Part shown: one piece after another, positions 1 through 64,000 of the stretch
How positions within the stretch are numbered: the stretch's first letter is position 1
How the letters are laid out: the number at the start of each line of letters is the position of its first letter
Assembly (NCBI GenBank): GCA_016234115.1
Contig: JACRHD010000017.1
Coordinates: 811-64,810 of the forward strand
Length of the DNA stretch: 64,000 nucleotides
DNA from: Nitrospirota bacterium
GTDB taxonomy: Bacteria; Nitrospirota; Thermodesulfovibrionia; UBA6902
Reading direction: 5' to 3'
Program-made: the position numbers and the translations under genes
Notes under the pieces: generated by a model
Databases searched by the model: none
Told to the model about the DNA's origin: nothing
Seen by the model: only the letters and a program-made list of their open reading frames with translations

Positions 1-1
1 C

Positions 2-931
2 GCGATATCCGACGGGACAAACGTTATTGTCGGTGGCATCATGGAGCATATAGAAGAAGCCGGCATCCATTCAGGTGATTCGGCATGCTCACTACCCCCT
101 TATTCATTGCCTCAGGAAACCCTTGATAATATCAGGATCCAGACAAAGGCCCTCGCAAAGGAATTGAATGTGATAGGGCTTATGAACATACAATTCGCCG
201 TAAAGGGAAACGACATTTACATACTGGAGGTAAATCCGAGGGCGTCGCGCACAATCCCCTATGTCAGCAAGTCCATCGGCGTCCCCCTTGCCAAACTCGC
301 CGCCAAAGTCATGGTAGGGAAATCGCTGCCTGATCTGGGGCTGACATCCGAAATACGGATATCTCATGTTACGGTGAAAGAAGCGGTATTCCCTTTTGAC
401 AGGTTCAGAGGCGTGGACCCGTTATTGGGGCCGGAGATGAAATCCACAGGCGAGGTCATGGGGATCGACCATGATTTCGGTATGGCTTATGCGAAGGCCC
501 AGGCGTCGGCAAACAACACCATGCCTCTCAGCGGCAAGATATTCATCAGCGTCAAAGATAAAGACAAACCTCATCTGCCGCTTATGGCCGGCAAGCTCAC
601 GGCATTAGGGTTTTCACTCATAGCAACCAGGGGGACGGCGGCCTATTTGCGGGACCGCGGTATCAATGTGGAGACCGTCAACAAGGTAGCTGAAGGCCGG
701 CCGGACATTGTCGATTACATTAAGAATAAGGACATAAATTTCATCATCAATACCGTATCAGGCGCCAAGGCGCAGAAGGATTCTTTTTCCCTGAGGGAGA
801 GCGCCCTTCAATACAAGGTCCCGTACACGACCACGATCGCGGGAGCAAAGGCCGCTATCAACGCCATCGAGGCCCTTCTGAAAAAAATGGTCACCATAAA
901 ATCGCTCCAGCAGTACCATCAAATACGGTAA
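2..931 (+). CDS. carB: Carbamoyl-phosphate synthase large subunit, C-terminal fragment (5' end lies outside the window)
   Basis: The frame is open from position 2. Translation ...VIVGGIMEHIEEAGIHSGDSAC... matches the conserved second ATP-grasp region of CarB. The C-terminal MGS-like domain follows (…GTGEVMGID…LIATRGTAAYL…) and stops at 931. Confidence 0.85.
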   Translation, partial: AISDGTNVIVGGIMEHIEEAGIHSGDSACSLPPYSLPQETLDNIRIQTKALAKELNVIGLMNIQFAVKGNDIYILEVNPRASRTIPYVSKSIGVPLAKLAAKVMVGKSLPDLGLTSEIRISHVTVKEAVFPFDRFRGVDPLLGPEMKSTGEVMGIDHDFGMAYAKAQASANNTMPLSGKIFISVKDKDKPHLPLMAGKLTALGFSLIATRGTAAYLRDRGINVETVNKVAEGRPDIVDYIKNKDINFIINTVSGAKAQKDSFSLRESALQYKVPYTTTIAGAKAAINAIEALLKKMVTIKSLQQYHQIR

Positions 932-971
932 CTCCCCAAAAGCCTTCGTCGACAATCATTGTCCTGTCCGG

Positions 972-3233
972 TCAACGCCTCAATAATTTGTCCCGATACC
1001 CGCCGTAGCCCGAAGGATCAAGCTTCGCCGCCTTATCCAATTCCTCCACAGCCTTTGCTTCATCTCCGAGATTCAAATATGCGTTTGCCAGATTAAAATG
1101 GACCCTCGCATGATCAGGGTTTATGATATTCAACAGGTTCAGGTAATGAATGACCTTCTGAAAGTCCTTCGCCTTCTGGTAGGCCTTCACGATATAGTTA
1201 AGTTCCCCTGTCTCCAAAAGAGATTTGCCGGAAGCGATATCGTCTTTTGTCGCCCCCCTGATCCTGTTTATTTCATTCAGGGCCTTCTGCGCAACGTCTT
1301 CTTTTTTCAGAAAGATCGCAGTTAGGGCCAGCTCAAACTGTTTTTGATCATTAAGAGGGTCGCGGTCCGCCATATTATTTATTATCTCGTACATCTTCCC
1401 GTATTCTTTCTTCTGCTTGTATATCTCCGCCAACGCATAATTAAGCCACTCATACCGTGGATTCATCTTCATGCACGCCCTTACAAGTGCTTCCGCTTTT
1501 GGAATAAACGCGGGGTCGTAAAGAACAAGCCGGTTATAAAACTTTATCACCTTTGTCAGGTACTCCAGGTTATGATGATGCTTCGATATCCCTCTTTCCA
1601 GCTCGACTACTGTTTCATTCACAAATTCTACGGCCCCCTCCCGGGAAAACAGTTCCTGAAGGACAATATAGTTGGAAACGGATTCCATTGCTCCCCTGAC
1701 ATCGTAGTCGCCGAATGTATTCAACCGCAGGGTCTTCCTGAAATCGCCGAGAAGGGCCGGCAGCGACTTCTCCGAGACTGTCCTGGCTATCCGGGAAATA
1801 CGGACGGACTCATTCATGGGCCTGTAATTTGCAAAATAGATAATCGCGGAAAGAACCAGCATCATGACCGGCGTCAACAGGAACGCCTTTATTCCCGTTA
1901 TCCCCGCGTCAGTCGCCGGTTGAGGTCTTGCATCGCCTCTTTCACTTCCGACAACATCGATATAAGCTAATAATGCGAAATATATAAAGTACGTATTAAT
2001 GGTATCGAAGGTAAACAGGTTCTGGACAAAGTAAACAATCAGGGCAGTTACAAGCGTTATCGACTCTTTCCCCGAAAGCAGTTTCCCGTGATATTTCTTC
2101 CGCACTATGTAAAGAGCGGTCCCCATAATCGCCATATACGAAGACAACCCGAGGACCCCGGCGTTAATCAACCATTCTATAACAATATTATGCGCGCGGT
2201 CCGTCCATACCTGCTCGCCCGTATAAGGCATCGGACTCACTGCATATATCCCGATAAAATTTTCCTGTCCCCAACCCAATACGGGCCTTTCTTTTATCCC
2301 GTTCCAGGCCATTTCCCATGAATTGAGCCGGGCCCTGACGGAGTCGTTTGAAAGCATCGAAGAAAACCTCGAAAGGGTCGCGTCTGTTTTTAATGAATAA
2401 TTCCCGCGAGAGGCAATAAAAGTAACGGCAAGGGCAACAGCACAGATAACGACAACCGACGCAACGGCGGTATTGATTAATTTCCATTTTCGCGTCTTGA
2501 CCTTCTCAATAATATAATACGCGAGCATAATCAGCAAGCCGACAACTCCCGCCAGGATCGCGCCCCTTGTGGCCGTACGGTAAATGACCGCCGTATTGAG
2601 AAGGACAAGGAAGGCGTAATAAATTTTGAGATACTTTTTCGGGGTATTGAGAAGCAGCATCAACCCTGTAAATATGGTAAGCAGTGAATAAGCGGCAAGA
2701 AACGGGGGATTGCCGATGGTCCCGTAAATCCTTCTATTATATTCCAGCCAGTGCCGCGTGCCCTCAGTTGCCGCGGGCGCGCTCAAAGAATGCAGACCGA
2801 CAAGAAAACCGACCGCCGATATTATATTAAAAAACATCAGCCAGTCTTTACGGGTCTTCAGAACGCTCCTGACTATCATAAAATATAACGCCAGATGCAA
2901 TATGGTGATATACCCTTCCATACGCTCGTAGCTTGACCAGAAGCTGTTATAAGGGTTGACCCCCAACAAGTCGGCCATGCCCGTCACAAAGGTGAACGTC
3001 AATACGGACGCTACCATCGCTGAAGCAGCAGGCCTGTATTCCTTCCTGACCGTGATGAGCCCGATCCAGAAAAAAGCCGCGACCTCAACCAGTATCCTGA
3101 AAGCGAAGTTTTTGCCGGTAATATACGGGAATACCATCGGGGCCGAAATATAAAGGGGCAGCACAGGGACCAGGAATATGAGGATTCTTGTCCCCCACTG
3201 GCAAATTTTTTCTGTTTTAAAGGAGTATGGCAT
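972..3233 (-). CDS. O-antigen ligase-like (Wzy_C family) polytopic membrane protein fused to a C-terminal TPR-repeat domain
   Basis: 753 aa. The N-terminal ~450 aa has many TM helices with a large loop, as in O-antigen ligase/polymerase. The C-terminal ~250 aa has repeated 34-residue TPR-like helices (…AKAVEELDKAAKLDP…, LNLANAYLNLGDEAKA). Confidence 0.55.
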   Translation of the reverse strand: MPYSFKTEKICQWGTRILIFLVPVLPLYISAPMVFPYITGKNFAFRILVEVAAFFWIGLITVRKEYRPAASAMVASVLTFTFVTGMADLLGVNPYNSFWSSYERMEGYITILHLALYFMIVRSVLKTRKDWLMFFNIISAVGFLVGLHSLSAPAATEGTRHWLEYNRRIYGTIGNPPFLAAYSLLTIFTGLMLLLNTPKKYLKIYYAFLVLLNTAVIYRTATRGAILAGVVGLLIMLAYYIIEKVKTRKWKLINTAVASVVVICAVALAVTFIASRGNYSLKTDATLSRFSSMLSNDSVRARLNSWEMAWNGIKERPVLGWGQENFIGIYAVSPMPYTGEQVWTDRAHNIVIEWLINAGVLGLSSYMAIMGTALYIVRKKYHGKLLSGKESITLVTALIVYFVQNLFTFDTINTYFIYFALLAYIDVVGSERGDARPQPATDAGITGIKAFLLTPVMMLVLSAIIYFANYRPMNESVRISRIARTVSEKSLPALLGDFRKTLRLNTFGDYDVRGAMESVSNYIVLQELFSREGAVEFVNETVVELERGISKHHHNLEYLTKVIKFYNRLVLYDPAFIPKAEALVRACMKMNPRYEWLNYALAEIYKQKKEYGKMYEIINNMADRDPLNDQKQFELALTAIFLKKEDVAQKALNEINRIRGATKDDIASGKSLLETGELNYIVKAYQKAKDFQKVIHYLNLLNIINPDHARVHFNLANAYLNLGDEAKAVEELDKAAKLDPSGYGGYRDKLLRR

Positions 3234-3338
3234 CGAGAAAGCTCAAGGGATCACGGCTTGAATTTGTTGACAGGCATATGGCAAAGGCAATTATTCCTCC
3301 TCACAAACCGGCAAGGGCCTGATAAACATCATAACCGC

Positions 3339-3373
3339 ACTGAGATGGAAGCCGCGAAACCGCTCCCATCTCA
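3339..3373 (-). terminator. Candidate rho-independent terminator/hairpin downstream of the small minus-strand gene at 3426-3584
   Basis: CTGAGATGG(3339-3347)…CCATCTCAG(3365-3373) forms a 9-bp outer stem with an inner GC-rich helix. On the minus strand it is followed by a moderately U-rich stretch (agugcgguuaugauguuuauc). Confidence 0.3.
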
Positions 3374-3425
3374 GGCGGTCAGGTAAGGTCCAGTTTTTCC
3401 GGGTCATATATATTAAGCTTACTGC

Positions 3426-3584
3426 TTAAAATAATGTATATATAAACGGCGCCACTGCCGAGCCCTCAGTAAAAATTATCAATGCGCCCAACAGGACGAG
3501 AAAGATTACAATAGGCATTAACCACCATTTCTTTCGTACCTTTAAAAAATCCCAGAATTCCGACATGATAGATAGTTTGCTCAT
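3426..3584 (-). CDS. Small single-TM membrane protein (DUF5989-like)
   Basis: The likely true start is the internal Met (MSKLSIMSEFWDFLKVRKKWWLMPIVIFLVLLGALIIFTEGSAVAPFIYTLF). This is a short conserved peptide of a family that recurs next to glycan-modification genes. The upstream part of the 86-aa track ORF is Arg-rich and probably not coding. Confidence 0.5.
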   Translation of the reverse strand: MSKLSIMSEFWDFLKVRKKWWLMPIVIFLVLLGALIIFTEGSAVAPFIYTLF

Positions 3585-3701
3585 TCGCCGCCTCCCTGTT
3601 CTATATTGTGATGCATAATTCCCTGTTCTTTCCGCAAATACCCTTATGCTTCCGCGCCTCGTCTCCACGGCCCCGGTCCTTCCCATGAATACGGAGCGTC
3701 T

Positions 3702-5114
3702 TCAGATAAATTTTATTTTTTTAAGGGCAAAAAAAGTCATCCTCAAAAGCAATAATCCGTGTCTGAACCGGCTTATCTGGGTCCTCCCGTAAGTCCTTTC
3801 ACGATATCTTATTGGTATCTCAACCAACTTCAGATTAAGCTTGGACGCCCCGAAGAGGAGGTCAAAATCGCCGAATGGATCAAAATCCCCGAAGTATGCT
3901 CTGTTTGCCTTTATCCTTTCATAATCTTTTTTCCAGAGCACCTTGGTGCCGCAAAGCGTGTCCCTGACGCGCTGTTCGAGGAGATAAGAAAATGCCAGGC
4001 TGAAGAATTTGTTTCCCAGCAGGTTCAGAAATCTCATCGCCTCTTTTTCCATCTGATAAACCAGTCGTGAACCGTTAATGAACTCGCCCTTCCCCGACAC
4101 GACGGCGTCAAAAAACTTGGGAAGGTCTTCCGGCGGCACGGTAAGGTCTGCGTCGAGGATCATCAGGACATCGTTTTTTGCGCGGGCAAATCCCTTTCTT
4201 ACGGCGTCCCCTTTCCCTTTGCCGTCCTGGACCAAAACGGAAATGTCTCTATGGGAATACTCTTTTCGCACCCTTTCACACTCTTCAACCGTTCCGTCTT
4301 CAGAATGGCCCTCAACAAATATGATCTCGGTATGCCTGCCCATCGCAGGCGTTCTTTTGACGGCCTGCTCGATGTTTCCTCTCTCATTCCGGCAGGGGAT
4401 GATGACCGAGCACGTCGCCTCCCCTGGCCGGACCCTGCTGCCTGCCGGCCGGGCAATTATTATTTCGTTTAAGGCAAGTTTCCGGAAGAAGGGCAGGTTT
4501 GCCACCCATTTATTGAAAAAAGACGAAACAAGGGGGATATTGACGGGCATTAAACAATGATACCTTTTTTTTATTACCTCGAAGTCGTTCAGATAAAGCA
4601 GATTGGATATATCTTCAAGAGGAAGCCAGTGCTGCAATAAACGTCTGGTCCTGAGGCCGACCGCTTCCGCGACCTTGAGCGCCGGCTCCCAGAGATAATT
4701 GTAATAAACGATGATCAGCCGGGTTTCCGGCTTGCATACTTTATGCAATCCCTTAACGGCAATCTGAATATCGTCAACATTTCCTATGGTGCCGTCAATA
4801 ACAACATAATCAAATTTTTCTTCGATCTTGAGAGATTCAAGGTCGTCTACTTCAAATTGTAAACGCGGGTTCCTCTCCCTTGCGATCTCCACCATTCGGG
4901 GACTTATGTCGATCCCCACTCCTCTGGAGGGATTCAAAGCAGCGAGGGTATCGCCTGTCCCGCAGCCTATTTCAAGAACGGATGATTGCTGAGGAATTAA
5001 AAAAAGGAGATACTTTTCGAGTTCTCTATGATAATACTCTCCCTTTTTTCTGCTTTTTTCCCTGTCCCGGGCTATGGAATTGAAAAAGGTTATTTTTTCA
5101 GTTTTTGTCAACAA
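3702..5114 (-). CDS. Bifunctional class I SAM-dependent methyltransferase / family-2 glycosyltransferase
   Basis: The N-terminal half has SAM-binding motif I (VLEIGCGTGDTL) and a Rossmann methyltransferase fold. The C-terminal half is GT2-like (SVIIPCRNERGNIEQAV…ILDADLT…), resembling DPM1/ArnC polyprenyl-phosphate sugar synthases. Confidence 0.7.
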   Translation of the reverse strand: MLTKTEKITFFNSIARDREKSRKKGEYYHRELEKYLLFLIPQQSSVLEIGCGTGDTLAALNPSRGVGIDISPRMVEIARERNPRLQFEVDDLESLKIEEKFDYVVIDGTIGNVDDIQIAVKGLHKVCKPETRLIIVYYNYLWEPALKVAEAVGLRTRRLLQHWLPLEDISNLLYLNDFEVIKKRYHCLMPVNIPLVSSFFNKWVANLPFFRKLALNEIIIARPAGSRVRPGEATCSVIIPCRNERGNIEQAVKRTPAMGRHTEIIFVEGHSEDGTVEECERVRKEYSHRDISVLVQDGKGKGDAVRKGFARAKNDVLMILDADLTVPPEDLPKFFDAVVSGKGEFINGSRLVYQMEKEAMRFLNLLGNKFFSLAFSYLLEQRVRDTLCGTKVLWKKDYERIKANRAYFGDFDPFGDFDLLFGASKLNLKLVEIPIRYRERTYGRTQISRFRHGLLLLRMTFFALKKIKFI

Positions 5115-5133
5115 GTGAGCTCCTGAAGATATT

Positions 5134-6213
5134 TCAGGGTATGGTCCTGCTACTTACATTCCTGCAATAGCTTTCATATGTTTGAACTATACCCTGCTCA
5201 AGACCGATCTTCGCTTCCCAACCCAGTTTTTTTATCTTGCTCACATCTAACAATTTCCTCGGGGCCCCCTCCGGTTTTGAAAGATCATGCCGTATTTCAC
5301 CCTCGAACCCGATAATCCTCTTTATGAGAACGGCAAGGTCTTTTATCCTGATGTCCTCTCCCGAACCGATATTCACAAAATCGCCCAACTCTTTATGTCC
5401 GTAATTCGAAATTAAAAAAATACAGGCGTCCGCAAGGTCATCGGAGTGAAGAAATTCCCTGTAAATCTCCCCTGCCCCCCACAGAAGCACATGGCCCTCC
5501 GTTATACCAAGTTTTTCCAGCGCCTTTGTCATCGACTTCTCGTCCTGAAGAATTTCTTCATTATTCATATTAAAACCCGGCGGATATATCTGCAGGTCTT
5601 TTTTTATTGCCTGATAATCCCTGTTCCTCAGAAGCTTGGCGAGATGGAATTTCCTGATAAATGCGGGGAAGACATGGGAAGTTTCAAGGTTGTAATTATC
5701 ATTGGAGCCATATAAATTGGTCGGCATGACGGAGAGGAAATTTGTTCCATACTGCTCATTGTAATACCTGCACAATTTAATCGCGGAGATCTTCGCAATC
5801 GCATATGCCTCATTCGTAGGCTCCAGGGCGCCCGTGAGAAGGAACTCCTCTTTCATAGGCTGCGGGGCGTACTTCGGATAAATACAGGACGAACCGAGAT
5901 TAAGAAGCTTCTTGACTCCATGCTTATACGCGGAGTGGATTACATTCGCCGCGATCATGATATTTTGATAAATAAAGTCGGCCTTATATGTATTATTGGC
6001 CAGTATTCCTCCGACCTTTGCGGCTGACAGAAAGACATAGTCGGGTTTCTCATTTTCAAAAAATTTTTCAGTCTCTGTCTGACGCGTAAGGTCGAGTTCG
6101 GAGTGTGCTCGGGAAACAATGTTTTCATGTCCCCGTACCCGGAGGTTTCGCATCAACGCAGACCCTACCATTCCCCTGTGTCCCGCTATGTAAGTCTTTG
6201 AAGTCGTTTCCAT
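5134..6213 (-). CDS. fcl: GDP-L-fucose synthase (GDP-4-keto-6-deoxy-D-mannose 3,5-epimerase/4-reductase)
   Basis: The N-terminus is …KTYIAGHRGMVGSALMRNL… and the SDR catalytic Y-x3-K (YAIAKISAIK) is present. It lies adjacent to gmd. It is longer than typical Fcl (359 aa) because of an internal insertion. Confidence 0.8.
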   Translation of the reverse strand: METTSKTYIAGHRGMVGSALMRNLRVRGHENIVSRAHSELDLTRQTETEKFFENEKPDYVFLSAAKVGGILANNTYKADFIYQNIMIAANVIHSAYKHGVKKLLNLGSSCIYPKYAPQPMKEEFLLTGALEPTNEAYAIAKISAIKLCRYYNEQYGTNFLSVMPTNLYGSNDNYNLETSHVFPAFIRKFHLAKLLRNRDYQAIKKDLQIYPPGFNMNNEEILQDEKSMTKALEKLGITEGHVLLWGAGEIYREFLHSDDLADACIFLISNYGHKELGDFVNIGSGEDIRIKDLAVLIKRIIGFEGEIRHDLSKPEGAPRKLLDVSKIKKLGWEAKIGLEQGIVQTYESYCRNVSSRTIP

Positions 6214-6274
6214 TATGAAGTTGGTTATTCGATAAGCGGTAGGGCCTTCGCGAAATTGAACCGTGGTCCCCGGA

Positions 6275-7411
6275 TCAGTTTGTCCAATCGATTTTCTTGT
6301 TACTTAAAATCAGCTTCCCTTCACCCGGCGTTCTGAGCCCTATGTCCTCCATATCTGAATCGACCATAATTTTTACAAGCTCGTCAAAGGTCACCCTGGG
6401 CGCCCAGCCGAGCTCTCTCCTGGCTTTTTCCGCGTCTGCAAGGAGAAAATCGACCTCCGCGGGCCTGAAATACTTCGGATCAATCCTGACCGCGCAATCG
6501 CCTGTCTTCAGGTCGGCTTTCGAGCCGGGCCCGAAAGCCTGATCCAGGGATTTTATGACGCCTGCTTCGCTCAACCCTTCTCCACGCCATTCAATTTCTA
6601 TTCCGGCATAACCAAATGCTCGTTCAACGAATTCTCTTACCGTATGGCTCTCGCTTGAACCGATTACATAGTCATCAGGCGCTTCCCTTTGCAGTATCAG
6701 CCATTGACATTCAACATATTCCGGAGTAAAACCCCAGTCTCTCGCGGCGTCAAGATTGCCGAGAAAAAGGGTCTTCTGATTGCCTGCAATCATATTTGCC
6801 ACCGCCCTTGTAATCTTTCTGGTAACAAAGGTCTCTCCTCTCCTCGGTGATTCGTGATTGAAAAGGATTCCATTGCAGGCAAAGATGTTATATCCTTCTC
6901 TGTAATTGACGGCCATCCAGTAAGCATATACTTTTGCCGCCGCGTACGGGCTTCTCGGATGGAAGCCTGTTCGCTCGCTTTGAGGAGGCGGGGCGGAGCC
7001 GAACATTTCCGAAGAAGACGCCTGATAAAATCTGGTCTTTATTCCGCTTATTCTTATCGCTTCAAGAAGTCTCGTAGTTCCGAGGGCCGTTATATCACCC
7101 GTATATTCAGGCATGTCGAAACTCACCCTTACATGGCTTTGAGCTCCGAGATGATATACTTCATCAGGCTGAATATTATATATGATATTTGTGAGCTGCC
7201 CGGCGTCGGAGAGATCGCCGTAGTGCAAAAGAAGCTTGACACCCGATATATGAGGGTCTCTGTAAAGATGATTTATTCTCTTGGTATTAAATGTACTCGC
7301 CCTCCTGATAAGCCCGTGAACTTCGTAGCCCTTAGACAGAAGCAGCTCCGAAAGATATGAGCCGTCCTGGCCGGTAATTCCGGTAATTAAAGCTTTTTTG
7401 GTCATTGACAT
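6275..7411 (-). CDS. gmd: GDP-mannose 4,6-dehydratase
   Basis: [46 protein letters not shown] is the canonical Gmd N-terminus. It carries the SDR catalytic triad and sits next to fcl. Confidence 0.9.
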
Positions 7412-7487
7412 ATATTATCGCAAGGCGGTTAAATTCTTCAAATAACAGACTTGACGGAATCAGGACAATCCGGTAATTCCGGAAGGG

Positions 7488-9389
7488 TCAACTGTCGTGA
7501 AATCTGTATATGTATATGGAATTTTCATCCAGATAATACCTCGCGACCTCCACAAGTTCCTTTTCCCGGGTATTTTTCAGGTATTCAGCTATGTTGAGAC
7601 TGGGACTGATTTCTTCAATGTATGCCGAATTATAAGGGAACATAATATATGATACGTCATGTTCCCTGCAAAATGCCTTCAATCTGTCCGGGGTAGAAAC
7701 ATTATCGATCTCATACCAGAAACTGATAATCCTGTTCTTGTCGATTCCATACTTGATCCGGTAAAAATCGGATGACATAATACGCAGGGTCAATATTTTT
7801 TCTCCTTCCTTTACATTTTCCTTGACCCATTTCATTGCCTCATCACTGGGAAAGTACTTAAGCTTTATAAATTCGAGAGACGACAGGAATTGCGCCTTCA
7901 GAGTCGGGACCGTACAAATACTTATCAGGCAAACAGATAAAATCATATAACTTACCTTAAATGAATGACGCCATTTGATTTTTTCGATAATACTGCTTAA
8001 AAACAGCGATAAATATACGGCCATTGACGGATAATAAGTCATTGCAAGTCGAGGGCTGTAGTTGGCTATATCCAGGGCCAGAAAAAAATAGTACGCTATA
8101 AAATAAAACCCGAAATAAAGTGACAGCGTGTCCCTTTTAAAAATAAGAAGATACGCGACCGAAAACAAAAACATGACGAAAAGGACCCATGAGATATCCT
8201 GGGGTATTTGCAGAAAGAAGGAAAATACCTTTCCCTCAAAAGGTTTAAAATTCGACCAGATTATTTCATAATTTCTCCAATTATAGAATTTACCTATTAT
8301 CATCCAGGGTATTATAGGCGCCAGGGACATCAACATCACTTTAAAGTGATTTATAATATTCAAATTCCGGTTTGCTATGTCTCTGACAATCAGATAACCG
8401 CTGCAGATAAAAAACATTAATAAAATTTCCGGCCTGTACATAAATCCTGTGCCTATAAAGAAAGAGGTCAAAAACAGGTCTCTATTATCTTCCAGCTTGA
8501 TGAATCGCAGGAAATGGAAGGAAATCAGGGTCGCAAAAAAAAGGGTCCCGCAACTGATCTCAGCCAACTGAGCATAGGCAAACGAGACCGGTAAGAATAA
8601 AAATATTGTCGCCCCTGCCAGCGCCGCTTCCCTGTTGCTGAATAACAGAATCGTCCGGTACAGATAAACTGCGCTGAAAATATAAAACAGTAATTGAATG
8701 ATTCTCGGACCTACATGCGTAAAGCCGAAAGCAGAGTAAGCAATATGATAAAGAAGTTTAATAAGATGGGGATACCGGATGAATTCCGGATAATACGTTA
8801 TATTTCTTAACAATAGAAAATATGCAACAGATGATAATAACAACAAGAAGATAAAACGACGTCTCAATGGGCCTTTCGTTGTTAATTCTGATATATAGTC
8901 ACACCTCTCTGAAGAAGAAACATCCGGTTTCCTGAACTGCCGGATTAACAAAACCAGAACGGCCGGCGACCAGAATGCAATTTGAAAAAATACATGCCAC
9001 GCGCTGTCGATATGCTCATAAATCCATAAACCGCTGGTCAGGTGCAGGGCTTCATCACCGATTATTAAAATGGGCAGGAATAAGGGATAAATATGGAGAA
9101 CCAACGCCAGACAACAGACCATCAGGAACCACACGTGGGTCCTGATCCCCGTCATAATGTCTCGCAGAGGGACAACGGCAGCCGTACCGACCGGGAGGGC
9201 GTCAAACCAGCGACCCATCAGATAAGCAGCTGCGGAAAAATATACTATCAGTCCGAAGAACACAACCGCCCTGGCGGCAACAGAAATTGGAAGCGCCCAT
9301 GTGGGAAAAATCAAATAAAAAAGAATCCAGGGGAGGGTAAAAAGAAATTTGTATTGGTGAATAGTGTTCTTCTTTGAAGTATCAACCAT
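7488..9389 (-). CDS. Large polytopic membrane protein, GT-C-fold glycosyltransferase-like (GT39/GT83/ArnT-PMT-like)
   Basis: 633 aa. About 12 predicted TM helices in the N-terminal two-thirds are followed by a ~150-aa soluble C-terminal domain, the architecture of polyprenyl-P-sugar-dependent GT-C enzymes. No specific family could be assigned by eye. Confidence 0.5.
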   Translation of the reverse strand: MVDTSKKNTIHQYKFLFTLPWILFYLIFPTWALPISVAARAVVFFGLIVYFSAAAYLMGRWFDALPVGTAAVVPLRDIMTGIRTHVWFLMVCCLALVLHIYPLFLPILIIGDEALHLTSGLWIYEHIDSAWHVFFQIAFWSPAVLVLLIRQFRKPDVSSSERCDYISELTTKGPLRRRFIFLLLLSSVAYFLLLRNITYYPEFIRYPHLIKLLYHIAYSAFGFTHVGPRIIQLLFYIFSAVYLYRTILLFSNREAALAGATIFLFLPVSFAYAQLAEISCGTLFFATLISFHFLRFIKLEDNRDLFLTSFFIGTGFMYRPEILLMFFICSGYLIVRDIANRNLNIINHFKVMLMSLAPIIPWMIIGKFYNWRNYEIIWSNFKPFEGKVFSFFLQIPQDISWVLFVMFLFSVAYLLIFKRDTLSLYFGFYFIAYYFFLALDIANYSPRLAMTYYPSMAVYLSLFLSSIIEKIKWRHSFKVSYMILSVCLISICTVPTLKAQFLSSLEFIKLKYFPSDEAMKWVKENVKEGEKILTLRIMSSDFYRIKYGIDKNRIISFWYEIDNVSTPDRLKAFCREHDVSYIMFPYNSAYIEEISPSLNIAEYLKNTREKELVEVARYYLDENSIYIYRFHDS

Positions 9390-9592
9390 ATGTTATTGAT
9401 CTTAATCGTAAGTGAATATAAAGTATACCTTAATTTCATGTTAAATTTCAAAATATTATGTTTGATCTATTATCACGGGACCGTTAAGAGGAAAAACCCT
9501 TGTTCCCCCCAAAAACCCATTTGACTTACTGATCATAAATTTGTTAATTTACTGTTTATTTGAAATATAATAAATTTGCCGAGGTTAATTGT

Positions 9593-10141
9593 ATGCTAAA
9601 AAAGACATCAGCACCCAGCAAGAAGAAAACCGGAAAACCGAAAGCGGTAACGAAAGCTGTAACGACTGACGCCAAAGCGACGAATAACGCGAAGACACAA
9701 AAAACAGCAACGAGCGCGAAAGCTCCTGCAAGAGAAAAAAATACATCCGTAAAGAAAGCAGAGTCTATGTCACAAAGAGAAAAATTAATACTGGAAATCA
9801 AACAGAGCCTTTTGGCCCAGAGAGAGACCTTACTTAGAGAAGCCGAAGAGACGCTCAATACCCTCCCTTCGGAACTTAATTTCCCGGACATGGGCGACCA
9901 GGCAACGGCTGAGACCGACAGAAACTTTATGCTCCGCCTGAGGGACAGGGAACGCCTGCTCCTGAAAAAAATCGAAGAGACCATCGAACGCATTGACAGT
10001 GAAGAGTACGGAATCTGCCAGGAATGCGGGAACGAAATCGGCATAAAACGCCTCCAGGCAAGACCGGTCACTACCCTCTGTATAGACTGCAAGACCCGCC
10101 AGGAAGAAGAAGAGAGGATAGCGGAAGGCGGGGCTTTATAA
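9593..10141 (+). CDS. DksA/TraR-family C4 zinc-finger protein with a Lys/Ala/Thr-rich histone-H1-like N-terminal tail
   Basis: C-terminal CQECGNEIGIKRLQARPVTTLCIDCK is a C-x2-C-x17-C-x2-C motif preceded by a coiled-coil, as in DksA/TraR. Start chosen at the ATG at 9593, preceded by GAGG with an 8-nt spacer. Residues 5-60 are low complexity (KKKTGKPKAVTKAVTTDAKATNNAKTQKTATSAKAP). Confidence 0.65.
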   Translation: MLKKTSAPSKKKTGKPKAVTKAVTTDAKATNNAKTQKTATSAKAPAREKNTSVKKAESMSQREKLILEIKQSLLAQRETLLREAEETLNTLPSELNFPDMGDQATAETDRNFMLRLRDRERLLLKKIEETIERIDSEEYGICQECGNEIGIKRLQARPVTTLCIDCKTRQEEEERIAEGGAL

Positions 10142-10474
10142 GGATATGAAGCAGATTAGGCGGATTTCTCAATTTTCACTGCGCCTGTCTGTTTCAGGTG
10201 ATTAGTATTAACAGCTTTACCGGCAATTTTACCGTGGTTATCAGCTTCCATATGGGCGCCGTTATTTATTGAATTCTATAATCCAGCCTGTCGTTCAACA
10301 CTCATCCTCTCGCCGCCGGGCCTTATACCGGATCTCCCGAAAACGCCTTAAGAGGGCGAGGGTCATAAAGAGTATGACGATAAGGAGCGGCGCCGGAAGA
10401 AGACATTTTGTGACGTGGTCTTTAATTTTTATCCGGCGGATAGTATATTATATAACGATATAATGCGACGTGAC

Positions 10475-10551
10475 GCCACCGTAGCTCAACCTGGCAGAGC
10501 AATGCATTCGTAATGCATAGGTTAGGGGTTCGACTCCCCTCGGTGGCTCCA
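10475..10551 (+). tRNA. tRNA-Thr (anticodon CGU)
   Basis: Acceptor stem GCCACCG/CGGTGGC. Anticodon stem ATGCA/TGCAT with loop TTCGTAA, anticodon CGT. T-arm GGGGTTCGACTCCCC. Genomically encoded CCA at 10549-10551. Confidence 0.85.
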
Positions 10552-10557
10552 GCGATC

Positions 10558-12264
10558 TTATTTCCCTGCTAACTGGAAAATATTGACTTCCTCATCCCAT
10601 CCCGTAATATTATCCTGCTCAATATTGACTGCATGCGCGTATCTGATATCTTTCCTGAGTTTTTGCTGCGTCAAATGAATATATCTGCCGTCCTTCTTTA
10701 TCTTCTCCACGACTTCCGCATTATCAAACACTAAAAGAGACCTCACGCCGGCCGCTTCAAGTTCCTTTGTAATGCCTTCCATATCCGAAGATAGAGGCCT
10801 GCCGAGCAACTGTTTGTTGAGAAAATAGGCAATATAATAGTCCGTATGGGACTTTTGTGCTGTCCGTATGACCGCGTAAGGCGCCGGGAAATTTACCGTA
10901 CTGATCTGCCCGGCTATTTCTTTATACGGGCTGATCTGATTGACGGCAATAATATCTTTTACCGATTTTAGAAAGTGTATCCCGGGCTTTATCGTAAAGG
11001 CCGACACTGTAATCAATAACAAAAAGCAGGTCAACGCTTTCATCCTCTGTTTAGGGATGATGCCGCCGACACTGTTTCTTATCCCTTCCATAAAGTGGAA
11101 CGACAACAAAAGGAAGATTATCATAAGAGAGTAAAAGCGCCTGGGGGACCTCGCTATGAGCAATAAGAACCCGGAGCAATAAACGCCGAATGTTATGACG
11201 ACCCAGGAATATAGAAATTTTTTTTCACTATTCAGCGGATTCAGCAGGAATGAAACAGGAATAAGAGCTAAAACTACTACTACAAAAGCATATGTAAAAA
11301 AAGGACTCTGAATAACAAAGTGATTAAGTATATAAACGGCATTGTCTTTTATTACTCTGAGCTGATGCATAAAATATTCTTTACTTTCAAAAGGCGACCA
11401 TGTCTTGAATTTTACTTCCGACGGGTCTTCAAATACATGAATCGCATAAGCGTCCCTTGGTTTAAATAATCCGCCGACAAAAAAAGGATGACGTCTGTCG
11501 GTATCTTTCGGCCCCATTATCGCGTGAGCCGCTCCGCCCTTGGTGCTGACCGTCAAATGTCCATATTTCGCCGAAACAATACCGACCCATACGGAAGCTA
11601 TCATTAAACACCCTATCATCCCTTTTCCCCACGACAGAAGAATCTTCTTCCACGGGAGGCCTTCTTTATCCCTGTCCATATATCCTCTTGTCAGCAGCAG
11701 CGCAGGAAAGTGAATCAGGAAAAACGGCAAGGCATAGTGATGGGCGAGGTATGCAAATCCGCCGGCAACACCACAGAAAAAGGAGGCCTTTCTCCCGGTT
11801 AAAATGTCCGGATCGGTTACCAGATATATATAGCAAAGGATTAAAGCCGCAAACAATACGTCAGGAGATATGAATTGAACAGTCCAGAAAGAAATTAACG
11901 GGACCGCGATCATTACGGCGATGAACCTGTCATTTTGCGGCAAATCAAACCTTAGGGCCAACAGCCAGACGCAGAGAAGCAGTCCCGCTCCGCACAGCGC
12001 TATTGTTATTCTTGCAGCGGTCAACCCGTCAAATCCTGATAAAATGAAAGGCGAATACAGCCAAACAACAAGCGGAGAAAACCCGGAGGACACCGACTGC
12101 ATGAAATTCCCTTCAGCAATATATCCGGCGAGGCGAAGCTCGGACACACCGTCAGGGTTCATCGCAAACCTGTAGGCGTAACCAAAAATCGATGCAAAAA
12201 TCAAATACGCAGTGAAGCTGACGATAAGATATATTCTATTTGCCGACAGGGGAAAAGATTTCAT
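10558..12264 (-). CDS. Large polytopic membrane protein, GT-C-like glycosyltransferase candidate, paralog-class of 7488-9389
   Basis: 568 aa. Multiple TM helices run through most of its length, followed by a C-terminal soluble domain (…GITKELEAAGVRSLLVFDNAEVVEKIKKDGRYIHL…). Confidence 0.5.
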   Translation of the reverse strand: MKSFPLSANRIYLIVSFTAYLIFASIFGYAYRFAMNPDGVSELRLAGYIAEGNFMQSVSSGFSPLVVWLYSPFILSGFDGLTAARITIALCGAGLLLCVWLLALRFDLPQNDRFIAVMIAVPLISFWTVQFISPDVLFAALILCYIYLVTDPDILTGRKASFFCGVAGGFAYLAHHYALPFFLIHFPALLLTRGYMDRDKEGLPWKKILLSWGKGMIGCLMIASVWVGIVSAKYGHLTVSTKGGAAHAIMGPKDTDRRHPFFVGGLFKPRDAYAIHVFEDPSEVKFKTWSPFESKEYFMHQLRVIKDNAVYILNHFVIQSPFFTYAFVVVVLALIPVSFLLNPLNSEKKFLYSWVVITFGVYCSGFLLLIARSPRRFYSLMIIFLLLSFHFMEGIRNSVGGIIPKQRMKALTCFLLLITVSAFTIKPGIHFLKSVKDIIAVNQISPYKEIAGQISTVNFPAPYAVIRTAQKSHTDYYIAYFLNKQLLGRPLSSDMEGITKELEAAGVRSLLVFDNAEVVEKIKKDGRYIHLTQQKLRKDIRYAHAVNIEQDNITGWDEEVNIFQLAGK

Positions 12265-12440
12265 TTGTGATCAGTTAGAGATTTATAGATATTTTACCCA
12301 ATGTTTGCATATATTTAAAGTCCGTCACGGCTTCCCCCTCATTAACATCCGCTTTTAACAAGTCTGCCCCGATGTCGCATAATCCGGCGAGGCCTTGCGG
12401 GTAACCTTGCGGATGGTTGAATATTATTGTTAATATTAAT

Positions 12441-12454
12441 TATCTTGCAAGATA
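12441..12454. promoter_or_regulatory. Perfect 14-bp palindrome TATCTTGCAAGATA in the AT-rich leader upstream of the radical SAM/oxidoreductase operon
   Basis: Seen directly in the sequence. The reverse complement is identical. It lies ~135 bp upstream of the start of the 12591 CDS, so it is a candidate dimeric regulator operator. Confidence 0.25.
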
Positions 12455-12590
12455 AATGTCATCAGGAAGTCCAAAGAGGTCAGTATGAATCCATATCATC
12501 TTATATCTTCCTGTGTTTCCGCACTGCAATTTCCATAGTCAGTATCGACAGCCGGCAAAAACTCGACATAAAGGAGTATTCCAGTCAAAG

Positions 12591-13622
12591 ATGACAGAAA
12601 TAAATCCCTTCAATAAGTTAAAGGTAATATCTCATTCTGAAAAAATACGCCAGTTGCTGAGCGGGAAGATACCGTCGCCGGTACGGGTGGTTCTGGAGCC
12701 TACAAATTTATGCAACCATAATTGCGTCTTCTGTTTTTACTCGAACTTCAGAGATGACAACAAGGTGTATTTATCCAGGGAGAAGCTCTTTGAATTAGCT
12801 GAAGATTTTAAAAAAATGGGGGTCAAATCGGTGTCCCTGGTAGGGGGGGGAGAGCCGATGATTCATCCCGCCATTTATGATCTGATACGCTGGTTCCGCG
12901 AGAATAATATTTTAATATCCATTACAACCAACGGATCGACCCTTAAGGACTCTGAAATTGACACTATTGTGCGCGCTTCAACCTATATCAGGATCAGTTT
13001 GAATGCGGCCTCCGAGCAAACGCATAATGCGGTCAATGCGCCCAGGAGCAGCCACTTTGCGCGCATCATAAGCAATATAGAGAAACTGAGGAGTCACAGG
13101 GACAAGATCGGCGCCAATATGCTTGTCGGAATTAAAAACGCAATATTCGAGAAAAATTTCCACGAAATCGAAAACATGGTCGCCCTGGGAGAGGAATTGA
13201 AAGTTGACTACATCATGTTTGCCGCTGTAGTGGGAGAATCCCCAGCTTCCAGGAAGATACTTGATGATGCTAAAGTCATAATTGAAGAAATGAAGAAAAA
13301 GACCCGTGTCCTGTTGTTTCATTCATTTTATAAAAAACCCCTGAAAACGCCAAAATGCATATCCAATCCCCTGATCGGCACCGTGTCGGCAAACGGCGAC
13401 ATGTACCTTTGCGGGTTTATGGACCACTCCGACGGACGTTTCAGGATCGGAAATATAAATGAGAATCGTTTTATCGATCTTTGGGGAAGTGAAAAACATT
13501 ATGAAGTTTACAGGTCCCAGGACCCCGAGTACTGCGCCAGGTACACCTGTAAAATGAAAGAATATGATAACGTCATAAGGGACGTCTTTCTCGAAGATAA
13601 AATGCATATCTACTCAATATGA
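12591..13622 (+). CDS. Radical SAM enzyme with C-terminal SPASM/twitch domain
   Basis: CX3CX2C motif (NLCNHNCVFC) and a glycine-rich SAM motif (VGGGEP). A C-terminal Cys cluster is present (CISNPLIGTVSANGDMYLCGF…YCARYTC). The track ORF starts at 12513, but the Met at 12591 (MTEINPF…) better fits the AAGGAG upstream; the start is uncertain. Confidence 0.75.
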   Translation: MTEINPFNKLKVISHSEKIRQLLSGKIPSPVRVVLEPTNLCNHNCVFCFYSNFRDDNKVYLSREKLFELAEDFKKMGVKSVSLVGGGEPMIHPAIYDLIRWFRENNILISITTNGSTLKDSEIDTIVRASTYIRISLNAASEQTHNAVNAPRSSHFARIISNIEKLRSHRDKIGANMLVGIKNAIFEKNFHEIENMVALGEELKVDYIMFAAVVGESPASRKILDDAKVIIEEMKKKTRVLLFHSFYKKPLKTPKCISNPLIGTVSANGDMYLCGFMDHSDGRFRIGNINENRFIDLWGSEKHYEVYRSQDPEYCARYTCKMKEYDNVIRDVFLEDKMHIYSI

Positions 13623-14569
13623 AAGGCGTCGGTTTCGGAATTATCGGATTCGGCAGGCAGGGACTCAGGCTTGCCGAACATATCAGAAAAGACATTCAAC
13701 CCGGAAAATTGATAGCCGTATGCCGCCGTTCAGCCGACGGCTGTGATTATTCCAGGAAACACGGCATCAAGTTCTATTCCAATTATCACGATCTGCTGAA
13801 AGACAAAGATATCCATGCGGTAATTATTACCACGCCGAGCAATTTACACGGCCTTCATGCCCTGGACGTCTTAAAGTCCGGCAGGCATGTGCTCATAGAT
13901 AAACCGATTGCTTCAAGTTTTGAAGAAGGACTGGAAATCCAGTCTTACGCAAAGAAGGAAAAGCTTACAGTGGCGGTCAATTTCCCCCTCAGGGTAAATC
14001 CCGTCACGGAGATATTGAGACGCAACCTGCCCGCTATTGGAAGATTAATAAAAATCCATGTGATGATAAGCCACGGCCCCGCGCGCAGCGCCTGGCAGAG
14101 CGATATGAAGCTCTCCAACGGGGGGGTCATACTCGACCTCGGCAGCCATTATTTCGACCTCATTTCTTTTTTAACGGGATGCCGGCCGGCAATAATTGAA
14201 ACTGCACGTAGTGAAAAGATGGAAAATGAGGACAGCGGATTTATCGATCTCACTTATGAGAATTTCAGTGTTTCCGTGGTATTGCTCAGAAACCAGAAAT
14301 TCAGGAAAAACATCATTACCTGCGCCGGAGATAAAGGGTTTTTGTTTGCGGATTATTCCGGAAGAGAAGTCATAATTTCCAATAACCATGAAGTCAATAA
14401 GATACAGTGTCCGGCAAGTTATGATTTTGAAAAGATACTTAATAATCTGGTCAGGGCGATCAATGAAAAAGATGCTGTTATTGCGGACGCGGAAGCCGGG
14501 CTCGGGTCTTTGCGGACTGTTCTTTCCGTATATAAGGCAATCAGGACCGGAACGCCGGCAAGATTATGA
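13619..14569 (+). CDS. Gfo/Idh/MocA-family NAD(P)-dependent oxidoreductase (sugar dehydrogenase-like)
   Basis: N-terminal Rossmann motif GFGIIGFGRQG and the conserved …IDKP… motif of the Gfo/Idh/MocA family. Its start overlaps the stop of the radical SAM gene (ATGA), indicating translational coupling. Confidence 0.75.
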   Translation: MKGVGFGIIGFGRQGLRLAEHIRKDIQPGKLIAVCRRSADGCDYSRKHGIKFYSNYHDLLKDKDIHAVIITTPSNLHGLHALDVLKSGRHVLIDKPIASSFEEGLEIQSYAKKEKLTVAVNFPLRVNPVTEILRRNLPAIGRLIKIHVMISHGPARSAWQSDMKLSNGGVILDLGSHYFDLISFLTGCRPAIIETARSEKMENEDSGFIDLTYENFSVSVVLLRNQKFRKNIITCAGDKGFLFADYSGREVIISNNHEVNKIQCPASYDFEKILNNLVRAINEKDAVIADAEAGLGSLRTVLSVYKAIRTGTPARL

Positions 14570-14587
14570 CTTGAAGAACAGACAAGA

Positions 14588-15544
14588 CTACTCCTTTCTT
14601 CTTCCCTTAAGCCAGGCCAGCAGTGAAAAAATTCCCATAGAAGCTATAAACAGGTAGAATATGCCGTGTAAGACAAGGCCCAGGGCGATTGCGTCGCCGG
14701 CGCGGTAGCCGGCTGCGCTGAGCGCAAGCGAAAACCAGGCCGCCTGTGTGCCGATGCCCGCGATGCCCTGAAGCGGAATAATTTGAAAGACCGCATAAAC
14801 ACCGAAACAGTAGGCGCTTTGAAAAAGTGTAAAATCAACTCCGCATGCCAGTAATACCAGATGAAGCAGTACAATCGATCCGGTCCACATCAGTAATGAT
14901 TGAAACAGGGTTATACGGAAAGAAAGATTACCGCGTTGTTCTTCCAATATCTTTGTCAGCTCAGACAGTTTTTCACGCACCCTTGTTATCAATACGCCAC
15001 GTCCGGGCATTTTCTGCAGAAGTCTCATAACAAATTGCTCGCTTGAAGGAAGAAGAGTGATCGACGATATGAGAAACATGGCGCCGGAAAGCCACATGGA
15101 CGCTTCACGGTAAGAAGCATTTCCCGGCATTATCACGGCAGCAATGAAAAATAATGCCGATAGCGCGAATATGTCCATCAAGCGTGAAAGAAAAAGTATC
15201 CTTAAGGCGCCTATTATATTGAACTTTGAGAACTGCTTTAACACATAAGCCGTAGCTGCTTCCCCTGAGCCTCCCGGCAGAGTTGCGGTTATAAAATTAT
15301 AGAACGCGTTTATATACCACCAGTGCGTCAGCTTATTGTCCGTATGGTCCAGTTTATGGAAACGAAACGCCCTGACAAGGTTGCCAAGAAGAAACACAGT
15401 GAAAGCCGCGACTAATTTTTTTATATTCATCCTGCCCGCAATTAAGGTAAAGTGCTCCCAATCGACTTTCAGGAGCAGAAAAGCCATTAGTATCGCAGAG
15501 ATAGAAGTGGCCCACAGAAGTTTCTTTTTTACCTGAATATCCAT
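14588..15544 (-). CDS. Flippase-like integral membrane protein (UPF0104 / lysylphosphatidylglycerol-synthase TM-domain family)
   Basis: 318 aa with ~8 TM helices. The N-terminus (MDIQVKKKLLWATSISAILMAFLLLKVDWEHF…) resembles LPG_synthase_TM-type proteins that co-occur with ArnC-like GT2s. Confidence 0.55.
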   Translation of the reverse strand: MDIQVKKKLLWATSISAILMAFLLLKVDWEHFTLIAGRMNIKKLVAAFTVFLLGNLVRAFRFHKLDHTDNKLTHWWYINAFYNFITATLPGGSGEAATAYVLKQFSKFNIIGALRILFLSRLMDIFALSALFFIAAVIMPGNASYREASMWLSGAMFLISSITLLPSSEQFVMRLLQKMPGRGVLITRVREKLSELTKILEEQRGNLSFRITLFQSLLMWTGSIVLLHLVLLACGVDFTLFQSAYCFGVYAVFQIIPLQGIAGIGTQAAWFSLALSAAGYRAGDAIALGLVLHGIFYLFIASMGIFSLLAWLKGRRKE

Positions 15545-15805
15545 GTTATAAATATCTTATCGGACAACGTAAGGGATTGTATTGTTTATCAGTAAAGAAA
15601 TATGCTTTAAATTGCCTGATAAAAAACATCAGCCGTGTCTATGGAGACCGAACCGCCTGAAAATATTATAATAAAAATCAGGCAATTATTTTTTTGTCCC
15701 GTGTTTCTGCCGGAAAATGCCGGAATAAACCAGGCCGGTATGGTCCTTCACTTGATTATCGTTATGTTATAATTATAAATTCGACCCAAAAAAGCGGAGC
15801 GCTTC

Positions 15806-17326
15806 ATGTTGCCGATCGCCGTGAAAGACTTTAAATACAGGCAGTACTATCTTCCCCTTCTTTTAATAATTTCCATTATTTCACACTTCCCGTTTGTTTT
15901 AAAAGGATTCGGTGAAATCGACGCGACGAAAATTGCGGTCAGCGTTATCGATATGTTAACTGCCGGCCCGGATGCTGCGTTTGCAAACCTGTATTTTACA
16001 GACGTCATCCCGTTATACGTCCTGTATCTGAAATGGTCGATGAAACTGCTGGATTACGATTATTCACTTCTGCCTTTAGTCATGAATTATACCAACGCCG
16101 TATTTGGAACACTGATAATAATCCCGGCCTTTTTATTTATCAAACAACTCTTCAGGAGCCACGAGATAGCTTTTTATACCGTCATGGCTCTGATCTTCGC
16201 GCCTTCTTATTATCAGTCCACGATCATGGGCTTCCCTCATCTCATATCTTTTTTCTTCTTACTGGTATCACTGAATTTTTACCTCTACGGCATTACTCAT
16301 GAACGGAAAGGCGCAGCGTCCTTCCCGATGTTCCTGTCATGCGCGTTCCTGACGGCGGCGTTTCTTTTCAAATCCGATTACGTCCTCTCAACCGGAATTT
16401 TCTTCGGCATCCTTCTCATGGAGAAAGTAAAGGACAAAGGGAAGATAGCCGCCGCCCTTCTCATCGTCTTTACGGCAGGCATACTCTTCATGGTTTTCAG
16501 AAATCTGATACTCGGCACGACAGGCGGGACCACAATGTCAAAAGAAGGATTGTCCAAGTGGTATAATTTTTCCCTGATCATTCCTTCGACAATCGGTTAT
16601 TTCATTGCGCAGACAAAGCCGGTTGCCTATGGAGCAGGGCTGGTGACTTTTTGTCTGGGGGGGATTTCGTTTATATATTACCTGATCAAAAAAAGACTCG
16701 ATGTTCTGACATTTTTTATTTCCTGGGCGGCAGCGCCCACAATTTTCTGGCTGGTCATGATCGGCAATAATGCCCGACACAACATGGCTTCAACTCTTCC
16801 GCTTTTGACGATCATCGTCATTTTCTTCCACGAAAAATTCCCGCGATATGCATCTGCTCTTGCCGCAATGCTTGTTTTGGGCAACTTTTTTGTAACAGCC
16901 CCTTCATATTCGATCCTGACCCCCAGCGGAAATTTACTGAAGAGCACCTACCTGCTCAATGACAGGATGACGATGTTTCAGTCGCGCGCAAAGGAAATAG
17001 CCGCCATCAAGGAGGATAAGATTGCGGTGATAGGCACCTTTCACAATCCCCATGTCGTCCTTGAAATAATCCGTTCATCACCGGATTATGAGGCCGTTAA
17101 AATCGGCAGAGAGAATTACAGAGTAAGGGCCGGCGGCAAGGAATATGTATTTATCTATCTTGTTGTAATCAAACCGGAGGACCTGGGGGAAGGGATAGAT
17201 TATCTTTTAACCGAATACCGTTTGAAAGACCATGTATTCGTGTCCGCTACCTACGACCTGGAGCCTCTTATCAGGCGCGGCCTCAAAGTAAAGACCCTGG
17301 ATATTATAGAGAAGTCTGCGTTATAA
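15806..17326 (+). CDS. Polytopic membrane protein, GT-C-like glycosyltransferase candidate
   Basis: 506 aa. Eleven to twelve TM helices are followed by a ~130-aa C-terminal soluble domain. It is a paralog-class of the other large membrane proteins in this module. Confidence 0.5.
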   Translation: MLPIAVKDFKYRQYYLPLLLIISIISHFPFVLKGFGEIDATKIAVSVIDMLTAGPDAAFANLYFTDVIPLYVLYLKWSMKLLDYDYSLLPLVMNYTNAVFGTLIIIPAFLFIKQLFRSHEIAFYTVMALIFAPSYYQSTIMGFPHLISFFFLLVSLNFYLYGITHERKGAASFPMFLSCAFLTAAFLFKSDYVLSTGIFFGILLMEKVKDKGKIAAALLIVFTAGILFMVFRNLILGTTGGTTMSKEGLSKWYNFSLIIPSTIGYFIAQTKPVAYGAGLVTFCLGGISFIYYLIKKRLDVLTFFISWAAAPTIFWLVMIGNNARHNMASTLPLLTIIVIFFHEKFPRYASALAAMLVLGNFFVTAPSYSILTPSGNLLKSTYLLNDRMTMFQSRAKEIAAIKEDKIAVIGTFHNPHVVLEIIRSSPDYEAVKIGRENYRVRAGGKEYVFIYLVVIKPEDLGEGIDYLLTEYRLKDHVFVSATYDLEPLIRRGLKVKTLDIIEKSAL

Positions 17327-17341
17327 AAACCGGGGTTCCGC

Positions 17342-18739
17342 CTACGCGGCTTTCCACATCCTTTTTACTCTTCTGAGAATGTTCTTCAGATGTTCCAGGG
17401 ATTGTATTTCCGCCAACAGACCGAATATGATCTTCGGTCTTAAATAAAATTCGAGGTATGCCCTCCGCAGTAATTTCTGAAGTTCATCTTCCGTGAGTTT
17501 TTCCGGAACATAGTTTATCTGGTTCAGAACTACGCCGCTGAGGTTCCTGATATTCAATTTACCTTCCCTCTTCAGGGTTTCCGTCATTTCACTTCCTGGA
17601 ACGGGAATCCAGATAGTAAACTGCGCCCTCTTTAACGGAAGTTCTTTGGCGAGTTTTATGGTCTTTAAAATATCCTCTCTTTCTTCAGCAGGATATCCCA
17701 TTATGAAGAAGCCCGTCATTCTGATCCTGGTAACGCGCGCGACAAGTTCAACCTTTTCCCTTACCTTTTCAAGGTCCTGCCGTCTTTTCATATGGTCCAC
17801 AATCCGCTGGGAGCCCGACTCAATCGCCATCCCGATGGAATAGCATCCGGCCCTTTCCAGGAGCTTTAGGAGTTCTTCGTCAAGGGAATCGACCCTGACG
17901 CCGTTCGGGAAGGTGATATTCAATTTCCATCCCCTGTTTATTATTTCATTGCAGACCCCCTCGGCCAGAGAACGTTTGGATGTAAAACAGTCATCGATAA
18001 TCTGGTACTCCCTCACCCCATATTTATTATAAAGGAGGTCGATTTCCTCTATTATTGATTCTTTGCTTCTCGCTCTCATTCCTCTTCCCATTATCAGCTT
18101 GTTGGCGCAGTACGTGCACTGATGCGGACAACCTCGCGAACAGGAGATGGTGGCAAGAGGAAAAGATTTCACAAAGGCCCCTATCGGCGCATTGGGATAT
18201 TCATTTGGATCAATCAGGTCCCAACCGGGCAGACCTAAAGCTGTTACGTCCTTGATCGGAGACAATTCGTTTCGCATGATTTCGCCGTTCTCTCTCCAGA
18301 TCAGATGATGAATGTCCTTATAGTCACATTCTTCCGAGCCGTTTATTTTTTTGAGAAGTTTGGGCAGGCCCAATTCCGCCTCTCCTCTGAATGCAAAATC
18401 AGCGTCAAGCTGATTTAAGGCGTTTTCAGAGTCGCCCGAAACATGCGCCCCTCCTATTATCCTTATGACCTCAGGATTAAGGGACTTGACCAGCTTTAAA
18501 GCCTCCTGAGCTTCCTCCACGCTGCATGTATATACCTGCAGTCCTACTACGTCGTAATCCAGCCGTTTCAGTCTCTCTTCAAGCTTCTTTCCGGTCATGT
18601 CTTTCTTCATGCCGTCCCAGATATCGACTTCAAAGCCGTTTCTTCTAAGGGAGGTCGCCAAATAGCCAAGGCCGAGATTGGGGGTCGCGGCAAACATGCC
18701 TCTCTCGCTGGTGATAGGGTTCGTTAAAAGGACCTTCAT
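17342..18739 (-). CDS. B12-binding (class B) radical SAM enzyme
   Basis: The N-terminal cobalamin-binding-like domain is followed by a radical SAM core with CSRGCPHQCTYC (CX3CX2C). This is the typical size (465 aa) and architecture of B12-radical SAM methyltransferases. Confidence 0.75.
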   Translation of the reverse strand: MKVLLTNPITSERGMFAATPNLGLGYLATSLRRNGFEVDIWDGMKKDMTGKKLEERLKRLDYDVVGLQVYTCSVEEAQEALKLVKSLNPEVIRIIGGAHVSGDSENALNQLDADFAFRGEAELGLPKLLKKINGSEECDYKDIHHLIWRENGEIMRNELSPIKDVTALGLPGWDLIDPNEYPNAPIGAFVKSFPLATISCSRGCPHQCTYCANKLIMGRGMRARSKESIIEEIDLLYNKYGVREYQIIDDCFTSKRSLAEGVCNEIINRGWKLNITFPNGVRVDSLDEELLKLLERAGCYSIGMAIESGSQRIVDHMKRRQDLEKVREKVELVARVTRIRMTGFFIMGYPAEEREDILKTIKLAKELPLKRAQFTIWIPVPGSEMTETLKREGKLNIRNLSGVVLNQINYVPEKLTEDELQKLLRRAYLEFYLRPKIIFGLLAEIQSLEHLKNILRRVKRMWKAA

Positions 18740-18807
18740 TTTTCCCTCTTTTTTAAATTAAAAAGCAATCTTACTTAGTATACCCAAAATTACCGACTTT
18801 TACCCGC

Positions 18808-20472
18808 TCAGCGAATTATCTGCTTCCTGATTCTGAACAGCCTGATCAGCTTATCCGAACGACCTTCATAAAAAAGCTCGACTTCATCTGAATGCCTGTG
18901 CATTTCCATCAATTCATTGTACGACTCCCATTTGCCGAGGAACCTTTCGTCGATAACGATAAAGTCGACATTATTGATCCTGCCGAAACGTATCACATCA
19001 GCGCTGCTTGCATACGGCAGCATGGTAAATCTGGCGCCGCTGTAATAATTGACATAGGGTTTCGCGGCCATAACATTCAATTCTTCATATTCCGCCGGGA
19101 CCTTTTCCTTCAGGTAAAGCCCCGCCGCCTCGTGCTCTCCGGCCCTTTCAACTTTATCGAAACTTGAATATTTTAAATATATCAGGCTGCTCAGCGCCAG
19201 CACGGCAATCATGATGTGTTTAATATTTCTTCCGGCAAGCTGAAGGGCCCTGTTGTTCTCCAAACCGTAATAAGCGGTCAAGTCTGAAAAGACGTGCCGC
19301 GCATTGGGAAAACCGCCGCAGGAGAAAAATATCAGGAAGACCACGATAACAAGGGTCTGCTTTTCAATAATGATGAATATCGGGTAGATAAGAAAAAACA
19401 GCAATGGAAACATAATGAATATCAGCCTTGTTCTTTTCCTGAAAAGCTCTTTGTTGAAAAATGCGAAAAAGAAGGGCAGCGCAATCGGAATGAGGAGCTT
19501 GTTCAGGGTCTTGATTTCGCGCAGGACATTCTTCTGGTATCTTTTCGCAAAAGCGAGGGGGTCTTTGAAAATATAATCCTTCAACGACCGGTTCGCCTCC
19601 CTGTTCCACCCCTCCAACTGAGTTTTGTCCCCGGTCAGGGCAAACGCTTTCCTGTCATAGAGGTTGTCGGGGGCGTTGACTACTTCATGATATTCCGCTT
19701 CGTCGCTGAGCTCGCCGAGAAGAATGCTGATATTGGCCTTTCCGGTCGGGCTGAACTTTCCCGTATAATTCTTGAGAAACAGCATATACGGAAATATAAT
19801 TATTCCAAAGACCACGAAAATAGAAACGAGTTTAAGCAGGTATTTTCTGTTGAAAAAGAGCCTTTCGTTAAATACCCCGAACACCTGCAGCAACGGCAGC
19901 AATAAGAGGAACTGGCCTTCCGGGCGCGTGAGATAAGAAGCCGCAACAGATACCCCGAACAGCACAGATATAAAATAATTGTTCCTCCTCAACGATATCA
20001 GGAACAGGTAAATCGACAGCAGAAGGAAGAAATAAAACAGCACATCCGAATACGTATCAACGGAAACTATCAGTATGACGGGATACAGCGCGTAAACAAA
20101 CGCCGCAAACAGGCCGGATTCCTTATCGTACAGCTCCTTTCCCACAAAATATGAAAGGATGATCGTTATACTGCTGGAAACAAACGATACAAGTTTAGCT
20201 GAAACGAAGAGGTCTTTGACGGCCAGATTAAACAGGCCTATGAAAAAAGGATAGCCGGGTGGGAAAAACACGCCCATATTATAGTTCTCGCCGAAATTAT
20301 ATCTGCAATACTCTATCAGATTCTTCCCCAGCCGCGAGAAGGCAACGGTATCAAGTGCAAAAGCCGGGTCATTGAATTTGATTATTCTAACCGCGATCCC
20401 TAAAAGCAGGATGCATATCAATAATATATATTCTCTCCTTGAATTCATTTCCTTTCCTGTATGAATCGACAT
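18808..20472 (-). CDS. ArnT/PMT-like GT-C glycosyltransferase (GT39/GT83-like) membrane protein
   Basis: 554 aa. N-terminal TM bundle with a conserved early periplasmic loop, and a C-terminal soluble domain. Overall similar to 4-amino-arabinose/mannosyl-transferase-type enzymes. Confidence 0.55.
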   Translation of the reverse strand: MSIHTGKEMNSRREYILLICILLLGIAVRIIKFNDPAFALDTVAFSRLGKNLIEYCRYNFGENYNMGVFFPPGYPFFIGLFNLAVKDLFVSAKLVSFVSSSITIILSYFVGKELYDKESGLFAAFVYALYPVILIVSVDTYSDVLFYFFLLLSIYLFLISLRRNNYFISVLFGVSVAASYLTRPEGQFLLLLPLLQVFGVFNERLFFNRKYLLKLVSIFVVFGIIIFPYMLFLKNYTGKFSPTGKANISILLGELSDEAEYHEVVNAPDNLYDRKAFALTGDKTQLEGWNREANRSLKDYIFKDPLAFAKRYQKNVLREIKTLNKLLIPIALPFFFAFFNKELFRKRTRLIFIMFPLLFFLIYPIFIIIEKQTLVIVVFLIFFSCGGFPNARHVFSDLTAYYGLENNRALQLAGRNIKHIMIAVLALSSLIYLKYSSFDKVERAGEHEAAGLYLKEKVPAEYEELNVMAAKPYVNYYSGARFTMLPYASSADVIRFGRINNVDFIVIDERFLGKWESYNELMEMHRHSDEVELFYEGRSDKLIRLFRIRKQIIR

Positions 20473-20496
20473 TTAAGAATTTTTCTGAAACGCGCC

Positions 20497-21996
20497 TCAA
20501 GTTTCATTGTATTTTGCAATCAAAAGACGCCAGGGAATATCGTGATTGCTGATCGATTTCCAGATATAGACGATAAGCGCAACCAGCAATAAAAAATGGC
20601 GTCCGATATAAAGCCCATTGTAATCTAATAATAAATAGCCGACAGTCACTATTACGATAAATATAACGTCGAATTGCAACCCTTTTGCCAGGGTTATAAT
20701 CGACAGCCTCTTATGAATAATAAAAATACAAATTATATCTACCATGGAAAGGCAGAATGCCGTAGCCGAGGCGGCGCCTATCATTCCATATCGCGGCACC
20801 AATAATATATTCAGGATAATATTCAATGTCCCCCAGAATATATTAACCTTCATATAGACTTTGTGCTGGCCGGTCATTTGCAATAAAATACCGATCAAAC
20901 CGGAGCATGCTTTTATCATTTGCCCCATTATAAGAATCAGGAGCGCGGCATAGCCTGCCGCAAATTCAGGGCCGTAGAAATATTTCAGGATATATTTGCC
21001 CTCTATGGCAAGTATCAGAATGACCGGCATCGACATGCTCAAAATCCAGCGTGTGCTCTCACGGACGACCTTTTTTAATTCAGCATGGTCCCCGGAGGTA
21101 TGTATGGTTGATATCAGGGAAGGGATGACGGCGGTAAAGGCCATCATGGGAAAGTACACGAGAAGGACAAGTTTTGCCGCCACTCCGTATATCCCGACGA
21201 TTTCAGTGGATTTGTACATACCCAGTATCCATACATCGGCCTGGGTATAGAGCAGCACGCTCATGCTTGTAAATATTATTGTGTATGCCACGTCTATGAC
21301 TTTCCGCTTTTCACACTGTCCTCTGACCGGTCTTAATGAAGCTGTTCTTTTCCGGAGGAATCTGATTGAAACAATTACAGAAATGATTTCGCCGGCAGCA
21401 AAGGCAATGACCGCGTAACCGGGAGATGTCCCCTTAAGGGACAAGAGCAGAAAAACCACTATCTTGAAGGAGGGCGAAATTAATGATTCCGAAATCAGGG
21501 CCCTGAATGCATCTTTATATCCCCTCAATATTCCCCCGATCACGTCCCTTATTACCCATGCGGGGATTGCCAGGACCGCGACCGGCAACAACTTCAGCAG
21601 CCCCTCGGAGTGAAATATATTGACAGAAATGAACTTCGAGCAGGCCAGGACAAGGAGCATAAAAATTATCGAAACGAGGAAACAAAACCTGATGACAAAG
21701 GAAATAGTCCCCTTTAACCTTTCCCGATCATTCAGATCAGCATAAATGGGTATAAACTTCATCATGGTCTCTTCCATACCGAATTTTGCAAGCTGAACGG
21801 ATATTCTTATGACCGTCACGGCGAGTATGACTTCACCTATCCCGCCTGCGCCCAAAATCCGCGCAAGGAGGACCTGATTAAAAAACCCAAGGAGCGTATT
21901 GGATATCTTCAGGGCAAAGGCTATTGCCCCGCTCCTTGCTCCGACCGCTAAGTTATCATTCATACCGTCATGAATATCCGGGCCGTTATCAGCCAT
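20497..21996 (-). CDS. Wzx-like polysaccharide flippase (MOP/MATE superfamily, polysaccharide biosynthesis protein)
   Basis: 499 aa with ~12-14 TM helices. The N-terminal region …ISNTLLGFFNQVLLARILGAGGIGEV… is typical of the Wzx/RfbX family. Confidence 0.65.
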   Translation of the reverse strand: MADNGPDIHDGMNDNLAVGARSGAIAFALKISNTLLGFFNQVLLARILGAGGIGEVILAVTVIRISVQLAKFGMEETMMKFIPIYADLNDRERLKGTISFVIRFCFLVSIIFMLLVLACSKFISVNIFHSEGLLKLLPVAVLAIPAWVIRDVIGGILRGYKDAFRALISESLISPSFKIVVFLLLSLKGTSPGYAVIAFAAGEIISVIVSIRFLRKRTASLRPVRGQCEKRKVIDVAYTIIFTSMSVLLYTQADVWILGMYKSTEIVGIYGVAAKLVLLVYFPMMAFTAVIPSLISTIHTSGDHAELKKVVRESTRWILSMSMPVILILAIEGKYILKYFYGPEFAAGYAALLILIMGQMIKACSGLIGILLQMTGQHKVYMKVNIFWGTLNIILNILLVPRYGMIGAASATAFCLSMVDIICIFIIHKRLSIITLAKGLQFDVIFIVIVTVGYLLLDYNGLYIGRHFLLLVALIVYIWKSISNHDIPWRLLIAKYNET

Positions 21997-22119
21997 ATAT
22001 TCCCTTATGGATTAGAGAAACCACCTCAATTGATCTTTGTCCGGCCGTCATTATATCCCATAGCCCGAGTTGCCGTCTGTCCTACATAAATGTAAAACGT
22101 CTTCAAACTGCGCAGGTCT

Positions 22120-22146
22120 GAATATTTCCGGAAACAGGAAATATTC
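22120..22146 (-). other. Perfect 10-bp stem / 7-nt loop hairpin between gmhA and the upstream flippase gene
   Basis: GAATATTTCC-GGAAACA-GGAAATATTC. There is no U-tract on either strand, so it is not a classical intrinsic terminator. Confidence 0.25.
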
Positions 22147-22187
22147 GGTAAATAAGGCGCCCGGGAAATAAATAATAGATAGGAGCA

Positions 22188-22760
22188 CTAATGAATCGCT
22201 GCTATTTGTCCGCACAGATATTGCATCAACATATGAACCACTATCATGTGCATGTCTTCAACTTTTTGCATGTCGTTGACGGCGGCGACAAAAGGTATAT
22301 CCGCGATTTGCGACAATTTGCCGCCGTCAAAGCCGCTTAATCCGACAGTTTTTGCGCCCTTTTCTTTTGCGTAAGAAACCGCCATAAGTACATTCTTGGA
22401 ATTGCCGCTGCCGGAAATGCCGATAACTACATCACCTGGCCGAATAAAATTCTTGAGTTGTTCGACAAAGATATTATCATAGGAAACATCATTTGCATAA
22501 GCCAGAATCGTGGGGACATTATCGTTCAGACAAATGACCCTGAACTTGCGTTCAAGTTCGGAACAAGTCCCCTTGTTTATATCACACGCAAAATGGGACG
22601 CCGTGGAGCCGCTTCCCCCGTTGCCCATAATGAAAACCTGTTTATTATCATGGTATGCGGATAACATGGTCCGCCCGATTTCTTCAAACCGGTCATGCGG
22701 GAACATATCAAACAATATTTTTAATCGACTAAGGTACTCAAGGCTGAATTCCGGCTTCAT
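22188..22760 (-). CDS. gmhA: D-sedoheptulose-7-phosphate isomerase (SIS domain)
   Basis: Contains the SIS-domain motif …IMGNGGSGSTASHFACD… and …VVIGISGSGNSKNV… diagnostic of GmhA/phosphoheptose isomerase. It is 190 aa. Confidence 0.8.
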   Translation of the reverse strand: MKPEFSLEYLSRLKILFDMFPHDRFEEIGRTMLSAYHDNKQVFIMGNGGSGSTASHFACDINKGTCSELERKFRVICLNDNVPTILAYANDVSYDNIFVEQLKNFIRPGDVVIGISGSGNSKNVLMAVSYAKEKGAKTVGLSGFDGGKLSQIADIPFVAAVNDMQKVEDMHMIVVHMLMQYLCGQIAAIH

Positions 22761-22833
22761 TTTTCGGCTCCTTGACAGTTTGCGGGTTATTTAATGTTTG
22801 TAATGATCAGGCAGCGCATTTTTTTGAAATATG

Positions 22834-23823
22834 CTACTTGATTGAATAACTCCTTACATTGAAAATTATCCTGCTTCCGAAAGAATCCAGCATAAAAGGC
22901 AACTCCCTATACTCTTTGAGAGAAGACCTGACCGCATCCTGTTTATTTTTGGGGACATATAACAGCAGGAACCCTCCGCCCCCCGCCCCGCAGAGTTTGC
23001 CGCCGAGCGCTCCGGTAGTCATTGCCTTTTCATACATTGCATCGATCACTGGATTAGAAACGGTATTGACCAAAGTCTTTTTCAAAAGCCAATTTTCGTG
23101 CAGCAGCCTGCCCAGCCTGTCAAATTTGCCCTGGGTCAGGAAATCCTCCAGTTTTGGAACAAGAGCGCTCATTCTCTTCAAGCTGTCTCGTTTATTTTCA
23201 GTATTCTGTTTCTGTTTCCTGAGTATTTTGTCGGCCTTCCTTGTCTTGTTCGTATAAAACAACAGGAGTCTTGACCCTAATATCAGAAGGTTGCTGTCAA
23301 AAACAGGGACCTTCGAAACGGTGACGGATTCATCGGGATGAAAAATGATTTTATTGAGGCCGCCGTATGCCGCTATATACTGGTCCTGCTTGCCTATCGG
23401 TTTTTTGCAGATATCAATTTCTATCTCGCAGGCTTCTCTTGCAATCCGCTCCGACGTCACCGGCATTCCCGCATAATTATACAAGGCGTTTAACAACCCG
23501 ACGGTAACGCTGCTTGAAGAGCCGAGTCCCGATCCTTCAGAAGGGACGTCAGCCAGAGTGGTTATCTCAACTCCGCTCTTTATACCGACTTTTCGCATGG
23601 CTGCGCGGACCAGCTCATGTCTTATCTCTGAAACATCATCAACAATTTCTTTTATGCTGTAATTGATATATATCTTTTCATCAAATCTTCCCTTAACTAT
23701 CACGTAAACATATTTGTCTATTGCGGAACTGAGAACCATTCCATCTTCCCTGCGATAAAAGGACTTCAAATCAGTCCCTCCGCCTACAAAAGATATCCGT
23801 AATGGGGTCTGAGAAATTACCAC
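22834..23823 (-). CDS. hddA: GHMP-family sugar kinase, D-glycero-alpha-D-manno-heptose-7-phosphate kinase-like
   Basis: GHMP motifs ISFVGGGTDL and PSEGSGLGSSSSVTVGLLNAL. It sits immediately between gmhA and a sugar-1-P nucleotidyltransferase, the gene order of GDP-heptose clusters. Confidence 0.7.
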   Translation of the reverse strand: MVISQTPLRISFVGGGTDLKSFYRREDGMVLSSAIDKYVYVIVKGRFDEKIYINYSIKEIVDDVSEIRHELVRAAMRKVGIKSGVEITTLADVPSEGSGLGSSSSVTVGLLNALYNYAGMPVTSERIAREACEIEIDICKKPIGKQDQYIAAYGGLNKIIFHPDESVTVSKVPVFDSNLLILGSRLLLFYTNKTRKADKILRKQKQNTENKRDSLKRMSALVPKLEDFLTQGKFDRLGRLLHENWLLKKTLVNTVSNPVIDAMYEKAMTTGALGGKLCGAGGGGFLLLYVPKNKQDAVRSSLKEYRELPFMLDSFGSRIIFNVRSYSIK

Positions 23824-23838
23824 GTTGTCCCTTTCTTT

Positions 23839-24567
23839 TTATCCGTGAAAACAACCATTATGAGCGCGATGAAATATTTCATCCTTAACGTCCTTTTCGG
23901 CCTTATTAAATTTGTCCGGGGTCCCGATATCCAGCAAATAATCATCAATAACGTAACCTGCCGCTTTTCCGGCAATATGGGGAAGCACGTTATGACCGAG
24001 ATCAAATATTTCCCTGTCGGGCCACAGGTCCTTAAGGCCCTGCCCGCTGATCATGATCCCGGCAAATGCGAGGTCCGATACGGGGTTTGCGGGTTTTTCG
24101 ACAAAGGAAACAACAGTCGCAGATTCATCTGTCTCAACAATCCCGCATTCGCGGGGGGTCGGCGTCTTAAATAAAGCCAGGGTATAATCCTTGCCGCATT
24201 GCGCGTGGAATCGAAACATCTTCCTCAAATTTATGTTGGTCAGATTGTCCGCGTACAGAATAAAAAACGAATCCTCTCCTTTAACAAAGTCCCAGTTTTT
24301 TTTTATCGTCCCGCCGCTTCCCATAAGGGTAGGTTCATATGTAAGCCTGATCCTGAGCCCCCGGGAATGACTGTTCACATAATCCTTCACTTTTCCGGCA
24401 AGATGTGAAGTATTGATCAGGATTTCATTTATTCCATGAAGCTCAAAAAGATCGAACCAATATTCAAGTAACGGCCGTCCGTTGATTGATACAAGACATT
24501 TCGGCGTATGCAGCGTCAACGGCTTAAGCCGCGTGCCTTCTCCGGCAGCAAGCAGGAAGGCCTTCAT
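23839..24567 (-). CDS. hddC: Sugar-1-phosphate nucleotidyltransferase, D-glycero-alpha-D-manno-heptose-1-phosphate guanylyltransferase-like
   Basis: The N-terminus MKAFLLAAGEGTRLKPLT is the nucleotidyltransferase G-x-G-T-R motif. It is 242 aa. Its start overlaps the next gene's stop. Confidence 0.7.
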   Translation of the reverse strand: MKAFLLAAGEGTRLKPLTLHTPKCLVSINGRPLLEYWFDLFELHGINEILINTSHLAGKVKDYVNSHSRGLRIRLTYEPTLMGSGGTIKKNWDFVKGEDSFFILYADNLTNINLRKMFRFHAQCGKDYTLALFKTPTPRECGIVETDESATVVSFVEKPANPVSDLAFAGIMISGQGLKDLWPDREIFDLGHNVLPHIAGKAAGYVIDDYLLDIGTPDKFNKAEKDVKDEIFHRAHNGCFHG

Positions 24568-25676
24568 TTCTTAATGGCCCTCACTACCCCCATATTCTTC
24601 ATTGTCTTCTCCGCATAATCAAGAATATCTTCGATATCGGTTTGCCTGTTAAGATATTTCCAATATTCCTCTATACTGTTTTCAATAGAATATTCAGGTT
24701 GCCAGCCAAGGGATTTGAGTTTGCCGATATCCGACAATATATGCCTCGTGTCCCCATAACGGTAAAATTCGGAAACGACGGGAGCTATATGCCTTCCTGT
24801 CACATTCTGCACCTTTTCGTAAAAATCCAGGACCGTACAGGCCTTTCCGCCCCCGACATTAAATCCCTGATAATTCGCCCTGTCATCTTCCAGGACTTTT
24901 ATATTGGCGTTTACCACATCGTGATAATTCACATAGTCCCTGACTTGCATGCCGTCTTCATAGATGGTCGGCTGTTTATTAAAATAAAGATGCAGTGCAA
25001 ATATTCTCATGGCCCCGGAATAGGCATTATAAAAGGATTGGCGGGGTCCCTGAACAATGGAATAACGCATGGCAACAGAAGGGATGCCGTATCTTTTCCC
25101 CAGATTAATAGCGATTATTTCCTGCGAATGTTTTGACATCGCATATTGGTTCTGGGGATTGATCTTATCTTCCGGAGTCGGCAGGTATTGCACGTACTTT
25201 CCGCAAAACGGGCAGTGATGCTCCCAGTCCCCTTTTGAAAGCTGTTCCTCCAGGCGGATATCGGGTATCATTTGTCCGTGGTCCTGACATCTGTATAATC
25301 CTTCCCCCAAAACAGCCTGGGAAGACGCCACAACAACTTTTTTAATGGGCAGCTTTTTCTCGACGATTATTTCATAAATAAGGGCCGTGCTGACACTGTT
25401 GACATGAAAATACGTGCTGAAATCCGGGAGGTAATCCTGATACGCGGCCAGATGAAAGATCGCGTCAATTCCCTTCATTGATTTCTCCAGGGTCGCTTTG
25501 TCCCTCACATCTCCGACAATAAATTCCGCCTTTGAAGGGATATAATCAGGTTTGCCTTTCATGTGAACAGGCTTCTGAAGATTATCAAGTATCCGCACAC
25601 TGTATCCTTTTTCAAGCAATCTGTCTACGGTGTGTGATCCTATAAATCCGGCGCCCCCCGTGACTAATACGCGCAC
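24564..25676 (-). CDS. NAD-dependent epimerase/dehydratase (extended SDR) with a Cys/His zinc-ribbon-like insertion
   Basis: MRVLVTGGAGFIGSHTVDRLL (GxxGxxG) and the catalytic YxxxK (YAMSKHSQE). A ~40-aa insertion is present (…CQDHGQ…HHCPFCGKYVQY…) that is absent from canonical GalE/RmlB-type enzymes. Confidence 0.7.
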   Translation of the reverse strand: MRVLVTGGAGFIGSHTVDRLLEKGYSVRILDNLQKPVHMKGKPDYIPSKAEFIVGDVRDKATLEKSMKGIDAIFHLAAYQDYLPDFSTYFHVNSVSTALIYEIIVEKKLPIKKVVVASSQAVLGEGLYRCQDHGQMIPDIRLEEQLSKGDWEHHCPFCGKYVQYLPTPEDKINPQNQYAMSKHSQEIIAINLGKRYGIPSVAMRYSIVQGPRQSFYNAYSGAMRIFALHLYFNKQPTIYEDGMQVRDYVNYHDVVNANIKVLEDDRANYQGFNVGGGKACTVLDFYEKVQNVTGRHIAPVVSEFYRYGDTRHILSDIGKLKSLGWQPEYSIENSIEEYWKYLNRQTDIEDILDYAEKTMKNMGVVRAIKK

Positions 25677-25747
25677 TTTCCTCCCTTATTACAGTTCTGA
25701 AATAAGTTGTTTGTATTTCTCAAAATTATCAAAGAGCACAAAAAGTA

Positions 25748-26728
25748 TCAGTCCGGATAGCCATGATGGTTTCTTGAATGCCAATCCCATGCAGTCCGCA
25801 CAATTTGCCTGATCTCGGGATACCTCGGCTTAAGCCCCAGAAGTGAACGGGTGCGTTCAGAAGAAGCGACGAGAACCGCGGGGTCTCCGGACCGGCGATC
25901 AGCTTCTCTTGCCGGTATGGGATGACCGGTAATCTCACGGGCGGCCTCAATAACTTCCTTTACGGAATACCCTTCCCCGTTGCCGAGGTTGAGTTTCTGC
26001 GGCCCGATGTCATCCATTCGCCGAAGAGCTTCAATATGCGCCATGGCAAGATCTTCAACATGTATATAATCACGGATGCATGTCCCGTCTCTCGTGTCGT
26101 AATTGTTTCCGTAAATGTCCACATGGTCCCTTTGCCCTAATGCGGTCTGTAAAACTATAGGAATCAGATGTGTCTCAATACGATGGTGTTCCCCATGTTC
26201 GACTGTGGCTCCTGCCGCGTTAAAATAGCGTAAGCAGACATAGTTCAGACCATGCGCCTTATGATACCAGTCAAGCATCTGTTCGAACATAAGCTTGGAC
26301 CTGCCATAAGCATTTATCGGGTTGGTAGGATGTTTCTCATCAATAGGGGTGTATTCAGGATTGCCGAAGAGAGCGGCTGTCGACGAAAAAATAATACGCT
26401 TAACATTGGATTCTCTCATGGCCTCAAGTAATTCCAGCCCCTTGGATACATTGCCGAGAAAGTAATCTTGAGGATGTGACATGGATTTCGATACCAGCGT
26501 TTCGCCGGCCATGTGAATTACGGCGTCTATCTGATTACTGCCGAGTATTTTCCTGACATAATCCCTCGTTCCGATATCAGCTTCAAAAAAAGGAATATCC
26601 GCCGGGATGGCGGACCTGTGGCCTTCGACGATATTATCTATTACAGACACAGAGAATCTTTCTTTAAGCAGCATTTCCACGACAACACTTCCCACGTAAC
26701 CGGCGCCGCCGGTGACTAACACCTTCAT
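25748..26728 (-). CDS. galE: UDP-glucose 4-epimerase
   Basis: MKVLVTGGAGYVGSVVVEML and SSTAALFG, with Y-x3-K (YGRSKLMFE). Length is 326 aa. Confidence 0.8.
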   Translation of the reverse strand: MKVLVTGGAGYVGSVVVEMLLKERFSVSVIDNIVEGHRSAIPADIPFFEADIGTRDYVRKILGSNQIDAVIHMAGETLVSKSMSHPQDYFLGNVSKGLELLEAMRESNVKRIIFSSTAALFGNPEYTPIDEKHPTNPINAYGRSKLMFEQMLDWYHKAHGLNYVCLRYFNAAGATVEHGEHHRIETHLIPIVLQTALGQRDHVDIYGNNYDTRDGTCIRDYIHVEDLAMAHIEALRRMDDIGPQKLNLGNGEGYSVKEVIEAAREITGHPIPAREADRRSGDPAVLVASSERTRSLLGLKPRYPEIRQIVRTAWDWHSRNHHGYPD

Positions 26729-27495
26729 GTCTTTTCTCCCGCCGCATTCAAGTTGTTATGATACCTCAAACGGTAAAGTCCTCGTAAATCGTCATACGCA
26801 TCTTTAAATATTTTGGCCTTTGTGTCCGGGTCTTCAAGCCAGGTCACAGGTATTTCCTTAATCTTGTAGCCTTTCCTTTCAGCGTAAAAAAGGAACTCGG
26901 TATCAAAAAACCATTCGTTATCCTCAATGTAAGACAATAGTTTCTGAACTACCTCGCGGCGTCCGGTCTTAAACCCGCAGTGGGCATCATGAAAGTGGGT
27001 CCCAAGAGCCAACTTTATTACCGCGTTATAGCTCCGTGATACGAATTCACGCTTCAGGCATCTTGTGGTGTTTGAATTTCTTGACAGCCTGTTGCCTACC
27101 ACGATATCAGCCCCTTCGTTAAGGAGGTCCACAGCGCGTATTAATGCGTCTAACGATGTGGAAAGATCAATGTCCATGTAACTTACGAAATCGCAATCAG
27201 TCTGTTCCCACGCAGTCCGGAGGGCGATGCCGCGCCCCTTTCGGGGGATGTAAAGATATTTCATGATCGGTATTTCCGACTCTATTGCACGACCTATCTC
27301 TCCTGTGCGGTCTTTGGAATTATTGTCGGCGATAACGATCTTCCACTCATACCTTTCATATTCACGTAAAAAAGCCGTAAGCGTCAGAACGCTTTGACGC
27401 AGCACTTTTTCTTCATTATAAACGGGAAGCACGATTAAGGCGGAGGGCCTCTTTTTCATATGATTCCGAATCTTCAGGTTTCCTGTGCCAGTCAT
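26725..27495 (-). CDS. Family-2 glycosyltransferase (DPM1/ArnC-like polyprenyl-phosphate sugar synthase type)
   Basis: LIVLPVYNEEKVL…IADNNSKDRT…DIDLS motifs are typical of dolichol-P-mannose/undecaprenyl-P-sugar synthases. It is 256 aa with no TM anchor. Confidence 0.75.
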   Translation of the reverse strand: MTGTGNLKIRNHMKKRPSALIVLPVYNEEKVLRQSVLTLTAFLREYERYEWKIVIADNNSKDRTGEIGRAIESEIPIMKYLYIPRKGRGIALRTAWEQTDCDFVSYMDIDLSTSLDALIRAVDLLNEGADIVVGNRLSRNSNTTRCLKREFVSRSYNAVIKLALGTHFHDAHCGFKTGRREVVQKLLSYIEDNEWFFDTEFLFYAERKGYKIKEIPVTWLEDPDTKAKIFKDAYDDLRGLYRLRYHNNLNAAGEKT

Positions 27496-27750
27496 TAGAA
27501 AATTATGTATACAAATAACTTTCGGGCAGCGTTATGATTAGATGATAATATTATTTGCAAGTAATTATAATATATAAAAAAATACAATATATTTTCAAGA
27601 GAAACTTATAGCACCCAATATATGAGTATACAGACTTATAAAAAAATATGTAGGGCGGCTTACTCAAGCGATGCATCGACGTTTAAAATTATCCGAACAG
27701 ATATGGACATGAGGCTCCCGGATATTAACAGTAATATGTAAAACTTATAT

Positions 27751-27781
27751 TTGCATAAGCACATGGTTAAATTGTTATAAT
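27751..27781 (+). promoter_or_regulatory. Sigma-70-like promoter for the exosortase operon
   Basis: TTGCAT (27751-27756), a 19-nt spacer, then perfect TATAAT (27776-27781), ~75 nt upstream of the exosortase start. It lies in a 360-bp AT-rich divergent intergenic region. Confidence 0.35.
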
Positions 27782-27857
27782 ATCACATTGAACGTACAAC
27801 TACAGATTACATCCAATGTAAGGAACAAGCGCCGCCATTTCATCCTGATATTTTAAA

Positions 27858-28676
27858 ATGTTTAATTATTTAATCTGGATATTAATAATAATTCTGTATA
27901 GTCCGGTATTCTATTCTCTCTATCAGTTTCGTTGGGAAAAACTGGATTACACTCATGCATATTTTATTCTGCCGATATCCTTATGGCTGACATGGCGCAA
28001 GCGAAGACAACTGGTTGAACTCTTTAGTGAGGGAAGTAATAACTTCGGATTTGTCAGTTTCGCCATCCTGCTTATAGGACTTCTGATGTTTTTTTTCGGC
28101 TGGCGAGAGGATTATTTATTTATAACTGCGCTTTCCCTGATACCTGTTTTATGCGGCACGATAATCTACCTTTACGGAATAAAAACAGTCAGGGCTTTGT
28201 CTTTTCCCCTTTTCTATCTCCTGCTTCTTGTGCCTCCTCCCATGGGGGTACTGGACAGCGTTACACTCCCCATGCGCCACGGCATTTCCGTTGCAACAGA
28301 AAAAATATTGCTGCTTTTAGATTATCCTATTTCAAGAGCGGGATTGGAATTGACAATTGGTTATAATGTTATTTTTATGGGAGCCCCATGCAGCGGATTT
28401 CGCTCGCTTGTTACTATGTTTTCCCTTGTACTCGTTTATGTATATTTTGTTAAGGGTTCTATCTCTAAAAAAATCATTCTGACCTCATCGATAATACCGA
28501 TGGCGCTGATAGGAAACCTTATCAGGGTCATAACCCTGTGCCTCATCACTTTTTATTTTGGCGAAGAAGTCGGACAGGGTTTCTTTCATAACTTCAGCGG
28601 GATAGTAATATTCATCATTACAATCCTTGGTCTGTTAGGCGTTGAATCGCTTTTCGAGGCCCCAAGAAATAATTGA
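27858..28676 (+). CDS. Exosortase (EpsH/XrtA-like transpeptidase)
   Basis: 272 aa with ~8 TM helices. It carries the exosortase active-site signature …GAPCSGFRSLV… (Cys nucleophile in C-S-G-x-R-S) and the downstream conserved N-x-x-R (GNLIRVITL). Confidence 0.7.
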   Translation: MFNYLIWILIIILYSPVFYSLYQFRWEKLDYTHAYFILPISLWLTWRKRRQLVELFSEGSNNFGFVSFAILLIGLLMFFFGWREDYLFITALSLIPVLCGTIIYLYGIKTVRALSFPLFYLLLLVPPPMGVLDSVTLPMRHGISVATEKILLLLDYPISRAGLELTIGYNVIFMGAPCSGFRSLVTMFSLVLVYVYFVKGSISKKIILTSSIIPMALIGNLIRVITLCLITFYFGEEVGQGFFHNFSGIVIFIITILGLLGVESLFEAPRNN

Positions 28677-29335
28677 GCGGAGACAACTTATACATATTGT
28701 GGGGCAGGAATAACAGAATGATAATATTATGTTCCTATTTCACATTACTCTTAATCATCATATTGTTTTACCTGTTTAATCCATTTCACAATAAATGCAC
28801 AAAAGGCAGTTGTATTAACGGGTATGGCGTCTATGAACATAATAGCGGCATGTCTTATGCCGGTGAATGGAAAAACGGCAGAAGGCATGGAACAGGGACA
28901 TTGACGTCACCCGGCAATTACAAACTTTCGGGTGAATGGAAAAATAATAGAATACATGGAACCGGAACCTTAACTTATCCGTACGGCTATAAATATTCCG
29001 GCAGTTGGATGAATGGAAACAGACATGGAAGAGGGAATATCATTACCCCGGACGGTAAAATTGTTTTTACAGGTGATTGGGAACATGATAAAAGGAACGG
29101 ATATGGAACGGCAATCTATCGAGACGGCGCTCAATATAAGGGGGAATGGAAATACAATATTCCGCACGGCGCAGGGACATTTATTGATCCCTCCGGATAT
29201 AAATATGAGGGCCAATGGAAAGAGGGTAAAAAGCATGGCAGCGGGAAAGAAACTTTTCCAAACGGCTACACATATACCGGCAAATGGGAGCGCGGGGAAA
29301 GAGTTGAAATTAACAATATAATTTTTGCCCCCTGA
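28673..29335 (+). CDS. MORN-repeat protein with N-terminal membrane anchor
   Basis: An N-terminal TM helix is followed by ~7 tandem MORN units (Y-x-G-x-W-x-x-G-x-x-H-G-x-G: YAGEWKNGRRHGTGT, LSGEWKNNRIHGTGT, YSGSWMNGNRHGRGN …). Its ATG overlaps the exosortase stop (ATGA). Confidence 0.75.
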   Translation: MSGDNLYILWGRNNRMIILCSYFTLLLIIILFYLFNPFHNKCTKGSCINGYGVYEHNSGMSYAGEWKNGRRHGTGTLTSPGNYKLSGEWKNNRIHGTGTLTYPYGYKYSGSWMNGNRHGRGNIITPDGKIVFTGDWEHDKRNGYGTAIYRDGAQYKGEWKYNIPHGAGTFIDPSGYKYEGQWKEGKKHGSGKETFPNGYTYTGKWERGERVEINNIIFAP

Positions 29336-29470
29336 GAGCAATTCAATCAATCGGTTTTGACAATTGATTTTGAAAACGGCTTACTTGCGGGCTAATATTT
29401 TTTTAATCAAAAGACAAGTCACAACAACTGGTAGCTTGTCAAAGGCGGCAACATATGAGGGAATGCAATT

Positions 29471-30490
29471 GTGATAACAATTCTGAAGCATAATGAAGCC
29501 ACCGTTACAGTAGAAGAATTGCCCTCCGGCAAAAACAGGATCATTATTGAGCCCTTGAACCAGAATTCATTTATACGCTGCAAAACATGGGAGACTGTTT
29601 ACCCGCTAAATCTGATAGAGAAGATATTAACGATAAAAGGGCCCAATTGGTTATGTGATGAAATCATGCGTGATGAATCGCCGGATTATGTGCAAGATAG
29701 TTTGAAATATAATTTATTGGGCCATGTAAGTGGTATTTCTTTTTCGAATAAAAAGATTCTGGACTTTGGCTGCGGCAGCGGTTCATCAACGATGATTCTT
29801 GGCAGAATGTTTCCCCATACCGAAATAGTCGGCATAGAACTTGATGATAATTTGTTATCGGTAGCCAGGCAACGATCTACATATTATGGTTTCGATAACA
29901 GAATAAAACTGTTAAAATCACCTGATGCCGATAATTTACCAAAAGATCTCGGAAAATTTGATTACGTTGTATTGCACGCAGTCTTTGAGCATTTTCTGCC
30001 GGGTGAACGAAAAATGCTCTTGCCGAAGATATGGAATCTCTTATACCCGGAAGGGGTCTTGTTTATAGAAGAAACGCCATACAGATATTTCCCAATCGAA
30101 CTTCATACTACACGGCTGCCAATAATTAATTATTTGCCTAATAAAATTGCATTTTACTTTGCTAAGAAATTTTCCAAAAGCAACATAGCAAATGATAGCT
30201 GGAATTCTTTGTTAAGAAAAGGTATAAGGGGTGGTAGTGTTCGTGAGATCCTCGGTATTTTAAACAAATGTAAAGAAAAACCGTTCTTGCTAAAACCTTC
30301 TCTATTAGGAGCTACGGATAGAATCGATCTGTGGTACATGCGATCACGTAAAAGTAGTTTTATTAAGAAAATGTACTTTTTGCTGACTAAGCTATTAAAG
30401 ATGACGACCGGCTTTATCTTTTTGCCGGATTTAAGCTTGGCAATCAAGAAATTGCCGGAAAAAACAGCCATGCGCAGCAGTGAAATATAA
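29471..30490 (+). CDS. Class I SAM-dependent methyltransferase
   Basis: Motif I LDFGCGSGSSTMIL and an acidic motif II (IVGIELDD). It is 339 aa and sits between the MORN gene and the EpsI-like gene. Confidence 0.7.
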   Translation: MITILKHNEATVTVEELPSGKNRIIIEPLNQNSFIRCKTWETVYPLNLIEKILTIKGPNWLCDEIMRDESPDYVQDSLKYNLLGHVSGISFSNKKILDFGCGSGSSTMILGRMFPHTEIVGIELDDNLLSVARQRSTYYGFDNRIKLLKSPDADNLPKDLGKFDYVVLHAVFEHFLPGERKMLLPKIWNLLYPEGVLFIEETPYRYFPIELHTTRLPIINYLPNKIAFYFAKKFSKSNIANDSWNSLLRKGIRGGSVREILGILNKCKEKPFLLKPSLLGATDRIDLWYMRSRKSSFIKKMYFLLTKLLKMTTGFIFLPDLSLAIKKLPEKTAMRSSEI

Positions 30491-30551
30491 CAACAACCGC
30501 TGTTTGGGAGCAGGAGATAAAGTATGGAAATAATCGGGAAGGAATGCTGAT

Positions 30552-31214
30552 ATGACAAAAAAAAGATACATAGTTGTGATTATTTTAATTTCACTGACTC
30601 TTATTGCAAGTTATTCCATTCCAAGAAAACGTTATGCCGGAACAAACATTATTGCCGAATTGAAAATTCCCCGTTCGATTAATAATTGGTCCGGGGTAGA
30701 TGTTACCGACAGACTTGAGATCGGGGTTACGGAAGAAATATATAATTTTATAGGTGATGCAATTGCTTACGAGTATACAAATAAAGAAGGCAGGAAACTT
30801 CTTCTGATTATTCTGGACGCAGGCAATTTTCATCATCCCAATGTCTGTTTTACCAGCGCCGGGTTTGAAATCCGTGAACTTGAAGACACTGAATTTGCTT
30901 CTCCCTCCAATGCCTTCAAAGCCCATACGCTCCTCACAAAAAAGGGGAATGATAATTATTTAAGTTTTTACTGGATAAGCATTGATAATAAAATAGTCCA
31001 TGAGTGGATCGACCAGAAGATAAAACAGTTATATTTTTCCATGTTTAACAAGGGAAGAGTGGGCCTGATGATACGAATCGATATTCCCGCTAATGAAGCA
31101 GATATAGATCAGTCAATTCTGCTTGCAAAGCAATTTATCAGTGAGATAGGCCCGTTACTTGAGACCAGGCAGAGGAGCTTCATTTTTGGTATTGATTCCG
31201 GGGGCCAACTATAA
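30552..31214 (+). CDS. EpsI-like exosortase-associated protein (N-terminal TM anchor + periplasmic domain)
   Basis: 220 aa with a single N-terminal TM helix (IVVIILISLTLIASYSI) and a mixed alpha/beta domain. Position in the exosortase operon and size match the EpsI family. The family call is by context, not by a recognised motif. Confidence 0.45.
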   Translation: MTKKRYIVVIILISLTLIASYSIPRKRYAGTNIIAELKIPRSINNWSGVDVTDRLEIGVTEEIYNFIGDAIAYEYTNKEGRKLLLIILDAGNFHHPNVCFTSAGFEIRELEDTEFASPSNAFKAHTLLTKKGNDNYLSFYWISIDNKIVHEWIDQKIKQLYFSMFNKGRVGLMIRIDIPANEADIDQSILLAKQFISEIGPLLETRQRSFIFGIDSGGQL

Positions 31215-32218
31215 TGAAGAAAGCAAAAACGTTACATGAAAGGTTTGGTTATTTAAAAAGACATTTCTATTCTTTCGCCCCTCATCTGACTATCCGGAAA
31301 CTCTCAAACCTTCTCCTCAATGAGATTGAGATGCGTTTATCTGTCAGTAATCCAAGGAGTCTGCCTCCTTATATAAAGGTGGAACCCAGTATTTTATGCC
31401 AACTACGATGCAAAGGATGCATACAAAGGGACCCGGAATTTAAGAAGCAGTATATCGGAACCAAACCTATCAATCTCGGTGAATTTGAAAAAATCATAGA
31501 TCCTCTCGCCGAAACACTCCTGGGTATCAGCCTGAGTTTTTTCGGCGAGCCGCTTCTGAATAAAGATATTGTCCAGATGATCAAATTCGCTCATGGTAAA
31601 AATATTGCTGTCGGTTTCCCCACAAATTTCTCGTTTAATTTCACCGACGATCAAATAAATCAGCTTGCCGGGTCAGGACTTGATTCTTTATCGGTTTCAT
31701 TAGACGGGGCTTCTGAAGAAACATACCTGAGATATCGTGTGGGCGGTAATTTCAATCAGGTGCTCAAAAATGTTAAATCATTATCGGTAGCCAAAAAGAA
31801 ACTCGGACTTCGGCGTCCGAGAATCATCTGGAAATTCGTTATATTCGATTACAATGAGCATGAAGTCGACATAGTCAGAAACACTTATGCTTCAAGGGGA
31901 TTCGATTCCTACGAGTTTGTCTATAACGTTTCGAGTGACTACTCGAAAAGTCAGACACAATCATACAGAAAAGAACTCTGGAAAAATAAAAAACCCTGCT
32001 ACTGGCTCTGGAATACAATGATCATAAGATGGGACGGAAATATTCACCCTTGCTGCCGAACGGAACAATTCAATTTGGGAAATGCCTTAAAGGAGAATAT
32101 CAAAGACGTCTGGCGGGGGAGAAAGTATTACGCATTAAGAAGAGGGTTTACTAAAAAAGATTACGGGGAGAAATTACATCCGAACTGCAGAAAGTGCATG
32201 GAATCAAATTATTTTTGA
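31214..32218 (+). CDS. Radical SAM enzyme with SPASM domain
   Basis: CX3CX2C (ILCQLRCKGC) and a C-terminal Cys cluster (CYWLWNTMIIRWDGNIHPCC…NCRKC). Its start overlaps the EpsI-like stop by 1 nt. Confidence 0.75.
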   Translation: MKKAKTLHERFGYLKRHFYSFAPHLTIRKLSNLLLNEIEMRLSVSNPRSLPPYIKVEPSILCQLRCKGCIQRDPEFKKQYIGTKPINLGEFEKIIDPLAETLLGISLSFFGEPLLNKDIVQMIKFAHGKNIAVGFPTNFSFNFTDDQINQLAGSGLDSLSVSLDGASEETYLRYRVGGNFNQVLKNVKSLSVAKKKLGLRRPRIIWKFVIFDYNEHEVDIVRNTYASRGFDSYEFVYNVSSDYSKSQTQSYRKELWKNKKPCYWLWNTMIIRWDGNIHPCCRTEQFNLGNALKENIKDVWRGRKYYALRRGFTKKDYGEKLHPNCRKCMESNYF

Positions 32219-32253
32219 ATTTGGTTAATCAGTAGATAGAAACACGCAATAAA

Positions 32254-33366
32254 TTACAGGGTTGATTTTCCTGTGATGATTTTATTGTAAACCTGGAATG
32301 TCTTATAAGCAATATCTTCCCAGTTGTATTTATTCTTAATTATATTCAACTGGGCCTCTCTCTCTTGTACCGGGTTATCTATAAATTCTTTTATTTTTAT
32401 TCTTAGAGCAGTCAGGTCGCCGGTCTTGAAATATCCGGTCTCATTCAGCTCAACACTTTTATTAGCCGGGATATCACTGGCAATGCAATTCAATCCATAA
32501 CTCATGGCTTCAAGCAACACAATAGGCAATCCCTCATAATATGAAGGCAAGACAAACAGACCCGCATGAGTATAGATTTCACGCAAAGGCTTGCCTTTTA
32601 AAAAACCGGTCAATACCACGTTCCTATTTTCTCCCGCTTTGAGTTTAAATTGCCTGCTGTAATTGTCCTCATGATCGGCATCTCCTACTATAGCAAGCTT
32701 CCATTGTTTAAAATGACCCTCGTTAAACGCGGCCAGTAAATCATCAAAACCCTTTTCCGGAACGAATCGCCCCACGCTGAGAATATACTTTCCTTTTTGC
32801 AGACCCATTTTTGTAATATACTCATCGTTGTCGGCAGGATCAGGTATGTCAACTCCATTAGGTATAACTGTGGCCTCCCGGCCATATTTTTTTCTGATAT
32901 CATCAGCTATGTTCCCTGAAATAGCTATAATCTCGTGAGCGAAAACAACTCCGACAAGTTCACATAACTGTAAAAATATTTTTGCCGGTAAACTCCATTT
33001 CTTTCTTTTATAATCCGGCCCGTGATTAGTGATAATAACTTTCATTCCCAGTGCCCGCGCAACCGGCACAAGGAGAGACGGCCCCACTGCGTGAATATGC
33101 ATCAAATCCGGCTGAATCCGGCGAGCTTTCAATACGCTTCTAAACGTGTGCACGAGGGCTTCGAATAATTTACTGCGGGGACAGCTCAGAGGTATTAGAG
33201 AAACGCCCCTGTATTGATCAGCTTTGTCGGAAATATAAGGTTTCCTTGTGAAGACCGTAACCTCGCAACCCAATTTCGCGAGATAAGGATACAGATGTTC
33301 ACAGTGATTCTCAACCCCTCCCTGAACGCCCGGGAATCCGCGAGTGCCTGCGACTGCTATTTTCAT
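32254..33366 (-). CDS. Family-4 (group 1) glycosyltransferase
   Basis: GT-B C-terminal E-x7-E motif (YYEGLPIVLLEAMSYGLNCIAS). Length is 370 aa. Confidence 0.8.
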   Translation of the reverse strand: MKIAVAGTRGFPGVQGGVENHCEHLYPYLAKLGCEVTVFTRKPYISDKADQYRGVSLIPLSCPRSKLFEALVHTFRSVLKARRIQPDLMHIHAVGPSLLVPVARALGMKVIITNHGPDYKRKKWSLPAKIFLQLCELVGVVFAHEIIAISGNIADDIRKKYGREATVIPNGVDIPDPADNDEYITKMGLQKGKYILSVGRFVPEKGFDDLLAAFNEGHFKQWKLAIVGDADHEDNYSRQFKLKAGENRNVVLTGFLKGKPLREIYTHAGLFVLPSYYEGLPIVLLEAMSYGLNCIASDIPANKSVELNETGYFKTGDLTALRIKIKEFIDNPVQEREAQLNIIKNKYNWEDIAYKTFQVYNKIITGKSTL

Positions 33367-33391
33367 AGGTAATGTCTATGCGGCAGAGTTT

Positions 33392-34429
33392 CTAAGAGAT
33401 ATCGGATATCTTCTCACTTTTAACATCCGGGAAGCACAGGTTCGGTTCCATGTTAAGCAATACACGGATTTTATTCTTCATAATCCATTTGACCGGGATC
33501 CCCTTATGCTTCTTCATCACAGGGGCGGCGCTGCCGACCATCCAGCACTGCTTGTCACACGTTTTTACAATGTCCCTGACCCGTTGCGCCTGTCCGCTGT
33601 TCCATATCTCATCAAATGACTCATCTTTTAAATTTCCCATCGGGACTTTTATATTCATCCCGTTACAGGCAAGGATATCGCCGCTGGGGTCCAAGAAACA
33701 CGATTCTTCGCCCATCTCGCACTTCAGAAATCTTTTACCGCCATATATATAATTCATCAGACCGTAATTGAAGTATGCCCTGAACCATTTCTTAACGGAC
33801 CTCGACTTTAGAAGTTCAGCAATAAGCTTTGCAAATTCATTACAGACAGCATCCTTGTTTTCTATTCGATTATCCAGTTTATGAAAATAATGTGAATTAT
33901 GAAGTGTAGCTGTAGCAAATTCATACCCGAGCGCATCGGAAAGCTCATACAACGGCAGAAGGTCCTTGCAATTCATGTCCTGTACCGTCATACCGAACCC
34001 TATGTCCTTCATGCCCATCTTTCTCAATGAAAGAAGCGTCCTTAGTGTTCTGTCGAAGCCTCTCGGTATTTTTCTGATGGTATCGTTGCTTTCCTGAAGT
34101 CCCTCTGTGCTTATTCTGATTCCGAGATCCGGATATTTCTCACATAACTTAATTATCCTCTCAGTGAAAAATCCGTTTGTACTTATAACAATTCGATCAG
34201 TTTTAGGACGAACCGCTTCGATAATTTCCTCTATATCCTGTCTTATGAACGGCTCCCCGCCGGTTATATTTATAAATCTCAATCCGGAGGGTATTTTCTC
34301 GATATCTTTAATCGTTATCTCATCCGCGGCTTTTGTAGGATAATGCCAGACATCGCACATATTACATTTCGCATTACATCTGTATGTAAGGATGACACAT
34401 ATTTCTTTTGGATATGATATCATAGGCAT
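33392..34429 (-). CDS. Radical SAM enzyme with SPASM domain
   Basis: CX3CX2C (YRCNAKCNMC), GGEP SAM motif, and a C-terminal SPASM Cys cluster (CEMGEESCFLDPSGDILACNGMN…CDKQC). Confidence 0.75.
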   Translation of the reverse strand: MPMISYPKEICVILTYRCNAKCNMCDVWHYPTKAADEITIKDIEKIPSGLRFINITGGEPFIRQDIEEIIEAVRPKTDRIVISTNGFFTERIIKLCEKYPDLGIRISTEGLQESNDTIRKIPRGFDRTLRTLLSLRKMGMKDIGFGMTVQDMNCKDLLPLYELSDALGYEFATATLHNSHYFHKLDNRIENKDAVCNEFAKLIAELLKSRSVKKWFRAYFNYGLMNYIYGGKRFLKCEMGEESCFLDPSGDILACNGMNIKVPMGNLKDESFDEIWNSGQAQRVRDIVKTCDKQCWMVGSAAPVMKKHKGIPVKWIMKNKIRVLLNMEPNLCFPDVKSEKISDIS

Positions 34430-34578
34430 GAGATACCGGAACTAATGATATAACTCAATGATTTATTGTTTAAATATACCATATTTTACGATGACATATA
34501 TATAGCTCTTGAAGATGTTTTTGAATCATGCCTCTCGCAGTATATCTGTGAATAATCCGGGTAGCTGACTATATATCG

Positions 34579-35661
34579 CTAAAATTCTATTTTCTTCTTG
34601 GACATCTTTCTAAAGGCAGAATACAATTCTTTCATGGAACGCTTGGTCTGGCAGGTAGTCAAACATAATCTTTTACACTTCAGAATAATATCGCGACCTT
34701 TTTCTGCATCATCTGAATGCCAGATTTCCTCAGGAGAGTTTTTTGTCAAATTGCCGGCCCATATGTTAATGTTGGGACACAGATAAACATCGCCTTCGGG
34801 ATGGACGTGGAAGTTACGGACCCCCACAAGACATCTCCCGCGCGGTACCTCGTCGGTCGTGGCCCCTTTGAAATAATCCTTCCAGCCTGCGATATCGCTC
34901 TCTGCTGATAAAACAGGATAACCTTCCTTCTTCATATCCAAAAGCCGCCTCGATACCTTCTCAACTTTCTCAATATCCCTGATCCAGAAATCCTCCCACT
35001 GCGAGCCGCCGAATTTGAATAACGGTTGAAAATTAACACCCTCTAGTTTTTTATCTTTAGCAAATTTTACAATCCCTTCAAGTTCATCGATATTCACGTT
35101 CAACACTGTCGGTTTCAGTATTATCCGGATTTTCTTATTCTGTCTCTTCATTTCGTAAAGCATGCTTTCCAGGTTTTCCATTACCTTTACAAAAAGGCCC
35201 CTGGTCCCTCTGCTGTAATCATGAGTCTCCGGTTTTATCCCATCAAGAGATATATTTACATTGAAAGGAGATGCGCCGACAAACTTCTGCATTCCTCCAT
35301 GCGGGGTCAGCCCCAAATTAGTGGTGATTCCATATGACAATCCGATCGAAGCGCAGTGCTCGAATATCCCGACGACATCTTTTCTGATAAAAGGCTCTCC
35401 TCCGGAAAATTGGACATGCGCATGTCTATGCCACTTCTTCAGTTGCGACAGCCATCTGGTCCATTCGACAGTCGTCATTTCAGAATGGTCCTTACGTCTC
35501 CAATGATTACACATCAGACATTTTGCATTGCATTTGTACGTAAGCATGGTGGGAATAGTTGCAGGCCTGCAAAGATTGATCCCGGTACCAAGGTAAAGAT
35601 TGCTCGATATCACATTTTTCAGATACCCGACGCTGTAGTTTATCAACTTACTGTCTACCAT
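34579..35661 (-). CDS. Radical SAM enzyme with SPASM domain
   Basis: CX3CX2C (YKCNAKCLMC), GGEP, and C-terminal CLVGVRNFHVHPEGDVYLCPN…CKRLCLTTC. It is a paralog of 33392-34429. Confidence 0.75.
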   Translation of the reverse strand: MVDSKLINYSVGYLKNVISSNLYLGTGINLCRPATIPTMLTYKCNAKCLMCNHWRRKDHSEMTTVEWTRWLSQLKKWHRHAHVQFSGGEPFIRKDVVGIFEHCASIGLSYGITTNLGLTPHGGMQKFVGASPFNVNISLDGIKPETHDYSRGTRGLFVKVMENLESMLYEMKRQNKKIRIILKPTVLNVNIDELEGIVKFAKDKKLEGVNFQPLFKFGGSQWEDFWIRDIEKVEKVSRRLLDMKKEGYPVLSAESDIAGWKDYFKGATTDEVPRGRCLVGVRNFHVHPEGDVYLCPNINIWAGNLTKNSPEEIWHSDDAEKGRDIILKCKRLCLTTCQTKRSMKELYSAFRKMSKKKIEF

Positions 35662-35753
35662 GTTTTACAAGTCCCATACAACCTATTAAAATTATTTATA
35701 ATATTTTTAAATTATCATATGATTGCAATTTAGTCAATTTAACAATAATCCTG

Positions 35754-37151
35754 TCAGGCGGATGCCTCTGCCCACGATGCATTTGTAAGTGCTTTATCTT
35801 CGCAGCCTAATGCCATTCCGATAAAGCCGGTGTAAACAAGAATCATTGATGAAAGGTTTATTCCGTTGCTGGCAGAATACATTATTAATACTGTCGTGCA
35901 AATTATCAACCCGGAATATAAACACTTCATTTCATATGATGTCGCCTGATGTCTTGCCGTATCAAGGATGACAGAAATGAAAATCAGGAAAACAATAAAG
36001 AGACCTGTTCCCATGACTCCGAGCTCCGCCAGAATCTGGGGCCAAAATTGATCTATGCCTCCCCATTTTTCAGCATATGTTTTGGCTATTTCAAAAAAAG
36101 AATACTCACTATAGACATGTGATTTTGTCTTTATTGAAACAACCCCCCCGTACATGCCGGGACCAACGCCCCAGAAAGGTTTGTCACTCCATATCTCTAT
36201 CCCTTTGGTCTTGGCATACTGCCTGAAAGAAATGTATGTGGCATCCTCAATCTTCGTTTCCTTGACGTCACCGGTTAATTCCATTTCAGGCAAATCGGGT
36301 TTCCATACATTTTTCAGTTCCATATCACTTGTATATAAAAATAAATTAACAATCATAATGACAATTGCCGCAGGCGTCGACAAAATCAGGACCCATCTCC
36401 TGCTTTTAAATATCTGCATCCCGGCAAACACCACAAGACCTATATAAGCTATTCTTGATCCGGTAAATATCACAGCAATCACAAGGACCAGCAGGACTGC
36501 GGGATTGACTTTTTCCTTAATATTTTTATAAATAACAATGACAAGCACCAGAAAGAAACTGAAAATGTTGGGGTTGAACATAAGTGAAGGAGTTCTGTAT
36601 AGGCCGAATCTCCATGATCCTTCCGGCATGAGATTCTGTGCGAGAACATATATGCTCTTGTCAAGTATGTCTTTATGTAAAACATAATATGAAGTCATTG
36701 CCCATACTTCCTGAAAAATAGCTATTGCCGCAAGGAACACCGTAACAATCAACAAAGATTTAAATGCCTTTTTCATATCCATAATATTGTTACAGAAAGC
36801 GGCATAAATGAATATGGCAAGGAAATTTTTCATATAATCAAATATCCCGAGTGCCGTTACCTTCAGAGGATTCCCGTTGATTAATCCGGAAACGGTTCCT
36901 GCAAAACACAAAAGCAGAATTGAGAGAAGCAGTATATTAAATGATTGAGCAAAACTCCTTTTCTCTTTCATAAGCTTAACAAGCGACAACGGTAAAATTA
37001 TTATGATTGTTATTTCGTCAAGGTATTTCAGGTACGTTATTAAGTCCGGAATATCATAATTCCACAAGGATACAGTTTCGGTTATCGTTTGCTGAAACGG
37101 CATGAAAAATAGAAGTCCGATCAGCCACCTTCTTATCAGTTTGTCGTACAT
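35754..37151 (-). CDS. Wzy-type polymerase / O-antigen-ligase-like polytopic membrane protein
   Basis: 465 aa with ~11 TM helices and one large periplasmic loop. It sits in the GT-rich operon, the typical position for Wzy. Confidence 0.55.
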   Translation of the reverse strand: MYDKLIRRWLIGLLFFMPFQQTITETVSLWNYDIPDLITYLKYLDEITIIIILPLSLVKLMKEKRSFAQSFNILLLSILLLCFAGTVSGLINGNPLKVTALGIFDYMKNFLAIFIYAAFCNNIMDMKKAFKSLLIVTVFLAAIAIFQEVWAMTSYYVLHKDILDKSIYVLAQNLMPEGSWRFGLYRTPSLMFNPNIFSFFLVLVIVIYKNIKEKVNPAVLLVLVIAVIFTGSRIAYIGLVVFAGMQIFKSRRWVLILSTPAAIVIMIVNLFLYTSDMELKNVWKPDLPEMELTGDVKETKIEDATYISFRQYAKTKGIEIWSDKPFWGVGPGMYGGVVSIKTKSHVYSEYSFFEIAKTYAEKWGGIDQFWPQILAELGVMGTGLFIVFLIFISVILDTARHQATSYEMKCLYSGLIICTTVLIMYSASNGINLSSMILVYTGFIGMALGCEDKALTNASWAEASA

Positions 37152-37163
37152 AATACTCCGAGG

Positions 37164-38471
37164 TTACTTATTGTGAGCTCTCTTGTGCATAGCCAAATCG
37201 TATATCTGCAGCAATTTATCGTAGTGCCGCTGACTATTCAGCTCTCGCTCCGCATAGAGCCGCGCATTCCTTCCCATTTCCGAGAGTCTCGCAGGGCTGT
37301 CAATTATATACCGGAGCTTTTGTGCGAGGTCTTCAGCGTCGCCGCTTTCAAAAAGCAAGCCCGTTCGGCCGTTTTCAATCAATTCGGGGATACCTCCTAT
37401 TCTTGCTCCGATCACGGGCATACCCAAGGCAAAAGACTCTATGACAGATAATGGATTATTCTCATACCACTCTGACGGAATCACTACCGCCCTGCTTCTT
37501 TTAATTTCCCCCCACATACGATCGTGATTCATAAAACCCAGGAAGATTACGTTATCTATTCCTTTTTCCTTTACCGCCTCTTCCAGACGTTTCCTGAGCG
37601 GACCATCTCCGATGATCTTGAATATTATTTTATTATTCCCGGTTCCCGAAGATAGTTCCGCCGCCTTAATCAGGGTCCATAGGCCCTTTTCCTCTGAAAG
37701 GCGGCCAAAATAAACGACGGCCCTTTCCTGTTGTTCTCTCTCTTCGTCGGTCACGGGGCTGAAATCGTTTCTATTCTCGATATCGATAAAATTGGGGAGG
37801 TATACTATCTCTTTCCTGAATCCCATCTCCCTGAATTTGTCCCTGAGGAATAAACTTGGAGAAATAAAAATATCGACATTATCATAAATATCCAAAAACT
37901 TTTGGTGCAAATACATTTCAAGCGTTGAAAGCAGGGTCTTGGAGATCGAATTTTTTACGCATCTTTTTTTCAGCGCCATAAAATATTTCCCGCCGGCACA
38001 GTCTTCGCAGCGCGTTCCATTGGCCCACATGGAATATGAAGTACAAACCATCTTGTAGTCGTGAAGAGTCATTACCACGGGAATATTCCTTTTTCTCAAT
38101 GCCGGCAGAATTGACGGCGAAATATGATGGTAAATATTATGTAAATGAGCAATATCTATTGCCTTGTATTCTTGCAGCATTCTGGAAAGCAGGTCCCTCG
38201 CCTTGAAAGAATAGAGAATTCTTCCCGATATCCTTAACTGCTCAAGCAAATTATAATTGCTCTTTGCCAGCTCCACATTGGGCAGGAAGAAAGGTAAAAA
38301 ATATTTAATATCTCCGTAATTCAGATTCTTATGATGATGCATTGAGAAAAATGCTGATTTATGACCAGCTTTTTCCAAAAGAACGGCTGTCCGGAAATAA
38401 GCGGTTTCCGCTCCCGCCCTCATATAATGAAATTTGTTAATATGCAGGACTGTCAGTTTACGTTTATTCAT
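37164..38471 (-). CDS. Family-4 (group 1) glycosyltransferase
   Basis: E-x7-E motif (EWYENNPLSVIESFALGMPVIG). Length is 435 aa. Confidence 0.8.
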   Translation of the reverse strand: MNKRKLTVLHINKFHYMRAGAETAYFRTAVLLEKAGHKSAFFSMHHHKNLNYGDIKYFLPFFLPNVELAKSNYNLLEQLRISGRILYSFKARDLLSRMLQEYKAIDIAHLHNIYHHISPSILPALRKRNIPVVMTLHDYKMVCTSYSMWANGTRCEDCAGGKYFMALKKRCVKNSISKTLLSTLEMYLHQKFLDIYDNVDIFISPSLFLRDKFREMGFRKEIVYLPNFIDIENRNDFSPVTDEEREQQERAVVYFGRLSEEKGLWTLIKAAELSSGTGNNKIIFKIIGDGPLRKRLEEAVKEKGIDNVIFLGFMNHDRMWGEIKRSRAVVIPSEWYENNPLSVIESFALGMPVIGARIGGIPELIENGRTGLLFESGDAEDLAQKLRYIIDSPARLSEMGRNARLYAERELNSQRHYDKLLQIYDLAMHKRAHNK

Positions 38472-38517
38472 CTCGTCATATGATTATTCAAATAGATTTT
38501 CAGAATATATTCGCCTT

Positions 38518-40659
38518 TCAGTTACTCTCAGGCATGGAGTGGCTTGTATAAATAAGACCGCCTCCGCCGGGAGCAGCCCATATTAAACCTGACCCTTTCC
38601 ATCCGTATTCCAGATCATTCACCCTGTAGTTTGATCCTACAGACCTGAAGAGCTCGCCCGAAATGTTAAAAAAATAATTACCGCCGTCGACGGATTTATA
38701 TATTCCTTCCGAATACTGCTGTACGGTCCCCCCTCCCGTATACGAGGCGATATACACAACATCGGGATTCCCGGGCTCCACCAATACCGCGCTGCAATAA
38801 ACGCCTTCAATCCGCTTTTGCCAGCTTTTCCCCGCATCACTGCTCCTGTATACGGCCCTGCCGGCCCCGACCCAGAGGATATCCGGATTAGACGGGTCGA
38901 TTTCAAAACTCTTTCTCCTGACAGACAGGTCAGTCAAGTTGCGAGTTACCGGGAACCAGGTTTCACCGCCGTCCGCGCTTTTATATATTCCACCCTCTCT
39001 CGGGTCCTCCGAAGAAATTCCAGCGTAGATGTGTCCCCTTGTGTCGGACGTTAAAAAATGGATATGTGACATTCCTGCGGGCTTCGGCAGTCCTTTGCTG
39101 TGCAGCTCCCAGTTGCCGCCCTCATCACTGCTCTTCCAGACCCCGACCCCGCGTTCTCCTATGTAGAATACAGGATTTCTTTCGCCCCTGGCAATACTGA
39201 ACCTTCCAATTGATTTTGCAGTCTTCTCCCTCCATTGTTTCAGTATCGTCCATGTCCTGCCGGTATCAGTGCTTTTGGCAAGGAAAGGGTAAGGATGGGT
39301 GAATAAAGCATATAATGTCCTAAAGGAGTCATCAGCCGGCGAAAACAGCAGTTCATCACATTCTTCATAAGGGTCAACGAGGATAGTATTCTGCCACGTC
39401 CTGCCGCCGTCGGAGCTCCTTATCAGCCCGTGGTCTACGTCGGCGGCTATAATGATATCGGGGTTCCCCGGATTTACCTTTACAAACCAATAAGTGTCCT
39501 GCCGCAGCCCCTTCACCGTATGACGCCAGGTCTTTCCGTCATCATCGCTGAGGTAAGCTCCAACCATATCGGTAAGATACCATCTTCCGGGTTTCCTCGG
39601 GTCTGCATACAGGGAAATTATGCCGTCAAATTTGCCTTTCAGCTTATGATAAATAAATCCATCATCATCCTGTTCGTCTATTTCCGAAAAAAACCATGTC
39701 TTTCCTCCGTTCATGCTTCTGATGGGCCGTTGCAGTGTAGATATGATGATAGTGCCTTCGGAACTTACGTCCATCAATCTCCGCCCCTTCCATACAGAAA
39801 GTTCTTTGAAGGTATGCAGTAGGTCCCAACTTGCCCCGCCGTCATCGCTCTTATACAAATAAGCGGGATAATCTATTGACGAATATTTTGGAGAATATGT
39901 GATCGTAGACGGGACGCCGAAAAATGCATATACTGTTTCTCTCTTGCCAGGATGGTTTGTTAATGCTAATAAATTCACTTTTGCGTGGGACAATACGTTT
40001 GTCCATGTCCGTCCCTGGTCCCGGCTAAGGTATACCCCTTCATTAATAAGCCCGGCGGCTACTTTGTCTTCGAAAAGCGGAAGAACTTTAAATACCTCGC
40101 TCCTCCCCCCTGTTGATACACGCTCCCATGTGCCGCCCTGATCTCTGCTTATAACTATGTCTCCGACTAATGTCGAAACATAAACGACGCGGTTTTGACC
40201 GACAGCAACGGCCGCTCCCGGCCAACCATATATTGAGTCATTGAGGTTCTCAAATGTATGATTGTTTACTCCCTTAAAGCCGTTCCATTTTGAAAATATC
40301 AATTGCCAGTGCTTTGCCCTGTCCGTAGTCTGGTATATGCCCTCCGGGCCCGTTGTGTAAAGGACGTCCGAATTAACCGGATCAACGGCCAGTCCGCCTT
40401 TATCAGATGAGGCCCCCATACTGCTCCATTCCCAGCTCTCACCGGCATTATCGCTCAGAAAAACACCGACTGTATCTGATGTCAGGTATACTCTTTCCAT
40501 GTCCGCCGGGTCGAAAGCAAAGTCCCTGACCGCGCCCCCTCCGCCAGGTCCTGTTTCACGCCATTCCGTCGGCTGTCCCCAGGCACAGGCGCCGAAGGCC
40601 ATGCCAGCGCTGATAAAACCGATGATATATTTTAAACGAACAATCACGTTTTGTTCCAT
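38518..40659 (-). CDS. Secreted BNR/Asp-box repeat (double beta-propeller) protein, glycoside-hydrolase-like
   Basis: N-terminal signal peptide and ~12 Asp-box motifs (SDDGGASW, SRDQGGTW, STDTGRTW, SADGGETW, SSDAGKSW …). It is encoded inside the GT operon. No PEP-CTERM tail is present. Confidence 0.7.
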   Translation of the reverse strand: MEQNVIVRLKYIIGFISAGMAFGACAWGQPTEWRETGPGGGGAVRDFAFDPADMERVYLTSDTVGVFLSDNAGESWEWSSMGASSDKGGLAVDPVNSDVLYTTGPEGIYQTTDRAKHWQLIFSKWNGFKGVNNHTFENLNDSIYGWPGAAVAVGQNRVVYVSTLVGDIVISRDQGGTWERVSTGGRSEVFKVLPLFEDKVAAGLINEGVYLSRDQGRTWTNVLSHAKVNLLALTNHPGKRETVYAFFGVPSTITYSPKYSSIDYPAYLYKSDDGGASWDLLHTFKELSVWKGRRLMDVSSEGTIIISTLQRPIRSMNGGKTWFFSEIDEQDDDGFIYHKLKGKFDGIISLYADPRKPGRWYLTDMVGAYLSDDDGKTWRHTVKGLRQDTYWFVKVNPGNPDIIIAADVDHGLIRSSDGGRTWQNTILVDPYEECDELLFSPADDSFRTLYALFTHPYPFLAKSTDTGRTWTILKQWREKTAKSIGRFSIARGERNPVFYIGERGVGVWKSSDEGGNWELHSKGLPKPAGMSHIHFLTSDTRGHIYAGISSEDPREGGIYKSADGGETWFPVTRNLTDLSVRRKSFEIDPSNPDILWVGAGRAVYRSSDAGKSWQKRIEGVYCSAVLVEPGNPDVVYIASYTGGGTVQQYSEGIYKSVDGGNYFFNISGELFRSVGSNYRVNDLEYGWKGSGLIWAAPGGGGLIYTSHSMPESN

Positions 40660-41780
40660 TTTTTATGGTCTGACAATTCTTCGAAAAGGAACTCATACTT
40701 TGCAACCATCTTCTGTACAGTAAATTTCTCCTGTAAGACATTCCTGCCGTTCTCACCCATTTTTATCGCGGCGACTTTATTTTCAAGCAACTTCAGAATT
40801 GCTCCAGCCAGCGCATCATGATCTCCCGGAGCCACTAAAGTGCCTGTCTCCCCGCTTACTACTATTTCGGACGCACTGCCGACGTTCGTGGCAACGACAG
40901 GCTTCCCGGCAGCCATATATTCAAGTATTGCATTTGGGAAAGTATCGAAATCAGACGGCATGACCGCCACATCGAACAAAGAAACCATTCGGGGTATGTC
41001 CTTTCTCGTTCCCAAAAAAAGTATATTCGGCTGAATTGAAAAGCGCTCAACTATCTTCTCAAGGCCCTTCCTTTCTTCCCCGTCTCCGACAATAAGAAAT
41101 TTGACCCCGGGAAATGAATATGTTATTTTTTTAGCCGCCTTCAGGAAAGTATGATATCCCTTTTCAGGAACCAGCCTCGCAACGACGCCTACAACCGGAA
41201 CGTCTTCAGGGACATTCAACTCGGCGCGCAAAGCCGAACGGTCAATGTTTTCAATGAACTTATCCGCATCGATGCCGTTATATATGACTTCAATCTGAGC
41301 AGGCCTGAAGCCTTCGGAGTTTATCAAATATTCCTTATGCAGATTCGATTGCGCAATAACTTTATCGACAAAAGGCAGCATGATTTTATTGACAAGCTTC
41401 CGGCGTCTGACCCGGTGGATGGGATTCTGGGTCGCGACGCGAGTAATATTTATTTTGATTCCCGCAAGCCTTGAGTATACCCCTCCCCAGAACTGAGTAA
41501 GCGGATAATTTGTTGTATACAGGATATGTGCGTTTTCATTCTTGATGGCGCTTACGGGTTTCAGACTGTTGTATATGTCCCATTTGCCCCTGATAAAGCC
41601 GTCGTGCACTTTGAAACCGTTATTTACAAGCGCCCTGCCCATCGGTCCCATATCGTACAAGCAGTAAACTGAGGGAATGAATTTGTCTTTATTCAGATGC
41701 GATATCAGATTGAATATATGCCCTTCAGTCCCTCCCACCTGCAGGGTAGGCATGAGAAAGGCTATTTTTATTTTTTCCAT
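40644..41780 (-). CDS. Family-4 (group 1) glycosyltransferase
   Basis: E-x7-E motif (FDTFPNAILEYMAAGKPVVAT). Length is 378 aa. Confidence 0.8.
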   Translation of the reverse strand: MEKIKIAFLMPTLQVGGTEGHIFNLISHLNKDKFIPSVYCLYDMGPMGRALVNNGFKVHDGFIRGKWDIYNSLKPVSAIKNENAHILYTTNYPLTQFWGGVYSRLAGIKINITRVATQNPIHRVRRRKLVNKIMLPFVDKVIAQSNLHKEYLINSEGFRPAQIEVIYNGIDADKFIENIDRSALRAELNVPEDVPVVGVVARLVPEKGYHTFLKAAKKITYSFPGVKFLIVGDGEERKGLEKIVERFSIQPNILFLGTRKDIPRMVSLFDVAVMPSDFDTFPNAILEYMAAGKPVVATNVGSASEIVVSGETGTLVAPGDHDALAGAILKLLENKVAAIKMGENGRNVLQEKFTVQKMVAKYEFLFEELSDHKKWNKT

Positions 41781-41822
41781 TTTGCCCGGAAATAAATTAA
41801 AAACTGTTTAAGCGCGTCTTCG

Positions 41823-43055
41823 CTACAGTCCCCGCAGGAACGGAAGACCATGTAATTTCCGAAAAATAAATTTAATCAGATATTTCATCTTCTGTAGTCT
41901 CATCACCCAGAGATAGCCCTTGCGGCCCTTGAAATATTTTAGCCGGGCGCTCAGCAGACCTGCATCTTCTGCAAAGGATATAAATTTACTTTTAATGAAA
42001 ACCGCGGTCTCGCAGCCTATGCGATGGACCGCCGACGGGTCTTCTCCGAAGACATTTTTTCTGTTCATAATTTTCCGGGTCGAAGATATGTACCCGCATT
42101 CCATGGCTACTTTCAGCGCCGCATTATTGTAAGCCCCGCCGGGCCAACAGAGAAAATCGACTTTCTTGTTAAGTTTATCTTCGATTATTTTTTTACTTTC
42201 CGACAATTCATACCTGTATCTCCGGTCCTGTTCCGTCTCTGTCTCGAACCTTCCGTTTAATTTGCAATCCGATTTATATGATCCGGCTTCCCGAAACAAC
42301 GCGTCCGCCCATCTTTCCCCCTGAAAAAAATTTCCGTCCCGGCTTTCCACATAATTCACCAGACGGCGGGTCAAATCCTTGTCTTCATAATATCTCCTGG
42401 TCCCGAGAGACCTTCCGTGTTTATAGATCGGCGTGCCGTACGGCACATAATTTTCCTGATTCTCACTCATGTAAAAACTTTTCTTCTCCGGCAGCGCGTT
42501 CCAGAAAAGCCACGGATAATCATCATTGCCGGGATGATGGAAGCCCACAATATCCTCTTCGCAGAAATACCATGTATGGGACATGGAATGCGATTGAATA
42601 TCAATCACCCCCTCCGCCTCCATAATTTTCATTTCAGGCCATGACAGAAACCCTTTTGTTTCCAGGTCATGAAACGGCGTTTCGCGATACCAGACGTCTT
42701 CAAGGTTCTTCCTGACTATATCACGCGGGTCCGCAAATTCAGGGTTGACATAAACTGCCCCCCTGAACCCATATTTCTTCAGTAAAGGATACGCGAACAC
42801 CCAGTTATCGAGGTACCCGTCGTCAAATGTCAGCAAAACAGGCAAGGCAGGCAGTTCGCTGCCGTTCTTCATATGCTCGTACAGTTGCCGCAGGGAAATA
42901 GTCTCATACCCTTTTCGTCTGAGCCATTTCAATTGTTTTTCAAACAATTCCCACGGACACGTCAAATATTTCCATATCCATTTCTCATTTACTACACCGA
43001 CGCCGTGATACATTACGACCGGCACGGCGGCATGTGTTTTATTTCTTTTAGGCAT
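41823..43055 (-). CDS. Polysaccharide deacetylase (NodB/CE4 family)
   Basis: Conserved TFDDG motif (LLTFDDGYLDNW) and downstream His motifs (SHSMSH). It is 410 aa, with an extended C-terminal region. Confidence 0.7.
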   Translation of the reverse strand: MPKRNKTHAAVPVVMYHGVGVVNEKWIWKYLTCPWELFEKQLKWLRRKGYETISLRQLYEHMKNGSELPALPVLLTFDDGYLDNWVFAYPLLKKYGFRGAVYVNPEFADPRDIVRKNLEDVWYRETPFHDLETKGFLSWPEMKIMEAEGVIDIQSHSMSHTWYFCEEDIVGFHHPGNDDYPWLFWNALPEKKSFYMSENQENYVPYGTPIYKHGRSLGTRRYYEDKDLTRRLVNYVESRDGNFFQGERWADALFREAGSYKSDCKLNGRFETETEQDRRYRYELSESKKIIEDKLNKKVDFLCWPGGAYNNAALKVAMECGYISSTRKIMNRKNVFGEDPSAVHRIGCETAVFIKSKFISFAEDAGLLSARLKYFKGRKGYLWVMRLQKMKYLIKFIFRKLHGLPFLRGL

Positions 43056-44160
43056 CTTTCATATCGCTGTATATTTTGAGATATTGCCTCACTACCGAGT
43101 CAAAATTATAATTACGCTGATACGTCTGCCCGGCCCCATCCGCTAATGTTTCTGCAATTCCTTTATTTTGCACAAGATACTCTATCTTGTCTCTTAAATC
43201 ATCTCTGTCGCCCACCTCAAACAGCAATCCGTTCCTGCCGTGTTCGATTATAGTGTTTATTCCTCTCGTGTTCGAGCCTATAATCGGCATGCCGTTGAAC
43301 ATCGCTTCAATCATGGAAATAGGCGTCCCTTCAAAAAGCGAAGGGATTATATATATGTCCGCAATTTTGAATAAAGCAGGAATTTCTTCATGCGGGACCC
43401 TTCCGGCAAAAGTGACAAATTTACCGAATTTGCTCTCTGCCGCTCTCATCTCCAGCTCTTTTCGCATTATGCCGTCGCCGACAAAAAGGAGTCTGAGCCT
43501 GTTCTTCTCGATAAACCCTCTGTCCATTTGAATAAAAGAATCAAGGAGAACATCATTCCCTTTTATTTTCTTTATTGAACCGAGACAAAGCAAAATTGTT
43601 TCCGTACTGCCGAACCCGTACTTCATCCGTAAGCTTTGTCTGTCTTCCCTGCATCCTTCAAAAGGTATTAAAGGGGGAATATATACAATTTTTCTCCCTG
43701 AGCGACTCTCATATTCATCTTTGATAGCTTGAGAAACTCCCACAATTGCCGCAGCATTTTCAAAGAAAACCTTATGCGGGAACGCCGGTTTCCATGGGTG
43801 CATACCGCCTCCGTGAATTGTAATCAAATAGGGAATTCCCAGAAGTTTCTTAGTGAGGGGATACGTCAGCCATTGCAGCCAGTGCGCACGTGAATAGGAA
43901 GCGACGTGAATGAAATCCGTCCGATGCCGCATTTTAATTATATTGGCGATATCCTCCAGTGGGATGGAAATTCTTGCCGGCCCGAATTTTCCGGCATCAA
44001 TTCTTATACAGGTGACCGGCAAATCCGACTTATCTTCACAGCCGGTCAGCACGGCTATATTGTGAAATCTGGCCAATTCCTTCAACAGATAATAGTTAAA
44101 GATTTCAGCGCCGCCGGTCACCGAAGGGTAAAGCTGGTGAGAGACAAAAAGTACGTTCAT
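43048..44160 (-). CDS. Family-4 (group 1) glycosyltransferase
   Basis: E-x7-E motif (FEGTPISMIEAMFNGMPIIG). Length is 370 aa. Confidence 0.8.
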   Translation of the reverse strand: MNVLFVSHQLYPSVTGGAEIFNYYLLKELARFHNIAVLTGCEDKSDLPVTCIRIDAGKFGPARISIPLEDIANIIKMRHRTDFIHVASYSRAHWLQWLTYPLTKKLLGIPYLITIHGGGMHPWKPAFPHKVFFENAAAIVGVSQAIKDEYESRSGRKIVYIPPLIPFEGCREDRQSLRMKYGFGSTETILLCLGSIKKIKGNDVLLDSFIQMDRGFIEKNRLRLLFVGDGIMRKELEMRAAESKFGKFVTFAGRVPHEEIPALFKIADIYIIPSLFEGTPISMIEAMFNGMPIIGSNTRGINTIIEHGRNGLLFEVGDRDDLRDKIEYLVQNKGIAETLADGAGQTYQRNYNFDSVVRQYLKIYSDMKDA

Positions 44161-44264
44161 GACCCCTTGACAACGGCAGACATATTGTCAAATGAAACTC
44201 TTATGATGAAATGATTGAATATATCCGCTTTCACAGTCAAAATCGGCAGAACTGCTTCATGGGT

Positions 44265-45596
44265 TCAGCGCGCAAATGGTGAAACCTTTGAAATTACAAA
44301 TTTCTGTTTTCCTGCCCCTGTTAGAGGTATTTTATCCGTAAATTCGAGGTTGACCTTCATGTCCTCACCGCATTTTTCATGGACCAGCCTTAAGAGCGTC
44401 TCTTTATACTCGGTTTTAAAATCATCATCCGTCACCAGTTTCAAAACTATAATATTTCGGGCTTCCTGAACGACCTGAAATTGAGAGACCCCCCTGATGT
44501 GCGTTCTCATTAAAATTGTCCAGAAGTTCCCTGTTATATAGTTATTATTCATTCCGACTACAACATCAAATACTCTCCCTTCAACTCTCTTGATGAGCGG
44601 CAGCCCTCGGCCGCAGCGACAGGTCCCCTCACCCGATAAGCCGATATCGCCTATCCTGTACCTGATGAAGGGGAAGGCATAATTATCCAGGTCGGTTATC
44701 GCCATTTCGCCTACTTCCCCGGCCTTGCACGGGGCCCCGTCTTCATTCAGAAACTCCACTATTACATGCTCCGCATTAATATGTAATCCATCATGCTCTT
44801 CACATTCACATGCGATGCTGGCCGTCTCCCTGCAGCCATAACGATTGAAGACCCTGCAATGAAAGGCGGATTCAATTTTTTCTCTCTGATACTCATATAA
44901 CGTCTCTCCGGAACAAATAATTCCTTTTAATTGAATAATCTCTAACCCTTTTTTTTCCAGGAAATTTGCAAATGTAAATAAACCGGACGGATAGCCGGTC
45001 AATAAAGCAGGTTTATATTTATTAATCCTTTGCCGGTAACCCAGCATATCATCTTCTTTCATATCAAACGATGATAAATACAGGTTTCTGTGCAAAACCA
45101 GATTTCTTATTTTATAGCTTATTTTCTGCGCCATTGAAATATCGAAATGAGAACCCCACAAAATTGCCTGCCTTTCTCCTATGTCCCATCCGGTCCACAT
45201 GCTGTTTCTCATTGCAAGACATACGTTAATGTCGTTCTTTGCGTCGCTGTAGAATTTCATCGACGCTCCGGTCGAACCGCTCGTTGAGTTAGGCTTGAAA
45301 TACCCTGACGGAAAATTAGTCGCCTTCAGCTCCTCGATATTTTCACTTATATTTTTTTTCGTAAGAGTCGGCATTTGTATAATGTCGTCCACGCACTTGA
45401 TCCTGTCCAGAATGTTTAATTTATAGTAGTAAGGAATATTTTTCTTGCAGTGTTCAACGAGCCTCAGAAATTTAATATTTTGAATTTCTTTTATCTCTCC
45501 GGGCGACAGCCACTGAGAATGCATCAACTCGTTAAAATAGTTTATCTTCTGCTTTCTTAAAATGCGTAATAAACCCAAGGCTATTATTTTCTTCAT
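44265..45596 (-). CDS. CapK/PaaK-like adenylate-forming enzyme (phenylacetate-CoA-ligase / F390-synthetase family)
   Basis: AMP-binding P-loop-like TSGSTGASMKFY. The size (443 aa) and domain order match the CapK family that recurs in capsule/EPS and exosortase-associated loci. Confidence 0.7.
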   Translation of the reverse strand: MKKIIALGLLRILRKQKINYFNELMHSQWLSPGEIKEIQNIKFLRLVEHCKKNIPYYYKLNILDRIKCVDDIIQMPTLTKKNISENIEELKATNFPSGYFKPNSTSGSTGASMKFYSDAKNDINVCLAMRNSMWTGWDIGERQAILWGSHFDISMAQKISYKIRNLVLHRNLYLSSFDMKEDDMLGYRQRINKYKPALLTGYPSGLFTFANFLEKKGLEIIQLKGIICSGETLYEYQREKIESAFHCRVFNRYGCRETASIACECEEHDGLHINAEHVIVEFLNEDGAPCKAGEVGEMAITDLDNYAFPFIRYRIGDIGLSGEGTCRCGRGLPLIKRVEGRVFDVVVGMNNNYITGNFWTILMRTHIRGVSQFQVVQEARNIIVLKLVTDDDFKTEYKETLLRLVHEKCGEDMKVNLEFTDKIPLTGAGKQKFVISKVSPFAR

Positions 45597-45612
45597 TCCT
45601 TATTGCTACGCC

Positions 45613-47145
45613 TTACGGTCTGCCTGCAAGTAATAATTTTTCCCTGACTTTCCCGAGGATCATTTTATCTTCTTCAGTTATGCAGAAATAATAATATGCC
45701 AGTGAACCGGATGACATGAAAAGCAATGTCCCGATAGCAATCCTCCACACATGCCAGACATCAATCATATTCAATGTGAAATAAGTGATCAGATACGCGG
45801 GAATGAATGCGCCTATGATTTTAATAAAATCCATATTAAACGGCTGCAATCCCCTCTTTATCTTTAATTGCAACACTAAAATACAATTCATAATACTGCC
45901 CGAGAGCGTACTGGCGACCGCCGCCCCTACTATATCCAGGTTCATCTCTTTTATAAAAAAATAATTCAGGGCCGTGCTCAAAACCAATGCTATAAAAGTA
46001 TTCATCAGGACCAGCTTCTGGTGCCCCATTGACACCAGAACATAGCCGACCCCGCCCAGGGAAGCTATTATCAGCTTGCCCGTACATAATATCAGCAGCG
46101 GCGTCGAGGCGGACATATATTCCTCCCCAAAAAATAAAAGGATGTCTTTGTCTAACAAAAAAACGAGTCCGACCAGCGTTAAGCTGACGGAAAATATCCA
46201 CTTGGTTATTATCTGATACAGATATCCGATGCCCGAATAGTCCTTTTCAGCGAATTTTTCGGCAACTACCGGCATCAAAATCTCATTGAAGGCATAGAAG
46301 ACAAAGCTGATAAGTATTGCTATATTCAGCGCTACGGCATAAATACCGACTGTTTCCGCCGGGCAAAAATAGCTCAGCATGAAAACATCCACCGTCCCGG
46401 TCAAAAACGCAATTAAATGATGGAAGAGAAGCGGCACCGAAAAATCATAAAGTTCTTTCCGGGTGACGCCCATTTCCTGACCGGGCTTTTTAAACATGTC
46501 GCCGAATGTTAATGAAAAGTTCATCGTCCACTTAAGAGACATCAGAAGCAATATTAAACTTATGACCTCGATCAGAACAATTGCCATGAGAACCAGGCGG
46601 AAATTCAGACCCACAAAATACATAATGCCCAGAACGCAAAAAAGGACCACGGAATACACGATTTGTTTGAAAAAAACATTATACTTGAGCTGCTTTGCCC
46701 CCTGATTGGCAGACATCAGCAGTTGATTGACGGTTGAAAGCGGCACCAGGAATGAAAATATCCTCAGCACATCGGCAAGCCCGGGTTTATTAAATATCTC
46801 TATTGCCACATAATCGCTGAGAGCAAACATCAGGAAACCGAAAACAATACTGCAGACGGTCCCGATTTTCAATACATATGTCAGCAAGGCCTTTGCCTCC
46901 ATATTGCTCCGCCTCAGGCAACCCGGGATATATCTCACCAGCCCCACATCCAGCCCCATCTTAGTAACAGTGAATAAAGACTGTTGACACCTGAAACCCA
47001 ATTGATAGAGTCCCAGCATCAACGGACCCAACACATTTGCCAGCAGGATGCCGTTGACGATCTTGAACAGTTGCGCGATAATTTCTCCTGCGTATCGCCA
47101 TCCCGCCTGTTTAGCTATGATTGATAAATTCTTTTTGTCTTCCAC
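45613..47145 (-). CDS. Wzx-type polysaccharide flippase (MOP superfamily)
   Basis: 510 aa with ~14 TM helices. It begins with GTG at 47145 (VEDKKNLSIIAKQAGWRYAGEIIAQLFKIV…). The start lies inside the 118-bp repeat copy A and overlaps, in another frame, a remnant of the Wzy-like C-terminus. Confidence 0.7.
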   Translation of the reverse strand: MEDKKNLSIIAKQAGWRYAGEIIAQLFKIVNGILLANVLGPLMLGLYQLGFRCQQSLFTVTKMGLDVGLVRYIPGCLRRSNMEAKALLTYVLKIGTVCSIVFGFLMFALSDYVAIEIFNKPGLADVLRIFSFLVPLSTVNQLLMSANQGAKQLKYNVFFKQIVYSVVLFCVLGIMYFVGLNFRLVLMAIVLIEVISLILLLMSLKWTMNFSLTFGDMFKKPGQEMGVTRKELYDFSVPLLFHHLIAFLTGTVDVFMLSYFCPAETVGIYAVALNIAILISFVFYAFNEILMPVVAEKFAEKDYSGIGYLYQIITKWIFSVSLTLVGLVFLLDKDILLFFGEEYMSASTPLLILCTGKLIIASLGGVGYVLVSMGHQKLVLMNTFIALVLSTALNYFFIKEMNLDIVGAAVASTLSGSIMNCILVLQLKIKRGLQPFNMDFIKIIGAFIPAYLITYFTLNMIDVWHVWRIAIGTLLFMSSGSLAYYYFCITEEDKMILGKVREKLLLAGRP

Positions 47146-47188
47146 CCGTCATACTCCCGACTCATACCGTGATTTTCAGTTTCACTGA
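47071..47188. repeat. 118-bp direct repeat, copy A (Wzy-end/Wzx-start junction)
   Basis: ~97% identical (4 mismatches) to 49355-49472, seen directly. It contains the Wzx GTG start plus a 27-codon remnant ORF (MQSISETENHGMSREYDGWKTKRIYQS) matching the C-terminus of the Wzy-like protein. Confidence 0.85.
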
Positions 47189-47230
47189 TACTCTGCATGG
47201 TCGTTCTTGCCTGTTCTTTTCTCGTTCCCA

Positions 47231-49234
47231 TTATTTTTTAATTTTCTCATTCGCCAGCCTGAGGTTATTTTTCACAAGCTTTCTCAGCCTCTGCCCAATC
47301 ATGCGCTCATCCGCAAATATATCATGACTCTCTTCAGGATCATCTCTGAGGTTGAAAAGAACTGTTTTCTCTTCATCGGGGTAATAAACCAGTTTATAGT
47401 CCCCGTCCCACACCGCTATTGTCCCTTTTGTAATCGGCGCCCCAAAGGACCGGTTCTCCATCAGTTCCATTGAAAATACCGGCCGCGAATCGAGAAAAGT
47501 ACCGAGGAATATCGGAGCCAGAGACCTCCCTTCCATCCATGAAGGCGCCTTTAATCCCGCAAACTCCAGCACTGTAGGAGCAATATCGATCTGGGAGACC
47601 GGCAGGTCAACTACTTTTCCCTGTTCTATACCGGGGAATTTAATGATAAGAGGTATGCGCACCTTCTGTTCGTTCAGGTGCTTACCGGTATGCCCAAGAT
47701 AATTATGAGAAAAACTTTCTCCATGGTCTGATGTGAGTATGATTATCGTGTTCGACATATCCAGTGTCTCTTCGAGTCGTTTTATCAACTTCTCAAATTC
47801 ATTATCACAATACATAAGAAACTCATCATAGCGCTTTCTCATTATGTCCACCTTGGGCTGGTCCTCAGGATCATACGGCCCCTGTTCAATCAACTTAGAG
47901 GGCTTATCCTTATCTCCCAAAACACCTTTATACGGCAGGGAGGGCAAATATGGGTCATGAGGCGGAAGAGCAAAAAGCAATGCGAAAAAGGGTTCTTTTA
48001 ACTTCAATTGCTTCTGCTTATTATTCGGCCTGTCTCCTTCAGACGACGCAAGGCTTAAAAAACGGTCGTATACGAGCCGGGGGGGGAAAGTTGTCGTCTG
48101 ATCCGCGGCCGGCAGTTCTTGCTCCTGCTGCAACGTCCCTCTCTTCTGTATGACTGCCTTAACAATATTTTCAATATTAAGGGGGTGCAATGCAAAAATC
48201 TCTCTCGTAATCGGCCTCCTTACAAAAAATTTGGAAAATTCGGTCGCCGGCCCGCTCCCCAACAACATATTATTGAACCTGCTTGAATAATCTCTGAGTA
48301 AAAAAGAGTCTTCTATTCCCAACGTTCTTGGATTTGCAAATTTATTCTGCACAAACGCATAATTACTGTATCCGTTTTCCATTAAAATTCTCGTCAGGTT
48401 GTCTTTGTACCGTATCTTCCGGGGATTATTGTAAGCGAAGTACCACAACCTGTGTGTCCAGACATTCTGCCCGGTCATCAAACTCATCGTAGCAGGCGTC
48501 GTCCAGTGGGCTGCGGAGTACACCCTGTTGAACACCACAGCTTCCTCTGCCCAACGCGTAATAAAAGGCGTTGTAGGACGTTCATATCCATATACCTGCA
48601 TATCCAGCGCGGTCAATGCATCCATAATTACAATAATAATATTGGGTTTTTTCCCTGTTGGAATAATATTGCTGTTCTGCGCATATTCATCCATTAATTC
48701 GGGGGGGGGCTTGTGAAGGATATTCATGGCTGATAACGGCATTGCGGCAACGAATAATCCGGCAAAAAGCCATACCAGCGGAGTTATGTGCATATTGAAT
48801 TTGCTGATTGATTGTCCGGCATGTTTGCGAAATACCCATGTAACAAATCCTGTAAAGACACCCAAAAATATCAGAACAGTATGAGGACGCAATCCGGTAA
48901 TTTTTTCTATCGATATATCTTTAAGGAAAGCATCTCTTAAAAAGAATACGATAAGAAAAAAGACAGCCCAAAACAATACGTGTTCTAATTGTACGGCAGA
49001 TCGCCTTAAGATCGATCTGAAAAATAACGATGAAATCATCCAGAAAACGAATGCAAAAGCCATCATCGGAATTGTCCAGAGGATAAAGGCCAGTGAGATA
49101 CGCGGTATAATGTCTAAAAATCTAATATAATATGAATATCCGTCCCATTTGTGAAAAAACACATTAAGAAACGAGAGAGAGGAAAAAACAAATACCGCTC
49201 TCAATAATATGATCAGAAACCTTTTAAAAGTCAT
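47231..49234 (-). CDS. LtaS/phosphoglycerol-transferase-like member of the sulfatase (alkaline-phosphatase) superfamily with N-terminal 5-6 TM domain
   Basis: 667 aa with an N-terminal TM bundle. The catalytic domain has VIMDALTALDM…, and the active site is HWTTPATMSLMTG with Thr in place of the Cys/Ser-x-P-x-R of true sulfatases. It contains C9 and C8 runs in-frame. Confidence 0.75.
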   Translation of the reverse strand: MTFKRFLIILLRAVFVFSSLSFLNVFFHKWDGYSYYIRFLDIIPRISLAFILWTIPMMAFAFVFWMISSLFFRSILRRSAVQLEHVLFWAVFFLIVFFLRDAFLKDISIEKITGLRPHTVLIFLGVFTGFVTWVFRKHAGQSISKFNMHITPLVWLFAGLFVAAMPLSAMNILHKPPPELMDEYAQNSNIIPTGKKPNIIIVIMDALTALDMQVYGYERPTTPFITRWAEEAVVFNRVYSAAHWTTPATMSLMTGQNVWTHRLWYFAYNNPRKIRYKDNLTRILMENGYSNYAFVQNKFANPRTLGIEDSFLLRDYSSRFNNMLLGSGPATEFSKFFVRRPITREIFALHPLNIENIVKAVIQKRGTLQQEQELPAADQTTTFPPRLVYDRFLSLASSEGDRPNNKQKQLKLKEPFFALLFALPPHDPYLPSLPYKGVLGDKDKPSKLIEQGPYDPEDQPKVDIMRKRYDEFLMYCDNEFEKLIKRLEETLDMSNTIIILTSDHGESFSHNYLGHTGKHLNEQKVRIPLIIKFPGIEQGKVVDLPVSQIDIAPTVLEFAGLKAPSWMEGRSLAPIFLGTFLDSRPVFSMELMENRSFGAPITKGTIAVWDGDYKLVYYPDEEKTVLFNLRDDPEESHDIFADERMIGQRLRKLVKNNLRLANEKIKK
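48079..48086. repeat. G8 (coding-strand C8) homopolymer inside the LtaS-like gene
   Basis: Seen directly. It encodes …TTFPPRL…. Confidence 0.9.
48701..48709. repeat. G9 (coding-strand C9) homopolymer inside the LtaS-like gene
   Basis: Seen directly. It encodes …HKPPPELMD…. Confidence 0.9.
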
Positions 49235-49354
49235 TGTTATCGTTTTATTACTCGACCGGTCGACTTATCCGCAGGCCTGTCGTCATCCATTGCTCAAATG
49301 TGATCATATTTTCAGCGCTGCGGCAAACCGATGCGGTTGAACTGCCTTATATAA

Positions 49355-49472
49355 TTGCGCGATAATTTCCCCCGCGTATCGCCATCCCGCCTTTTTAGCT
49401 ATGATTGATAAATTCTTTTTGTCTTCCACCCGTCATACTCCCGACTCATACCGTGATTTTCAGTTTCGCTGA
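49355..49472. repeat. 118-bp direct repeat, copy B
   Basis: It contains the true 3' end and stop of the Wzy-like gene (…MSREYDGWKTKRIYQS*). Past the repeat, a decayed remnant of the Wzx 5' end (SIIAKKAGWRYAGEIIAQLYKAVQPH…*) runs into the 49235-49398 spacer. Confidence 0.85.
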
Positions 49473-50985
49473 CCATCGCCTTCTTTCTCTGATACACGCC
49501 TACGACAATCCCGGACATCATGTAGAAAACGGCGTTCGGAAAATAAAAAAGCTTCATCTCGATAAACTGGAAATTTGCAAAATAATTTATAAAAATCGCC
49601 CAATAAATTATCATGAATTTTTTGCTCAGGAAGCCGTCGTCAGGCAGCAAATCATATAATTTTTTGCCGATTCTCAGGATCGCAATCAGGATAAACAGGG
49701 TAAATCCGAGACCGATCAGTCCGAGTTCGACCAGGGTGCTTGTCCAGGTATCATGGGCCCTGCTTCCTCCTTCATAATAGGGAATCCCTTCTATTTTAGT
49801 TTCCTGAATATACTTGGGGCTTACGTCCTGAAAGGTATTGAATCCGAAACCGAATATCGGTTTTTCAAGAAACATTTTTCCCACCGCAAAATATAAAGTC
49901 AGTCTGTGATAGACGGGATCTATCGCAAACGTTCGGTCTGAAATCATTTTCGATGTTTCGTAATGTTGCATGTATAAACTTGCCGTGTCAGTCTTTATTT
50001 GCTTCAGGCTGAACTGGGTATATATCAATATCACTGAGGCGAGAACGCATATTACGGCCGCCTTTCTTGTTTGCGGGAAGAAGACCGGAACAGTCAGTAA
50101 CGACAGGATAAAACCTACCCAGCACGATCTGGTAAGTGTTAATAACACGCCTGTCGCGATAAGCATCATGCCGACTGCAAGGAAAACTCTCGCCTTTCTG
50201 TTTTTACTTTGGAAAAAAAGATACATTGAATAGAAAAACGCCATGGAAAGGGCCGTTCCGTTGAGCGCACCGTTGAGAAAAGGCCCCCTTGCCCTGCCCT
50301 GGTGAATGCCTAATTGCAAATTCGTGATATACGACGGGAATACAAGGGAGTTTATGCCATAGTATTCACATATCGCCGTGAACCCAAGATAAAAGCCCAT
50401 CGCGGCAAAAAAAACAAATATTTTTTTTATCTTACTTTCGTCATCCAGCAGATTTTTGGCCAGGAAGAAGATAGAAAAAGGAATTGCATAGCCGGTCAAA
50501 AGTATCTTGAGCATAAGCCCGTCTTTTTCACTGTAAAGAGTACCGGCAACCATCATTGAGAAAAAAACGTACAGGCAAAATAAAAGCATGGCCGCTTCTA
50601 TTGTTATATCGCTGAAGTTAATTCTTCTCTGTTTCAAACCTGCTTCCAGTAAAAAAGTTGAAAAGGCCATCATCCATATCAATCTCTGGGGTTCTATATC
50701 GGGAAGCACAGGTATGTTGATCTTTCCAACATATTCAAATACCACTAAAGCAAGCCATATCCACATCAGATCGACCAGATAACGTCTTGAGATGATCATT
50801 AAAACAGGAGCAATAACAATACATGCGAATAAAATCAGCAGCAATGGGGGAGCGAAAAAATTGTAACTCGCGAAAATGCCCAGGAGTGCTATCGTCAGCA
50901 GAAGAACGAACTTTGCGGTCTGAATGCGCCTGAAATACGCAACCAGACAAAACAGAGCAATCGTTATGATCATTAACAATCCCAT
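49399..50985 (-). CDS. O-antigen-ligase/Wzy_C-family polytopic membrane protein
   Basis: 528 aa with ~12 TM helices, a large periplasmic loop, and a C-terminal cytoplasmic tail that ends inside repeat copy B. Confidence 0.6.
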   Translation of the reverse strand: MGLLMIITIALFCLVAYFRRIQTAKFVLLLTIALLGIFASYNFFAPPLLLILFACIVIAPVLMIISRRYLVDLMWIWLALVVFEYVGKINIPVLPDIEPQRLIWMMAFSTFLLEAGLKQRRINFSDITIEAAMLLFCLYVFFSMMVAGTLYSEKDGLMLKILLTGYAIPFSIFFLAKNLLDDESKIKKIFVFFAAMGFYLGFTAICEYYGINSLVFPSYITNLQLGIHQGRARGPFLNGALNGTALSMAFFYSMYLFFQSKNRKARVFLAVGMMLIATGVLLTLTRSCWVGFILSLLTVPVFFPQTRKAAVICVLASVILIYTQFSLKQIKTDTASLYMQHYETSKMISDRTFAIDPVYHRLTLYFAVGKMFLEKPIFGFGFNTFQDVSPKYIQETKIEGIPYYEGGSRAHDTWTSTLVELGLIGLGFTLFILIAILRIGKKLYDLLPDDGFLSKKFMIIYWAIFINYFANFQFIEMKLFYFPNAVFYMMSGIVVGVYQRKKAMVSETENHGMSREYDGWKTKRIYQS

Positions 50986-51237
50986 AAACTGCTCTCTATG
51001 AGTTCGATGAAACCATTTTGGGCGTCGGTCGAATTCCTAAAACACGGCTCCGCTCTCTCGCTTACACAAGATGTAAAATAAGCGTCTTTGCCTCGGGGCG
51101 CCGGAAACCGAAAGGTCCCTGTGTATTATGACGTTACAGCTTTTAAACCGGAAGGCGTCATCTCAAATACAAGCAGGCGTTTACAATAATTTTCAAAAAA
51201 ATGCGCCCGATTATCCGACCCGCGCAGCCTTTTGAAA

Positions 51238-52170
51238 TCAAACATCGCTGCGAAGGCGCATGAAATATTCACATGTCTTCTTTAATCCGGCTTCAAGTGA
51301 GGTCTTATATTCCCAGTGAAGAACGTCATTTGCCTTTGCGGATGAAATAACGCTTCTTCTCTGTTCACCCTCCTTGGCAGGAGCATATTTCCCGGCAACG
51401 GACGAATTTAAAATATTCTTCAGGCATTCAAAAAGCCGATTGACGGACGTTTCGATTCCGGTGCCTATATTAAATGCCCCTTCAGACACATTATTCCGTA
51501 AGGCCGCAATATTTGCGTCCACGACGTCCCCGACAAAAACAAAATCCCTCGTCTGTTCGCCGTCGCCGTTGATTACCGGCTGTTCGCCGCTCAGGAGCTT
51601 CCGGATAAAAATGGCCACAACACCTGCCTCCCCGTGCGGGTCCTGGCGCGGTCCATATACGTTTGCATATCTAAGTACTGTGTAATCAAGACCCAAAACA
51701 GTCCTAAAGTAATAAAGATAATGCTCCGCAACGAGTTTTGTAATGCCATAGGGGCTTATCGGCTTCAAGGGGTGCGTTTCAGGCGCCGGGAAGATTTCCT
51801 GCTCACCGTAAACAGCGCCTCCGGAAGAGGCAAAAACCACCTTCCTCACTTTATGGACCAAACAATTCTGCAAAATATTTAATGTCCCAAGGACGTTTAT
51901 TTTCGCATCAAAAACGGGGTCAGCAACTGATTTGCGCACGTCGATCTGGGCGGCATAATGACTGACATACTCAGGTTTTTCGTCGTGAAAAACGGACTCA
52001 AGTCTCCGGTCCTGGATATCAAGCCTGTAAAACCTGGCCTTTTTATTGATATTCCTTTCGCTGCCTGATGAAAGGTCGTCAACTATTACTACTTCGCAGC
52101 CTTCATCAATCAGCCTGTCAACAATATTTGAACCGATAAATCCTGCGCCTCCCGTCACCAATACTTTCAT
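51238..52170 (-). CDS. NAD-dependent epimerase/dehydratase (UDP-sugar 4-epimerase-like SDR)
   Basis: MKVLVTGGAGFIGSNIVDRL, S…YxxxK (YGITKLVAE). Length is 310 aa. Confidence 0.8.
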   Translation of the reverse strand: MKVLVTGGAGFIGSNIVDRLIDEGCEVVIVDDLSSGSERNINKKARFYRLDIQDRRLESVFHDEKPEYVSHYAAQIDVRKSVADPVFDAKINVLGTLNILQNCLVHKVRKVVFASSGGAVYGEQEIFPAPETHPLKPISPYGITKLVAEHYLYYFRTVLGLDYTVLRYANVYGPRQDPHGEAGVVAIFIRKLLSGEQPVINGDGEQTRDFVFVGDVVDANIAALRNNVSEGAFNIGTGIETSVNRLFECLKNILNSSVAGKYAPAKEGEQRRSVISSAKANDVLHWEYKTSLEAGLKKTCEYFMRLRSDV

Positions 52171-52193
52171 TTTTCTCCTCTGCCGCTCTGAAA

Positions 52194-53780
52194 CTATGTC
52201 ATCTTGTAAATAAACCGTGGAATTACATATGTGCGGTTATTGACGATAATTCCAATTATATTTGTCTTGTTCTTCAATAAGGGATCAACGGCCCGCTGGA
52301 AAATAATACGCCTGGTCCTGCCTTCGTTGATTACAACGGCAACCCCCTCGGTATAAGCGGCGAGGACCGTGGCGTCCGTAAAATTCAGCAGGTCCGGACT
52401 GCTGACGAAAATCATGCCGAACAGTTCCTTGGCGCCGCTCATCAATTTTGACATACCTGAAGATTCCAGGTACGCCACAGGGTTCAAGGACGTGTTGCCG
52501 GAAGGCAATACATACAAGCCCGGGCTTATTTCAACGATCGCATCATTCAATCCGGCCTTTCCTTCGAGAACATCAACAATACCCGGAGTGTTCTGTATGC
52601 CCAGAACGCCCGATATTGATGAGGACCTTAAATTAGCGTCGATAATAAGCACCTTATCGCCGTGATGAGCAGCGAGATAAGAGCCTATGTTACAAATGAT
52701 AAATGCCGTTTCCCGGCAGCCTTCCGTATCGGCGACAAGGATGGATTTTAAATTTTTGTTCCTGAATGACAAAAAAATGTTTTCCGACAAATTCCTGTAA
52801 GATACGACATAGCTTTCATCACTCTGCGGCCCGTCATTTCCAAGCAGCAAATCCTTTGATTTAGTTTTCGGAATGGTGCCCAGAACGGAGATATTAAGAG
52901 ACCTTTCCACATCATGGGGCGACCTGAAGGTGTTGTCGGTATACTGAAAAACAAAAACCAGTATGACGGAAAATGCCATGCTGCCGAAAAATCCCAGGGC
53001 AAGAAACAATCCGGTTGACTGTCCAGCAACCGGCACGGCTTCTCTTGCCTGTTCCATTATCTTCACACTGGCCGGCCCGATCGCCTCCATGTCGGGAAGT
53101 ATCTTGCCGTCAAGAGACCTGAAAATCACCTGGGAGAAATTCCTGAATTGAACTACCTTGGCGTGCTTCTCTCCGTATTTCATCTGGAAATCCGCGATCT
53201 GCTCGTCAAGGTCATAAATCAGGTACGACCGGCTTACCGCGTTGGCCTGCAAAACCGCCATATCGGGATCAAAGTCACTGACGGTTATAGAAAACATATT
53301 CGTATCTTTGACCTGATCAACGCTGATACTGCCTTTCAATTTTTCGACAGCCGATTGAAACATGAGAGACTTCTTTTCCTCGGCAGACATTGTATTGTAT
53401 TTTTGCATAAACCTGTCCAGACGCTTCCTGAGAATTTTTGCTTTCGCAGGGGAGGTGAATTTTATTTCATGATCGGGAGGTATCTCATAAAGTTTCAACG
53501 CCTCGACGACCCTTTCAACAACGGCGTTAGAGCTGACAAGCTCCTGATGATCAGTGGTCGGGTTTCTGAAAAAGCCGACGGTTTCGTAGTATTCCGCCGA
53601 TGCTTTCTTCATCGCCTTGACACTCATAATGACAGTCGCCCTGAATGTAGGCGTATAAAACAGCGAGCTGATGTAGATAGGCGTCATAACAGCGATAGGC
53701 ACTATAACAAATACAAGCTTATGATGAAAGACTGCCTTTAGAAAGTCCCTCAGAGTAATTGTCTTTGTGTAAGACATCAT
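52194..53780 (-). CDS. Wzc/Wzz-like polysaccharide co-polymerase with a C-terminal BY-kinase-like domain that has a degenerate Walker A
   Basis: An N-terminal TM helix, a periplasmic Wzz-like coiled region, a second TM helix, then an ATPase-like domain. The domain reads KSILVADTEGCRETAF…VLIIDANLRSS…IFVSSPD. The canonical P-loop G-E-G-K-S/T is replaced by T-E-G-C-R-E-T, while the Walker A' (DANLR) is retained. Confidence 0.7.
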   Translation of the reverse strand: MMSYTKTITLRDFLKAVFHHKLVFVIVPIAVMTPIYISSLFYTPTFRATVIMSVKAMKKASAEYYETVGFFRNPTTDHQELVSSNAVVERVVEALKLYEIPPDHEIKFTSPAKAKILRKRLDRFMQKYNTMSAEEKKSLMFQSAVEKLKGSISVDQVKDTNMFSITVSDFDPDMAVLQANAVSRSYLIYDLDEQIADFQMKYGEKHAKVVQFRNFSQVIFRSLDGKILPDMEAIGPASVKIMEQAREAVPVAGQSTGLFLALGFFGSMAFSVILVFVFQYTDNTFRSPHDVERSLNISVLGTIPKTKSKDLLLGNDGPQSDESYVVSYRNLSENIFLSFRNKNLKSILVADTEGCRETAFIICNIGSYLAAHHGDKVLIIDANLRSSSISGVLGIQNTPGIVDVLEGKAGLNDAIVEISPGLYVLPSGNTSLNPVAYLESSGMSKLMSGAKELFGMIFVSSPDLLNFTDATVLAAYTEGVAVVINEGRTRRIIFQRAVDPLLKNKTNIIGIIVNNRTYVIPRFIYKMT

Positions 53781-53791
53781 AATCAGTCTCC

Positions 53792-55435
53792 TCAGAAAAT
53801 GCCTTTATATGCAACAATGATATCATCCGGCTCCAGCTTAACATCATTTGTTTCATCGGCAATAATATCATTTAAATTAACCTTGATCGTATCGAAACCC
53901 GTCTCTTTTCCATTGGACCTTAAAATCTTTACGCGCCCTTCAGAACCCCATTTAGTAAACCCGCCGGCGATAGTTATTGCCTTAAAAACAGTCATGTCGT
54001 CTTTTAAAACAAATTCTCCGGGCCTGTTGACCTCTCCATAGATGTAATAGCTCTTGTTGAGCTCCACCGTGATGATATCATCCGGCTGGATCAGCATCTC
54101 GCCGGTCTCTTTTCCTTCCGTAACTTCTTTCATGTCCAGTTCCATGTCCGTGTATCCGGGAGATGTGTCCGTCCTTCTCCTGATCTTCACCTTTCCGTAA
54201 AGACCATTATTCGACACTCCACCCGCTATTGATATCGCCCTCGAAACAGTCATGTCCTTCTCAAGAACATATTTCCCTGATTTTGCAATTTCACCCTGGA
54301 TATAAAAAGACCTGTTGACTTCCACAATGAGAATATCGTCGGGCTGAATAAGGACATCTTCCACATCCCTGCTCTCTATGACGCCGTTGCTGAGGATGGA
54401 TTCGGCGACAACATAATATTGGCCGATATTCCCTTCTCCTTTTCTCCTCAATATTACCTTGCCGTTCTGCCCATTCACGGATATTCCGCCTCCCTGCAAT
54501 AATGCCCTTATAATGGTTGTGTCTTTTTCAAGGACAAACCGGCCGCGATTGAATACTTCTCCCTGCACCAGATACGTTTTGCTCCTCTCCACTATCAATA
54601 TATCGTCGGGCTCCAGGACCGTATCCTCAACCTCTCTTTTTACAATGATGCCGTCATTGATATTCGATTCGGCAATATCGCTGTACTGCCCTACGTCTTC
54701 TCCTTTTTTACGCCTTATTATCAGCTTCCCGTATTGCCCGTCTTTTGAAACACCGCCGGCCTGCAGCAACGCCCTTCCAGCCGTCAGTCCATTTTCCAGG
54801 ACGGCCCTGCCCCGGTTAACTGACTCCCCCTGTATCAGGAACGTATTGTTCCTCTCCACTATCAATATATCATCCGGCTGCAGGACTATGTTTTCGACTT
54901 CCTTATCTTCTATGATTCCGTTTCTGATGCCGGAATCTCTGATTTCCTTATATCTTCCGCCTTCTCCTTTCTGCTTTCTCTTTATTTTCAACTTTCCGAA
55001 CAACCCGTCTGATGTAACTCCGCGGGCCGTCGACAGCGCCTTCATAACGGTCATGTCTTTGTCATACGGAAGCTCGCCGCGTCCCAAAATCTCTCCGTAG
55101 GCATAAATTTTAATGCTCATCGATTTGACCAGAGACACGGTGACAACCGGATAATTGATATACCCTTCACCGAGTTTCTTTGTTATTTCTTCCTCTATCT
55201 GGCTCAGGGTCATATTCTTTACATTCAAGGTCCCTATATATGGAACGGAAATCGAGCCGTCCAGCGCGATGGTAGTCATCGTATGCAGGTCCTCATGATC
55301 AAGGACTTTGATGTCCAGGACATCGTTTACATCAACCCTGTATTCATCGGTTACGGCGCCCTCGGCAATAACCAGAGAAGCAATGTAAAAAATGAAAAAA
55401 AGGCATCCCGCCAAATATGATTTATAACGCATCAT
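53792..55435 (-). CDS. Wza-like polysaccharide export protein with four or five tandem SLBB domains
   Basis: A signal peptide and an N-terminal polysaccharide-export domain, then four near-identical ~85-aa repeats. Each repeat ends …PDDIL/IIVE… (LQPDDILIVERNNTF, LEPDDILIVERSKTY, IQPDDILIVEVNRSF, IQPDDIITVELNKSY), plus a C-terminal similar unit. Confidence 0.7.
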   Translation of the reverse strand: MMRYKSYLAGCLFFIFYIASLVIAEGAVTDEYRVDVNDVLDIKVLDHEDLHTMTTIALDGSISVPYIGTLNVKNMTLSQIEEEITKKLGEGYINYPVVTVSLVKSMSIKIYAYGEILGRGELPYDKDMTVMKALSTARGVTSDGLFGKLKIKRKQKGEGGRYKEIRDSGIRNGIIEDKEVENIVLQPDDILIVERNNTFLIQGESVNRGRAVLENGLTAGRALLQAGGVSKDGQYGKLIIRRKKGEDVGQYSDIAESNINDGIIVKREVEDTVLEPDDILIVERSKTYLVQGEVFNRGRFVLEKDTTIIRALLQGGGISVNGQNGKVILRRKGEGNIGQYYVVAESILSNGVIESRDVEDVLIQPDDILIVEVNRSFYIQGEIAKSGKYVLEKDMTVSRAISIAGGVSNNGLYGKVKIRRRTDTSPGYTDMELDMKEVTEGKETGEMLIQPDDIITVELNKSYYIYGEVNRPGEFVLKDDMTVFKAITIAGGFTKWGSEGRVKILRSNGKETGFDTIKVNLNDIIADETNDVKLEPDDIIVAYKGIF

Positions 55436-55465
55436 CTCGCAACCCCCTGTTCATTATTCAACATA

Positions 55466-56950
55466 TTATTTTGCGCCTGATCCTAAAAATACCGCCGGCA
55501 CCGTTTTAAAAATAATCTTGAAATCCACCCACAAGGACCAATTATCAATATACTCGAGATCAAGCTTCATCCATTCCCTGAAATCATTAATTTCATTCCT
55601 GCCGCTTATCTGCCAGAAACATGTAATGCCCGGACGCATACTGAGCCGTCTTCTCTGCCAGGTATCATATTTTTCGACTTCTTCCACTAAAGGGGGTCTG
55701 GGCCCCACCAGACTCATATCTCCCTTTAAGACATTCCACAATTGCGGCAATTCATCTATACTGAATTTTCTGAGCCACTTGCCGACCTTTGTAATTCTCG
55801 GGTCATTGGTCATTTTAAATACCGGGCCGGTCATCTCATTGTATTTGAGAAGCTCTTTTAATTTCTCTTCTGCGTCCACTATCATGGTCCTGAACTTATA
55901 GAACATGAACTTTCGCCCGTAAAGACCGCACCTCAACTGTTTGAAAAAAACAGGACCGTCGGACGTCAACTTGATGGCAACGGCGACAACCGAAAAAAAA
56001 GGAAACAGCATGATAAGTCCGATACCGGCCACTACAAAATCAACCAGCCGTTTTACGAAGAGATGCCCTAATTTATCAGGGGTGCTCTCGAAACCGAGTA
56101 AGGGGAACCCGTGAAGGTCCGTCTGCTTGGTGCGGGAAAACTTGAAATTAAACAAATCAACGGCCACATAAACCTTCATGCCCACACTCTCGCACAGCAG
56201 CAGTTTGTCCTCGATTTTATTAAGCCAAGTGCGGGGGACTATGAAGACGACTTCATCGATAACATTGTTATGAATTATGTCGGACAGTTCATTCAAGGAC
56301 CCGATGACTTTATGCCCCTGGATAATCTTCCCCTTGTTGGCCGGATCGATGTCCAGCAAGGCAAAAATCTTAATGCCCCACTCCGGATTATTGTCGATCA
56401 GGCTTATAAATTTACTTACGCGGGGACTCGCGCCGACTATTAATATCCTCCTGAAAACAAATAACGCGCTTTTGAAACTCGTTATCCTTCTGCTGATCGA
56501 TTTATATGAATAATAAAGGGCAATTTTTTCCATACAGATAAGCGCCGCCGCTGAAAAAAAAGTCAGCCCTATAAAGAGTCTGCTGATGTCCTCCTGCATC
56601 CTTAAAATGAAAACGTAACTTCCGAAAAGAACAAATCCGATCACGGTCGTTTTAAATAATATCAACATTGCGTCGGGAATTTTCGTTACTCCCGACGACT
56701 TATACATGCCGAAATAAGACAACAGGCTGCCCCATATAAGCAAGATGACCGGAAGAAGCCCTATATATATGGCGTAATAACTTATAGTCCGAAGATTTTC
56801 GTCTCTCAGGAATTGGCCAAAGAGATTAATCGGGAAGATATTGAGAGCTTTATCTCTCAGATAATATCCCGCAAAAAAAGCTATAACTACTAAAAACAGA
56901 TCACAGAGCAACTGTACTTTCTGAAATATCCTGTTCTGTTCCTTTATCAT
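55466..56950 (-). CDS. Polyprenyl-phosphate hexose-1-phosphate transferase (WbaP/EpsB-like initiating sugar transferase)
   Basis: An N-terminal 4-5 TM region, a central Rossmann-like domain, and the C-terminal bacterial sugar-transferase domain (…KFRTM…DELPQLWNVLKGDMSLVGPRP…). Confidence 0.8.
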   Translation of the reverse strand: MIKEQNRIFQKVQLLCDLFLVVIAFFAGYYLRDKALNIFPINLFGQFLRDENLRTISYYAIYIGLLPVILLIWGSLLSYFGMYKSSGVTKIPDAMLILFKTTVIGFVLFGSYVFILRMQEDISRLFIGLTFFSAAALICMEKIALYYSYKSISRRITSFKSALFVFRRILIVGASPRVSKFISLIDNNPEWGIKIFALLDIDPANKGKIIQGHKVIGSLNELSDIIHNNVIDEVVFIVPRTWLNKIEDKLLLCESVGMKVYVAVDLFNFKFSRTKQTDLHGFPLLGFESTPDKLGHLFVKRLVDFVVAGIGLIMLFPFFSVVAVAIKLTSDGPVFFKQLRCGLYGRKFMFYKFRTMIVDAEEKLKELLKYNEMTGPVFKMTNDPRITKVGKWLRKFSIDELPQLWNVLKGDMSLVGPRPPLVEEVEKYDTWQRRRLSMRPGITCFWQISGRNEINDFREWMKLDLEYIDNWSLWVDFKIIFKTVPAVFLGSGAK

Positions 56951-56953
56951 ATT

Positions 56954-58135
56954 TTATTCAAAGACCTTGTAAAGACTTGCGGTTATTTCGTTTCTGATAT
57001 AACCGCGACTTCCTATCTCTGAATCATAATTCGATAGAGAATAGTTCACGCTGCTGCTGAAATCCTTCCATATTTCATATGAAAACCCCGTGTTGAGTCC
57101 GGTGAATGTATCGGTTATGCCCAGGTCGGCATATTTGTTCTTGCCGTAATACCATTGAAAGGAGCCGGTCAATCTGTTCAGGAATTCTCTCTTCAACTGG
57201 CCTGAAAGCTGCCAATTATTAAAAATATCGCCTCTGTCGGAAGCAAACCTGTCGCTCCTGACAAACGAAACCTTCGTTACGGTATTTTCATTTATGTCGT
57301 TACTGAACGAGATATTATAAGTCAGGCGGATGCTTTCATCGCCGCCCGAAACAGAACTTATGTTGAACCCCGCATTAGCATTAATATACATACGGTCCGT
57401 TAAATATTTGTTAAGGCCCGCATTGATAGTTTGAGTAGAGTTGCCGAAATTATTCCCGGCATGGGAATATGACGTCGATAATGAGGTATCGGCGCTTAGC
57501 AGATAACTCAGCTTTAATGCCGCCGTGCTGTCAGACACTGTTTCGTCTCCGGCTTCGGGGAACAGGTTTTGGGAATAGGCGTATGACGGCATAATCATAA
57601 AATCCCTGCTTATTTCTTTTAGATAAGAGACAGTTAGTGAATTTTGAAATGATTCCTGTATCCCCCCGACCCTCCCGAATTCTTCTTCGAAGCTCCGGGG
57701 CGCCCGGCCGTGAGAAAAAGTATCCGACACGTGCACCCTGTCATAATCCGAAAATTCATTCATAATATATAAGGTCGCACTCTCAGACGACGTCTTGATA
57801 TCGCTGTACTTGGCGTTAAACCTTTGATTGATATCGCCGGAAAGTGAAAGCGTCCTCCTCTTTCCTTCATATGACGCCTCCAGCCCGAGCCCCAATGTTG
57901 TTATAAAATCCTCCTTCTTGTCTTCTTTAACAAAAGTAAGGTTATCATCATACATTTCGGAAACATGTGTCTGAACCTTTAAGTCTAAGTCCTTGAATTG
58001 AAAGGCACAGGCGACTGAAGAAAGGAAAAGCATAATGAAGAACGACCAGCATTTTATATGTAAGCGTGCATTGTTTCCATTAATTATAAAACTTCTGATA
58101 ACTCTATGAATATTTCTTATTACACAGGATGTCAT
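56954..58135 (-). CDS. Predicted outer-membrane beta-barrel protein, first gene of the EPS operon
   Basis: A hydrophobic N-terminal leader, then alternating hydrophobic/aromatic beta-strand patterning throughout, ending in a terminal aromatic (…SLYKVFE). It is comparable to the uncharacterised OM proteins that head PEP-CTERM EPS operons. The start codon is uncertain. Confidence 0.4.
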   Translation of the reverse strand: MTSCVIRNIHRVIRSFIINGNNARLHIKCWSFFIMLFLSSVACAFQFKDLDLKVQTHVSEMYDDNLTFVKEDKKEDFITTLGLGLEASYEGKRRTLSLSGDINQRFNAKYSDIKTSSESATLYIMNEFSDYDRVHVSDTFSHGRAPRSFEEEFGRVGGIQESFQNSLTVSYLKEISRDFMIMPSYAYSQNLFPEAGDETVSDSTAALKLSYLLSADTSLSTSYSHAGNNFGNSTQTINAGLNKYLTDRMYINANAGFNISSVSGGDESIRLTYNISFSNDINENTVTKVSFVRSDRFASDRGDIFNNWQLSGQLKREFLNRLTGSFQWYYGKNKYADLGITDTFTGLNTGFSYEIWKDFSSSVNYSLSNYDSEIGSRGYIRNEITASLYKVFE

Positions 58136-58302
58136 GAGAATAAATCTTTACATTTCGCATAATTAGTTCTATTGAAAGAGGGGATGAAACGCCTTTAATT
58201 TAACTACGCTATAATTCAATTGCCTGTTAAACCCATAATTGATAACCATATATAACCAGTTGGAATTTATAGAATAACATAATTCTGTGATAAAATACGA
58301 AT

Positions 58303-58935
58303 ATGGTCAGGGTCAAAATCTGCGGCATAACTAATGTTGAAGACGCGCTGTCCGCAATCGACTGCGGCGCTGATGCCCTGGGTTTTGTCTTTTATCCCAA
58401 AAGTCCCCGTTCAGTGGCCCCTGACATCGCAAGGAAGATCATCTCATCGCTTCCACCTTATGTAACAAATGTCGGCGTCTTCGTTGATAAGGAAAAAAAG
58501 GACCTTGAGGAGATCGTTTCTTATACCGGCGTAGACGTGATCCAGCTTCACGGCTCCGAGCCTCCCGAATATTGCAGCACAAACCGGAAAATCGTCAAGG
58601 CCATCAGGGTAAAGGAACTTTCGGACCTCGCGCCCCTGGGCCGCTATAAGGCAGTCTCGGCATTTCTTCTTGACACATACGCCCCGGGCGAAATCGGAGG
58701 GACCGGCAGGATTTTCAACTGGGAGATCGCGATTGAAGCAAAAAAGCTGGGGCGGGTAATCCTTGCCGGCGGACTTACGCCCGAGAATATTGAAGAAGCG
58801 ATACGGTTCGTTCAACCCTACGGCGTAGACGTAGCGTCCGGGGTCGAAGGCAGAGAGAAAGGGAAAAAAGACCATAGGAAACTGAGATCTTTCATCGAAA
58901 AAGCGAGAAATGCGTCCTTAATGCTCCCTTCATGA
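58303..58935 (+). CDS. trpF: N-(5'-phosphoribosyl)anthranilate isomerase
   Basis: MVRVKICGITNVEDALSAIDCGADALGFVFYPKSPR… is the canonical PRAI N-terminus. Length is 210 aa. Confidence 0.85.
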   Translation: MVRVKICGITNVEDALSAIDCGADALGFVFYPKSPRSVAPDIARKIISSLPPYVTNVGVFVDKEKKDLEEIVSYTGVDVIQLHGSEPPEYCSTNRKIVKAIRVKELSDLAPLGRYKAVSAFLLDTYAPGEIGGTGRIFNWEIAIEAKKLGRVILAGGLTPENIEEAIRFVQPYGVDVASGVEGREKGKKDHRKLRSFIEKARNASLMLPS

Positions 58936-60113
58936 ACGATTCATCTGCAGCGCGTTTGTCCAAATCTGATGACCGGGTCATCAATAAATCTCAAATCGAG
59001 AACATCTTAGGTATTCTTTTTTCTGAAAACAACGTGGTCCGTTTTTTAAAAAGCGGACAGGAGACCTTCCAGGCAATTCTTGATTCCGTGTCGGCCGCAA
59101 GAAAGAGCATCTGTATTGAATTCTACATCTTCAAGGACGATACGGTGGGAAGAAGACTGGCCGACCTGCTCAAGGAGAAGGCAAGGGAAGGGGTCAGGGT
59201 CTGCCTGTTGTATGACCATTTCGGCTCTTTTCTCACGTCCGCAAGGTTCTGGTCCGGGTTGAGGAAAGAAGGCGTTTTGGTGAAGGTATCGCATCCGTTC
59301 AGGTTCTCGTCGCTTCGCAGTTATGTTTACCGGGACCACAAAAAGCTGCTGATACTCGACGGAGAAAAGGCCTTCACGGGCGGCTTCAACATCGCCGATG
59401 AGTATCACGGTTATTTCAAAAAAATGAAGAGCGTCTGGCGCGATACGGGGATTTATCTCGAAGGGCCGATTGCCTCCGTATTATTGGGCATATTCAACAA
59501 GAGCTGGAAGACCTGGAAGGGAGAAAGAATCAAACTTCAGTTAAGCAGCGGCCTTCATGAAAAGGGCGTCTCCGTCATACCGATCTTTGCAAATTCAAAC
59601 AGGGCGAGAAGAAGAATGAGACGACTGCTCATCTACAGTATCCGAAACGCAAAGGAAAGTATTTACCTGACGACAGCCTACTTTATACCGAGCAGAAAAA
59701 TATTGAGGGCCCTTATCAACGCGGCTGAAAGGGGCGTGGAGCTTCAACTCCTGCTGCCGGGGAAAAGTGATATGACCTCCGTCTATTACGCTGGGAGAAG
59801 CTGTTACGGGAAGCTGTTGAACGCGGGGGTGGAGATATATGAATACCAGGAAACAGTGCTGCACGCCAAGACCGCTGTTTTCGACGGACGCTGGAGCATA
59901 ATAGGTTCGGCCAACCTCGATTTCCAGTCAATGAGACGAAATGAGGAAAGCAATGTAGGCGTCTACGACACGGACTTCAGCGCAAAGATGACCGGGGTCT
60001 TCAGCAATGACCTGCGTAATTCAATAAAAATAGACGCTGATAAATGGGCGAAGCGGTCTTTGTATCAGAAATTTCTTGAAAAGCTCTTTTCAGTAATAAT
60101 GAGAAAATTATAA
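58932..60113 (+). CDS. cls: Phospholipase D-family cardiolipin synthase (two HKD motifs)
   Basis: HKD motif 1 HKKLLILDGEKAFTGGFNI and HKD motif 2 HAKTAVFDGRWSIIGSANLD. Its start overlaps the trpF stop (ATGA). Confidence 0.8.
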   Translation: MNDSSAARLSKSDDRVINKSQIENILGILFSENNVVRFLKSGQETFQAILDSVSAARKSICIEFYIFKDDTVGRRLADLLKEKAREGVRVCLLYDHFGSFLTSARFWSGLRKEGVLVKVSHPFRFSSLRSYVYRDHKKLLILDGEKAFTGGFNIADEYHGYFKKMKSVWRDTGIYLEGPIASVLLGIFNKSWKTWKGERIKLQLSSGLHEKGVSVIPIFANSNRARRRMRRLLIYSIRNAKESIYLTTAYFIPSRKILRALINAAERGVELQLLLPGKSDMTSVYYAGRSCYGKLLNAGVEIYEYQETVLHAKTAVFDGRWSIIGSANLDFQSMRRNEESNVGVYDTDFSAKMTGVFSNDLRNSIKIDADKWAKRSLYQKFLEKLFSVIMRKL

Positions 60114-60153
60114 TTTGAAAAAAACATTCCGCTGCAGATAACCGATGTAAAGC

Positions 60154-60798
60154 CTAATATCCGTAATCTCCCCTCTCCTTCCTCACGACCCGCCCGTTTT
60201 CCAGCCGTAAGAACAAAAGAAATTTCCGGGGCCCGAGGTTGTAGGTCCATTCCTCAACGTTTACAAGCAGGTCCTGTCTCCTGAAGGCCCCTTCTATTTT
60301 AAGCTTCTCGAGGATTATTGTAACGCGTTCTTCTCCGAAACTTTCTATAAAATCGGGCTTCCCGCACTTAATGAGGATTTCGACCTTCCGGTCCCCTTCA
60401 GAGACAAGAGAATCGCATCTCGATCTGTGGTCATTATCGGGAAATTCACCCTTGAACCCTTTTGGTCCGTCTTCGATCCTTGTCAGTTTCCCGTCGACAA
60501 ATGTAAGAAACGCAATAAACTTCTGAGGGCCGAAATTATACGTCCACTCCTCAACATTCGCGGTAGATATATAACTTATATCCACATCGCTTTTGTCGTT
60601 CTTGCCGTCTACCGAGATAATGGCCGTCTGGTCCGTGGATTTCTCTATGAACAGCGGTTTGCCGCAGGTCCTCAGGACCTCGAATTTCCTGTCCCCCGTT
60701 TCCACCAGGCTGCTGCCGCACCTGAGAGCGAATGCATTACCGGCAAACACCGGCAGCAGCAGACACGGCAGTAGTGTAAGGACGTACAGGATATTCAT
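60154..60798 (-). CDS. Secreted protein with two tandem DUF2845-like domains
   Basis: Signal peptide MNILYVLTLLPCLLLPVFAGNAFA. It has two repeats of C-G-x-x-L-V-x-x-G-D-x-K-x-E-V-L-x-x-C-G-K-P…EEWTYN-x-GP-x-KF. Start set at the Met beginning the signal peptide rather than the track's upstream Met. Confidence 0.5.
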   Translation of the reverse strand: MNILYVLTLLPCLLLPVFAGNAFALRCGSSLVETGDRKFEVLRTCGKPLFIEKSTDQTAIISVDGKNDKSDVDISYISTANVEEWTYNFGPQKFIAFLTFVDGKLTRIEDGPKGFKGEFPDNDHRSRCDSLVSEGDRKVEILIKCGKPDFIESFGEERVTIILEKLKIEGAFRRQDLLVNVEEWTYNLGPRKFLLFLRLENGRVVRKERGDYGY

Positions 60799-60913
60799 TT
60801 TCCTCAGAAGCAATTTAAATCCCCGTGCGAAATTACCCGCAGATCTCATATCCATAGATTTATAGCACATATCGGATAAATTCCTCCAGCGTCCCTGCAT
60901 ACCCTCCCCGGAT

Positions 60914-62434
60914 TCAACCGGGACGGGCCGCCTGCCCCTTTTTCATCATCAGCAGCAGAGGTATGATGCAAATCAAAAAAACACTCAGCAGATAAAAGGC
61001 GTCATTGAAAGCGCTCATTGAAGCCTGTCTTACGAGCCGGCTATAAACCGCTCCACCCCCACCGGCCTGGGCCTCAGAAGCGTTAAAGCCCCTCGATATG
61101 AGTTCCCGGGATATGTTCGTCGAAGCGATGCCAAGCGACGGGTCCATCGGAGTGAGGTGCTCAACCATTCGAAACTGATGGAACTGCGACCTGCGGGCGA
61201 TCACTGTAGTAACCAGGGCCACCCCGAAACTCCCGCCGAGATTTCTGAGTAGATTATAGATCGCCGAGGCGTTTCCCATTTCCTCCTTCCTGATGCCCGA
61301 CATGGTCAGGGTCGTCAACGGTATGAAAATGAAACCCATGCCCACACCCAATACCAGTCTCGGCCAGATAATGGTGTTGAAATCCGCAGCGAGATTAAAC
61401 TGCGACATGAGGTACGTGGAATAAGAGGAAACAATTATGCCGAACCCGAGCAGCGCCTTCGGATTCATCCTTGTCACGAGCCGGCCCGCTACAGGCAGCG
61501 CTATTAAACTCGCTATCCCGCCCGGCCCCAGCACCATGCCCGCAAGTGTCGCAGTATAGCCCATAAGCGTCTGAAGATAAATGGGGAGGAGCACAATGCT
61601 CCCGAAGAGATTAAAGAACGCAAAGAACATCACTATATTGCCCGTGGTGAACGTGAGGTTTTTGAACGTCTTCAGGTTGACTATCGGATGTTCTGCAAAA
61701 TATTCGATGATCACAAACAGTACCAGCGAACTTATCGAAATCAGGGTCAGCCAGGAGATGAACCCGGACGCAAACCAGTCTTCCCTCTGCCCTTTATCAA
61801 GCACAATCTGGAGACTCCCGAGCCCGAGCGAAAGGAAGGCAAGCCCCCAGTAATCGATCTTCATCTTTACACGCTTAAGGTAATCCGGATCAACGATAAA
61901 GAATATCACCATAAGGATGGATATTATCCCTATCGGGACATTTATAAAAAAAATCCATCTCCAGGACCAGGTATCCGTAATCCAGCCGCCGACGAGGGGA
62001 CCTATGATGGGGCCGAACATTATGCCGACACCGAAGATCGCCATCGCCATCCCGTGCTGTCGGGGAGGGAAGGTCTCAAGAAGAATCGACTGGGATATGG
62101 GCTGAAGGGCGCCGCCCCCCATGCCCTGAAGGATCCTGAAGATGACCAGGCTCTGCAGGTTCCAGGCAGCGCCGCAGAGCAGTGAGCTCAGCGTAAACAG
62201 GGTAATGGAAAATAAGAGATACCGCTTCCTGCCGAAGTGCCTGCTCAGCCATCCTGTCATGGGGATGATTATCGCGTTGGATACAAGGTATGAAGTGATC
62301 GACCAGGTGGATTCATCGATGCCCGCGGAGAGGCTTCCCCGGATGTGGTCGAGAGAGACGTTGACGACGGAGGTGTCGATTATCTCGATGAGTGTCGGCA
62401 GCATCACCGTCAATGCGACAAGCCACTTGTTCAA
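60914..62434 (-). CDS. emrB: MFS transporter, DHA2 (EmrB/QacA) 14-TM drug-efflux family
   Basis: 506 aa. N-terminal …LDHIRGSLSAGIDESTWSITSYLVSNAI… and 14 predicted TM helices. It is encoded with an upstream HlyD-family partner. Confidence 0.8.
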   Translation of the reverse strand: MNKWLVALTVMLPTLIEIIDTSVVNVSLDHIRGSLSAGIDESTWSITSYLVSNAIIIPMTGWLSRHFGRKRYLLFSITLFTLSSLLCGAAWNLQSLVIFRILQGMGGGALQPISQSILLETFPPRQHGMAMAIFGVGIMFGPIIGPLVGGWITDTWSWRWIFFINVPIGIISILMVIFFIVDPDYLKRVKMKIDYWGLAFLSLGLGSLQIVLDKGQREDWFASGFISWLTLISISSLVLFVIIEYFAEHPIVNLKTFKNLTFTTGNIVMFFAFFNLFGSIVLLPIYLQTLMGYTATLAGMVLGPGGIASLIALPVAGRLVTRMNPKALLGFGIIVSSYSTYLMSQFNLAADFNTIIWPRLVLGVGMGFIFIPLTTLTMSGIRKEEMGNASAIYNLLRNLGGSFGVALVTTVIARRSQFHQFRMVEHLTPMDPSLGIASTNISRELISRGFNASEAQAGGGGAVYSRLVRQASMSAFNDAFYLLSVFLICIIPLLLMMKKGQAARPG

Positions 62435-62436
62435 GG

Positions 62437-63537
62437 TTATTCTTCCGCAATTATTGTAGGCACTACGGACATGCCGATTCGGAGTACATGAGCCGGGTCC
62501 GCCGCTTTGTCGAGGACTATCTTGACGGGGATCCTCTGTACGACCTTAACAAAATTTCCTGTTGCATTCTCGGGGGGAAACAGTGAGAAGGTCGCGCCTG
62601 TGGCCGCCATAATGCTTTGCACCCTGCCTTCAAAGACTTTCCCGGGGTATGTATCGACCTTTATTCTGACTTCCTGCCCTGGTCTCACCCTCTCGATCTG
62701 CGTCTCCTTGTAATTCGCGATTACGTGCACATCGTCAAGCGAAACGACCGCCATGACCGGCTGTCCCGCCTGTATCTGGTTGCCTGATTCAACGGTCTTT
62801 CTTGTAACGTATCCGTCGGCTGACGCATAAAGCTTCGTGTATTCCAGCCGCAGCAGTGCCTCGTCCAGCAGCGCCTCTTTCTGCCTGACGATCGACAACT
62901 GGGTCATTATCGAGGCCTCCGCCTGTTTTAAAACCGATTTCTGGGTTTCAACCGAAAGCGCGCCATACCTCATTCCTTCAGAAGAAGCCGAAGCCATGGC
63001 GAGGGCTGATTTATAGTCTGTTACCGCTTTCTCATATGTTTCCCTGGAAGCGATATCTTCTTTATAAAGACTCTCAAACCTCCTCATGTCGCTTTCAGCC
63101 TGCCGGAGATTGGCGTCCTGGCTGTCATAGAGACTCGCTATGGCCTTTGCCCTTGCAGCCAGTTCGGATGTCTGCCTCTTTGCCGATTCTATCTTTGCGT
63201 CAAACTCCGAGAGTTTCGCCTTTTCAGCATCCAGGGCCGACTGCGCTTCGTTTACCTTTACTTCATAGTCAACGGGATCTAATTCCAGAAGAACGTCCCC
63301 CTTTTTTACCAACTGGTTTGATCTCACATAAATATTCCTGACGGTCCCGTTCACCTTAGAGGCAATAAGGTGCACATTGCCTTCAATAAATGCGTCATCG
63401 GTAGAGATGTGAGTTTTATTGTATCCGGCGTAAAAGAATCCCGCAGCCATACCGGTGATTAAGAGCAGCGCAAAGACCGCGACGGCTATTTTCTTCTTCG
63501 CGATATTTTTGTTTACAGGAGTCTGTGCTTCTTCCAT
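62437..63537 (-). CDS. emrA: HlyD-family membrane-fusion protein (EmrA-like)
   Basis: An N-terminal TM anchor, a long coiled-coil, and a beta-barrel/lipoyl-like C-terminus (…VMAVVSLDDVHVIANYKETQIERVRPGQEVRIKVDTYPG…). Confidence 0.8.
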   Translation of the reverse strand: MEEAQTPVNKNIAKKKIAVAVFALLLITGMAAGFFYAGYNKTHISTDDAFIEGNVHLIASKVNGTVRNIYVRSNQLVKKGDVLLELDPVDYEVKVNEAQSALDAEKAKLSEFDAKIESAKRQTSELAARAKAIASLYDSQDANLRQAESDMRRFESLYKEDIASRETYEKAVTDYKSALAMASASSEGMRYGALSVETQKSVLKQAEASIMTQLSIVRQKEALLDEALLRLEYTKLYASADGYVTRKTVESGNQIQAGQPVMAVVSLDDVHVIANYKETQIERVRPGQEVRIKVDTYPGKVFEGRVQSIMAATGATFSLFPPENATGNFVKVVQRIPVKIVLDKAADPAHVLRIGMSVVPTIIAEE

Positions 63538-63711
63538 TTCACTCCCCGCCGGTTATCCTGAAAACCACAGTCAGCCACTGATTGACGCGGATTTTTTTAT
63601 AAAAAAAGAAACCTTATATTTCTCCGTCATGATGAAGTTTAAAGCAAGCATTACTTTTTATTCCATCAGCGCTTATCCGCGTTTATCCGTGGCCGGGCGC
63701 TTTTTTCAGGA

Positions 63712-64000
63712 TCATTGGCTCCCCTGTAGAGACAGGTCCTTTTTCCTGCGGAACCGGCCTCCGATTTTTTCCCGGAACGCCTCCATGTAGATGTAAACAA
63801 CCGGGGTTATATACAGCGTCAGGGCCTGGGACACAAGGAGCCCTCCGACAACGGCAAGTCCGAGCGAACGGCGCGCTTCGGCCCCGGCCCCGAAGCCGAC
63901 GGCAATGGGCAAAGTGCCCATGAGCGCGGCCATAGTAGTCATCATTATCGGCCTGAAACGGACTATGGCTCCATTGTAAATGGCATCAGCCGCTCCCCTG
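63712..64000 (-). CDS. RND-family efflux permease (AcrB-like), C-terminal fragment; gene continues beyond the window
   Basis: The frame is open to the window edge. The C-terminal sequence …[68 protein letters not shown]… matches the last TM helices of HAE1-type RND pumps. Confidence 0.6.

Follow-up and report, generated by a model that had tools for sequence, protein, structure and literature searches.

Probable gene sets for extracytoplasmic glycosylation at one end of an exosortase-associated polysaccharide locus of an uncultured Nitrospirota bacterium

Results

Several probable sets of glycosylation machinery in one span

Positions 972-27495 of the window (the whole stretch of 64,000 nucleotides that was analysed) belong to an extensive cluster of surface-polysaccharide genes in an uncultured Nitrospirota bacterium, where they lie at the margin of an exosortase-linked Wzx/Wzy polysaccharide locus of 57 kb. 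On balance, we favour the reading that this end of the locus carries several gene sets for extracytoplasmic ('three-component') glycosylation, a reading built on observed family and fold assignments and conserved gene neighbourhoods. In the scheme that we infer for donors, tailoring and flipping, cytoplasmic enzymes would supply GDP-fucose (gmd/fcl), UDP-galactose (GalE) and a heptose-type NDP-sugar, and two DPM1/ArnC-like GT2s would put single sugars on polyprenyl phosphate, one of them, a methyltransferase-GT2 fusion (MT-GT2), perhaps anchored by a small DUF5989 protein. Tailoring of the lipid-linked sugars may fall to the methyltransferase domain, a GFO dehydrogenase and two radical SAM enzymes, and a UPF0104 protein and/or a MOP flippase would carry the sugars over the membrane. 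Four GT-C_A enzymes would then join them, at the periplasmic face, to envelope acceptors; possible candidates are the polysaccharide of the locus itself, LPS and protein.

Because the machinery, of which several sets are encoded, is well known, the span is an uncharacterised instance of an established mechanism; what is unusual is the company of some radical-SAM enzymes. The three-component mechanism is established, also in forms that use MATE-type flippases or multiple GT-C enzymes, and such systems are widespread in Gram-negative bacteria (PMC11127046), where the rhizobial Rgt enzymes are a further multi-GT-C example (PMC7663294). An earlier note on this DNA, made from the letters alone, had regarded batteries of GT-C enzymes as uncharacteristic of typical Gram-negative EPS loci, a view that these systems contradict.

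Four ArnT/PMT/STT3-type proteins and one Wzy_C protein

All open reading frames named in the earlier note were found at their positions and on their strands. Four of the five large membrane proteins that it had called GT-C-like are ArnT/PMT/STT3-type (GT-C_A) glycosyltransferases, here called C, D, E and G; C and G were assigned by Pfam PMT_2, D and E by confident structure models and matches to solved structures. None of the membrane proteins is a transporter. Protein C (7488-9389, minus strand, 633 aa) reached 44.9 bits (E 1.9e-11) and protein G (18808-20472, minus strand, 554 aa) 53.5 bits (E 4.1e-14) against a gathering score of 26.1. C has many hydrophobic segments followed by a soluble C-terminal tail. 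Proteins D (10558-12264, minus strand, 568 aa) and E (15806-17326, plus strand, 506 aa) have no direct match in Pfam or NCBIfam and represent distinct, highly conserved families, that of D being ArnT-like; PMT_2 is matched by 23 of 54 D homologs and 22 of 55 E homologs, and a few of the latter match STT3 or PMT. For both AlphaFold models (pLDDT 90.9 for D, 88.6 for E) all 25 Foldseek matches in the PDB with E <= 0.001 were GT-C enzymes, headed by ArnT for D (5f15, E 4.8e-8) and by AglB for E (3waj, E 8.1e-7). Both sets of matches comprised ArnT, STT3/PglB/AglB, ALG9 and DPY19, and that of D also ALG12, AftB and GPI mannosyltransferase I.

Acidic residues just past TM1 are invariant in D (D38), E (E37, D39, D49) and, across three sequences, G (D35, D41). 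This is the position of the catalytic residues of GT-C_A enzymes in the ArnT, PglB and PMT structures. The GDE motif of C (D112/E113) is common to its closest relatives and absent from relatives at 30-37% identity. Pairwise BLASTP comparisons of the four proteins gave E-values of 0.04 or higher and profile comparisons were not significant, which indicates that they are not close paralogs and that each comes from a different family.

The fifth protein (972-3233, minus strand) belongs to the Wzy_C (O-antigen ligase/polymerase, GT-C_B type) superfamily, with about ten hydrophobic segments, a Wzy_C match on residues 209-366 (73.9 bits, E 1.6e-20) and TPR families on residues 680-742, matches that rule it out as an ArnT/PMT-type enzyme. 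Wzy_C ligases and polymerases use polyprenyl-diphosphate oligosaccharides as donors (PMC10920833), a donor of a different kind from that of ArnT/PMT-type enzymes. This separate enzyme type would polymerise or ligate diphosphate-linked oligosaccharides.

Two GT2s related to polyprenyl-phosphate sugar synthases

The MT-GT2 (3702-5114, minus strand) combines a class I SAM methyltransferase domain (Methyltransf_25) with a DPM1/ArnC-like GT2 domain (Glycos_transf_2), a fusion that the earlier note had recognised; we regard it as a candidate polyprenyl-phosphate sugar synthase. Its best NCBIfam matches are AglJ (6.3e-31), Dol-P-hexose transferase and ArnC, all under cut-off, and its GT2 domain hits DPMS (5mlz, 1.4e-15) and ArnC at the top of the solved structures. 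The second GT2 (26725-27495, minus strand, 256 aa) matches DPMS (6.7e-12), ArnC (5.4e-10) and GtrB (4.2e-5) among solved structures and, under all cut-offs, Dol-P-hexose transferase (4.8e-17), ArnC, AglJ and PpgS in NCBIfam. Both thus most resemble dolichyl-/undecaprenyl-phosphate sugar synthases (DPMS, ArnC, GtrB), as had been proposed, while for each named polyprenyl-phosphate transferase family their scores are far under the curated cut-off. They carry a DAD motif (MT-GT2) and a DID motif (26725-27495). Neither has TM helices or a QxxRW motif, so that neither is a processive synthase; TM anchors such as those in GtrB, ArnC and DPMS are likewise missing.

Directly beside the MT-GT2 lies a gene overlooked in the first reading, which encodes a 52-aa single-TM DUF5989 protein (3426-3584, minus strand; PF19451, E 7.3e-26). 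The two genes are paired in three related loci as well (L052, L053 and L054), and we infer that DUF5989 may be the membrane partner of the TM-less MT-GT2. The MT-GT2 family is very large and conserved (the best 120 clusters are at 75-81% identity). In L052 and L054 the pair has no GT-C gene within 8 kb, and in L052 a 755-aa ortholog of the Wzy_C-TPR protein (43% identity) lies downstream of it. The MT-GT2 product may therefore not feed a GT-C enzyme, because the pair travels with the Wzy_C-TPR protein instead.

Sugar-nucleotide, tailoring and flippase genes

The gmd and fcl genes had been named correctly: GDP-mannose 4,6-dehydratase (6275-7411, minus strand) matches GDP_Man_Dehyd (E 1.7e-141), and the GDP-L-fucose synthase-like enzyme (5134-6213, minus strand) matches NF047922 (E 7.9e-135) in two stretches with 449 bits against a cut-off of 500; L052 holds orthologs of both (77% and 69% identity, respectively). 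The proposed gmhA/hddA/hddC module is present as SIS isomerase, GHMP kinase and nucleotidyltransferase genes (22188-24567, minus strand; Pfam domains), but the scores for GmhA (1.4e-35), HddA (2.3e-48) and HddC (1.4e-24) are all under the cut-offs, the nucleotidyltransferase scores higher as a mannose-1-P guanylyltransferase than as HddC, and no GmhB-type phosphatase was found among the ORFs scanned. This is probably an NDP-heptose-type sugar activation module. Next to it on the minus strand are an SDR-family sugar-nucleotide enzyme with generic SDR matches only (24564-25676, 370 aa) and UDP-glucose 4-epimerase GalE (25748-26728, 326 aa; TIGR01179, 391 bits against a cut-off of 262).

A radical SAM/SPASM enzyme (12513-13622, plus strand; Pfam Radical_SAM, SPASM) forms a divergent pair with D, and the end of its gene overlaps the start of a GFO/IDH/MocA NAD-dependent sugar dehydrogenase gene (13619-14569, plus strand; Pfam GFO_IDH_MocA), the top NCBIfam match of which is UDP-GlcNAc 3-dehydrogenase (3.7e-33, under cut-off). 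Convergent with E is a B12-binding radical SAM enzyme (17342-18739, minus strand; Pfam B12-binding, Radical_SAM) with generic class B matches only (BchE, HpnJ, ApyD, AprD4).

Both flippase assignments of the earlier note agree with the Pfam results. The protein at 14588-15544 (minus strand) belongs to the UPF0104/LPG_synthase_TM (MprF flippase-domain) family (E 2e-22; TIGR00374 flippase-like 2.8e-7, under cut-off) and is, by family, a candidate flippase for lipid-linked sugars. UPF0104 was predicted earlier as a glycosylation flippase, in a triad with a GT2 and a PMT/STT3-like protein in archaea (PMC5898192). The protein at 20497-21996 (minus strand) is a MOP-superfamily (Wzx/MATE-like) flippase (Pfam Polysacc_synt, MatE, MurJ).

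A conserved gene set in related contigs

Eight genes are kept together in related metagenome contigs: three GT-C genes and those for UPF0104, the MOP flippase, the SPASM enzyme, the GFO dehydrogenase and the B12 radical SAM enzyme. In L039, D, the SPASM enzyme, GFO, UPF0104, G, the MOP flippase, E and the B12 enzyme all lie in 13 kb at 50-81% identity. SPASM orthologs (76-82% identity) adjoin D in L007, L009, L011 and L039, GFO orthologs (65-67%) occur in the last three of these, and a B12 radical SAM ortholog (58-89%) lies directly downstream of E in 12 loci. UPF0104 adjoins D or E orthologs in L005, L008, L039, L044 and L049, MOP flippase orthologs (51-53%) adjoin E or G in L023, L029, L035 and L039, and G has orthologs in L005 (57%) and L039 (50%). 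At least eight loci (L003, L009, L012, L032, L033, L035, L044 and L048) have a small DPM1-like GT2 beside a D or E ortholog, and L011 has an 80% identical ortholog of 26725-27495 at a distance of about 9 kb from D. In this lineage GT-C genes are repeatedly clustered, two or three per 10-20 kb, so that the 'unusual' concentration claimed for the span was overstated.

Extent and surroundings of the span

The idea of a glycosylation module is compatible with all classification tests that were run and with the neighbourhoods as far as a path from GT2s to GT-C enzymes with flippases is concerned. The span is not one unit; it is broken up by a DksA/TraR-type zinc-finger regulator gene (9593-10141, plus strand; DksA_N 2.2e-19, zf-dskA_traR 1.3e-11) and a tRNA-Thr (CGT) gene (10475-10551, plus strand; ARAGORN; Rfam tRNA, 67.3 bits). 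A minus-strand ORF at 9556-10092, antisense to the regulator gene and without family match in Pfam or NCBIfam, is most likely spurious. Operon structure was judged from strand and spacing alone. The GT2 gene at 26725-27495 opens a minus-strand run (27495 to 17342, intergenic gaps of at most 192 bases) in which sugar-nucleotide genes come next and the genes for the MOP flippase, G and the B12 radical SAM enzyme come last. Counts from promoter and terminator scans lay within about 1 sd of shuffles, apart from one promoter count about 3 sd above, and the scans marked no operon boundary.

Divergent from this run is a plus-strand block (27858-32218) that encodes an exosortase (TIGR02602, 138 bits against a cut-off of 105.6), a MORN-repeat protein (MORN, 9.7e-38), a methyltransferase, EpsI (EpsI_fam, 47.6 against 42.8) and a SPASM/twitch radical SAM enzyme. 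The 57-kb locus contains many further GTs, three Wzy_C proteins and two MOP flippases.

Acceptors and alternative explanations

The same machinery could act on proteins, an option already raised in the earlier note, with the GT-C enzymes working like protein O-mannosyltransferases on exosortase-sorted (PEP-CTERM-type) or other surface proteins. The PMT_2 matches, the few E homologs that match PMT or STT3 and the many oligosaccharyltransferases among the top fold matches argue for this, as does linkage of the gene set to exosortase genes, both here and in L025, where Xrt (67%) and EpsI (51%) orthologs come after E and the B12 radical SAM gene, and to a MORN protein in L005. We nevertheless consider it unlikely: no PEP-CTERM-like ORF or S-layer gene is present in the 64-kb window, PMT_2 includes lipid A- and glycan-modifying enzymes such as ArnT, the top fold match of D, and an acceptor is not readable from fold similarity. 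Similarly improbable in our estimate is that the machinery makes a conserved change to lipid A or LPS core, as ArnT or the rhizobial Rgt enzymes do, and does not decorate a variable polysaccharide. Identity over many contigs is 50-89% for D, E, G and their companions, while the GT4, Wzy and Wzx genes that surround them here are mostly not found beside them elsewhere, a pattern more in keeping with a conserved than with a variable acceptor. In other loci, genes near D resemble Arn steps (DegT aminotransferase, SDR enzymes, polysaccharide deacetylase) and include an EptA-like sulfatase-domain protein, similar to one at 47231-49234 in the window; D has ArnT as its top fold match, and lipid A and core offer known cases in which several GT-C enzymes draw on a single lipid donor (PMC7663294). 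Yet the genes sit in an EPS-type locus that has a priming transferase, Wza and Wzz of its own, lipid A biosynthesis genes are absent from the vicinity, and none of the four GT-C proteins resembles ArnT at the sequence level.

We give little credence to a purely positional association, in which the GT2s would be cytoplasmic GTs of a Wzx/Wzy repeat unit and the GT-C-fold proteins polymerase-like, ligase-like or non-catalytic. The low GT2 scores, the missing TM helices and the occurrence of MT-GT2 away from GT-C genes agree with it, and the many other GTs, the three Wzy_C proteins and the two MOP flippases lead one to expect a complex repeat unit anyway. Extracytoplasmic glycosylation by lipid-linked donors accounts better for the recurrence of a DPM1-like GT2 beside D or E in many independent loci, for top solved-structure matches of both GT2s that are specifically polyprenyl-phosphate transferases, and for the invariant acidic residues of D and E at the GT-C catalytic position.

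Layout of the glycan locus

The span at 972-27495 forms the left part of a glycan locus that runs from 972 to 58135 and is bounded by a carB fragment (41-931) and trpF (58303-58935). All open reading frames named in the earlier note were found where it had placed them. The locus as a whole encodes an exosortase and EpsI, four GT4 enzymes, three Wzy_C proteins (starting at 972, 35754 and 49399), two MOP flippases (starting at 20497 and 45613), a Wza-type export protein, a priming phosphoglycosyl transferase, a beta-barrel protein, a Wzz-like protein that scores just under the Pfam cut-off, and five radical SAM enzymes (12513-13622, 17342-18739, 31214-32218, 33392-34429 and 34579-35661; four of the SPASM/twitch type and one B12-binding).

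The span had been taken as a single module, a view that the gene order does not bear out: a DksA/TraR zinc-finger regulator (9593-10141, plus strand), which carries an N-terminal extension rich in lysine and alanine, and a tRNA-Thr(CGT) (10475-10551, plus strand) lie inside the glycan locus and split a left-hand run from the remainder. The left-hand run is on the minus strand and comprises the membrane protein C (7488-9389), gmd, fcl, a methyltransferase-GT2 fusion (MT-GT2; 3702-5114), a DUF5989 gene and a Wzy_C protein with TPRs (972-3233). A second run on the minus strand, in which no gap exceeds 192 bases, extends from 27495 down to 17342 and contains, in this order, a GT2 enzyme (26725-27495), GalE, an SDR enzyme, a nucleotidyltransferase, a GHMP kinase, a SIS isomerase, a MOP flippase (20497-21996), the membrane protein G (18808-20472) and a B12 radical SAM enzyme (17342-18739). 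Between the runs lie the membrane protein D (10558-12264, minus strand), a SPASM radical SAM enzyme (12513-13622) and a GFO dehydrogenase (13619-14569), both on the plus strand, a UPF0104 protein (14588-15544, minus strand) and the membrane protein E (15806-17326, plus strand). Operon boundaries were drawn from strand and spacing alone; promoter and terminator scans marked none of them, and counts were within about 1 sd of shuffled sequences with one exception: in 900-15900, promoter-like sites exceeded the shuffles by about 3 sd. The tRNA was the sole match of the Rfam scan.

Four membrane proteins assigned to the GT-C fold

Five large membrane proteins of the span had been proposed to be GT-C enzymes. 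Four of them (C, D, E and G) were assigned to GT-C_A and the fifth, 972-3233, to Wzy_C. Hydropathy plots of C, D, E and G gave about 9-16 hydrophobic segments and a soluble C-terminal tail. C and G exceed the Pfam PMT_2 gathering score. D and E have no direct Pfam or NCBIfam match; PMT_2 was matched at E <=0.01 by 23 of 54 D homologs and 22 of 55 E homologs, and a few E homologs match STT3, PMT or DUF2079. A phmmer search against PDB sequences returned nothing for C, D and G, and chance-level matches alone for E. D and E, which are 100% identical to HZA16_04035 and HZA16_04055, respectively, on a 73-kb contig of a Nitrospirae/Nitrospirota metagenome-assembled genome, each belong to a sharply bounded and highly conserved family (>100 clusters, 46-73% identity).

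Structural comparison covered D and E. The AlphaFold models, computed from family alignments (pLDDT 90.9 for D and 88.6 for E, pTM 0.90), contain about 12 long helices and, after them, an alpha/beta domain. In Foldseek searches against solved structures, the top match was ArnT for D (5f15, E 4.8e-8, probability 1.00, TM-score about 0.52) and AglB for E (3waj, E 8.1e-7), and for each of the two models all 25 matches with E <=0.001 were GT-C enzymes. Further matches of both models were STT3, PglB, ALG9 and DPY19, to which D added ALG12, AftB and GPI mannosyltransferase I. Directly after TM1, D38 of protein D is invariant in 54 sequences, as are E37, D39 and D49 of protein E in 55 sequences; D35 and D41 of protein G, likewise after TM1, are invariant in three sequences, and the GDE motif of C (D112/E113) is common to its closest relatives only. 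The first loop was placed on the outer side from positive-inside charge counts, and we take the site just after TM1 to be the one where GT-C_A catalytic residues sit, as in the ArnT, PglB and PMT structures. A polyprenyl-phosphate sugar is the predicted donor of C, D, E and G, which would fit the established scheme.

The earlier note had spoken of a battery of paralogs. Local duplication was rejected as the origin of C, D, E and G because the four are not detectably alike: BLASTP all against all gave no significant similarity, and neither did hhalign when the D and E family profiles were aligned to one another and to G or C. Judged by these comparisons, C, D, E and G are four separate GT-C families.

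The Wzy_C match of 972-3233 scored 73.9 bits against a cut-off of 31.7 (E 1.6e-20, residues 209-366). It shares this domain with Wzy polymerases and WaaL ligases, as do 35754-37151 and 49399-50985, and it differs from those enzymes in its long TPR tail. Wzy/WaaL-type enzymes are now placed in GT-C_B or related clans, and their donors are polyprenyl-diphosphate oligosaccharides and not lipid-monophosphate sugars (PMC10920833), so that they have no need of DPM1-type GT2 enzymes.

Conserved companions of D, E and G

Every protein of the window was compared with 55 loci fetched around homologs (denoted by L and a number). In L007, L009, L011 and L039, D is adjoined by the SPASM enzyme (76-82% identity) and the GFO dehydrogenase (65-67%), and the B12 radical SAM enzyme (58-89% identity) follows E in convergent orientation in 12 loci. 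D or E has UPF0104 as a neighbour in five loci and a small DPM1-like GT2 immediately next to it in at least eight; the MOP flippase adjoins E or G in four. All eight genes of the conserved set (D, SPASM, GFO, UPF0104, G, MOP, E and B12) lie within 13 kb in L039. GT-C genes resembling C are found again close to E in L025 and L032-L034, and in L025 orthologs of the exosortase (67%) and EpsI (51%) come after E and the B12 enzyme. By contrast, few counterparts of the window's GT4, Wzy and second Wzx genes turned up in these related neighbourhoods. As to linkage of the three components, the second run holds GT2, MOP flippase and G, so that on paper it is a complete three-component set, and UPF0104 adjoins E; this linkage is kept in L005, L039, L044 and others.

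Close homologs of the bacterial D and E families at 54-56% identity, with a B12 radical SAM neighbour, were also seen in L006 and other loci (proteins P0099, P0101, P0216, P0222), on contigs that binning had assigned to the archaea Candidatus Nitrosotenuis and Nitrosocaldus. They reflect either mis-binning or interdomain transfer.

GT2 enzymes and the DUF5989 gene

The description of the two GT2s as DPM1/ArnC-like agrees with their closest structural matches. The top solved-structure matches of both GT2 domains were DPMS (5mlz) and ArnC, joined by GtrB for 26725-27495, and DxD-type motifs are present in both (DAD in 3702-5114, DID in 26725-27495). Neither protein has a TM helix or a QxxRW motif, so a processive GT2 synthase was rejected. 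Their best NCBIfam matches were AglJ, Dol-P-hexose transferase, ArnC and PpgS, all far below the curated cut-offs (e.g. AglJ 107.8 versus 325, ArnC 53.2 versus 529); by these scores both GT2s are relatives, not members, of the named polyprenyl-phosphate transferase families.

Polyprenyl-phosphate GT2 enzymes are anchored either by C-terminal TM helices, as in GtrB, ArnC and archaeal DPMS, or by a small partner, as in human DPM1/DPM3 and GacI/GacJ. Around 3426 the earlier gene list was incomplete, a 52-aa, single-TM DUF5989 gene (3426-3584, minus strand, E 7e-26) between MT-GT2 and the Wzy_C-TPR gene having been overlooked. The pair of MT-GT2 and DUF5989 is kept in L052, L053 and L054, and DUF5989 could be the membrane partner of MT-GT2. 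A search for a small TM partner gene for 26725-27495 found none.

The MT-GT2 family is very uniform (469 aa; 75-81% identity over the top 120 clusters; at least 8000 relatives at E < 1e-20) and is found in a housekeeping context as well (L054), which suggests a core rather than a strain-variable function. In L052, MT-GT2 travels with DUF5989, gmd, fcl, a carbamoyltransferase, SxtJ and a 755-aa Wzy_C ortholog, the carbamoyltransferase and the SxtJ-like gene standing between DUF5989 and MT-GT2. There is no GT-C gene within 8 kb of MT-GT2 in L052 or L054, and its link to the GT-C protein C is therefore weak.

Flippase candidates

The protein at 14588-15544 belongs to the LPG_synthase_TM/UPF0104 family, and its sole NCBIfam match is the generic flippase-like TIGR00374. 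For an archaeal neighbourhood that includes GT2 and PMT/STT3-like genes, UPF0104 is the predicted flippase (PMC5898192), and the UPF0104-type family has been proposed more generally as a lipid translocase (bioRxiv 10.1101/2022.03.11.483950). The other candidate, 20497-21996, is a MOP flippase; in the Citrobacter system a MATE-type flippase takes the lipid-monosaccharide role (PMC11127046). An analogy with the hopanoid genes HpnI/J/K/L, where GT2, UPF0104 and a B12 radical SAM enzyme also occur, was set aside, the B12 enzyme scoring 157 bits against the HpnJ cut-off of 578 and UPF0104 giving the generic match only.

Discussion

Three-component glycosylation sets the surface chemistry of many bacteria. 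To our knowledge, pathogens account for nearly all the cases studied, each with a single GT-C enzyme, and we know of no characterised system in which radical SAM and dehydrogenase genes are so closely linked. The established three-component scheme (PMC11127046) is the most likely mechanism for the genes described here, in several sets with different sugars: a GT2 would load a sugar onto polyprenyl phosphate, a flippase would export the lipid-linked sugar, and a GT-C enzyme would attach it to an acceptor outside the membrane. By gene content the available sugars are GDP-fucose, UDP-galactose and a heptose-type NDP-sugar, the heptose assignment being below cut-off with no GmhB-type phosphatase among the scanned ORFs. 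The conservation of the radical SAM and GFO genes suggests that their products may tailor the sugar, possibly while it is lipid-linked; epimerases are known to act on lipid-linked pentoses (PMC11127046).

The closest parallels are the GtrA/GtrB/Gtr* systems of Shigella and Salmonella and the O-antigen pentofuranose system of Citrobacter youngae (PMC11127046). There as here, synthase, flippase and GT-C are encoded together in a Wzx/Wzy-type glycan locus; in C. youngae a MATE/MOP-type flippase likewise adjoins the GT-C, and its epimerases have a possible counterpart in accessory enzymes that may tailor lipid-linked donors here. Unlike these systems, the present locus has four unrelated GT-C families instead of one, GT2s that lack TM anchors, an additional UPF0104 flippase candidate, and two radical SAM enzymes and a GFO dehydrogenase as conserved companions. 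The archaeal neighbourhood of an AglD-like GT2, UPF0104 as proposed flippase and a PMT/STT3-like protein (PMC5898192) unites the same three families, whereas our locus is bacterial (Nitrospirota), its UPF0104 stands alone and is not fused to a GT2, and the genes are tied to an exosortase EPS locus and radical SAM enzymes. In the ArnC/ArnT pathway and in rhizobial RgtE with RgtA-D/F (PMC7663294), a DPM1-like GT2 supplies a polyprenyl-phosphate sugar for GT-C enzymes of the ArnT fold, and in the Rgt case several GT-C enzymes of a Gram-negative bacterium use one donor. ArnT is the top fold match of D, with no sequence-level ArnT likeness in C, D, E or G; unlike in the Arn pathway, no ArnA/B/D set is present in the window and the genes lie in an EPS and not a lipid A locus.

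The earlier note had likened the genes to mycobacterial batteries and protein O-mannosylation and set them apart from typical Gram-negative loci. Multi-GT-C versions of such systems are known in Gram-negative bacteria (PMC11127046, PMC7663294), and this contrast therefore fails. Mycobacterial Emb/Aft/PimE enzymes and protein O-mannosyltransferases have the GT-C_A fold and lipid-phosphate donors in common with the proteins studied here, and AftB, AftA, AftD, Emb and PimE are among the weaker fold matches of D and E; the mycobacterial batteries are distant structural relatives only, and the window contains none of the decaprenyl-phosphoribose genes (DPPRS, DprE1/E2).

Three candidates can be named for the acceptor: the polysaccharide made by the locus itself; a conserved site on LPS or lipid A, which is favoured by the high conservation and the Arn-like neighbours of D; and exosortase-sorted proteins, for which the linkage to the exosortase speaks. 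The exosortase (27858-28676, plus strand; TIGR02602, 138 against a cut-off of 105.6) and EpsI (30552-31214, plus strand; 47.6 against 42.8) score between the XrtB and XrtV models, both below these subtype cut-offs, and may represent an undescribed exosortase subtype. There is no cargo gene in the window, where two motif scans detected no PEP-CTERM-like ORF. A bolder reading, to which we give little credence, is that the eight-gene set of D, SPASM, GFO, UPF0104, G, MOP, E and B12 constitutes a new extracytoplasmic pathway in which lipid-linked sugars would be remodelled by radical SAM chemistry, e.g. C-methylation, deoxygenation or ring rearrangement, and in which dedicated GT-Cs would move the products to a conserved acceptor, possibly exosortase-sorted proteins.

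Under the three-component scheme the mechanism is of a known kind, and what we present is a well-founded annotation with testable hypotheses and not a new mechanism. The novelty lies in the particular set of conserved genes, which includes radical SAM enzymes and a free-standing UPF0104, and in several large families that lack annotation. The locus, whose conserved gene set is also found on many environmental Nitrospirota contigs, shows a richer version of the scheme, with four unrelated GT-C families and two candidate flippase types. If the radical SAM enzymes do act on lipid-linked sugars, known glycan-tailoring chemistry would be extended, and functions would be gained for large conserved families that lack annotation, namely D, E, the MT-GT2/DUF5989 pair and the stand-alone UPF0104.

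Further observations in the locus

An ORF at 9556-10092 (minus strand, 178 aa), considered as a small membrane protein, was rejected: it lies antisense to the DksA/TraR gene, has no family match and is most likely spurious. A strong AT skew at 8001-10000 may reflect an A-rich coding stretch of the same DksA/TraR gene. The fcl-like protein (5134-6213, minus strand) has 359 aa against a model of 308 positions and is matched in two stretches, which suggests an insertion of about 45 residues. The radical SAM enzyme at 34579-35661 matches many families, one of them, with a weak score, being the tetraether lipid synthase Tes. The locus also contains a 713-aa glycosyl hydrolase-like protein of the F510_1955 family (38518-40659, minus strand) and a 667-aa sulfatase/EptA-like membrane protein (47231-49234, minus strand); D and E orthologs in L001, L003 and L005 likewise have sulfatase-domain proteins at their flanks. 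Between the exosortase and a methyltransferase lies a MORN-repeat protein with an N-terminal TM helix (28673-29335, plus strand), and such a protein is also found near the E and G orthologs in L005.

What the first reader, a model, noticed from the sequence alone, without database searches (positions are those of the whole stretch)
27858..32218. Exosortase operon with non-canonical passengers: exosortase → MORN-repeat protein → SAM methyltransferase → EpsI-like → SPASM radical SAM
The first gene carries the exosortase catalytic signature (C-S-G-x-R-S plus N-x-x-R). It sits beside a complete Wzx/Wzy EPS operon with WbaP-, Wza- and Wzc-like genes, a CapK-like ligase, a polysaccharide deacetylase and GT4s. 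That is the overall make-up of PEP-CTERM/XrtA exopolysaccharide loci. Classical XrtA loci place EpsI directly after, or fused to, the exosortase. Here three genes are inserted or appended, and all five are translationally coupled (ATGA/TAATG overlaps at 28673 and 31214). SPASM radical SAMs usually act on peptide or protein substrates, and MORN repeats are membrane-phospholipid-binding modules. This raises the possibility of a sorting module in which exosortase cargo or the exosortase itself is methylated or radical-modified. No PEP-CTERM-tailed protein is encoded anywhere in the window, so the substrates must lie elsewhere.
Basis: partly seen in the sequence, partly recalled or inferred. Interest (0 to 1): 0.75.

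Follow-up and report, generated by a model that had tools for sequence, protein, structure and literature searches.

The report
Exosortase–EpsI pair split by inserted genes
This is an ordinary protein-sorting enzyme pair (exosortase plus EpsI) inside a large sugar-polymer gene cluster; the three unusual genes beside it occur only on this contig, so they are probably local additions and not a new sorting machine.

Summary
They lie in a roughly 58 kb mosaic glycan locus. No PEP-CTERM tail is encoded in the window.

The proposed modification-coupled sorting module is not supported. I examined 77 related loci from other species. EpsI directly follows the exosortase in 64 and is fused to it in 3. 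None has a MORN gene or a member of this methyltransferase family within 10 kb. Only two carry a member of this radical SAM family, and neither sits in the operon position. Five more metagenomic relatives (65-73% identical) were checked, and all show the plain exosortase-EpsI pair.

Homologues of the methyltransferase and the radical SAM enzyme occur elsewhere without exosortases, usually among glycosyltransferases and sulfotransferases. The window itself holds four other radical SAM genes and a methyltransferase-GT2 fusion.

Only EpsI and the radical SAM gene overlap (TAATG). The other junctions are gaps of 41-135 nt.

The exosortase belongs to a widespread, well-conserved clade (Nitrospirota, Omnitrophota, Brocadiales) that scores nearest XrtB and XrtV but below their cut-offs. 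Relatives have canonical PEP-CTERM cargo genes next to it.

The parts
27496..27857 (.). AT-rich (30% GC) intergenic region between the divergent GT2 gene and the exosortase gene; presumed divergent promoter region
   Evidence: The promoter-like matches here are no more frequent than chance.
27858..28676 (+). Exosortase, 272 aa, of an unnamed XrtB/XrtV-like clade
   Evidence: PF09721 scores 180.7 bits and TIGR02602 scores 138.3 against a 105.55 cut-off. XrtB scores 200.9 (cut-off 275), XrtV 192.8 (cut-off 313) and XrtA 136.6 (cut-off 208). There are 654 homologues at E<=1e-10; the best 120 listed are 64-74% identical. A crude hydropathy scan finds seven strongly hydrophobic segments.
28389..28406 (+). 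Catalytic Cys motif C178-S-G-F-R-S183
   Evidence: All six residues are invariant in the 25-sequence alignment A1.
28515..28526 (+). N220-x-x-R223 motif containing the catalytic Arg
   Evidence: N220 and R223 are invariant in A1.
28587..28589 (+). His244, third member of the Cys/Arg/His triad
   Evidence: Invariant in A1. The triad is described in PMC1569441.
28718..29335 (+). MORN-repeat protein, 205 aa: one N-terminal hydrophobic anchor (residues 2-20) followed by about 7 MORN repeats. An alternative TTG start lies at 28673. Lineage-specific insert.
   Evidence: PF02493 scores 126 bits over 6 stretches. The best PDB sequence matches are MORN1 proteins at 4e-40. The anchor comes and the start-codon context. 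It has no relative in the other related loci. Only 5 weak relatives were found in metagenomes, none near an exosortase or EpsI.
29471..30490 (+). Class I SAM-dependent methyltransferase, 339 aa, with conserved N- and C-terminal extensions. Lineage-specific insert.
   Evidence: Methyltransf_25/12/31/11 domains. 885 homologues at E<=1e-5; apart from its own 100% database entry, the listed hits are 49-68% identical and come from many phyla. No family member occurs in the related exosortase loci. Homologues sit in a glycan locus (L084) or stand alone (L085). The AF2 model has pLDDT 92, and its fold hits are generic, mostly small-molecule methyltransferases.
30552..31214 (+). EpsI (DUF3485), 220 aa, with an N-terminal membrane anchor. 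It is the usual immediate partner of the exosortase but lies 1875 nt downstream here.
   Evidence: PF11984 scores 65.3 bits, TIGR02914 scores 47.6 against 42.8, and EpsI type B scores 70.8 against a 220 cut-off. Among related loci it is adjacent to the exosortase in 64 of 77 and fused in 3.
31214..32218 (+). Radical SAM enzyme, 334 aa, with CX3CX2C (C62/C66/C69, nt 31397-31420) and a C-terminal SPASM/twitch-type domain carrying 5 invariant Cys. Its start overlaps the EpsI stop (TAATG).
   Evidence: The AF2 model has pLDDT 93, and its N-terminus is two helices with no RRE-like fold. Fold hits mix SuiB, BtrN, SkfB, BlsE, DesII and MoaA. The only PDB sequence match is BlsE at 4e-5. Family members lie among GT and sulfotransferase genes in Thiomargarita (L086) and Brocadia (L063).
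32254..34429 (-). GT4 glycosyltransferase (32254-33366) plus a second radical SAM/SPASM gene (33392-34429); a recurrent convergent neighbour of this exosortase clade
   Evidence: Orthologues of the radical SAM gene at >=250 bits occur in 10 of the 53 loci that have >=5 kb downstream. The two genes are adjacent in 7 loci.
15806..21996 (.). Conserved upstream backbone: 506-aa unknown (+), B12-binding radical SAM (-), PMT_2 (-), Wzx (-). In relatives this block abuts the exosortase directly.
   Evidence: The same block lies immediately upstream of the exosortase-EpsI pair in L012 and L094.
22188..27495 (-). Six-gene sugar-nucleotide/GT2 block (SIS, GHMP kinase, nucleotidyltransferase, two epimerases/dehydratases, GT2) lying between the backbone and the exosortase
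   Evidence: The block is absent from this position in L012 and L094.

Best explanation
The region holds a canonical two-gene sorting unit: an exosortase (a Cys/Arg/His transpeptidase that cleaves PEP-CTERM tails) and its partner EpsI. The pair belongs to a widespread, so far unnamed clade that scores nearest XrtB and XrtV. It sits in a mosaic, multi-pathway glycan biosynthesis locus.

In this one lineage two extra genes have been inserted between the exosortase and EpsI: a membrane-anchored MORN-repeat protein and a class I methyltransferase. A twitch-like radical SAM gene follows EpsI.

Shown here:
- the identity and catalytic residues of the exosortase;
- that adjacency of exosortase and EpsI is the rule in this clade;
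- that the three extra genes are not conserved partners of the clade;
- that their homologues occur without exosortases;
- that relatives of this exosortase have canonical PEP-CTERM cargo genes beside them.

Inferred:
- The methyltransferase and the radical SAM enzyme tailor the polysaccharide or its sugar precursors, for example by O-methylation and a radical-mediated sugar modification. The other four radical SAM genes and the methyltransferase-GT2 fusion in the same locus would do similar work.
- The five genes are co-transcribed because of where they sit, not because they form one machine.
- The MORN protein's role is unknown. My best guess is a membrane-tethered protein-protein scaffold.
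- The PEP-CTERM cargo of this organism is encoded elsewhere in its genome.
For: Exosortase identity: HMM scores and the catalytic triad.

Neighbourhood census of 77 species-level loci:
- EpsI is adjacent (gap <=200 nt) in 64 and fused in 3. It lies 260-1419 nt away in 4. Four loci are truncated, and none was found in 2.
- MORN is absent from all of them.
- This methyltransferase family is absent from all of them; only generic matches of <=31 bits appear.
- This radical SAM family has members only in L052 (4.2 kb upstream) and L063 (2.6 kb downstream, beyond a Wzx gene).

Five additional metagenome relatives, 65-73% identical, all show exosortase followed directly by EpsI.

Synteny: L012 and L094 share the backbone unknown/B12-radical SAM/PMT_2/Wzx | exosortase-EpsI. 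The window has extra cassettes inserted on both sides of the exosortase.

Contexts of homologues:
- Methyltransferase P0124 lies with GT1, a deacetylase and a sulfotransferase. P0141 stands alone.
- Radical SAM P0250 lies among GT4, GT2 and five sulfotransferases. In L063 the order is Wzx, methyltransferase, radical SAM, then three sulfotransferases.

The window also contains radical SAM genes at 12513, 17342, 33392 and 34579, and a methyltransferase-GT2 fusion at 3702-5114.

The in-operon radical SAM enzyme has one CX3CX2C motif plus only 5 auxiliary Cys, all invariant, and no RRE-like domain.

Cargo: 64 PEP-CTERM tails flank related exosortases. TIGR02595 passes its cut-off in 4 of the 8 tested.

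Operon structure: I found no intrinsic terminator on the + strand inside the block and no flanking repeats. The five genes have similar GC content, 0.38-0.41.
Against: - The five genes share a strand, have short gaps and no internal + strand terminator, and have uniform composition. They are therefore very probably co-expressed, and co-expression with the exosortase could reflect a real functional link in this lineage.
- Substrates of the methyltransferase and the radical SAM enzyme are not established. Fold searches hit peptide-modifying enzymes (SuiB, SkfB) and sugar-modifying enzymes (BtrN, BlsE, DesII) about equally. They also gave generic methyltransferases, and Rickettsia protein-lysine methyltransferases appear among the weak sequence hits.
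- A radical SAM/SPASM gene does recur near this exosortase clade: the orthologue of 33392-34429 is present in 10 of 53 loci. Some link between radical SAM chemistry and this clade's glycan is therefore plausible.
- I could not inspect the contexts of the closest methyltransferase relatives (P0122 and P0123, 66-68% identical, on 1.6-2.2 kb contigs).
- The arrangement is known from a single sample only.
Confidence: 0.72

Rival explanations
1. The five genes form a dedicated sorting module, specific to this lineage. PEP-CTERM cargo, or the exosortase or EpsI, is methylated and/or radical-modified before or during sorting, and the MORN protein acts as a membrane scaffold.
For: The genes share a strand and are tightly packed. 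EpsI and the radical SAM gene overlap (TAATG), and no internal + strand terminator was found. SuiB and SkfB, which are peptide-modifying, are among the top fold matches of the radical SAM enzyme. Weak sequence hits of the methyltransferase core include Rickettsia protein-lysine methyltransferases.
Against: None of the three genes is a conserved neighbour in the 77 genome-scan loci or the five metagenome relatives. Their homologues occur without exosortases, in glycan loci or alone. The radical SAM enzyme has no RRE domain and only 5 auxiliary Cys. No cargo or precursor peptide is encoded in the window. The fold and sequence matches do not discriminate between substrate classes.
Confidence: 0.08
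2. The MORN and methyltransferase genes, and perhaps the radical SAM gene, are a hitch-hiking cassette. Their function would be unrelated to both the polysaccharide and protein sorting, for example lipid or small-molecule methylation. They would have landed in a permissive intergenic junction.
For: The junction between exosortase and EpsI tolerates unrelated inserts elsewhere: a 124-aa gene with no evident link to sorting or glycan synthesis in L031, and a 146-aa gene plus a cargo gene in L074. One methyltransferase homologue (P0141) stands alone next to carbonic anhydrase and antiporter genes. The top methyltransferase fold hits include lipid and isoprenoid methyltransferases. The MORN protein has no close relatives.
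Against: There are no flanking repeats, no mobile-element genes and no compositional break. The closest methyltransferase homologue whose context I could inspect (P0124, 64% identical), and the radical SAM family members examined, sit among glycan genes.
Confidence: 0.15
3. Assembly artefact: the MORN and methyltransferase genes were joined into the exosortase-EpsI operon by mis-assembly of a metagenome.
For: The arrangement is seen in only one sample, SRR12113407.
Against: Two assemblies carry the same order and spacing: a 9.7 kb Logan contig and the 73 kb deposited MAG contig. Composition is uniform across the junctions, and there are no repeats at the junctions that could cause a chimera.
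Confidence: 0.03

Closest known systems
Exosortase B / EpsI type B (NCBIfam TIGR03113, NF045609) and exosortase V / EpsI type V (NF035943, NF045608)
   Same: These are the best-scoring subtype models for both proteins. The proteins are about the same length (about 270 aa), the exosortase and EpsI are separate genes, the Cys/Arg/His triad is present, and the cargo of relatives is PEP-CTERM type.
   Different: All four scores are well below the curated cut-offs: 200.9 against 275, 192.8 against 313, 70.8 against 220 and 50.9 against 228. This is a sister clade, not a member. In this window the pair is also split by two genes.
XrtA / PEP-CTERM exopolysaccharide loci (EpsH/EpsI of Methylobacillus sp. 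12S; Haft et al. 2006, PMC1569441)
   Same: The exosortase is embedded in a Wzx/Wzy EPS locus with WbaP-, Wza- and Wzc-like genes, GT4s, a deacetylase, a CapK-like ligase and an outer-membrane beta-barrel. EpsI lies downstream of the exosortase.
   Different: XrtA scores 136.6 bits against a 208 cut-off. Every XrtA-system accessory model falls below its cut-off: TIGR03088, 03027, 03018, 03013 and 03016. I saw no PrsK/PrsR-type regulator among the genes I scanned. The window encodes no PEP-CTERM gene.
Twitch / partial-SPASM radical SAM enzymes acting on sugars (BtrN, BlsE, DesII)
   Same: All three are among the top fold matches (BtrN and BlsE around E 1e-11, DesII around 1e-9). BlsE is the only PDB sequence match. 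The protein has a single set of auxiliary Cys and no RRE domain, and it sits in a glycan gene context.
   Different: Sequence identity is only 13-16%. Peptide maturases (SuiB, SkfB) score equally well. The substrate is unknown.
MORN1-type all-MORN proteins (T. brucei, T. gondii, P. falciparum; PMC7725318)
   Same: The protein consists almost entirely of about 7 consecutive MORN repeats. Sequence matches to the MORN1 structures reach E 4e-40.
   Different: It is bacterial and has an N-terminal hydrophobic anchor. It has no close full-length relatives, and its function is unknown.

Membership tests
Exosortase (EpsH family; PF09721 / TIGR02602) | Profile score above the curated cut-off over the full length | tested here: met
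   PF09721 scores 180.7 bits (cut-off 25.7), matching residues 8-263 to model positions 2-251 of 254. TIGR02602 scores 138.3 against 105.55.
Exosortase (EpsH family; PF09721 / TIGR02602) | Absolutely conserved Cys, Arg and His residues | tested here: met
   C178, R223 and H244 are invariant in 25 homologues. The triad is described in PMC1569441.
Exosortase (EpsH family; PF09721 / TIGR02602) | Polytopic (8-TM) membrane protein | tested here: inconclusive
   A crude hydropathy scan finds 7 segments scoring >=1.6. This is consistent with 8 TM helices, but I did not run a proper topology predictor.
Exosortase (EpsH family; PF09721 / TIGR02602) | PEP-CTERM cargo proteins encoded in the same genome | not testable with these tools
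Relatives' loci carry 64 PEP-CTERM tails, and TIGR02595 passes its cut-off in 4 of the 8 tested.
Exosortase A (XrtA, TIGR03109) | Score above the model's cut-off | tested here: not met
   136.6 bits against a 208 cut-off.
Exosortase B (XrtB, TIGR03113) / exosortase V (NF035943) | Score above the model's cut-off | tested here: not met
   200.9 bits against 275 for XrtB and 192.8 against 313 for XrtV.
EpsI (TIGR02914 / PF11984) | Profile score above the cut-off | tested here: met
   TIGR02914 scores 47.6 against 42.8. PF11984 scores 65.3 against 26.1.
EpsI (TIGR02914 / PF11984) | Encoded immediately downstream of, or fused to, the exosortase | tested here: not met
   In the window it lies 1875 nt downstream with two genes in between. 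In the clade it is adjacent in 64 of 77 loci and fused in 3.
SPASM-domain radical SAM peptide maturases | CX3CX2C motif plus the seven-Cys SPASM motif for two auxiliary clusters (the seven-Cys definition is from my own knowledge) | tested here: not met
   CX3CX2C is present (C62/66/69), but the C-terminal domain has only 5 Cys (262, 280, 281, 325, 328). All are invariant in 109 homologues. Pfam SPASM does match, at 53 bits.
SPASM-domain radical SAM peptide maturases | RRE (PqqD-like) peptide-recognition domain and/or an adjacent precursor peptide gene | tested here: not met
   No Pfam domain lies N-terminal of the radical SAM core. In the AF2 model, residues 10-41 form two helices only. No small cargo-like ORF was seen. 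The precursor search was not exhaustive.
MORN repeat proteins (PF02493) | Multiple tandem MORN repeats above the gathering score | tested here: met
   126.2 bits over 6 stretches. Matches to MORN1 structures reach E 4e-40.
   Among the 77 genome-scan loci, MORN and the methyltransferase family occur in none and the radical SAM family in two, neither in the operon position. Five further relatives have exosortase followed directly by EpsI only.

The most novel reading that the evidence does not exclude
This unnamed exosortase clade (Nitrospirota, Omnitrophota, Brocadiales) may define a distinct PEP-CTERM system whose associated glycan is built with radical SAM chemistry. The evidence is the recurrent B12-radical SAM gene upstream and the GT4 plus radical SAM/SPASM pair downstream. 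In the present lineage the operon would have recruited three more components (a MORN scaffold, a methyltransferase and a twitch-type radical SAM enzyme) that act on the cargo-glycan conjugate or on the cargo itself.
Probability: 0.1. Interest if true: 0.55.

Novelty: new member of a known kind. Interest (0 to 1): 0.2.

Why it matters
The practical value is mostly negative. Operon membership on a single contig is a poor basis for proposing a new sorting module, and a cheap neighbourhood census settles the question.

Two modest positive points remain. First, a large, well-conserved exosortase-EpsI clade in Nitrospirota, Omnitrophota and anammox Planctomycetota is not captured by any curated subtype model. 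It could be named and given its own model. Second, that clade has a recurrent gene backbone that includes radical SAM enzymes. This may point to an unusual polysaccharide in these biofilm- and granule-forming, mostly uncultured lineages.

Tried and rejected
- PEP-CTERM scans of all six frames of the window, one strict and one loose, found nothing credible.
- Rfam gathering-threshold scan of the whole window found only tRNA-Thr.
- Repeat search around 27400-32400 found no direct or inverted repeats bracketing the MORN/methyltransferase insert.
- The promoter/terminator scan gave no more hits than chance and no + strand terminator inside the block.
- Composition shows no break at the insert.
- Fold searches with high-confidence AF2 models of the radical SAM enzyme and the methyltransferase do not discriminate between substrate classes.
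- PDB sequence searches gave only generic methyltransferase hits, and a weak BlsE hit for the radical SAM enzyme.
- tblastn of both enzymes against plasmids found no match.
- The metagenome scan with the MORN protein returned five weak relatives, none informative.
- I tried to extend beyond the window through the edge gene. Only an 8.3 kb contig came back, so the rest of the 73 kb MAG contig stayed out of reach.
- The look-up of P0186 (Noviherbaspirillum methyltransferase) was not on record.
- Literature searches for exosortase together with radical SAM, anammox or XrtB found no description of such a module.
- Anaerobic sulfatase maturase as the role of the radical SAM enzyme was considered because a sulfatase-family gene lies at 47231-49234. 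No such model appeared among the best 25 NCBIfam hits listed, so I did not pursue it.

Full report
**1. What is in the sequence**

Five + strand ORFs occupy 27858-32218.

- **27858-28676, exosortase.** PF09721 scores 180.7 bits over essentially the full model. The generic exosortase model TIGR02602 scores 138.3 against a 105.55 cut-off. In an alignment with 24 homologues, the residues C178-S-G-F-R-S183, N220, R223 and H244 are invariant. These correspond to the Cys/Arg/His set that Haft et al. described for the family (PMC1569441).
- **MORN-repeat protein.** PF02493 scores 126 bits over six stretches. Sequence matches to the MORN1 crystal structures reach E 4e-40. One N-terminal hydrophobic segment precedes the repeats.
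- **29471-30490, class I SAM methyltransferase**.
- **30552-31214, EpsI.** PF11984 scores 65 bits and TIGR02914 scores 47.6 against 42.8.
- **31214-32218, radical SAM enzyme** with a C-terminal domain that matches Pfam SPASM.

- The exosortase stops at 28674-28676. The overlapping start at 28673 is TTG (TTGA, not ATGA).
- A better start for the MORN gene is ATG 28718, which has AGGA about 8 nt upstream and was the start chosen in an independent gene call. That leaves a 41-nt gap.
- MORN to methyltransferase is 135 nt, and methyltransferase to EpsI is 61 nt.
- Only EpsI and the radical SAM gene overlap (TAATG).

Co-transcription is still likely. I found no + strand terminator-like site inside the block, and the five genes have similar GC content, 0.38-0.41.

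**2. Surroundings**

Almost the whole window up to about 58 kb is glycan biosynthesis.

- Upstream of the operon: GT2, two epimerases/dehydratases, a nucleotidyltransferase, a GHMP kinase, SIS, Wzx, PMT_2 and a B12-binding radical SAM gene.
- Downstream: GT4, two more radical SAM/SPASM genes, Wzy, GT4s, a BNR/sortilin-like protein, a deacetylase, a CapK-like ligase, a second Wzx, a membrane sulfatase-family protein, a third Wzy_C protein, an epimerase, Wzc-, Wza- and WbaP-like genes and a beta-barrel protein.
- Further upstream: another radical SAM/SPASM gene (12513-13622), a methyltransferase-GT2 fusion (3702-5114), GDP-mannose dehydratase, a second PMT_2 and a Wzy_C-TPR protein.

Radical SAM and methyltransferase genes are therefore scattered through the locus. 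They are not specific to the exosortase operon. No reading frame in the 64 kb ends in a PEP-CTERM-like tail.

**3. Which exosortase**

The best subtype models are XrtB (200.9 bits, cut-off 275) and XrtV (192.8, cut-off 313). XrtA scores 136.6 against 208. EpsI scores best with type B (70.8, cut-off 220). All XrtA-system accessory models also fall below their cut-offs.

The protein has 654 homologues at E<=1e-10. The best 120 listed are 64-74% identical. The named ones are labelled mainly Nitrospirae/Nitrospirota and Omnitrophica/Omnitrophota, with one from candidate division WS5 and one from an archaeal MAG. Their sources call them only 'exosortase' or 'exosortase/archaeosortase family protein'. 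The protein thus belongs to a large, well-conserved clade that sits beside XrtB and XrtV and has no curated subtype model.

**4. Are the passengers conserved?**

A scan of one genome per species returned 77 related loci with up to 10 kb on each side. They come from Nitrospirota, Thermodesulfovibrionia, Omnitrophota, Brocadiales and other Planctomycetota, plus a few distant ones. I searched all their ORFs with the window's proteins.

| Arrangement of EpsI relative to the exosortase | Loci |
|---|---|
| Starts within 200 nt of the exosortase stop | 64 |
| Fused to the exosortase | 3 |
| 260-1419 nt away | 4 |
| Locus truncated downstream | 4 |
| Not found (only 0.7-1 kb of downstream sequence) | 2 |

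- No locus has a MORN protein.
- A profile built from 120 methyltransferase homologues finds only generic matches of <=31 bits.
- A profile built from 109 radical SAM homologues finds true members only in L052 (4.2 kb upstream) and L063 (2.6 kb downstream).
- Five further relatives taken from metagenome contigs, 65-73% identical, all show the exosortase followed directly by EpsI.

The window's 1875-nt, two-gene gap is the largest seen. The junction does occasionally take inserts. In L031 it holds a 124-aa gene with no evident link to sorting or glycan synthesis. In L074 it holds a PEP-CTERM gene plus a 146-aa gene.

Synteny shows a backbone: a ~506-aa unknown, a B12-radical SAM gene, PMT_2 and Wzx, followed by exosortase and EpsI. 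This backbone is present in L012 and L094. The window keeps it, but with a six-gene sugar-nucleotide/GT2 block inserted upstream of the exosortase and the MORN and methyltransferase genes inserted downstream. No repeats or mobile-element genes flank the insert.

**5. Where the passengers' relatives live**

- **Methyltransferase.** The family has 885 hits at E<=1e-5, in organisms as different as Noviherbaspirillum, Nitronauta, Dependentiae and Sedimentisphaerales. A 64% homologue lies with GT1, a deacetylase, an acetyltransferase and a sulfotransferase. A 58% homologue in a Nitrospirota MAG stands alone next to carbonic anhydrase.
- **Radical SAM enzyme.** The family occurs in Thiomargarita, Bacteroidota, Kapabacteria and Colwellia. 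In Thiomargarita it lies among GT4, GT2 and five sulfotransferases, with no exosortase. In Brocadia L063 it follows a Wzx gene and a methyltransferase and precedes three sulfotransferases.
- **MORN protein.** It has only five weak relatives (34-46% identical) in the JGI metagenome collection, and none is near an exosortase or EpsI.

**6. Substrate clues**

- The radical SAM enzyme has exactly eight Cys, all invariant in 109 homologues: CX3CX2C plus five C-terminal Cys. From my own knowledge, that number fits one auxiliary cluster (twitch-like) and not the two clusters of a full seven-Cys SPASM domain.
- Its AF2 model (pLDDT 93) shows two N-terminal helices and no RRE-like domain.
- Fold matches are a mixture of peptide enzymes (SuiB, SkfB) and sugar or nucleotide enzymes (BtrN, BlsE, DesII, MoaA) at similar scores. 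The only PDB sequence match is BlsE at 4e-5.
- The methyltransferase model (pLDDT 92) matches generic, mostly small-molecule methyltransferases, including the sugar O-methyltransferase RebM.

None of this is decisive. The case for glycan tailoring rests mainly on gene context.

**7. Cargo**

In the flanks of related loci I found 64 distinct tails of the form [VT]PEP[IV]S..LFLLGG...RRxRK, often in tandem gene arrays. TIGR02595 passes its cut-off in 4 of the 8 I tested, and others hit PEP-CTERM protein families. The clade therefore handles canonical PEP-CTERM proteins. This fits the statement that XrtA and XrtB cleave PEP-CTERM (bioRxiv 10.1101/2023.06.07.544157). In Nitrospirota relatives, as in the window, cargo genes mostly lie elsewhere.

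**8.

MORN repeats as lipid binders is a contested idea. TbMORN1 showed no membrane or vesicle binding, and the repeats were reinterpreted as protein-protein interaction and dimerisation modules (PMC7725318). 'SPASM means peptide substrate' is weak for a five-Cys enzyme without an RRE domain.

**9. Verdict**

The exosortase, EpsI and EPS-locus reading is right. The assignment to XrtA is not.

The most likely picture is a canonical exosortase-EpsI unit in a mosaic glycan locus, split in this one lineage by two inserted genes and followed by one of several glycan-tailoring radical SAM enzymes.

Three points keep a small probability on a lineage-specific functional link:
- probable co-expression of the five genes;
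- unknown substrates for the two enzymes;
- a different radical SAM/SPASM gene (the orthologue of 33392-34429) that does recur near this clade, in 10 of the 53 loci with enough downstream sequence.

Noticed in passing
window 32254-34429 (- strand); L025, L036, L040, L041, L052, L060, L067 and others: A GT4 glycosyltransferase and a radical SAM/SPASM gene form a recurrent pair, convergent with and downstream of this exosortase clade. Orthologues of the radical SAM gene at >=250 bits occur in 10 of the 53 loci with >=5 kb downstream, and the two genes are adjacent in 7. This gene, not the in-operon one, is the radical SAM gene that tends to travel with the clade.
   Followed up: partly
window 15806-21996; L012 3614-9837; L094 84-7803: There is a conserved upstream backbone: a ~506-aa protein with no Pfam or NCBIfam match, a B12-binding radical SAM gene, PMT_2 and Wzx. 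In relatives it abuts the exosortase directly. In the window a six-gene sugar-nucleotide/GT2 block (22188-27495) separates them.
   Followed up: partly
L040 11457-16260; L068 3977-7082; L055 5451-12547; L081 8160-20790: Tandem arrays of 4-7 small PEP-CTERM genes lie next to the exosortase in Omnitrophota and Planctomycetota relatives. Within each array the tails are nearly identical, which suggests recent local duplication.
   Followed up: partly
L074 10924-12238; L031 10839-11213: Other inserts occur between the exosortase and EpsI. L074 has a PEP-CTERM cargo gene plus a 146-aa gene. L031 has a 124-aa gene with no evident link to sorting or glycan synthesis.
   Followed up: partly
L063 5934-7739; also L030 and L058: These loci have fused exosortase-EpsI proteins. 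The Brocadia protein in L063 carries a Gly/Arg-rich insertion of about 70 aa in an early loop.
   Followed up: no
window 12513-13622, 17342-18739, 31214-32218, 33392-34429, 34579-35661: One 64 kb window holds five radical SAM genes (four with SPASM-type domains of only 4-6 C-terminal Cys, one B12-binding). It also has three Wzy_C, two Wzx and two PMT_2 genes. Several glycan pathways appear to be concatenated.
   Followed up: partly
window 3702-5114 (- strand): A single protein fuses an N-terminal class I methyltransferase domain to a C-terminal GT2 domain. This shows that methylation is coupled to glycan synthesis elsewhere in the same locus.
   Followed up: no
window 8001-10551: The interval 8001-10000 has an AT skew of +0.25 and low GC (0.41). 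A tRNA-Thr(CGT) lies at 10475-10551 in the middle of the glycan region. This may be a boundary between two independently acquired glycan clusters.
   Followed up: no
L086 (Thiomargarita) 2432-12561; L063 11607-14349; L005 10640-11674; L084 5137-5922: Sulfotransferase genes repeatedly accompany homologues of the radical SAM and methyltransferase genes. This hints at sulfated polysaccharides. The window itself has a membrane sulfatase-family gene (47231-49234) instead of a sulfotransferase.
   Followed up: no
window 38518-40659 (- strand): A 713-aa BNR/sortilin-Vps10-like protein sits inside the EPS locus between two GT4 genes. It scores 160 bits against the F510_1955 glycosylhydrolase family, just under the 175 cut-off.
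   Followed up: no

What the first reader, a model, noticed from the sequence alone, without database searches (positions are those of the whole stretch)
31214..35661. Three paralogous SPASM radical SAM enzymes embedded among GT4 glycosyltransferases, with a fourth SPASM radical SAM and a B12-radical SAM in the upstream glycan module
There are four ~340-370-aa proteins (12591-13622, 31214-32218, 33392-34429, 34579-35661). Each has an N-terminal CX3CX2C, a GGEP SAM motif and a C-terminal auxiliary Fe-S (SPASM/twitch) Cys cluster. None sits beside an obvious precursor-peptide ORF. All are flanked by glycosyltransferases, nucleotide-sugar enzymes or, for 12591, a Gfo/Idh/MocA sugar dehydrogenase that is translationally coupled to it. 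The only well-known SPASM/twitch enzyme acting on a carbohydrate is the BtrN-type dehydrogenase. Four such paralogs plus a class-B B12-radical SAM (17342-18739, a candidate C-methyltransferase) in one glycan locus suggest a largely undescribed set of radical sugar modifications (oxidation, epimerisation, deoxygenation or C-methylation) on this polysaccharide. Alternatively they could install cross-links on a protein partner.
Basis: partly seen in the sequence, partly recalled or inferred. Interest (0 to 1): 0.8.

Follow-up and report, generated by a model that had tools for sequence, protein, structure and literature searches.

The report
Radical SAM enzymes wired to glycosyltransferases
Four unrelated-looking iron-sulfur "radical SAM" enzymes sit inside a surface-polysaccharide gene cluster of a Nitrospirae bacterium, and one of them belongs to a very widespread, very conserved and uncharacterised family that travels with (and is sometimes fused to) glycosyltransferases, pointing to an undescribed radical step in bacterial polysaccharide synthesis.

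Summary
All four ORFs carry Radical_SAM and SPASM Pfam domains, and 17342-18739 is a B12-binding radical SAM. Three corrections apply.

- The four are only 20-26% identical, so they are four distinct families, not recent paralogs.
- Each family conserves only 4-5 C-terminal Cys (Cx17C...Cx2-4C). That fits a BtrN-like "twitch" with one auxiliary cluster, not a full 7-Cys SPASM.
- One of them has FGEP rather than GGEP.

The main result concerns 33392-34429 ("C"). Its family is 57-82% identical from Nitrospirota to Planctomycetota, Omnitrophota, Nanoarchaeota and Lachnospiraceae.

- In 75 related loci a GT4 gene is directly adjacent in 53 and within three genes in 68.
- One GT4 subfamily (window 37164-38471) is present in 49 of 55 loci with enough flanking sequence.
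- Natural fusions exist: rSAM-GT4/DUF1972, GT4-rSAM and GT2-rSAM.
- No conserved small ORF and no RRE domain was found.

D (34579-35661) lies in glycan loci in 5 of 5 contexts. A (12591-13622) keeps a 4-nt overlap with a Gfo/Idh/MocA gene in all four close relatives. B (31214-32218) is glycan-linked in only 4 of 8 contexts.

No curated family or paper describes these proteins. The substrates and the chemistry remain inferred. Interest is moderate to high.

The parts
33392..34429 (-). rSAM 'C': twitch-type radical SAM and core of the finding. It belongs to a very conserved, widespread family linked to glycosyltransferases.
34579..35661 (-). rSAM 'D': twitch-type radical SAM from a small family, 26% identical to C.
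   Evidence: Pfam. 149 homologs, about 10 of them above 50% identity. Conserved Cys: C44, C48, C51; C277-x17-C295; C329-x3-C333-x3-C337. Contexts L006, L007, L131 and L132 are all glycan loci. D is adjacent to C in L007 and L131.
31214..32218 (+). rSAM 'B': twitch-type radical SAM whose start overlaps the EpsI stop codon.
   Evidence: Pfam. TAATG overlap. Family of about 336 homologs at 42-60% identity. Invariant Cys: C62, C66, C69; C262-x17-C280, C281; C325-x2-C328. AF2 pLDDT 93; Foldseek hits SuiB, BtrN, SkfB, BlsE. Contexts are mixed.
32254..33366 (-). GT4 glycosyltransferase (DUF1972 type, 'GT4-sub1'), 25 nt downstream of C.
   Evidence: Pfam. An ortholog of at least 45% identity lies immediately downstream of C in 23 loci and within 3 genes in 29. 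The same domain is fused to a C-like rSAM in P0372.
37164..38471 (-). GT4 glycosyltransferase ('GT4-sub0'), the most constant partner of C.
   Evidence: Pfam and NCBIfam. The subfamily is present in 49 of 55 C loci with enough flank, lies within 3 genes upstream in 41, and is immediately upstream in 33 of 76.
35754..37151 (-). Wzy_C / O-antigen-ligase-like polymerase, upstream of D.
   Evidence: Pfam Wzy_C. The order Wzy_C - (MTase) - D - C recurs in L006, L007 and L131.
27858..28676 (+). Exosortase (EpsH family, XrtB/XrtV-like).
   Evidence: Pfam Exosortase_EpsH E 4.5e-53. TIGR02602 scores above its cut-off. An Xrt-EpsI pair convergent with C-GT4 occurs in 9 other loci.
30552..31214 (+). EpsI (exosortase-associated protein), translationally coupled to B.
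   Evidence: Pfam DUF3485/EpsI; TIGR02914 scores above its cut-off.
29471..30490 (+). Class I SAM methyltransferase lying between the exosortase and EpsI.
   Evidence: Pfam methyltransferase domains.
12591..13622 (+). rSAM 'A': twitch-type radical SAM (the longest ORF starts at GTG 12513).
   Evidence: Pfam. Close homologs (77-84% identity) align from residue 1 of the ATG-12591 form. C-terminal Cx17C...Cx4C.
13619..14569 (+). Gfo/Idh/MocA NAD(P)-oxidoreductase whose ATGA start overlaps the stop of A.
   Evidence: Pfam and NCBIfam; best hit UDP-GlcNAc 3-dehydrogenase, below its cut-off. Overlap seen. The A+Gfo pair with a 4-nt overlap is conserved in L089, L090, L091 and L093.
17342..18739 (-). 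Class B (B12-binding) radical SAM enzyme in the upstream heptose/GT-C module.
   Evidence: Pfam B12-binding + Radical_SAM. The best NCBIfam hits (BchE, HpnJ, P-methyltransferases) are all far below their cut-offs.

Best explanation
The window is an exosortase-linked surface-polysaccharide island from an anaerobic Nitrospirae MAG. Its four radical SAM proteins are separate twitch-type enzymes: one SAM-binding [4Fe-4S] cluster plus, by inference, one auxiliary cluster. They most likely act on sugars of the polysaccharide pathway, not on peptides.

C (33392-34429) is the best-supported case. It works as a unit with glycosyltransferases, mainly the GT4 subfamily of 37164-38471, and here also the DUF1972-type GT4 at 32254-33366.

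C evolves far more slowly than its neighbours: 60% identity versus 32-34% between this window and the Bacillota loci. I therefore infer that its substrate is an invariant activated sugar (an NDP-sugar or the polyprenyl-linked first residues), not the variable glycan.

The inferred mechanism has three steps:
1. Reductive cleavage of SAM.
2. Abstraction of a sugar C-H hydrogen by the 5'-deoxyadenosyl radical.
3. Resolution of the sugar radical, either through the auxiliary cluster (oxidation to a keto-sugar, BtrN/SpeY-like) or by decarboxylation or epimerisation (BlsE- or HygY-like).

The product is then transferred or extended by the partner GT4.

D probably performs a second radical step in the same cassette (Wzy - D - C - GT4). 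A plus its coupled Gfo/Idh/MocA partner would form a two-enzyme radical/NAD(P)H sugar-tailoring pair, analogous to AprD4/AprD3 deoxygenation. B is an accessory twitch enzyme recruited here into the exosortase/EpsI operon.

Shown: domain content, Cys patterns, gene linkage, gene fusions, absence of precursor ORFs. Inferred: substrate class, cluster count, reaction type.
For: - Domains.
- Family C is 57-82% identical across at least 8 phyla and is embedded co-directionally in glycan loci. Of 75 loci, a GT4 is adjacent in 53 and within 3 genes in 68. 137 of 145 flanking genes lie on the same strand. Median intergenic gaps are 25 and 15 nt.
- GT4-sub0 is present in 49 of 55 loci.
- Other neighbours are GT2, GT11, GT-D, GH88, pyruvyl- and sulfotransferases and flippases.
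- Fusion proteins: rSAM-GT4/DUF1972 (P0372), GT4-rSAM (P0428, P0500), GT2-rSAM (P0406, P0502) and rSAM-GHL15 (P0488).
- The same GT - rSAM - GT4 order is annotated in Segatella copri DSM 18205.
- No small ORF is shared by more than 2 loci within 2 kb of C, and none near B homologs.
- No N-terminal RRE: the rSAM motif of C starts at residue 18.
- Only 4-5 conserved auxiliary Cys, with BtrN-like Cx17C spacing.
- D lies in glycan loci in 5 of 5 contexts.
- The A+Gfo overlap is conserved in 4 of 4 close relatives, next to SDR epimerases and B12-rSAMs.
- Precedent for a rSAM plus NADPH-reductase pair in sugar deoxygenation: PMC5461906.
Against: - There is no biochemical evidence. No protein reaches the cut-off of any curated NCBIfam model, including BlsE (47-50 bits against 400).
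- Structural neighbours mix sugar enzymes (BlsE, BtrN, DesII) with peptide maturases (SkfB, SuiB, CteB, anSME) at near-equal scores. Fold alone therefore does not decide the substrate class.
- B is stand-alone among unrelated genes in 4 of 8 contexts.
- The fusions come from predicted metagenome proteins and could include merged gene calls.
- High identity across phyla could partly reflect horizontal transfer rather than constraint.
- Alkaline-phosphatase-superfamily genes recur near C or D (L006, L014, L132). That leaves some room for a protein client.
Confidence: 0.7

Rival explanations
1. Peptide or protein maturases. One or more of the four enzymes install cross-links or oxidise a residue on a protein. 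Candidates are an exosortase (PEP-CTERM) substrate, or a neighbouring alkaline-phosphatase-superfamily enzyme matured in the way anSME matures sulfatases.
For: - SkfB, SuiB, CteB and anSME are among the top structural neighbours.
- Many weak NCBIfam hits are to RiPP maturases.
- B is translationally coupled to EpsI of a protein-sorting system.
- Sulfatase- or Phosphodiest-family genes lie in the window (47231-49234) and next to C or D in L006, L014 and L132.
Against: - No conserved small ORF lies near C in 76 loci or near B in 5 loci.
- There is no RRE domain, and only 4-5 auxiliary Cys.
- All RiPP and anSME equivalog scores are far below their cut-offs.
- The window 'sulfatase' has WTTPAT (a Thr nucleophile, no C/S-x-P-x-R) plus an N-terminal membrane domain. 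It is LtaS/EptA-like and needs no formylglycine.
- The L014 Phosphodiest protein has ASPVLW, not S-x-P-x-R.
- A regex scan found no PEP-CTERM-tailed ORF in the window.
- The GT fusions point to sugars.
Confidence: 0.1
2. The enzymes act on a non-sugar small molecule of the envelope pathway. Examples are the polyprenyl carrier, a lipid anchor, or a non-carbohydrate substituent (acyl, pyruvyl, phospho-alcohol) that is then attached to the glycan.
For: - Weak similarity to the lipid-modifying rSAMs Tes/GDGT-MAS and HpnH.
- The locus carries an AMP-ligase (44265-45596), an LPG_synthase_TM protein (14588-15544), LtaS/EptA-like and Phosphodiest enzymes, and methyltransferases.
- One C-like protein is fused to a methyltransferase (P0491).
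Against: - The only near-universal partners of C are GT4 glycosyltransferases.
- Most fusions are to GT4 or GT2.
- No lipid-synthesis gene is conserved next to C.
Confidence: 0.13
3. B (31214-32218) is not part of the glycan pathway. It would be a free-standing twitch rSAM with some other, housekeeping or island-borne role that happens to have landed downstream of EpsI in this genome.
For: - In L003/L004, L005, L129 and L130 it sits alone among unrelated genes, often near toxin-antitoxin pairs.
- In 9 other Xrt-EpsI / C-GT4 loci there is no B.
Against: - The stop/start overlap with EpsI implies co-translation.
- Glycan neighbours occur in Thiomargarita (sulfotransferases, GT4, GT2) and in L133 (GT4 - B - C-like - GT4/DUF1972). 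In L134 a UDP-GlcNAc 2-epimerase lies 96 nt downstream.
Confidence: 0.3

Closest known systems
BtrN (2-deoxy-scyllo-inosamine dehydrogenase, twitch radical SAM; PDB 4m7t)
   Same: Radical SAM core plus a truncated SPASM ('twitch') domain. All four window proteins share the same Cx17C...CxxC-type spacing of four auxiliary Cys. BtrN acts on a carbohydrate-like substrate. It is a top-3 Foldseek hit for B, with TM 0.66-0.71 over BtrN.
BlsE (cytosylglucuronate decarboxylase, twitch radical SAM; PDB 7vob)
AprD4/AprD3 (radical SAM diol dehydratase plus NADPH reductase, C3' deoxygenation of paromamine)
   Same: It is a two-gene logic: a radical SAM enzyme paired with an NAD(P)H oxidoreductase to tailor a sugar (PMC5461906). 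This resembles the conserved, translationally coupled pair of A and Gfo/Idh/MocA.
   Different: AprD4 is not a twitch enzyme and is not detectably related to A; its NCBIfam model hits the window's B12-type rSAM instead, weakly. I did not verify which protein family AprD3 belongs to. The analogy is functional only.
SPASM/twitch RiPP maturases and anSME (SkfB, SuiB, CteB, AlbA, PqqE, anSMEcpe)
   Same: The same superfamily and overall fold. The SPASM Pfam domain is detected.
   Different: There is no precursor peptide, no RRE and no client sulfatase motif. The 7-Cys SPASM signature is incomplete. All equivalog scores are far below their cut-offs.
Exosortase (EpsH)/EpsI-associated EPS loci (PEP-CTERM systems)
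   Same: The window has an exosortase, EpsI, stp2-like GT4s, a polysaccharide deacetylase, an AMP-ligase, Wzy-like proteins and flippases.
   Different: The exosortase scores below the XrtA, XrtB and XrtV cut-offs. No PEP-CTERM protein was found in the window. Two literature searches found no description of radical SAM genes in such loci.

Membership tests
Radical SAM superfamily (PF04055) | CX3CX2C cluster motif near the N-terminus, and a Pfam score above the gathering threshold. | tested here: met
   All four proteins and the B12-type protein score above the gathering threshold. The motif Cys are invariant across families B and C and 91-100% conserved in D.
Radical SAM superfamily (PF04055) | GGEP-type SAM-binding motif. 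| tested here: met
   GGEP in A, C and D. B has FGEP, with G-E-P invariant in its family.
SPASM subfamily (two auxiliary [4Fe-4S] clusters) | PF13186 domain hit. | tested here: met
   E 4e-8 to 4e-14, above the gathering threshold in all four.
SPASM subfamily (two auxiliary [4Fe-4S] clusters) | Full 7-Cys signature CX9-15GX4C...CX2CX5CX3C...C. | tested here: not met
   Only 4 C-terminal Cys (conserved across family C; counted in the single window copy for A) or 5 conserved (B, D).
Twitch radical SAM enzymes (one auxiliary cluster; BtrN, BlsE, SpeY, SkfB, MoaA) | Truncated SPASM domain with about 4 Cys able to ligate one cluster. | tested here: met
   Cx17C followed by Cx2C (B), Cx3C (C), Cx3Cx3C (D) or Cx4C (A). 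These Cys are invariant in the family alignments. The closest folds are BlsE, SkfB and BtrN.
Twitch radical SAM enzymes (one auxiliary cluster; BtrN, BlsE, SpeY, SkfB, MoaA) | Actual binding of one auxiliary Fe-S cluster. | not testable with these tools
   Needs Fe/S analysis, EPR or Moessbauer spectroscopy on purified protein.
RiPP radical SAM/SPASM maturases | Cognate precursor peptide encoded nearby. | tested here: not met
   No small ORF is shared by more than 2 loci within 2 kb of C in 76 loci. None is shared among 5 B loci. The ORFs in the window gaps are unique to the window.
RiPP radical SAM/SPASM maturases | N-terminal RRE/PqqD-like peptide-binding domain, or a curated family score. 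| tested here: not met
   No extra Pfam domain. The rSAM motif starts at residue 18 (C), 44 (D), 62 (B) and about 41 (A). All NCBIfam maturase models score far below their cut-offs.
Anaerobic sulfatase-maturating enzyme (anSME, TIGR03942) | Family score, and a client sulfatase with the C/S-x-P-x-R motif. | tested here: not met
   The best score is 52.7 bits against a cut-off of 349 (A only). The window 'sulfatase' 47231-49234 has WTTPAT with a Thr nucleophile and no Arg.
BlsE-type cytosylglucuronate decarboxylase (TIGR04466) | Equivalog score at or above 400 bits. | tested here: not met
   47.0 bits (A) and 49.7 bits (D). There is structural resemblance only.
Class B cobalamin-dependent radical SAM (17342-18739) | N-terminal B12-binding domain plus a radical SAM domain. 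| tested here: met
   PF02310 E 4e-20 and PF04055 E 1.5e-21. No equivalog cut-off is reached, so the substrate is unknown.
Exosortase/EpsI polysaccharide system | Exosortase (8TM EpsH) plus an EpsI gene. | tested here: met
   PF09721 E 4.5e-53. TIGR02602 138 bits against a cut-off of 105.6. EpsI TIGR02914 47.6 bits against 42.8.
Exosortase/EpsI polysaccharide system | PEP-CTERM substrate proteins. | tested here: inconclusive
   A crude regex scan of the 64-kb window found none. Substrates are often encoded elsewhere in the genome.

The most novel reading that the evidence does not exclude
Family C (33392-34429) would define a previously unrecognised, phylogenetically very broad radical step in bacterial and archaeal surface-polysaccharide assembly. 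It would be carried out in physical complex with a dedicated GT4 glycosyltransferase, and in some genomes as a single fused polypeptide. The product would be a sugar or a linkage that no known nucleotide-sugar pathway makes: a new keto, deoxy, epimeric or C-branched residue, or a radical-formed cross-link within the glycan. D, A and B would add further radical steps, making this island a multi-step 'radical glycan tailoring' system.
Probability: 0.35. Interest if true: 0.85.

Novelty: new variant of a known kind. Interest (0 to 1): 0.62.

Why it matters
Known twitch radical SAM enzymes that act on carbohydrates (BtrN, BlsE, SpeY and relatives) come from antibiotic pathways. The searches here found no description of one as a routine component of cell-surface polysaccharide (EPS, CPS or O-antigen type) assembly.

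Family C has more than 7400 homologs. It is 57-82% identical from Nitrospirota to anammox Planctomycetota, Omnitrophota and gut Lachnospiraceae, and about 54% identical in Segatella. It is named only 'radical SAM protein' in RefSeq, and it is tied to one GT4 subfamily.

Working out its reaction would:
- add a new enzymatic step, and possibly a new sugar, to glycobiology;
- explain an unannotated gene in the capsule or EPS loci of abundant gut and environmental anaerobes;
- give a concrete, testable enzyme pair (rSAM + GT4) in cultured organisms.

Tried and rejected
- **Literature.** Nine full-text searches combined radical SAM with SPASM, polysaccharide, exosortase, capsule, O-antigen, twitch, nucleotide sugar, Kuenenia or sugar epimerase. 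None describes these families. The only incidental finding is uncharacterised rSAM genes in the C. jejuni HS:19 sulfation and capsule clusters (PMC8743553). Agl32, the archaeal GlcA C5-epimerase, is not described as a radical enzyme: the word 'radical' does not occur in that paper.
- **anSME idea.** The locus 'sulfatase' has a Thr nucleophile and lacks the FGly motif, so this was rejected.
- **Precursor peptides.** None is conserved.
- **PEP-CTERM clients in the window.** None found.
- **Defence-system role.** PADLOC gives only generic hits to viperin-like rSAM cores.
- **Riboswitches or ncRNA.** Rfam finds only a tRNA.
- **Invariant C96 of family C as an epimerase-type H-atom donor.** It lies inside helix 89-98 of the model. 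This is not an obvious active-site position, so I make no claim. C154 (80% conserved, in the loop after strand 143-148) is a weaker candidate.
- **Phylogeny against characterised enzymes.** Not done, because their sequences cannot be fetched here. NCBIfam cut-offs were used as a proxy.

Full report
**1. What is in the window**

The window matches a 73-kb contig of a Nitrospirae bacterium MAG. From about 10.5 kb to about 52 kb it is a mosaic of surface-polysaccharide modules.

- Upstream module: rSAM A (12591-13622), a Gfo/Idh/MocA oxidoreductase (13619-14569), an LPG_synthase_TM protein, a B12-binding rSAM (17342-18739), a GT-C/PMT_2 protein, a flippase, GmhA-like SIS, GHMP kinase and nucleotidyltransferase genes (heptose-type pathway), two SDR epimerases/dehydratases and a GT2.
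- A plus-strand operon: exosortase (27858-28676), MORN protein, methyltransferase, EpsI (30552-31214) and rSAM B (31214-32218).
- A long minus-strand operon, convergent with it...GT4, deacetylase, GT4, BNR/sortilin glycosylhydrolase-like protein, GT4 (37164-38471), Wzy_C (35754-37151), rSAM D (34579-35661), rSAM C (33392-34429) and GT4/DUF1972 (32254-33366).

**2. Check of the observation**

All four proteins score above the Pfam thresholds for Radical_SAM and SPASM, and 17342-18739 has B12-binding plus Radical_SAM domains. CX3CX2C is present in all four. The SAM motif is GGEP in A, C and D and FGEP in B. The ATGA overlap between A and Gfo, and the TAATG overlap between EpsI and B, are real.

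Three refinements matter.

- The four proteins share only 20-26% identity. They also have very different family sizes: more than 7400 homologs for C, about 336 for B and 149 for D. They are four distinct families, not duplicates.
- Family alignments show only 4-5 conserved C-terminal Cys, all beginning with a Cx17C pair:
  - C: C237-x17-C255...C291-x3-C295.
  - B: C262-x17-C280, C281...C325-x2-C328.
  - D: C277-x17-C295...C329-x3-C333-x3-C337.
  - A: Cx17C...Cx4C.
  This is the BtrN-like 'twitch' arrangement, enough for one auxiliary cluster. It is not the 7-Cys SPASM signature.
- None of the four reaches the cut-off of any curated NCBIfam model. That covers RiPP maturases, anSME, heme and PQQ enzymes, MoaA and BlsE.

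**3. Family C is the main result**

A scan of one genome per GTDB species found 342 relatives. The 80 loci kept are 57-82% identical to C. They come from Nitrospirota, Planctomycetota (Kuenenia, Scalindua), Omnitrophota, Flavobacteria, Deferribacteres, Thermodesulfobacteriota, Nanoarchaeota and many Bacillota (Lachnospiraceae, Desulfosporosinus). 36% of positions are at least 95% conserved.

I called and clustered ORFs in these loci. The results for 75 loci:

| Measure | Result |
|---|---|
| GT4 gene directly adjacent to C | 53 of 75 |
| GT4 gene within three genes | 68 of 75 |
| Flanking genes on the same strand | 137 of 145 |
| Median intergenic gaps | 25 and 15 nt |

Sub-clustering the GT4s shows one subfamily (window 37164-38471). 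It lies immediately upstream of C in 33 loci and is present in 49 of 55 loci with enough flanking sequence. A second subfamily (window 32254-33366, DUF1972 type) lies immediately downstream in 25.

The other neighbours are GT2, GT11, GT-D, GH88, pyruvyl- and sulfotransferases, flippases and ABC transporters. In nine other loci the C-GT4 pair is convergent with an exosortase-EpsI pair, as it is here.

C evolves far more slowly than its neighbours. In the Bacillota loci the median identity to the window is 60% for C, against 32% and 34% for the two GT4 partners.

An exhaustive phmmer search found multi-domain relatives:

- rSAM-GT4/DUF1972 (P0372, 717 aa). This reproduces the window's gene pair as a single protein.
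- GT4-rSAM (P0428, P0500).
- GT2-rSAM (P0406, P0502).
- rSAM-GHL15 (P0488).

Cultured carriers exist. In Segatella copri DSM 18205 the order is glycosyltransferase - 'radical SAM protein' - GT4. A second carrier is Pseudobutyrivibrio xylanivorans pNP95.

**4. Evidence against a peptide substrate**

- No small ORF within 2 kb of C is shared by more than two loci.
- None is shared near B homologs, and there is no conserved upstream DNA there either.
- There is no N-terminal RRE-type domain; the rSAM motif of C starts at residue 18.
- The only 'sulfatase' (47231-49234) is membrane-anchored. It has WTTPAT where sulfatases have C/S-x-P-x-R, so it is LtaS/EptA-like and needs no anSME.
- No PEP-CTERM-tailed ORF was found in the window.

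**5. Structures**

The AF2 models are confident: C has pLDDT 87 and B has pLDDT 93.

- Foldseek for B gives SuiB, BtrN (TM 0.66-0.71 over BtrN), SkfB, BlsE and DesII.

The fold confirms the twitch/SPASM class but does not decide the substrate.

**6. The other three enzymes**

- **D.** All five contexts are glycan loci. The order Wzy_C - (MTase) - D - C recurs in L006, L007 and L131.
- **A.** In all four close relatives with flanking sequence, A keeps the 4-nt overlap with the Gfo/Idh/MocA gene. SDR epimerases and sometimes B12-rSAMs lie nearby. More distant A-like genes also sit beside B12-rSAMs and SDRs.
- **B.** The evidence is mixed. Glycan neighbours occur in the window, in Thiomargarita (sulfotransferases, GT4, GT2), in L133 (GT4 - B - C-like rSAM - GT4/DUF1972) and in L134 (a UDP-GlcNAc 2-epimerase downstream). 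In four other genomes B stands alone.

**7. Mechanism (inferred)**

The most economical reading is that these are carbohydrate-tailoring twitch rSAM enzymes.

For C, the slow evolution, the dedicated GT4 partner and the GT fusions suggest an invariant activated sugar as substrate: an NDP-sugar or the first polyprenyl-linked residues. The chemistry would be H-atom abstraction by 5'-dA•. The sugar radical would then be resolved through the auxiliary cluster (oxidation) or by decarboxylation or epimerisation. The partner GT then uses the product.

A plus Gfo/Idh/MocA resembles the rSAM-plus-reductase logic of AprD4/AprD3 (PMC5461906). None of this chemistry was tested.

**8. Comparison with known systems, and verdict**

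The proteins are members of the radical SAM superfamily and of the twitch/SPASM structural class. They are not members of any curated functional family.

They are closest in kind to BtrN, BlsE and SpeY, but they occur in primary polysaccharide loci with GT partners. The literature searches found no description of that setting.

I rate this a new variant of a known kind.

Noticed in passing
window 47231-49234 (-): The Pfam 'Sulfatase' protein has an N-terminal multi-pass membrane region and WTTPATMSLMTG in place of the C/S-x-P-x-R formylglycine motif. This suggests an LtaS/EptA-like phospho-alcohol transferase that decorates the glycan. A similar 652-aa gene occurs in the related locus L006.
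   Followed up: partly
window 28673-30490 (+): A MORN-repeat protein and a class I methyltransferase are inserted between the exosortase and EpsI. In the nine other loci examined, those two genes are directly adjacent.
   Followed up: no
window 10475-10551 (+): A single tRNA-Thr(CGT) gene sits right at the edge of the upstream glycan module, next to a DksA-like gene (9560-10141). It could mark the boundary of an island.
   Followed up: no
window 972-3233, 35754-37151, 49399-50985 (all -); 20497-21996 and 45613-47145 (-): There are three Wzy_C-type polymerase/ligase-like proteins (one carrying C-terminal TPR repeats) and two Wzx-type flippases in 64 kb. The window therefore encodes at least two or three separate glycan assembly lines.
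   Followed up: no
window 38518-40659 (-): A 713-aa BNR/sortilin-Vps10 repeat protein lies inside the GT4 operon. It scores 160 bits against the F510_1955 family glycosylhydrolase model, just below the 175-bit cut-off.
   Followed up: no
window 22188-24567 (-) and 5134-7411 (-): GmhA-like SIS, GHMP kinase and nucleotidyltransferase genes suggest an NDP-heptose pathway. GDP-mannose 4,6-dehydratase and an epimerase/reductase suggest a GDP-6-deoxyhexose pathway. These are candidate substrates for the radical enzymes.
   Followed up: no
L010 and L011 (Kuenenia hertensis and a Planctomycetota MAG), about 6-8 kb upstream of the C homolog: The anammox loci carry a further, different 339-aa rSAM/SPASM gene together with several sulfotransferases in the same operon as the C-GT4 pair. 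The Thiomargarita locus L002 likewise links a B homolog to five sulfotransferases. An rSAM-sulfotransferase-GT association was also noted, uncharacterised, in C. jejuni HS:19 (PMC8743553).
   Followed up: partly
L006 11398-12939; L014 2127-3710; L132 6536-7983: Phosphodiest (PF01663, alkaline-phosphatase superfamily) genes lie directly next to C or D homologs in three loci. The L014 copy has ASPVLW, not an FGly motif.
   Followed up: partly
window 44265-45596 (-): A DVU_1553-like/PaaK-like AMP-dependent ligase (145 bits against a cut-off of 300) lies within the GT4 operon. It hints at an acyl or aryl substituent on the polysaccharide.
   Followed up: no
P0488 (1001 aa) and P0491 (617 aa): C-like rSAM domains are fused to a GHL15 glycosyl-hydrolase-like domain plus FG-GAP repeats (P0488) and to a methyltransferase (P0491). 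FG-GAP/UnbV_ASPIC proteins also occur in L002 and L006.
   Followed up: partly
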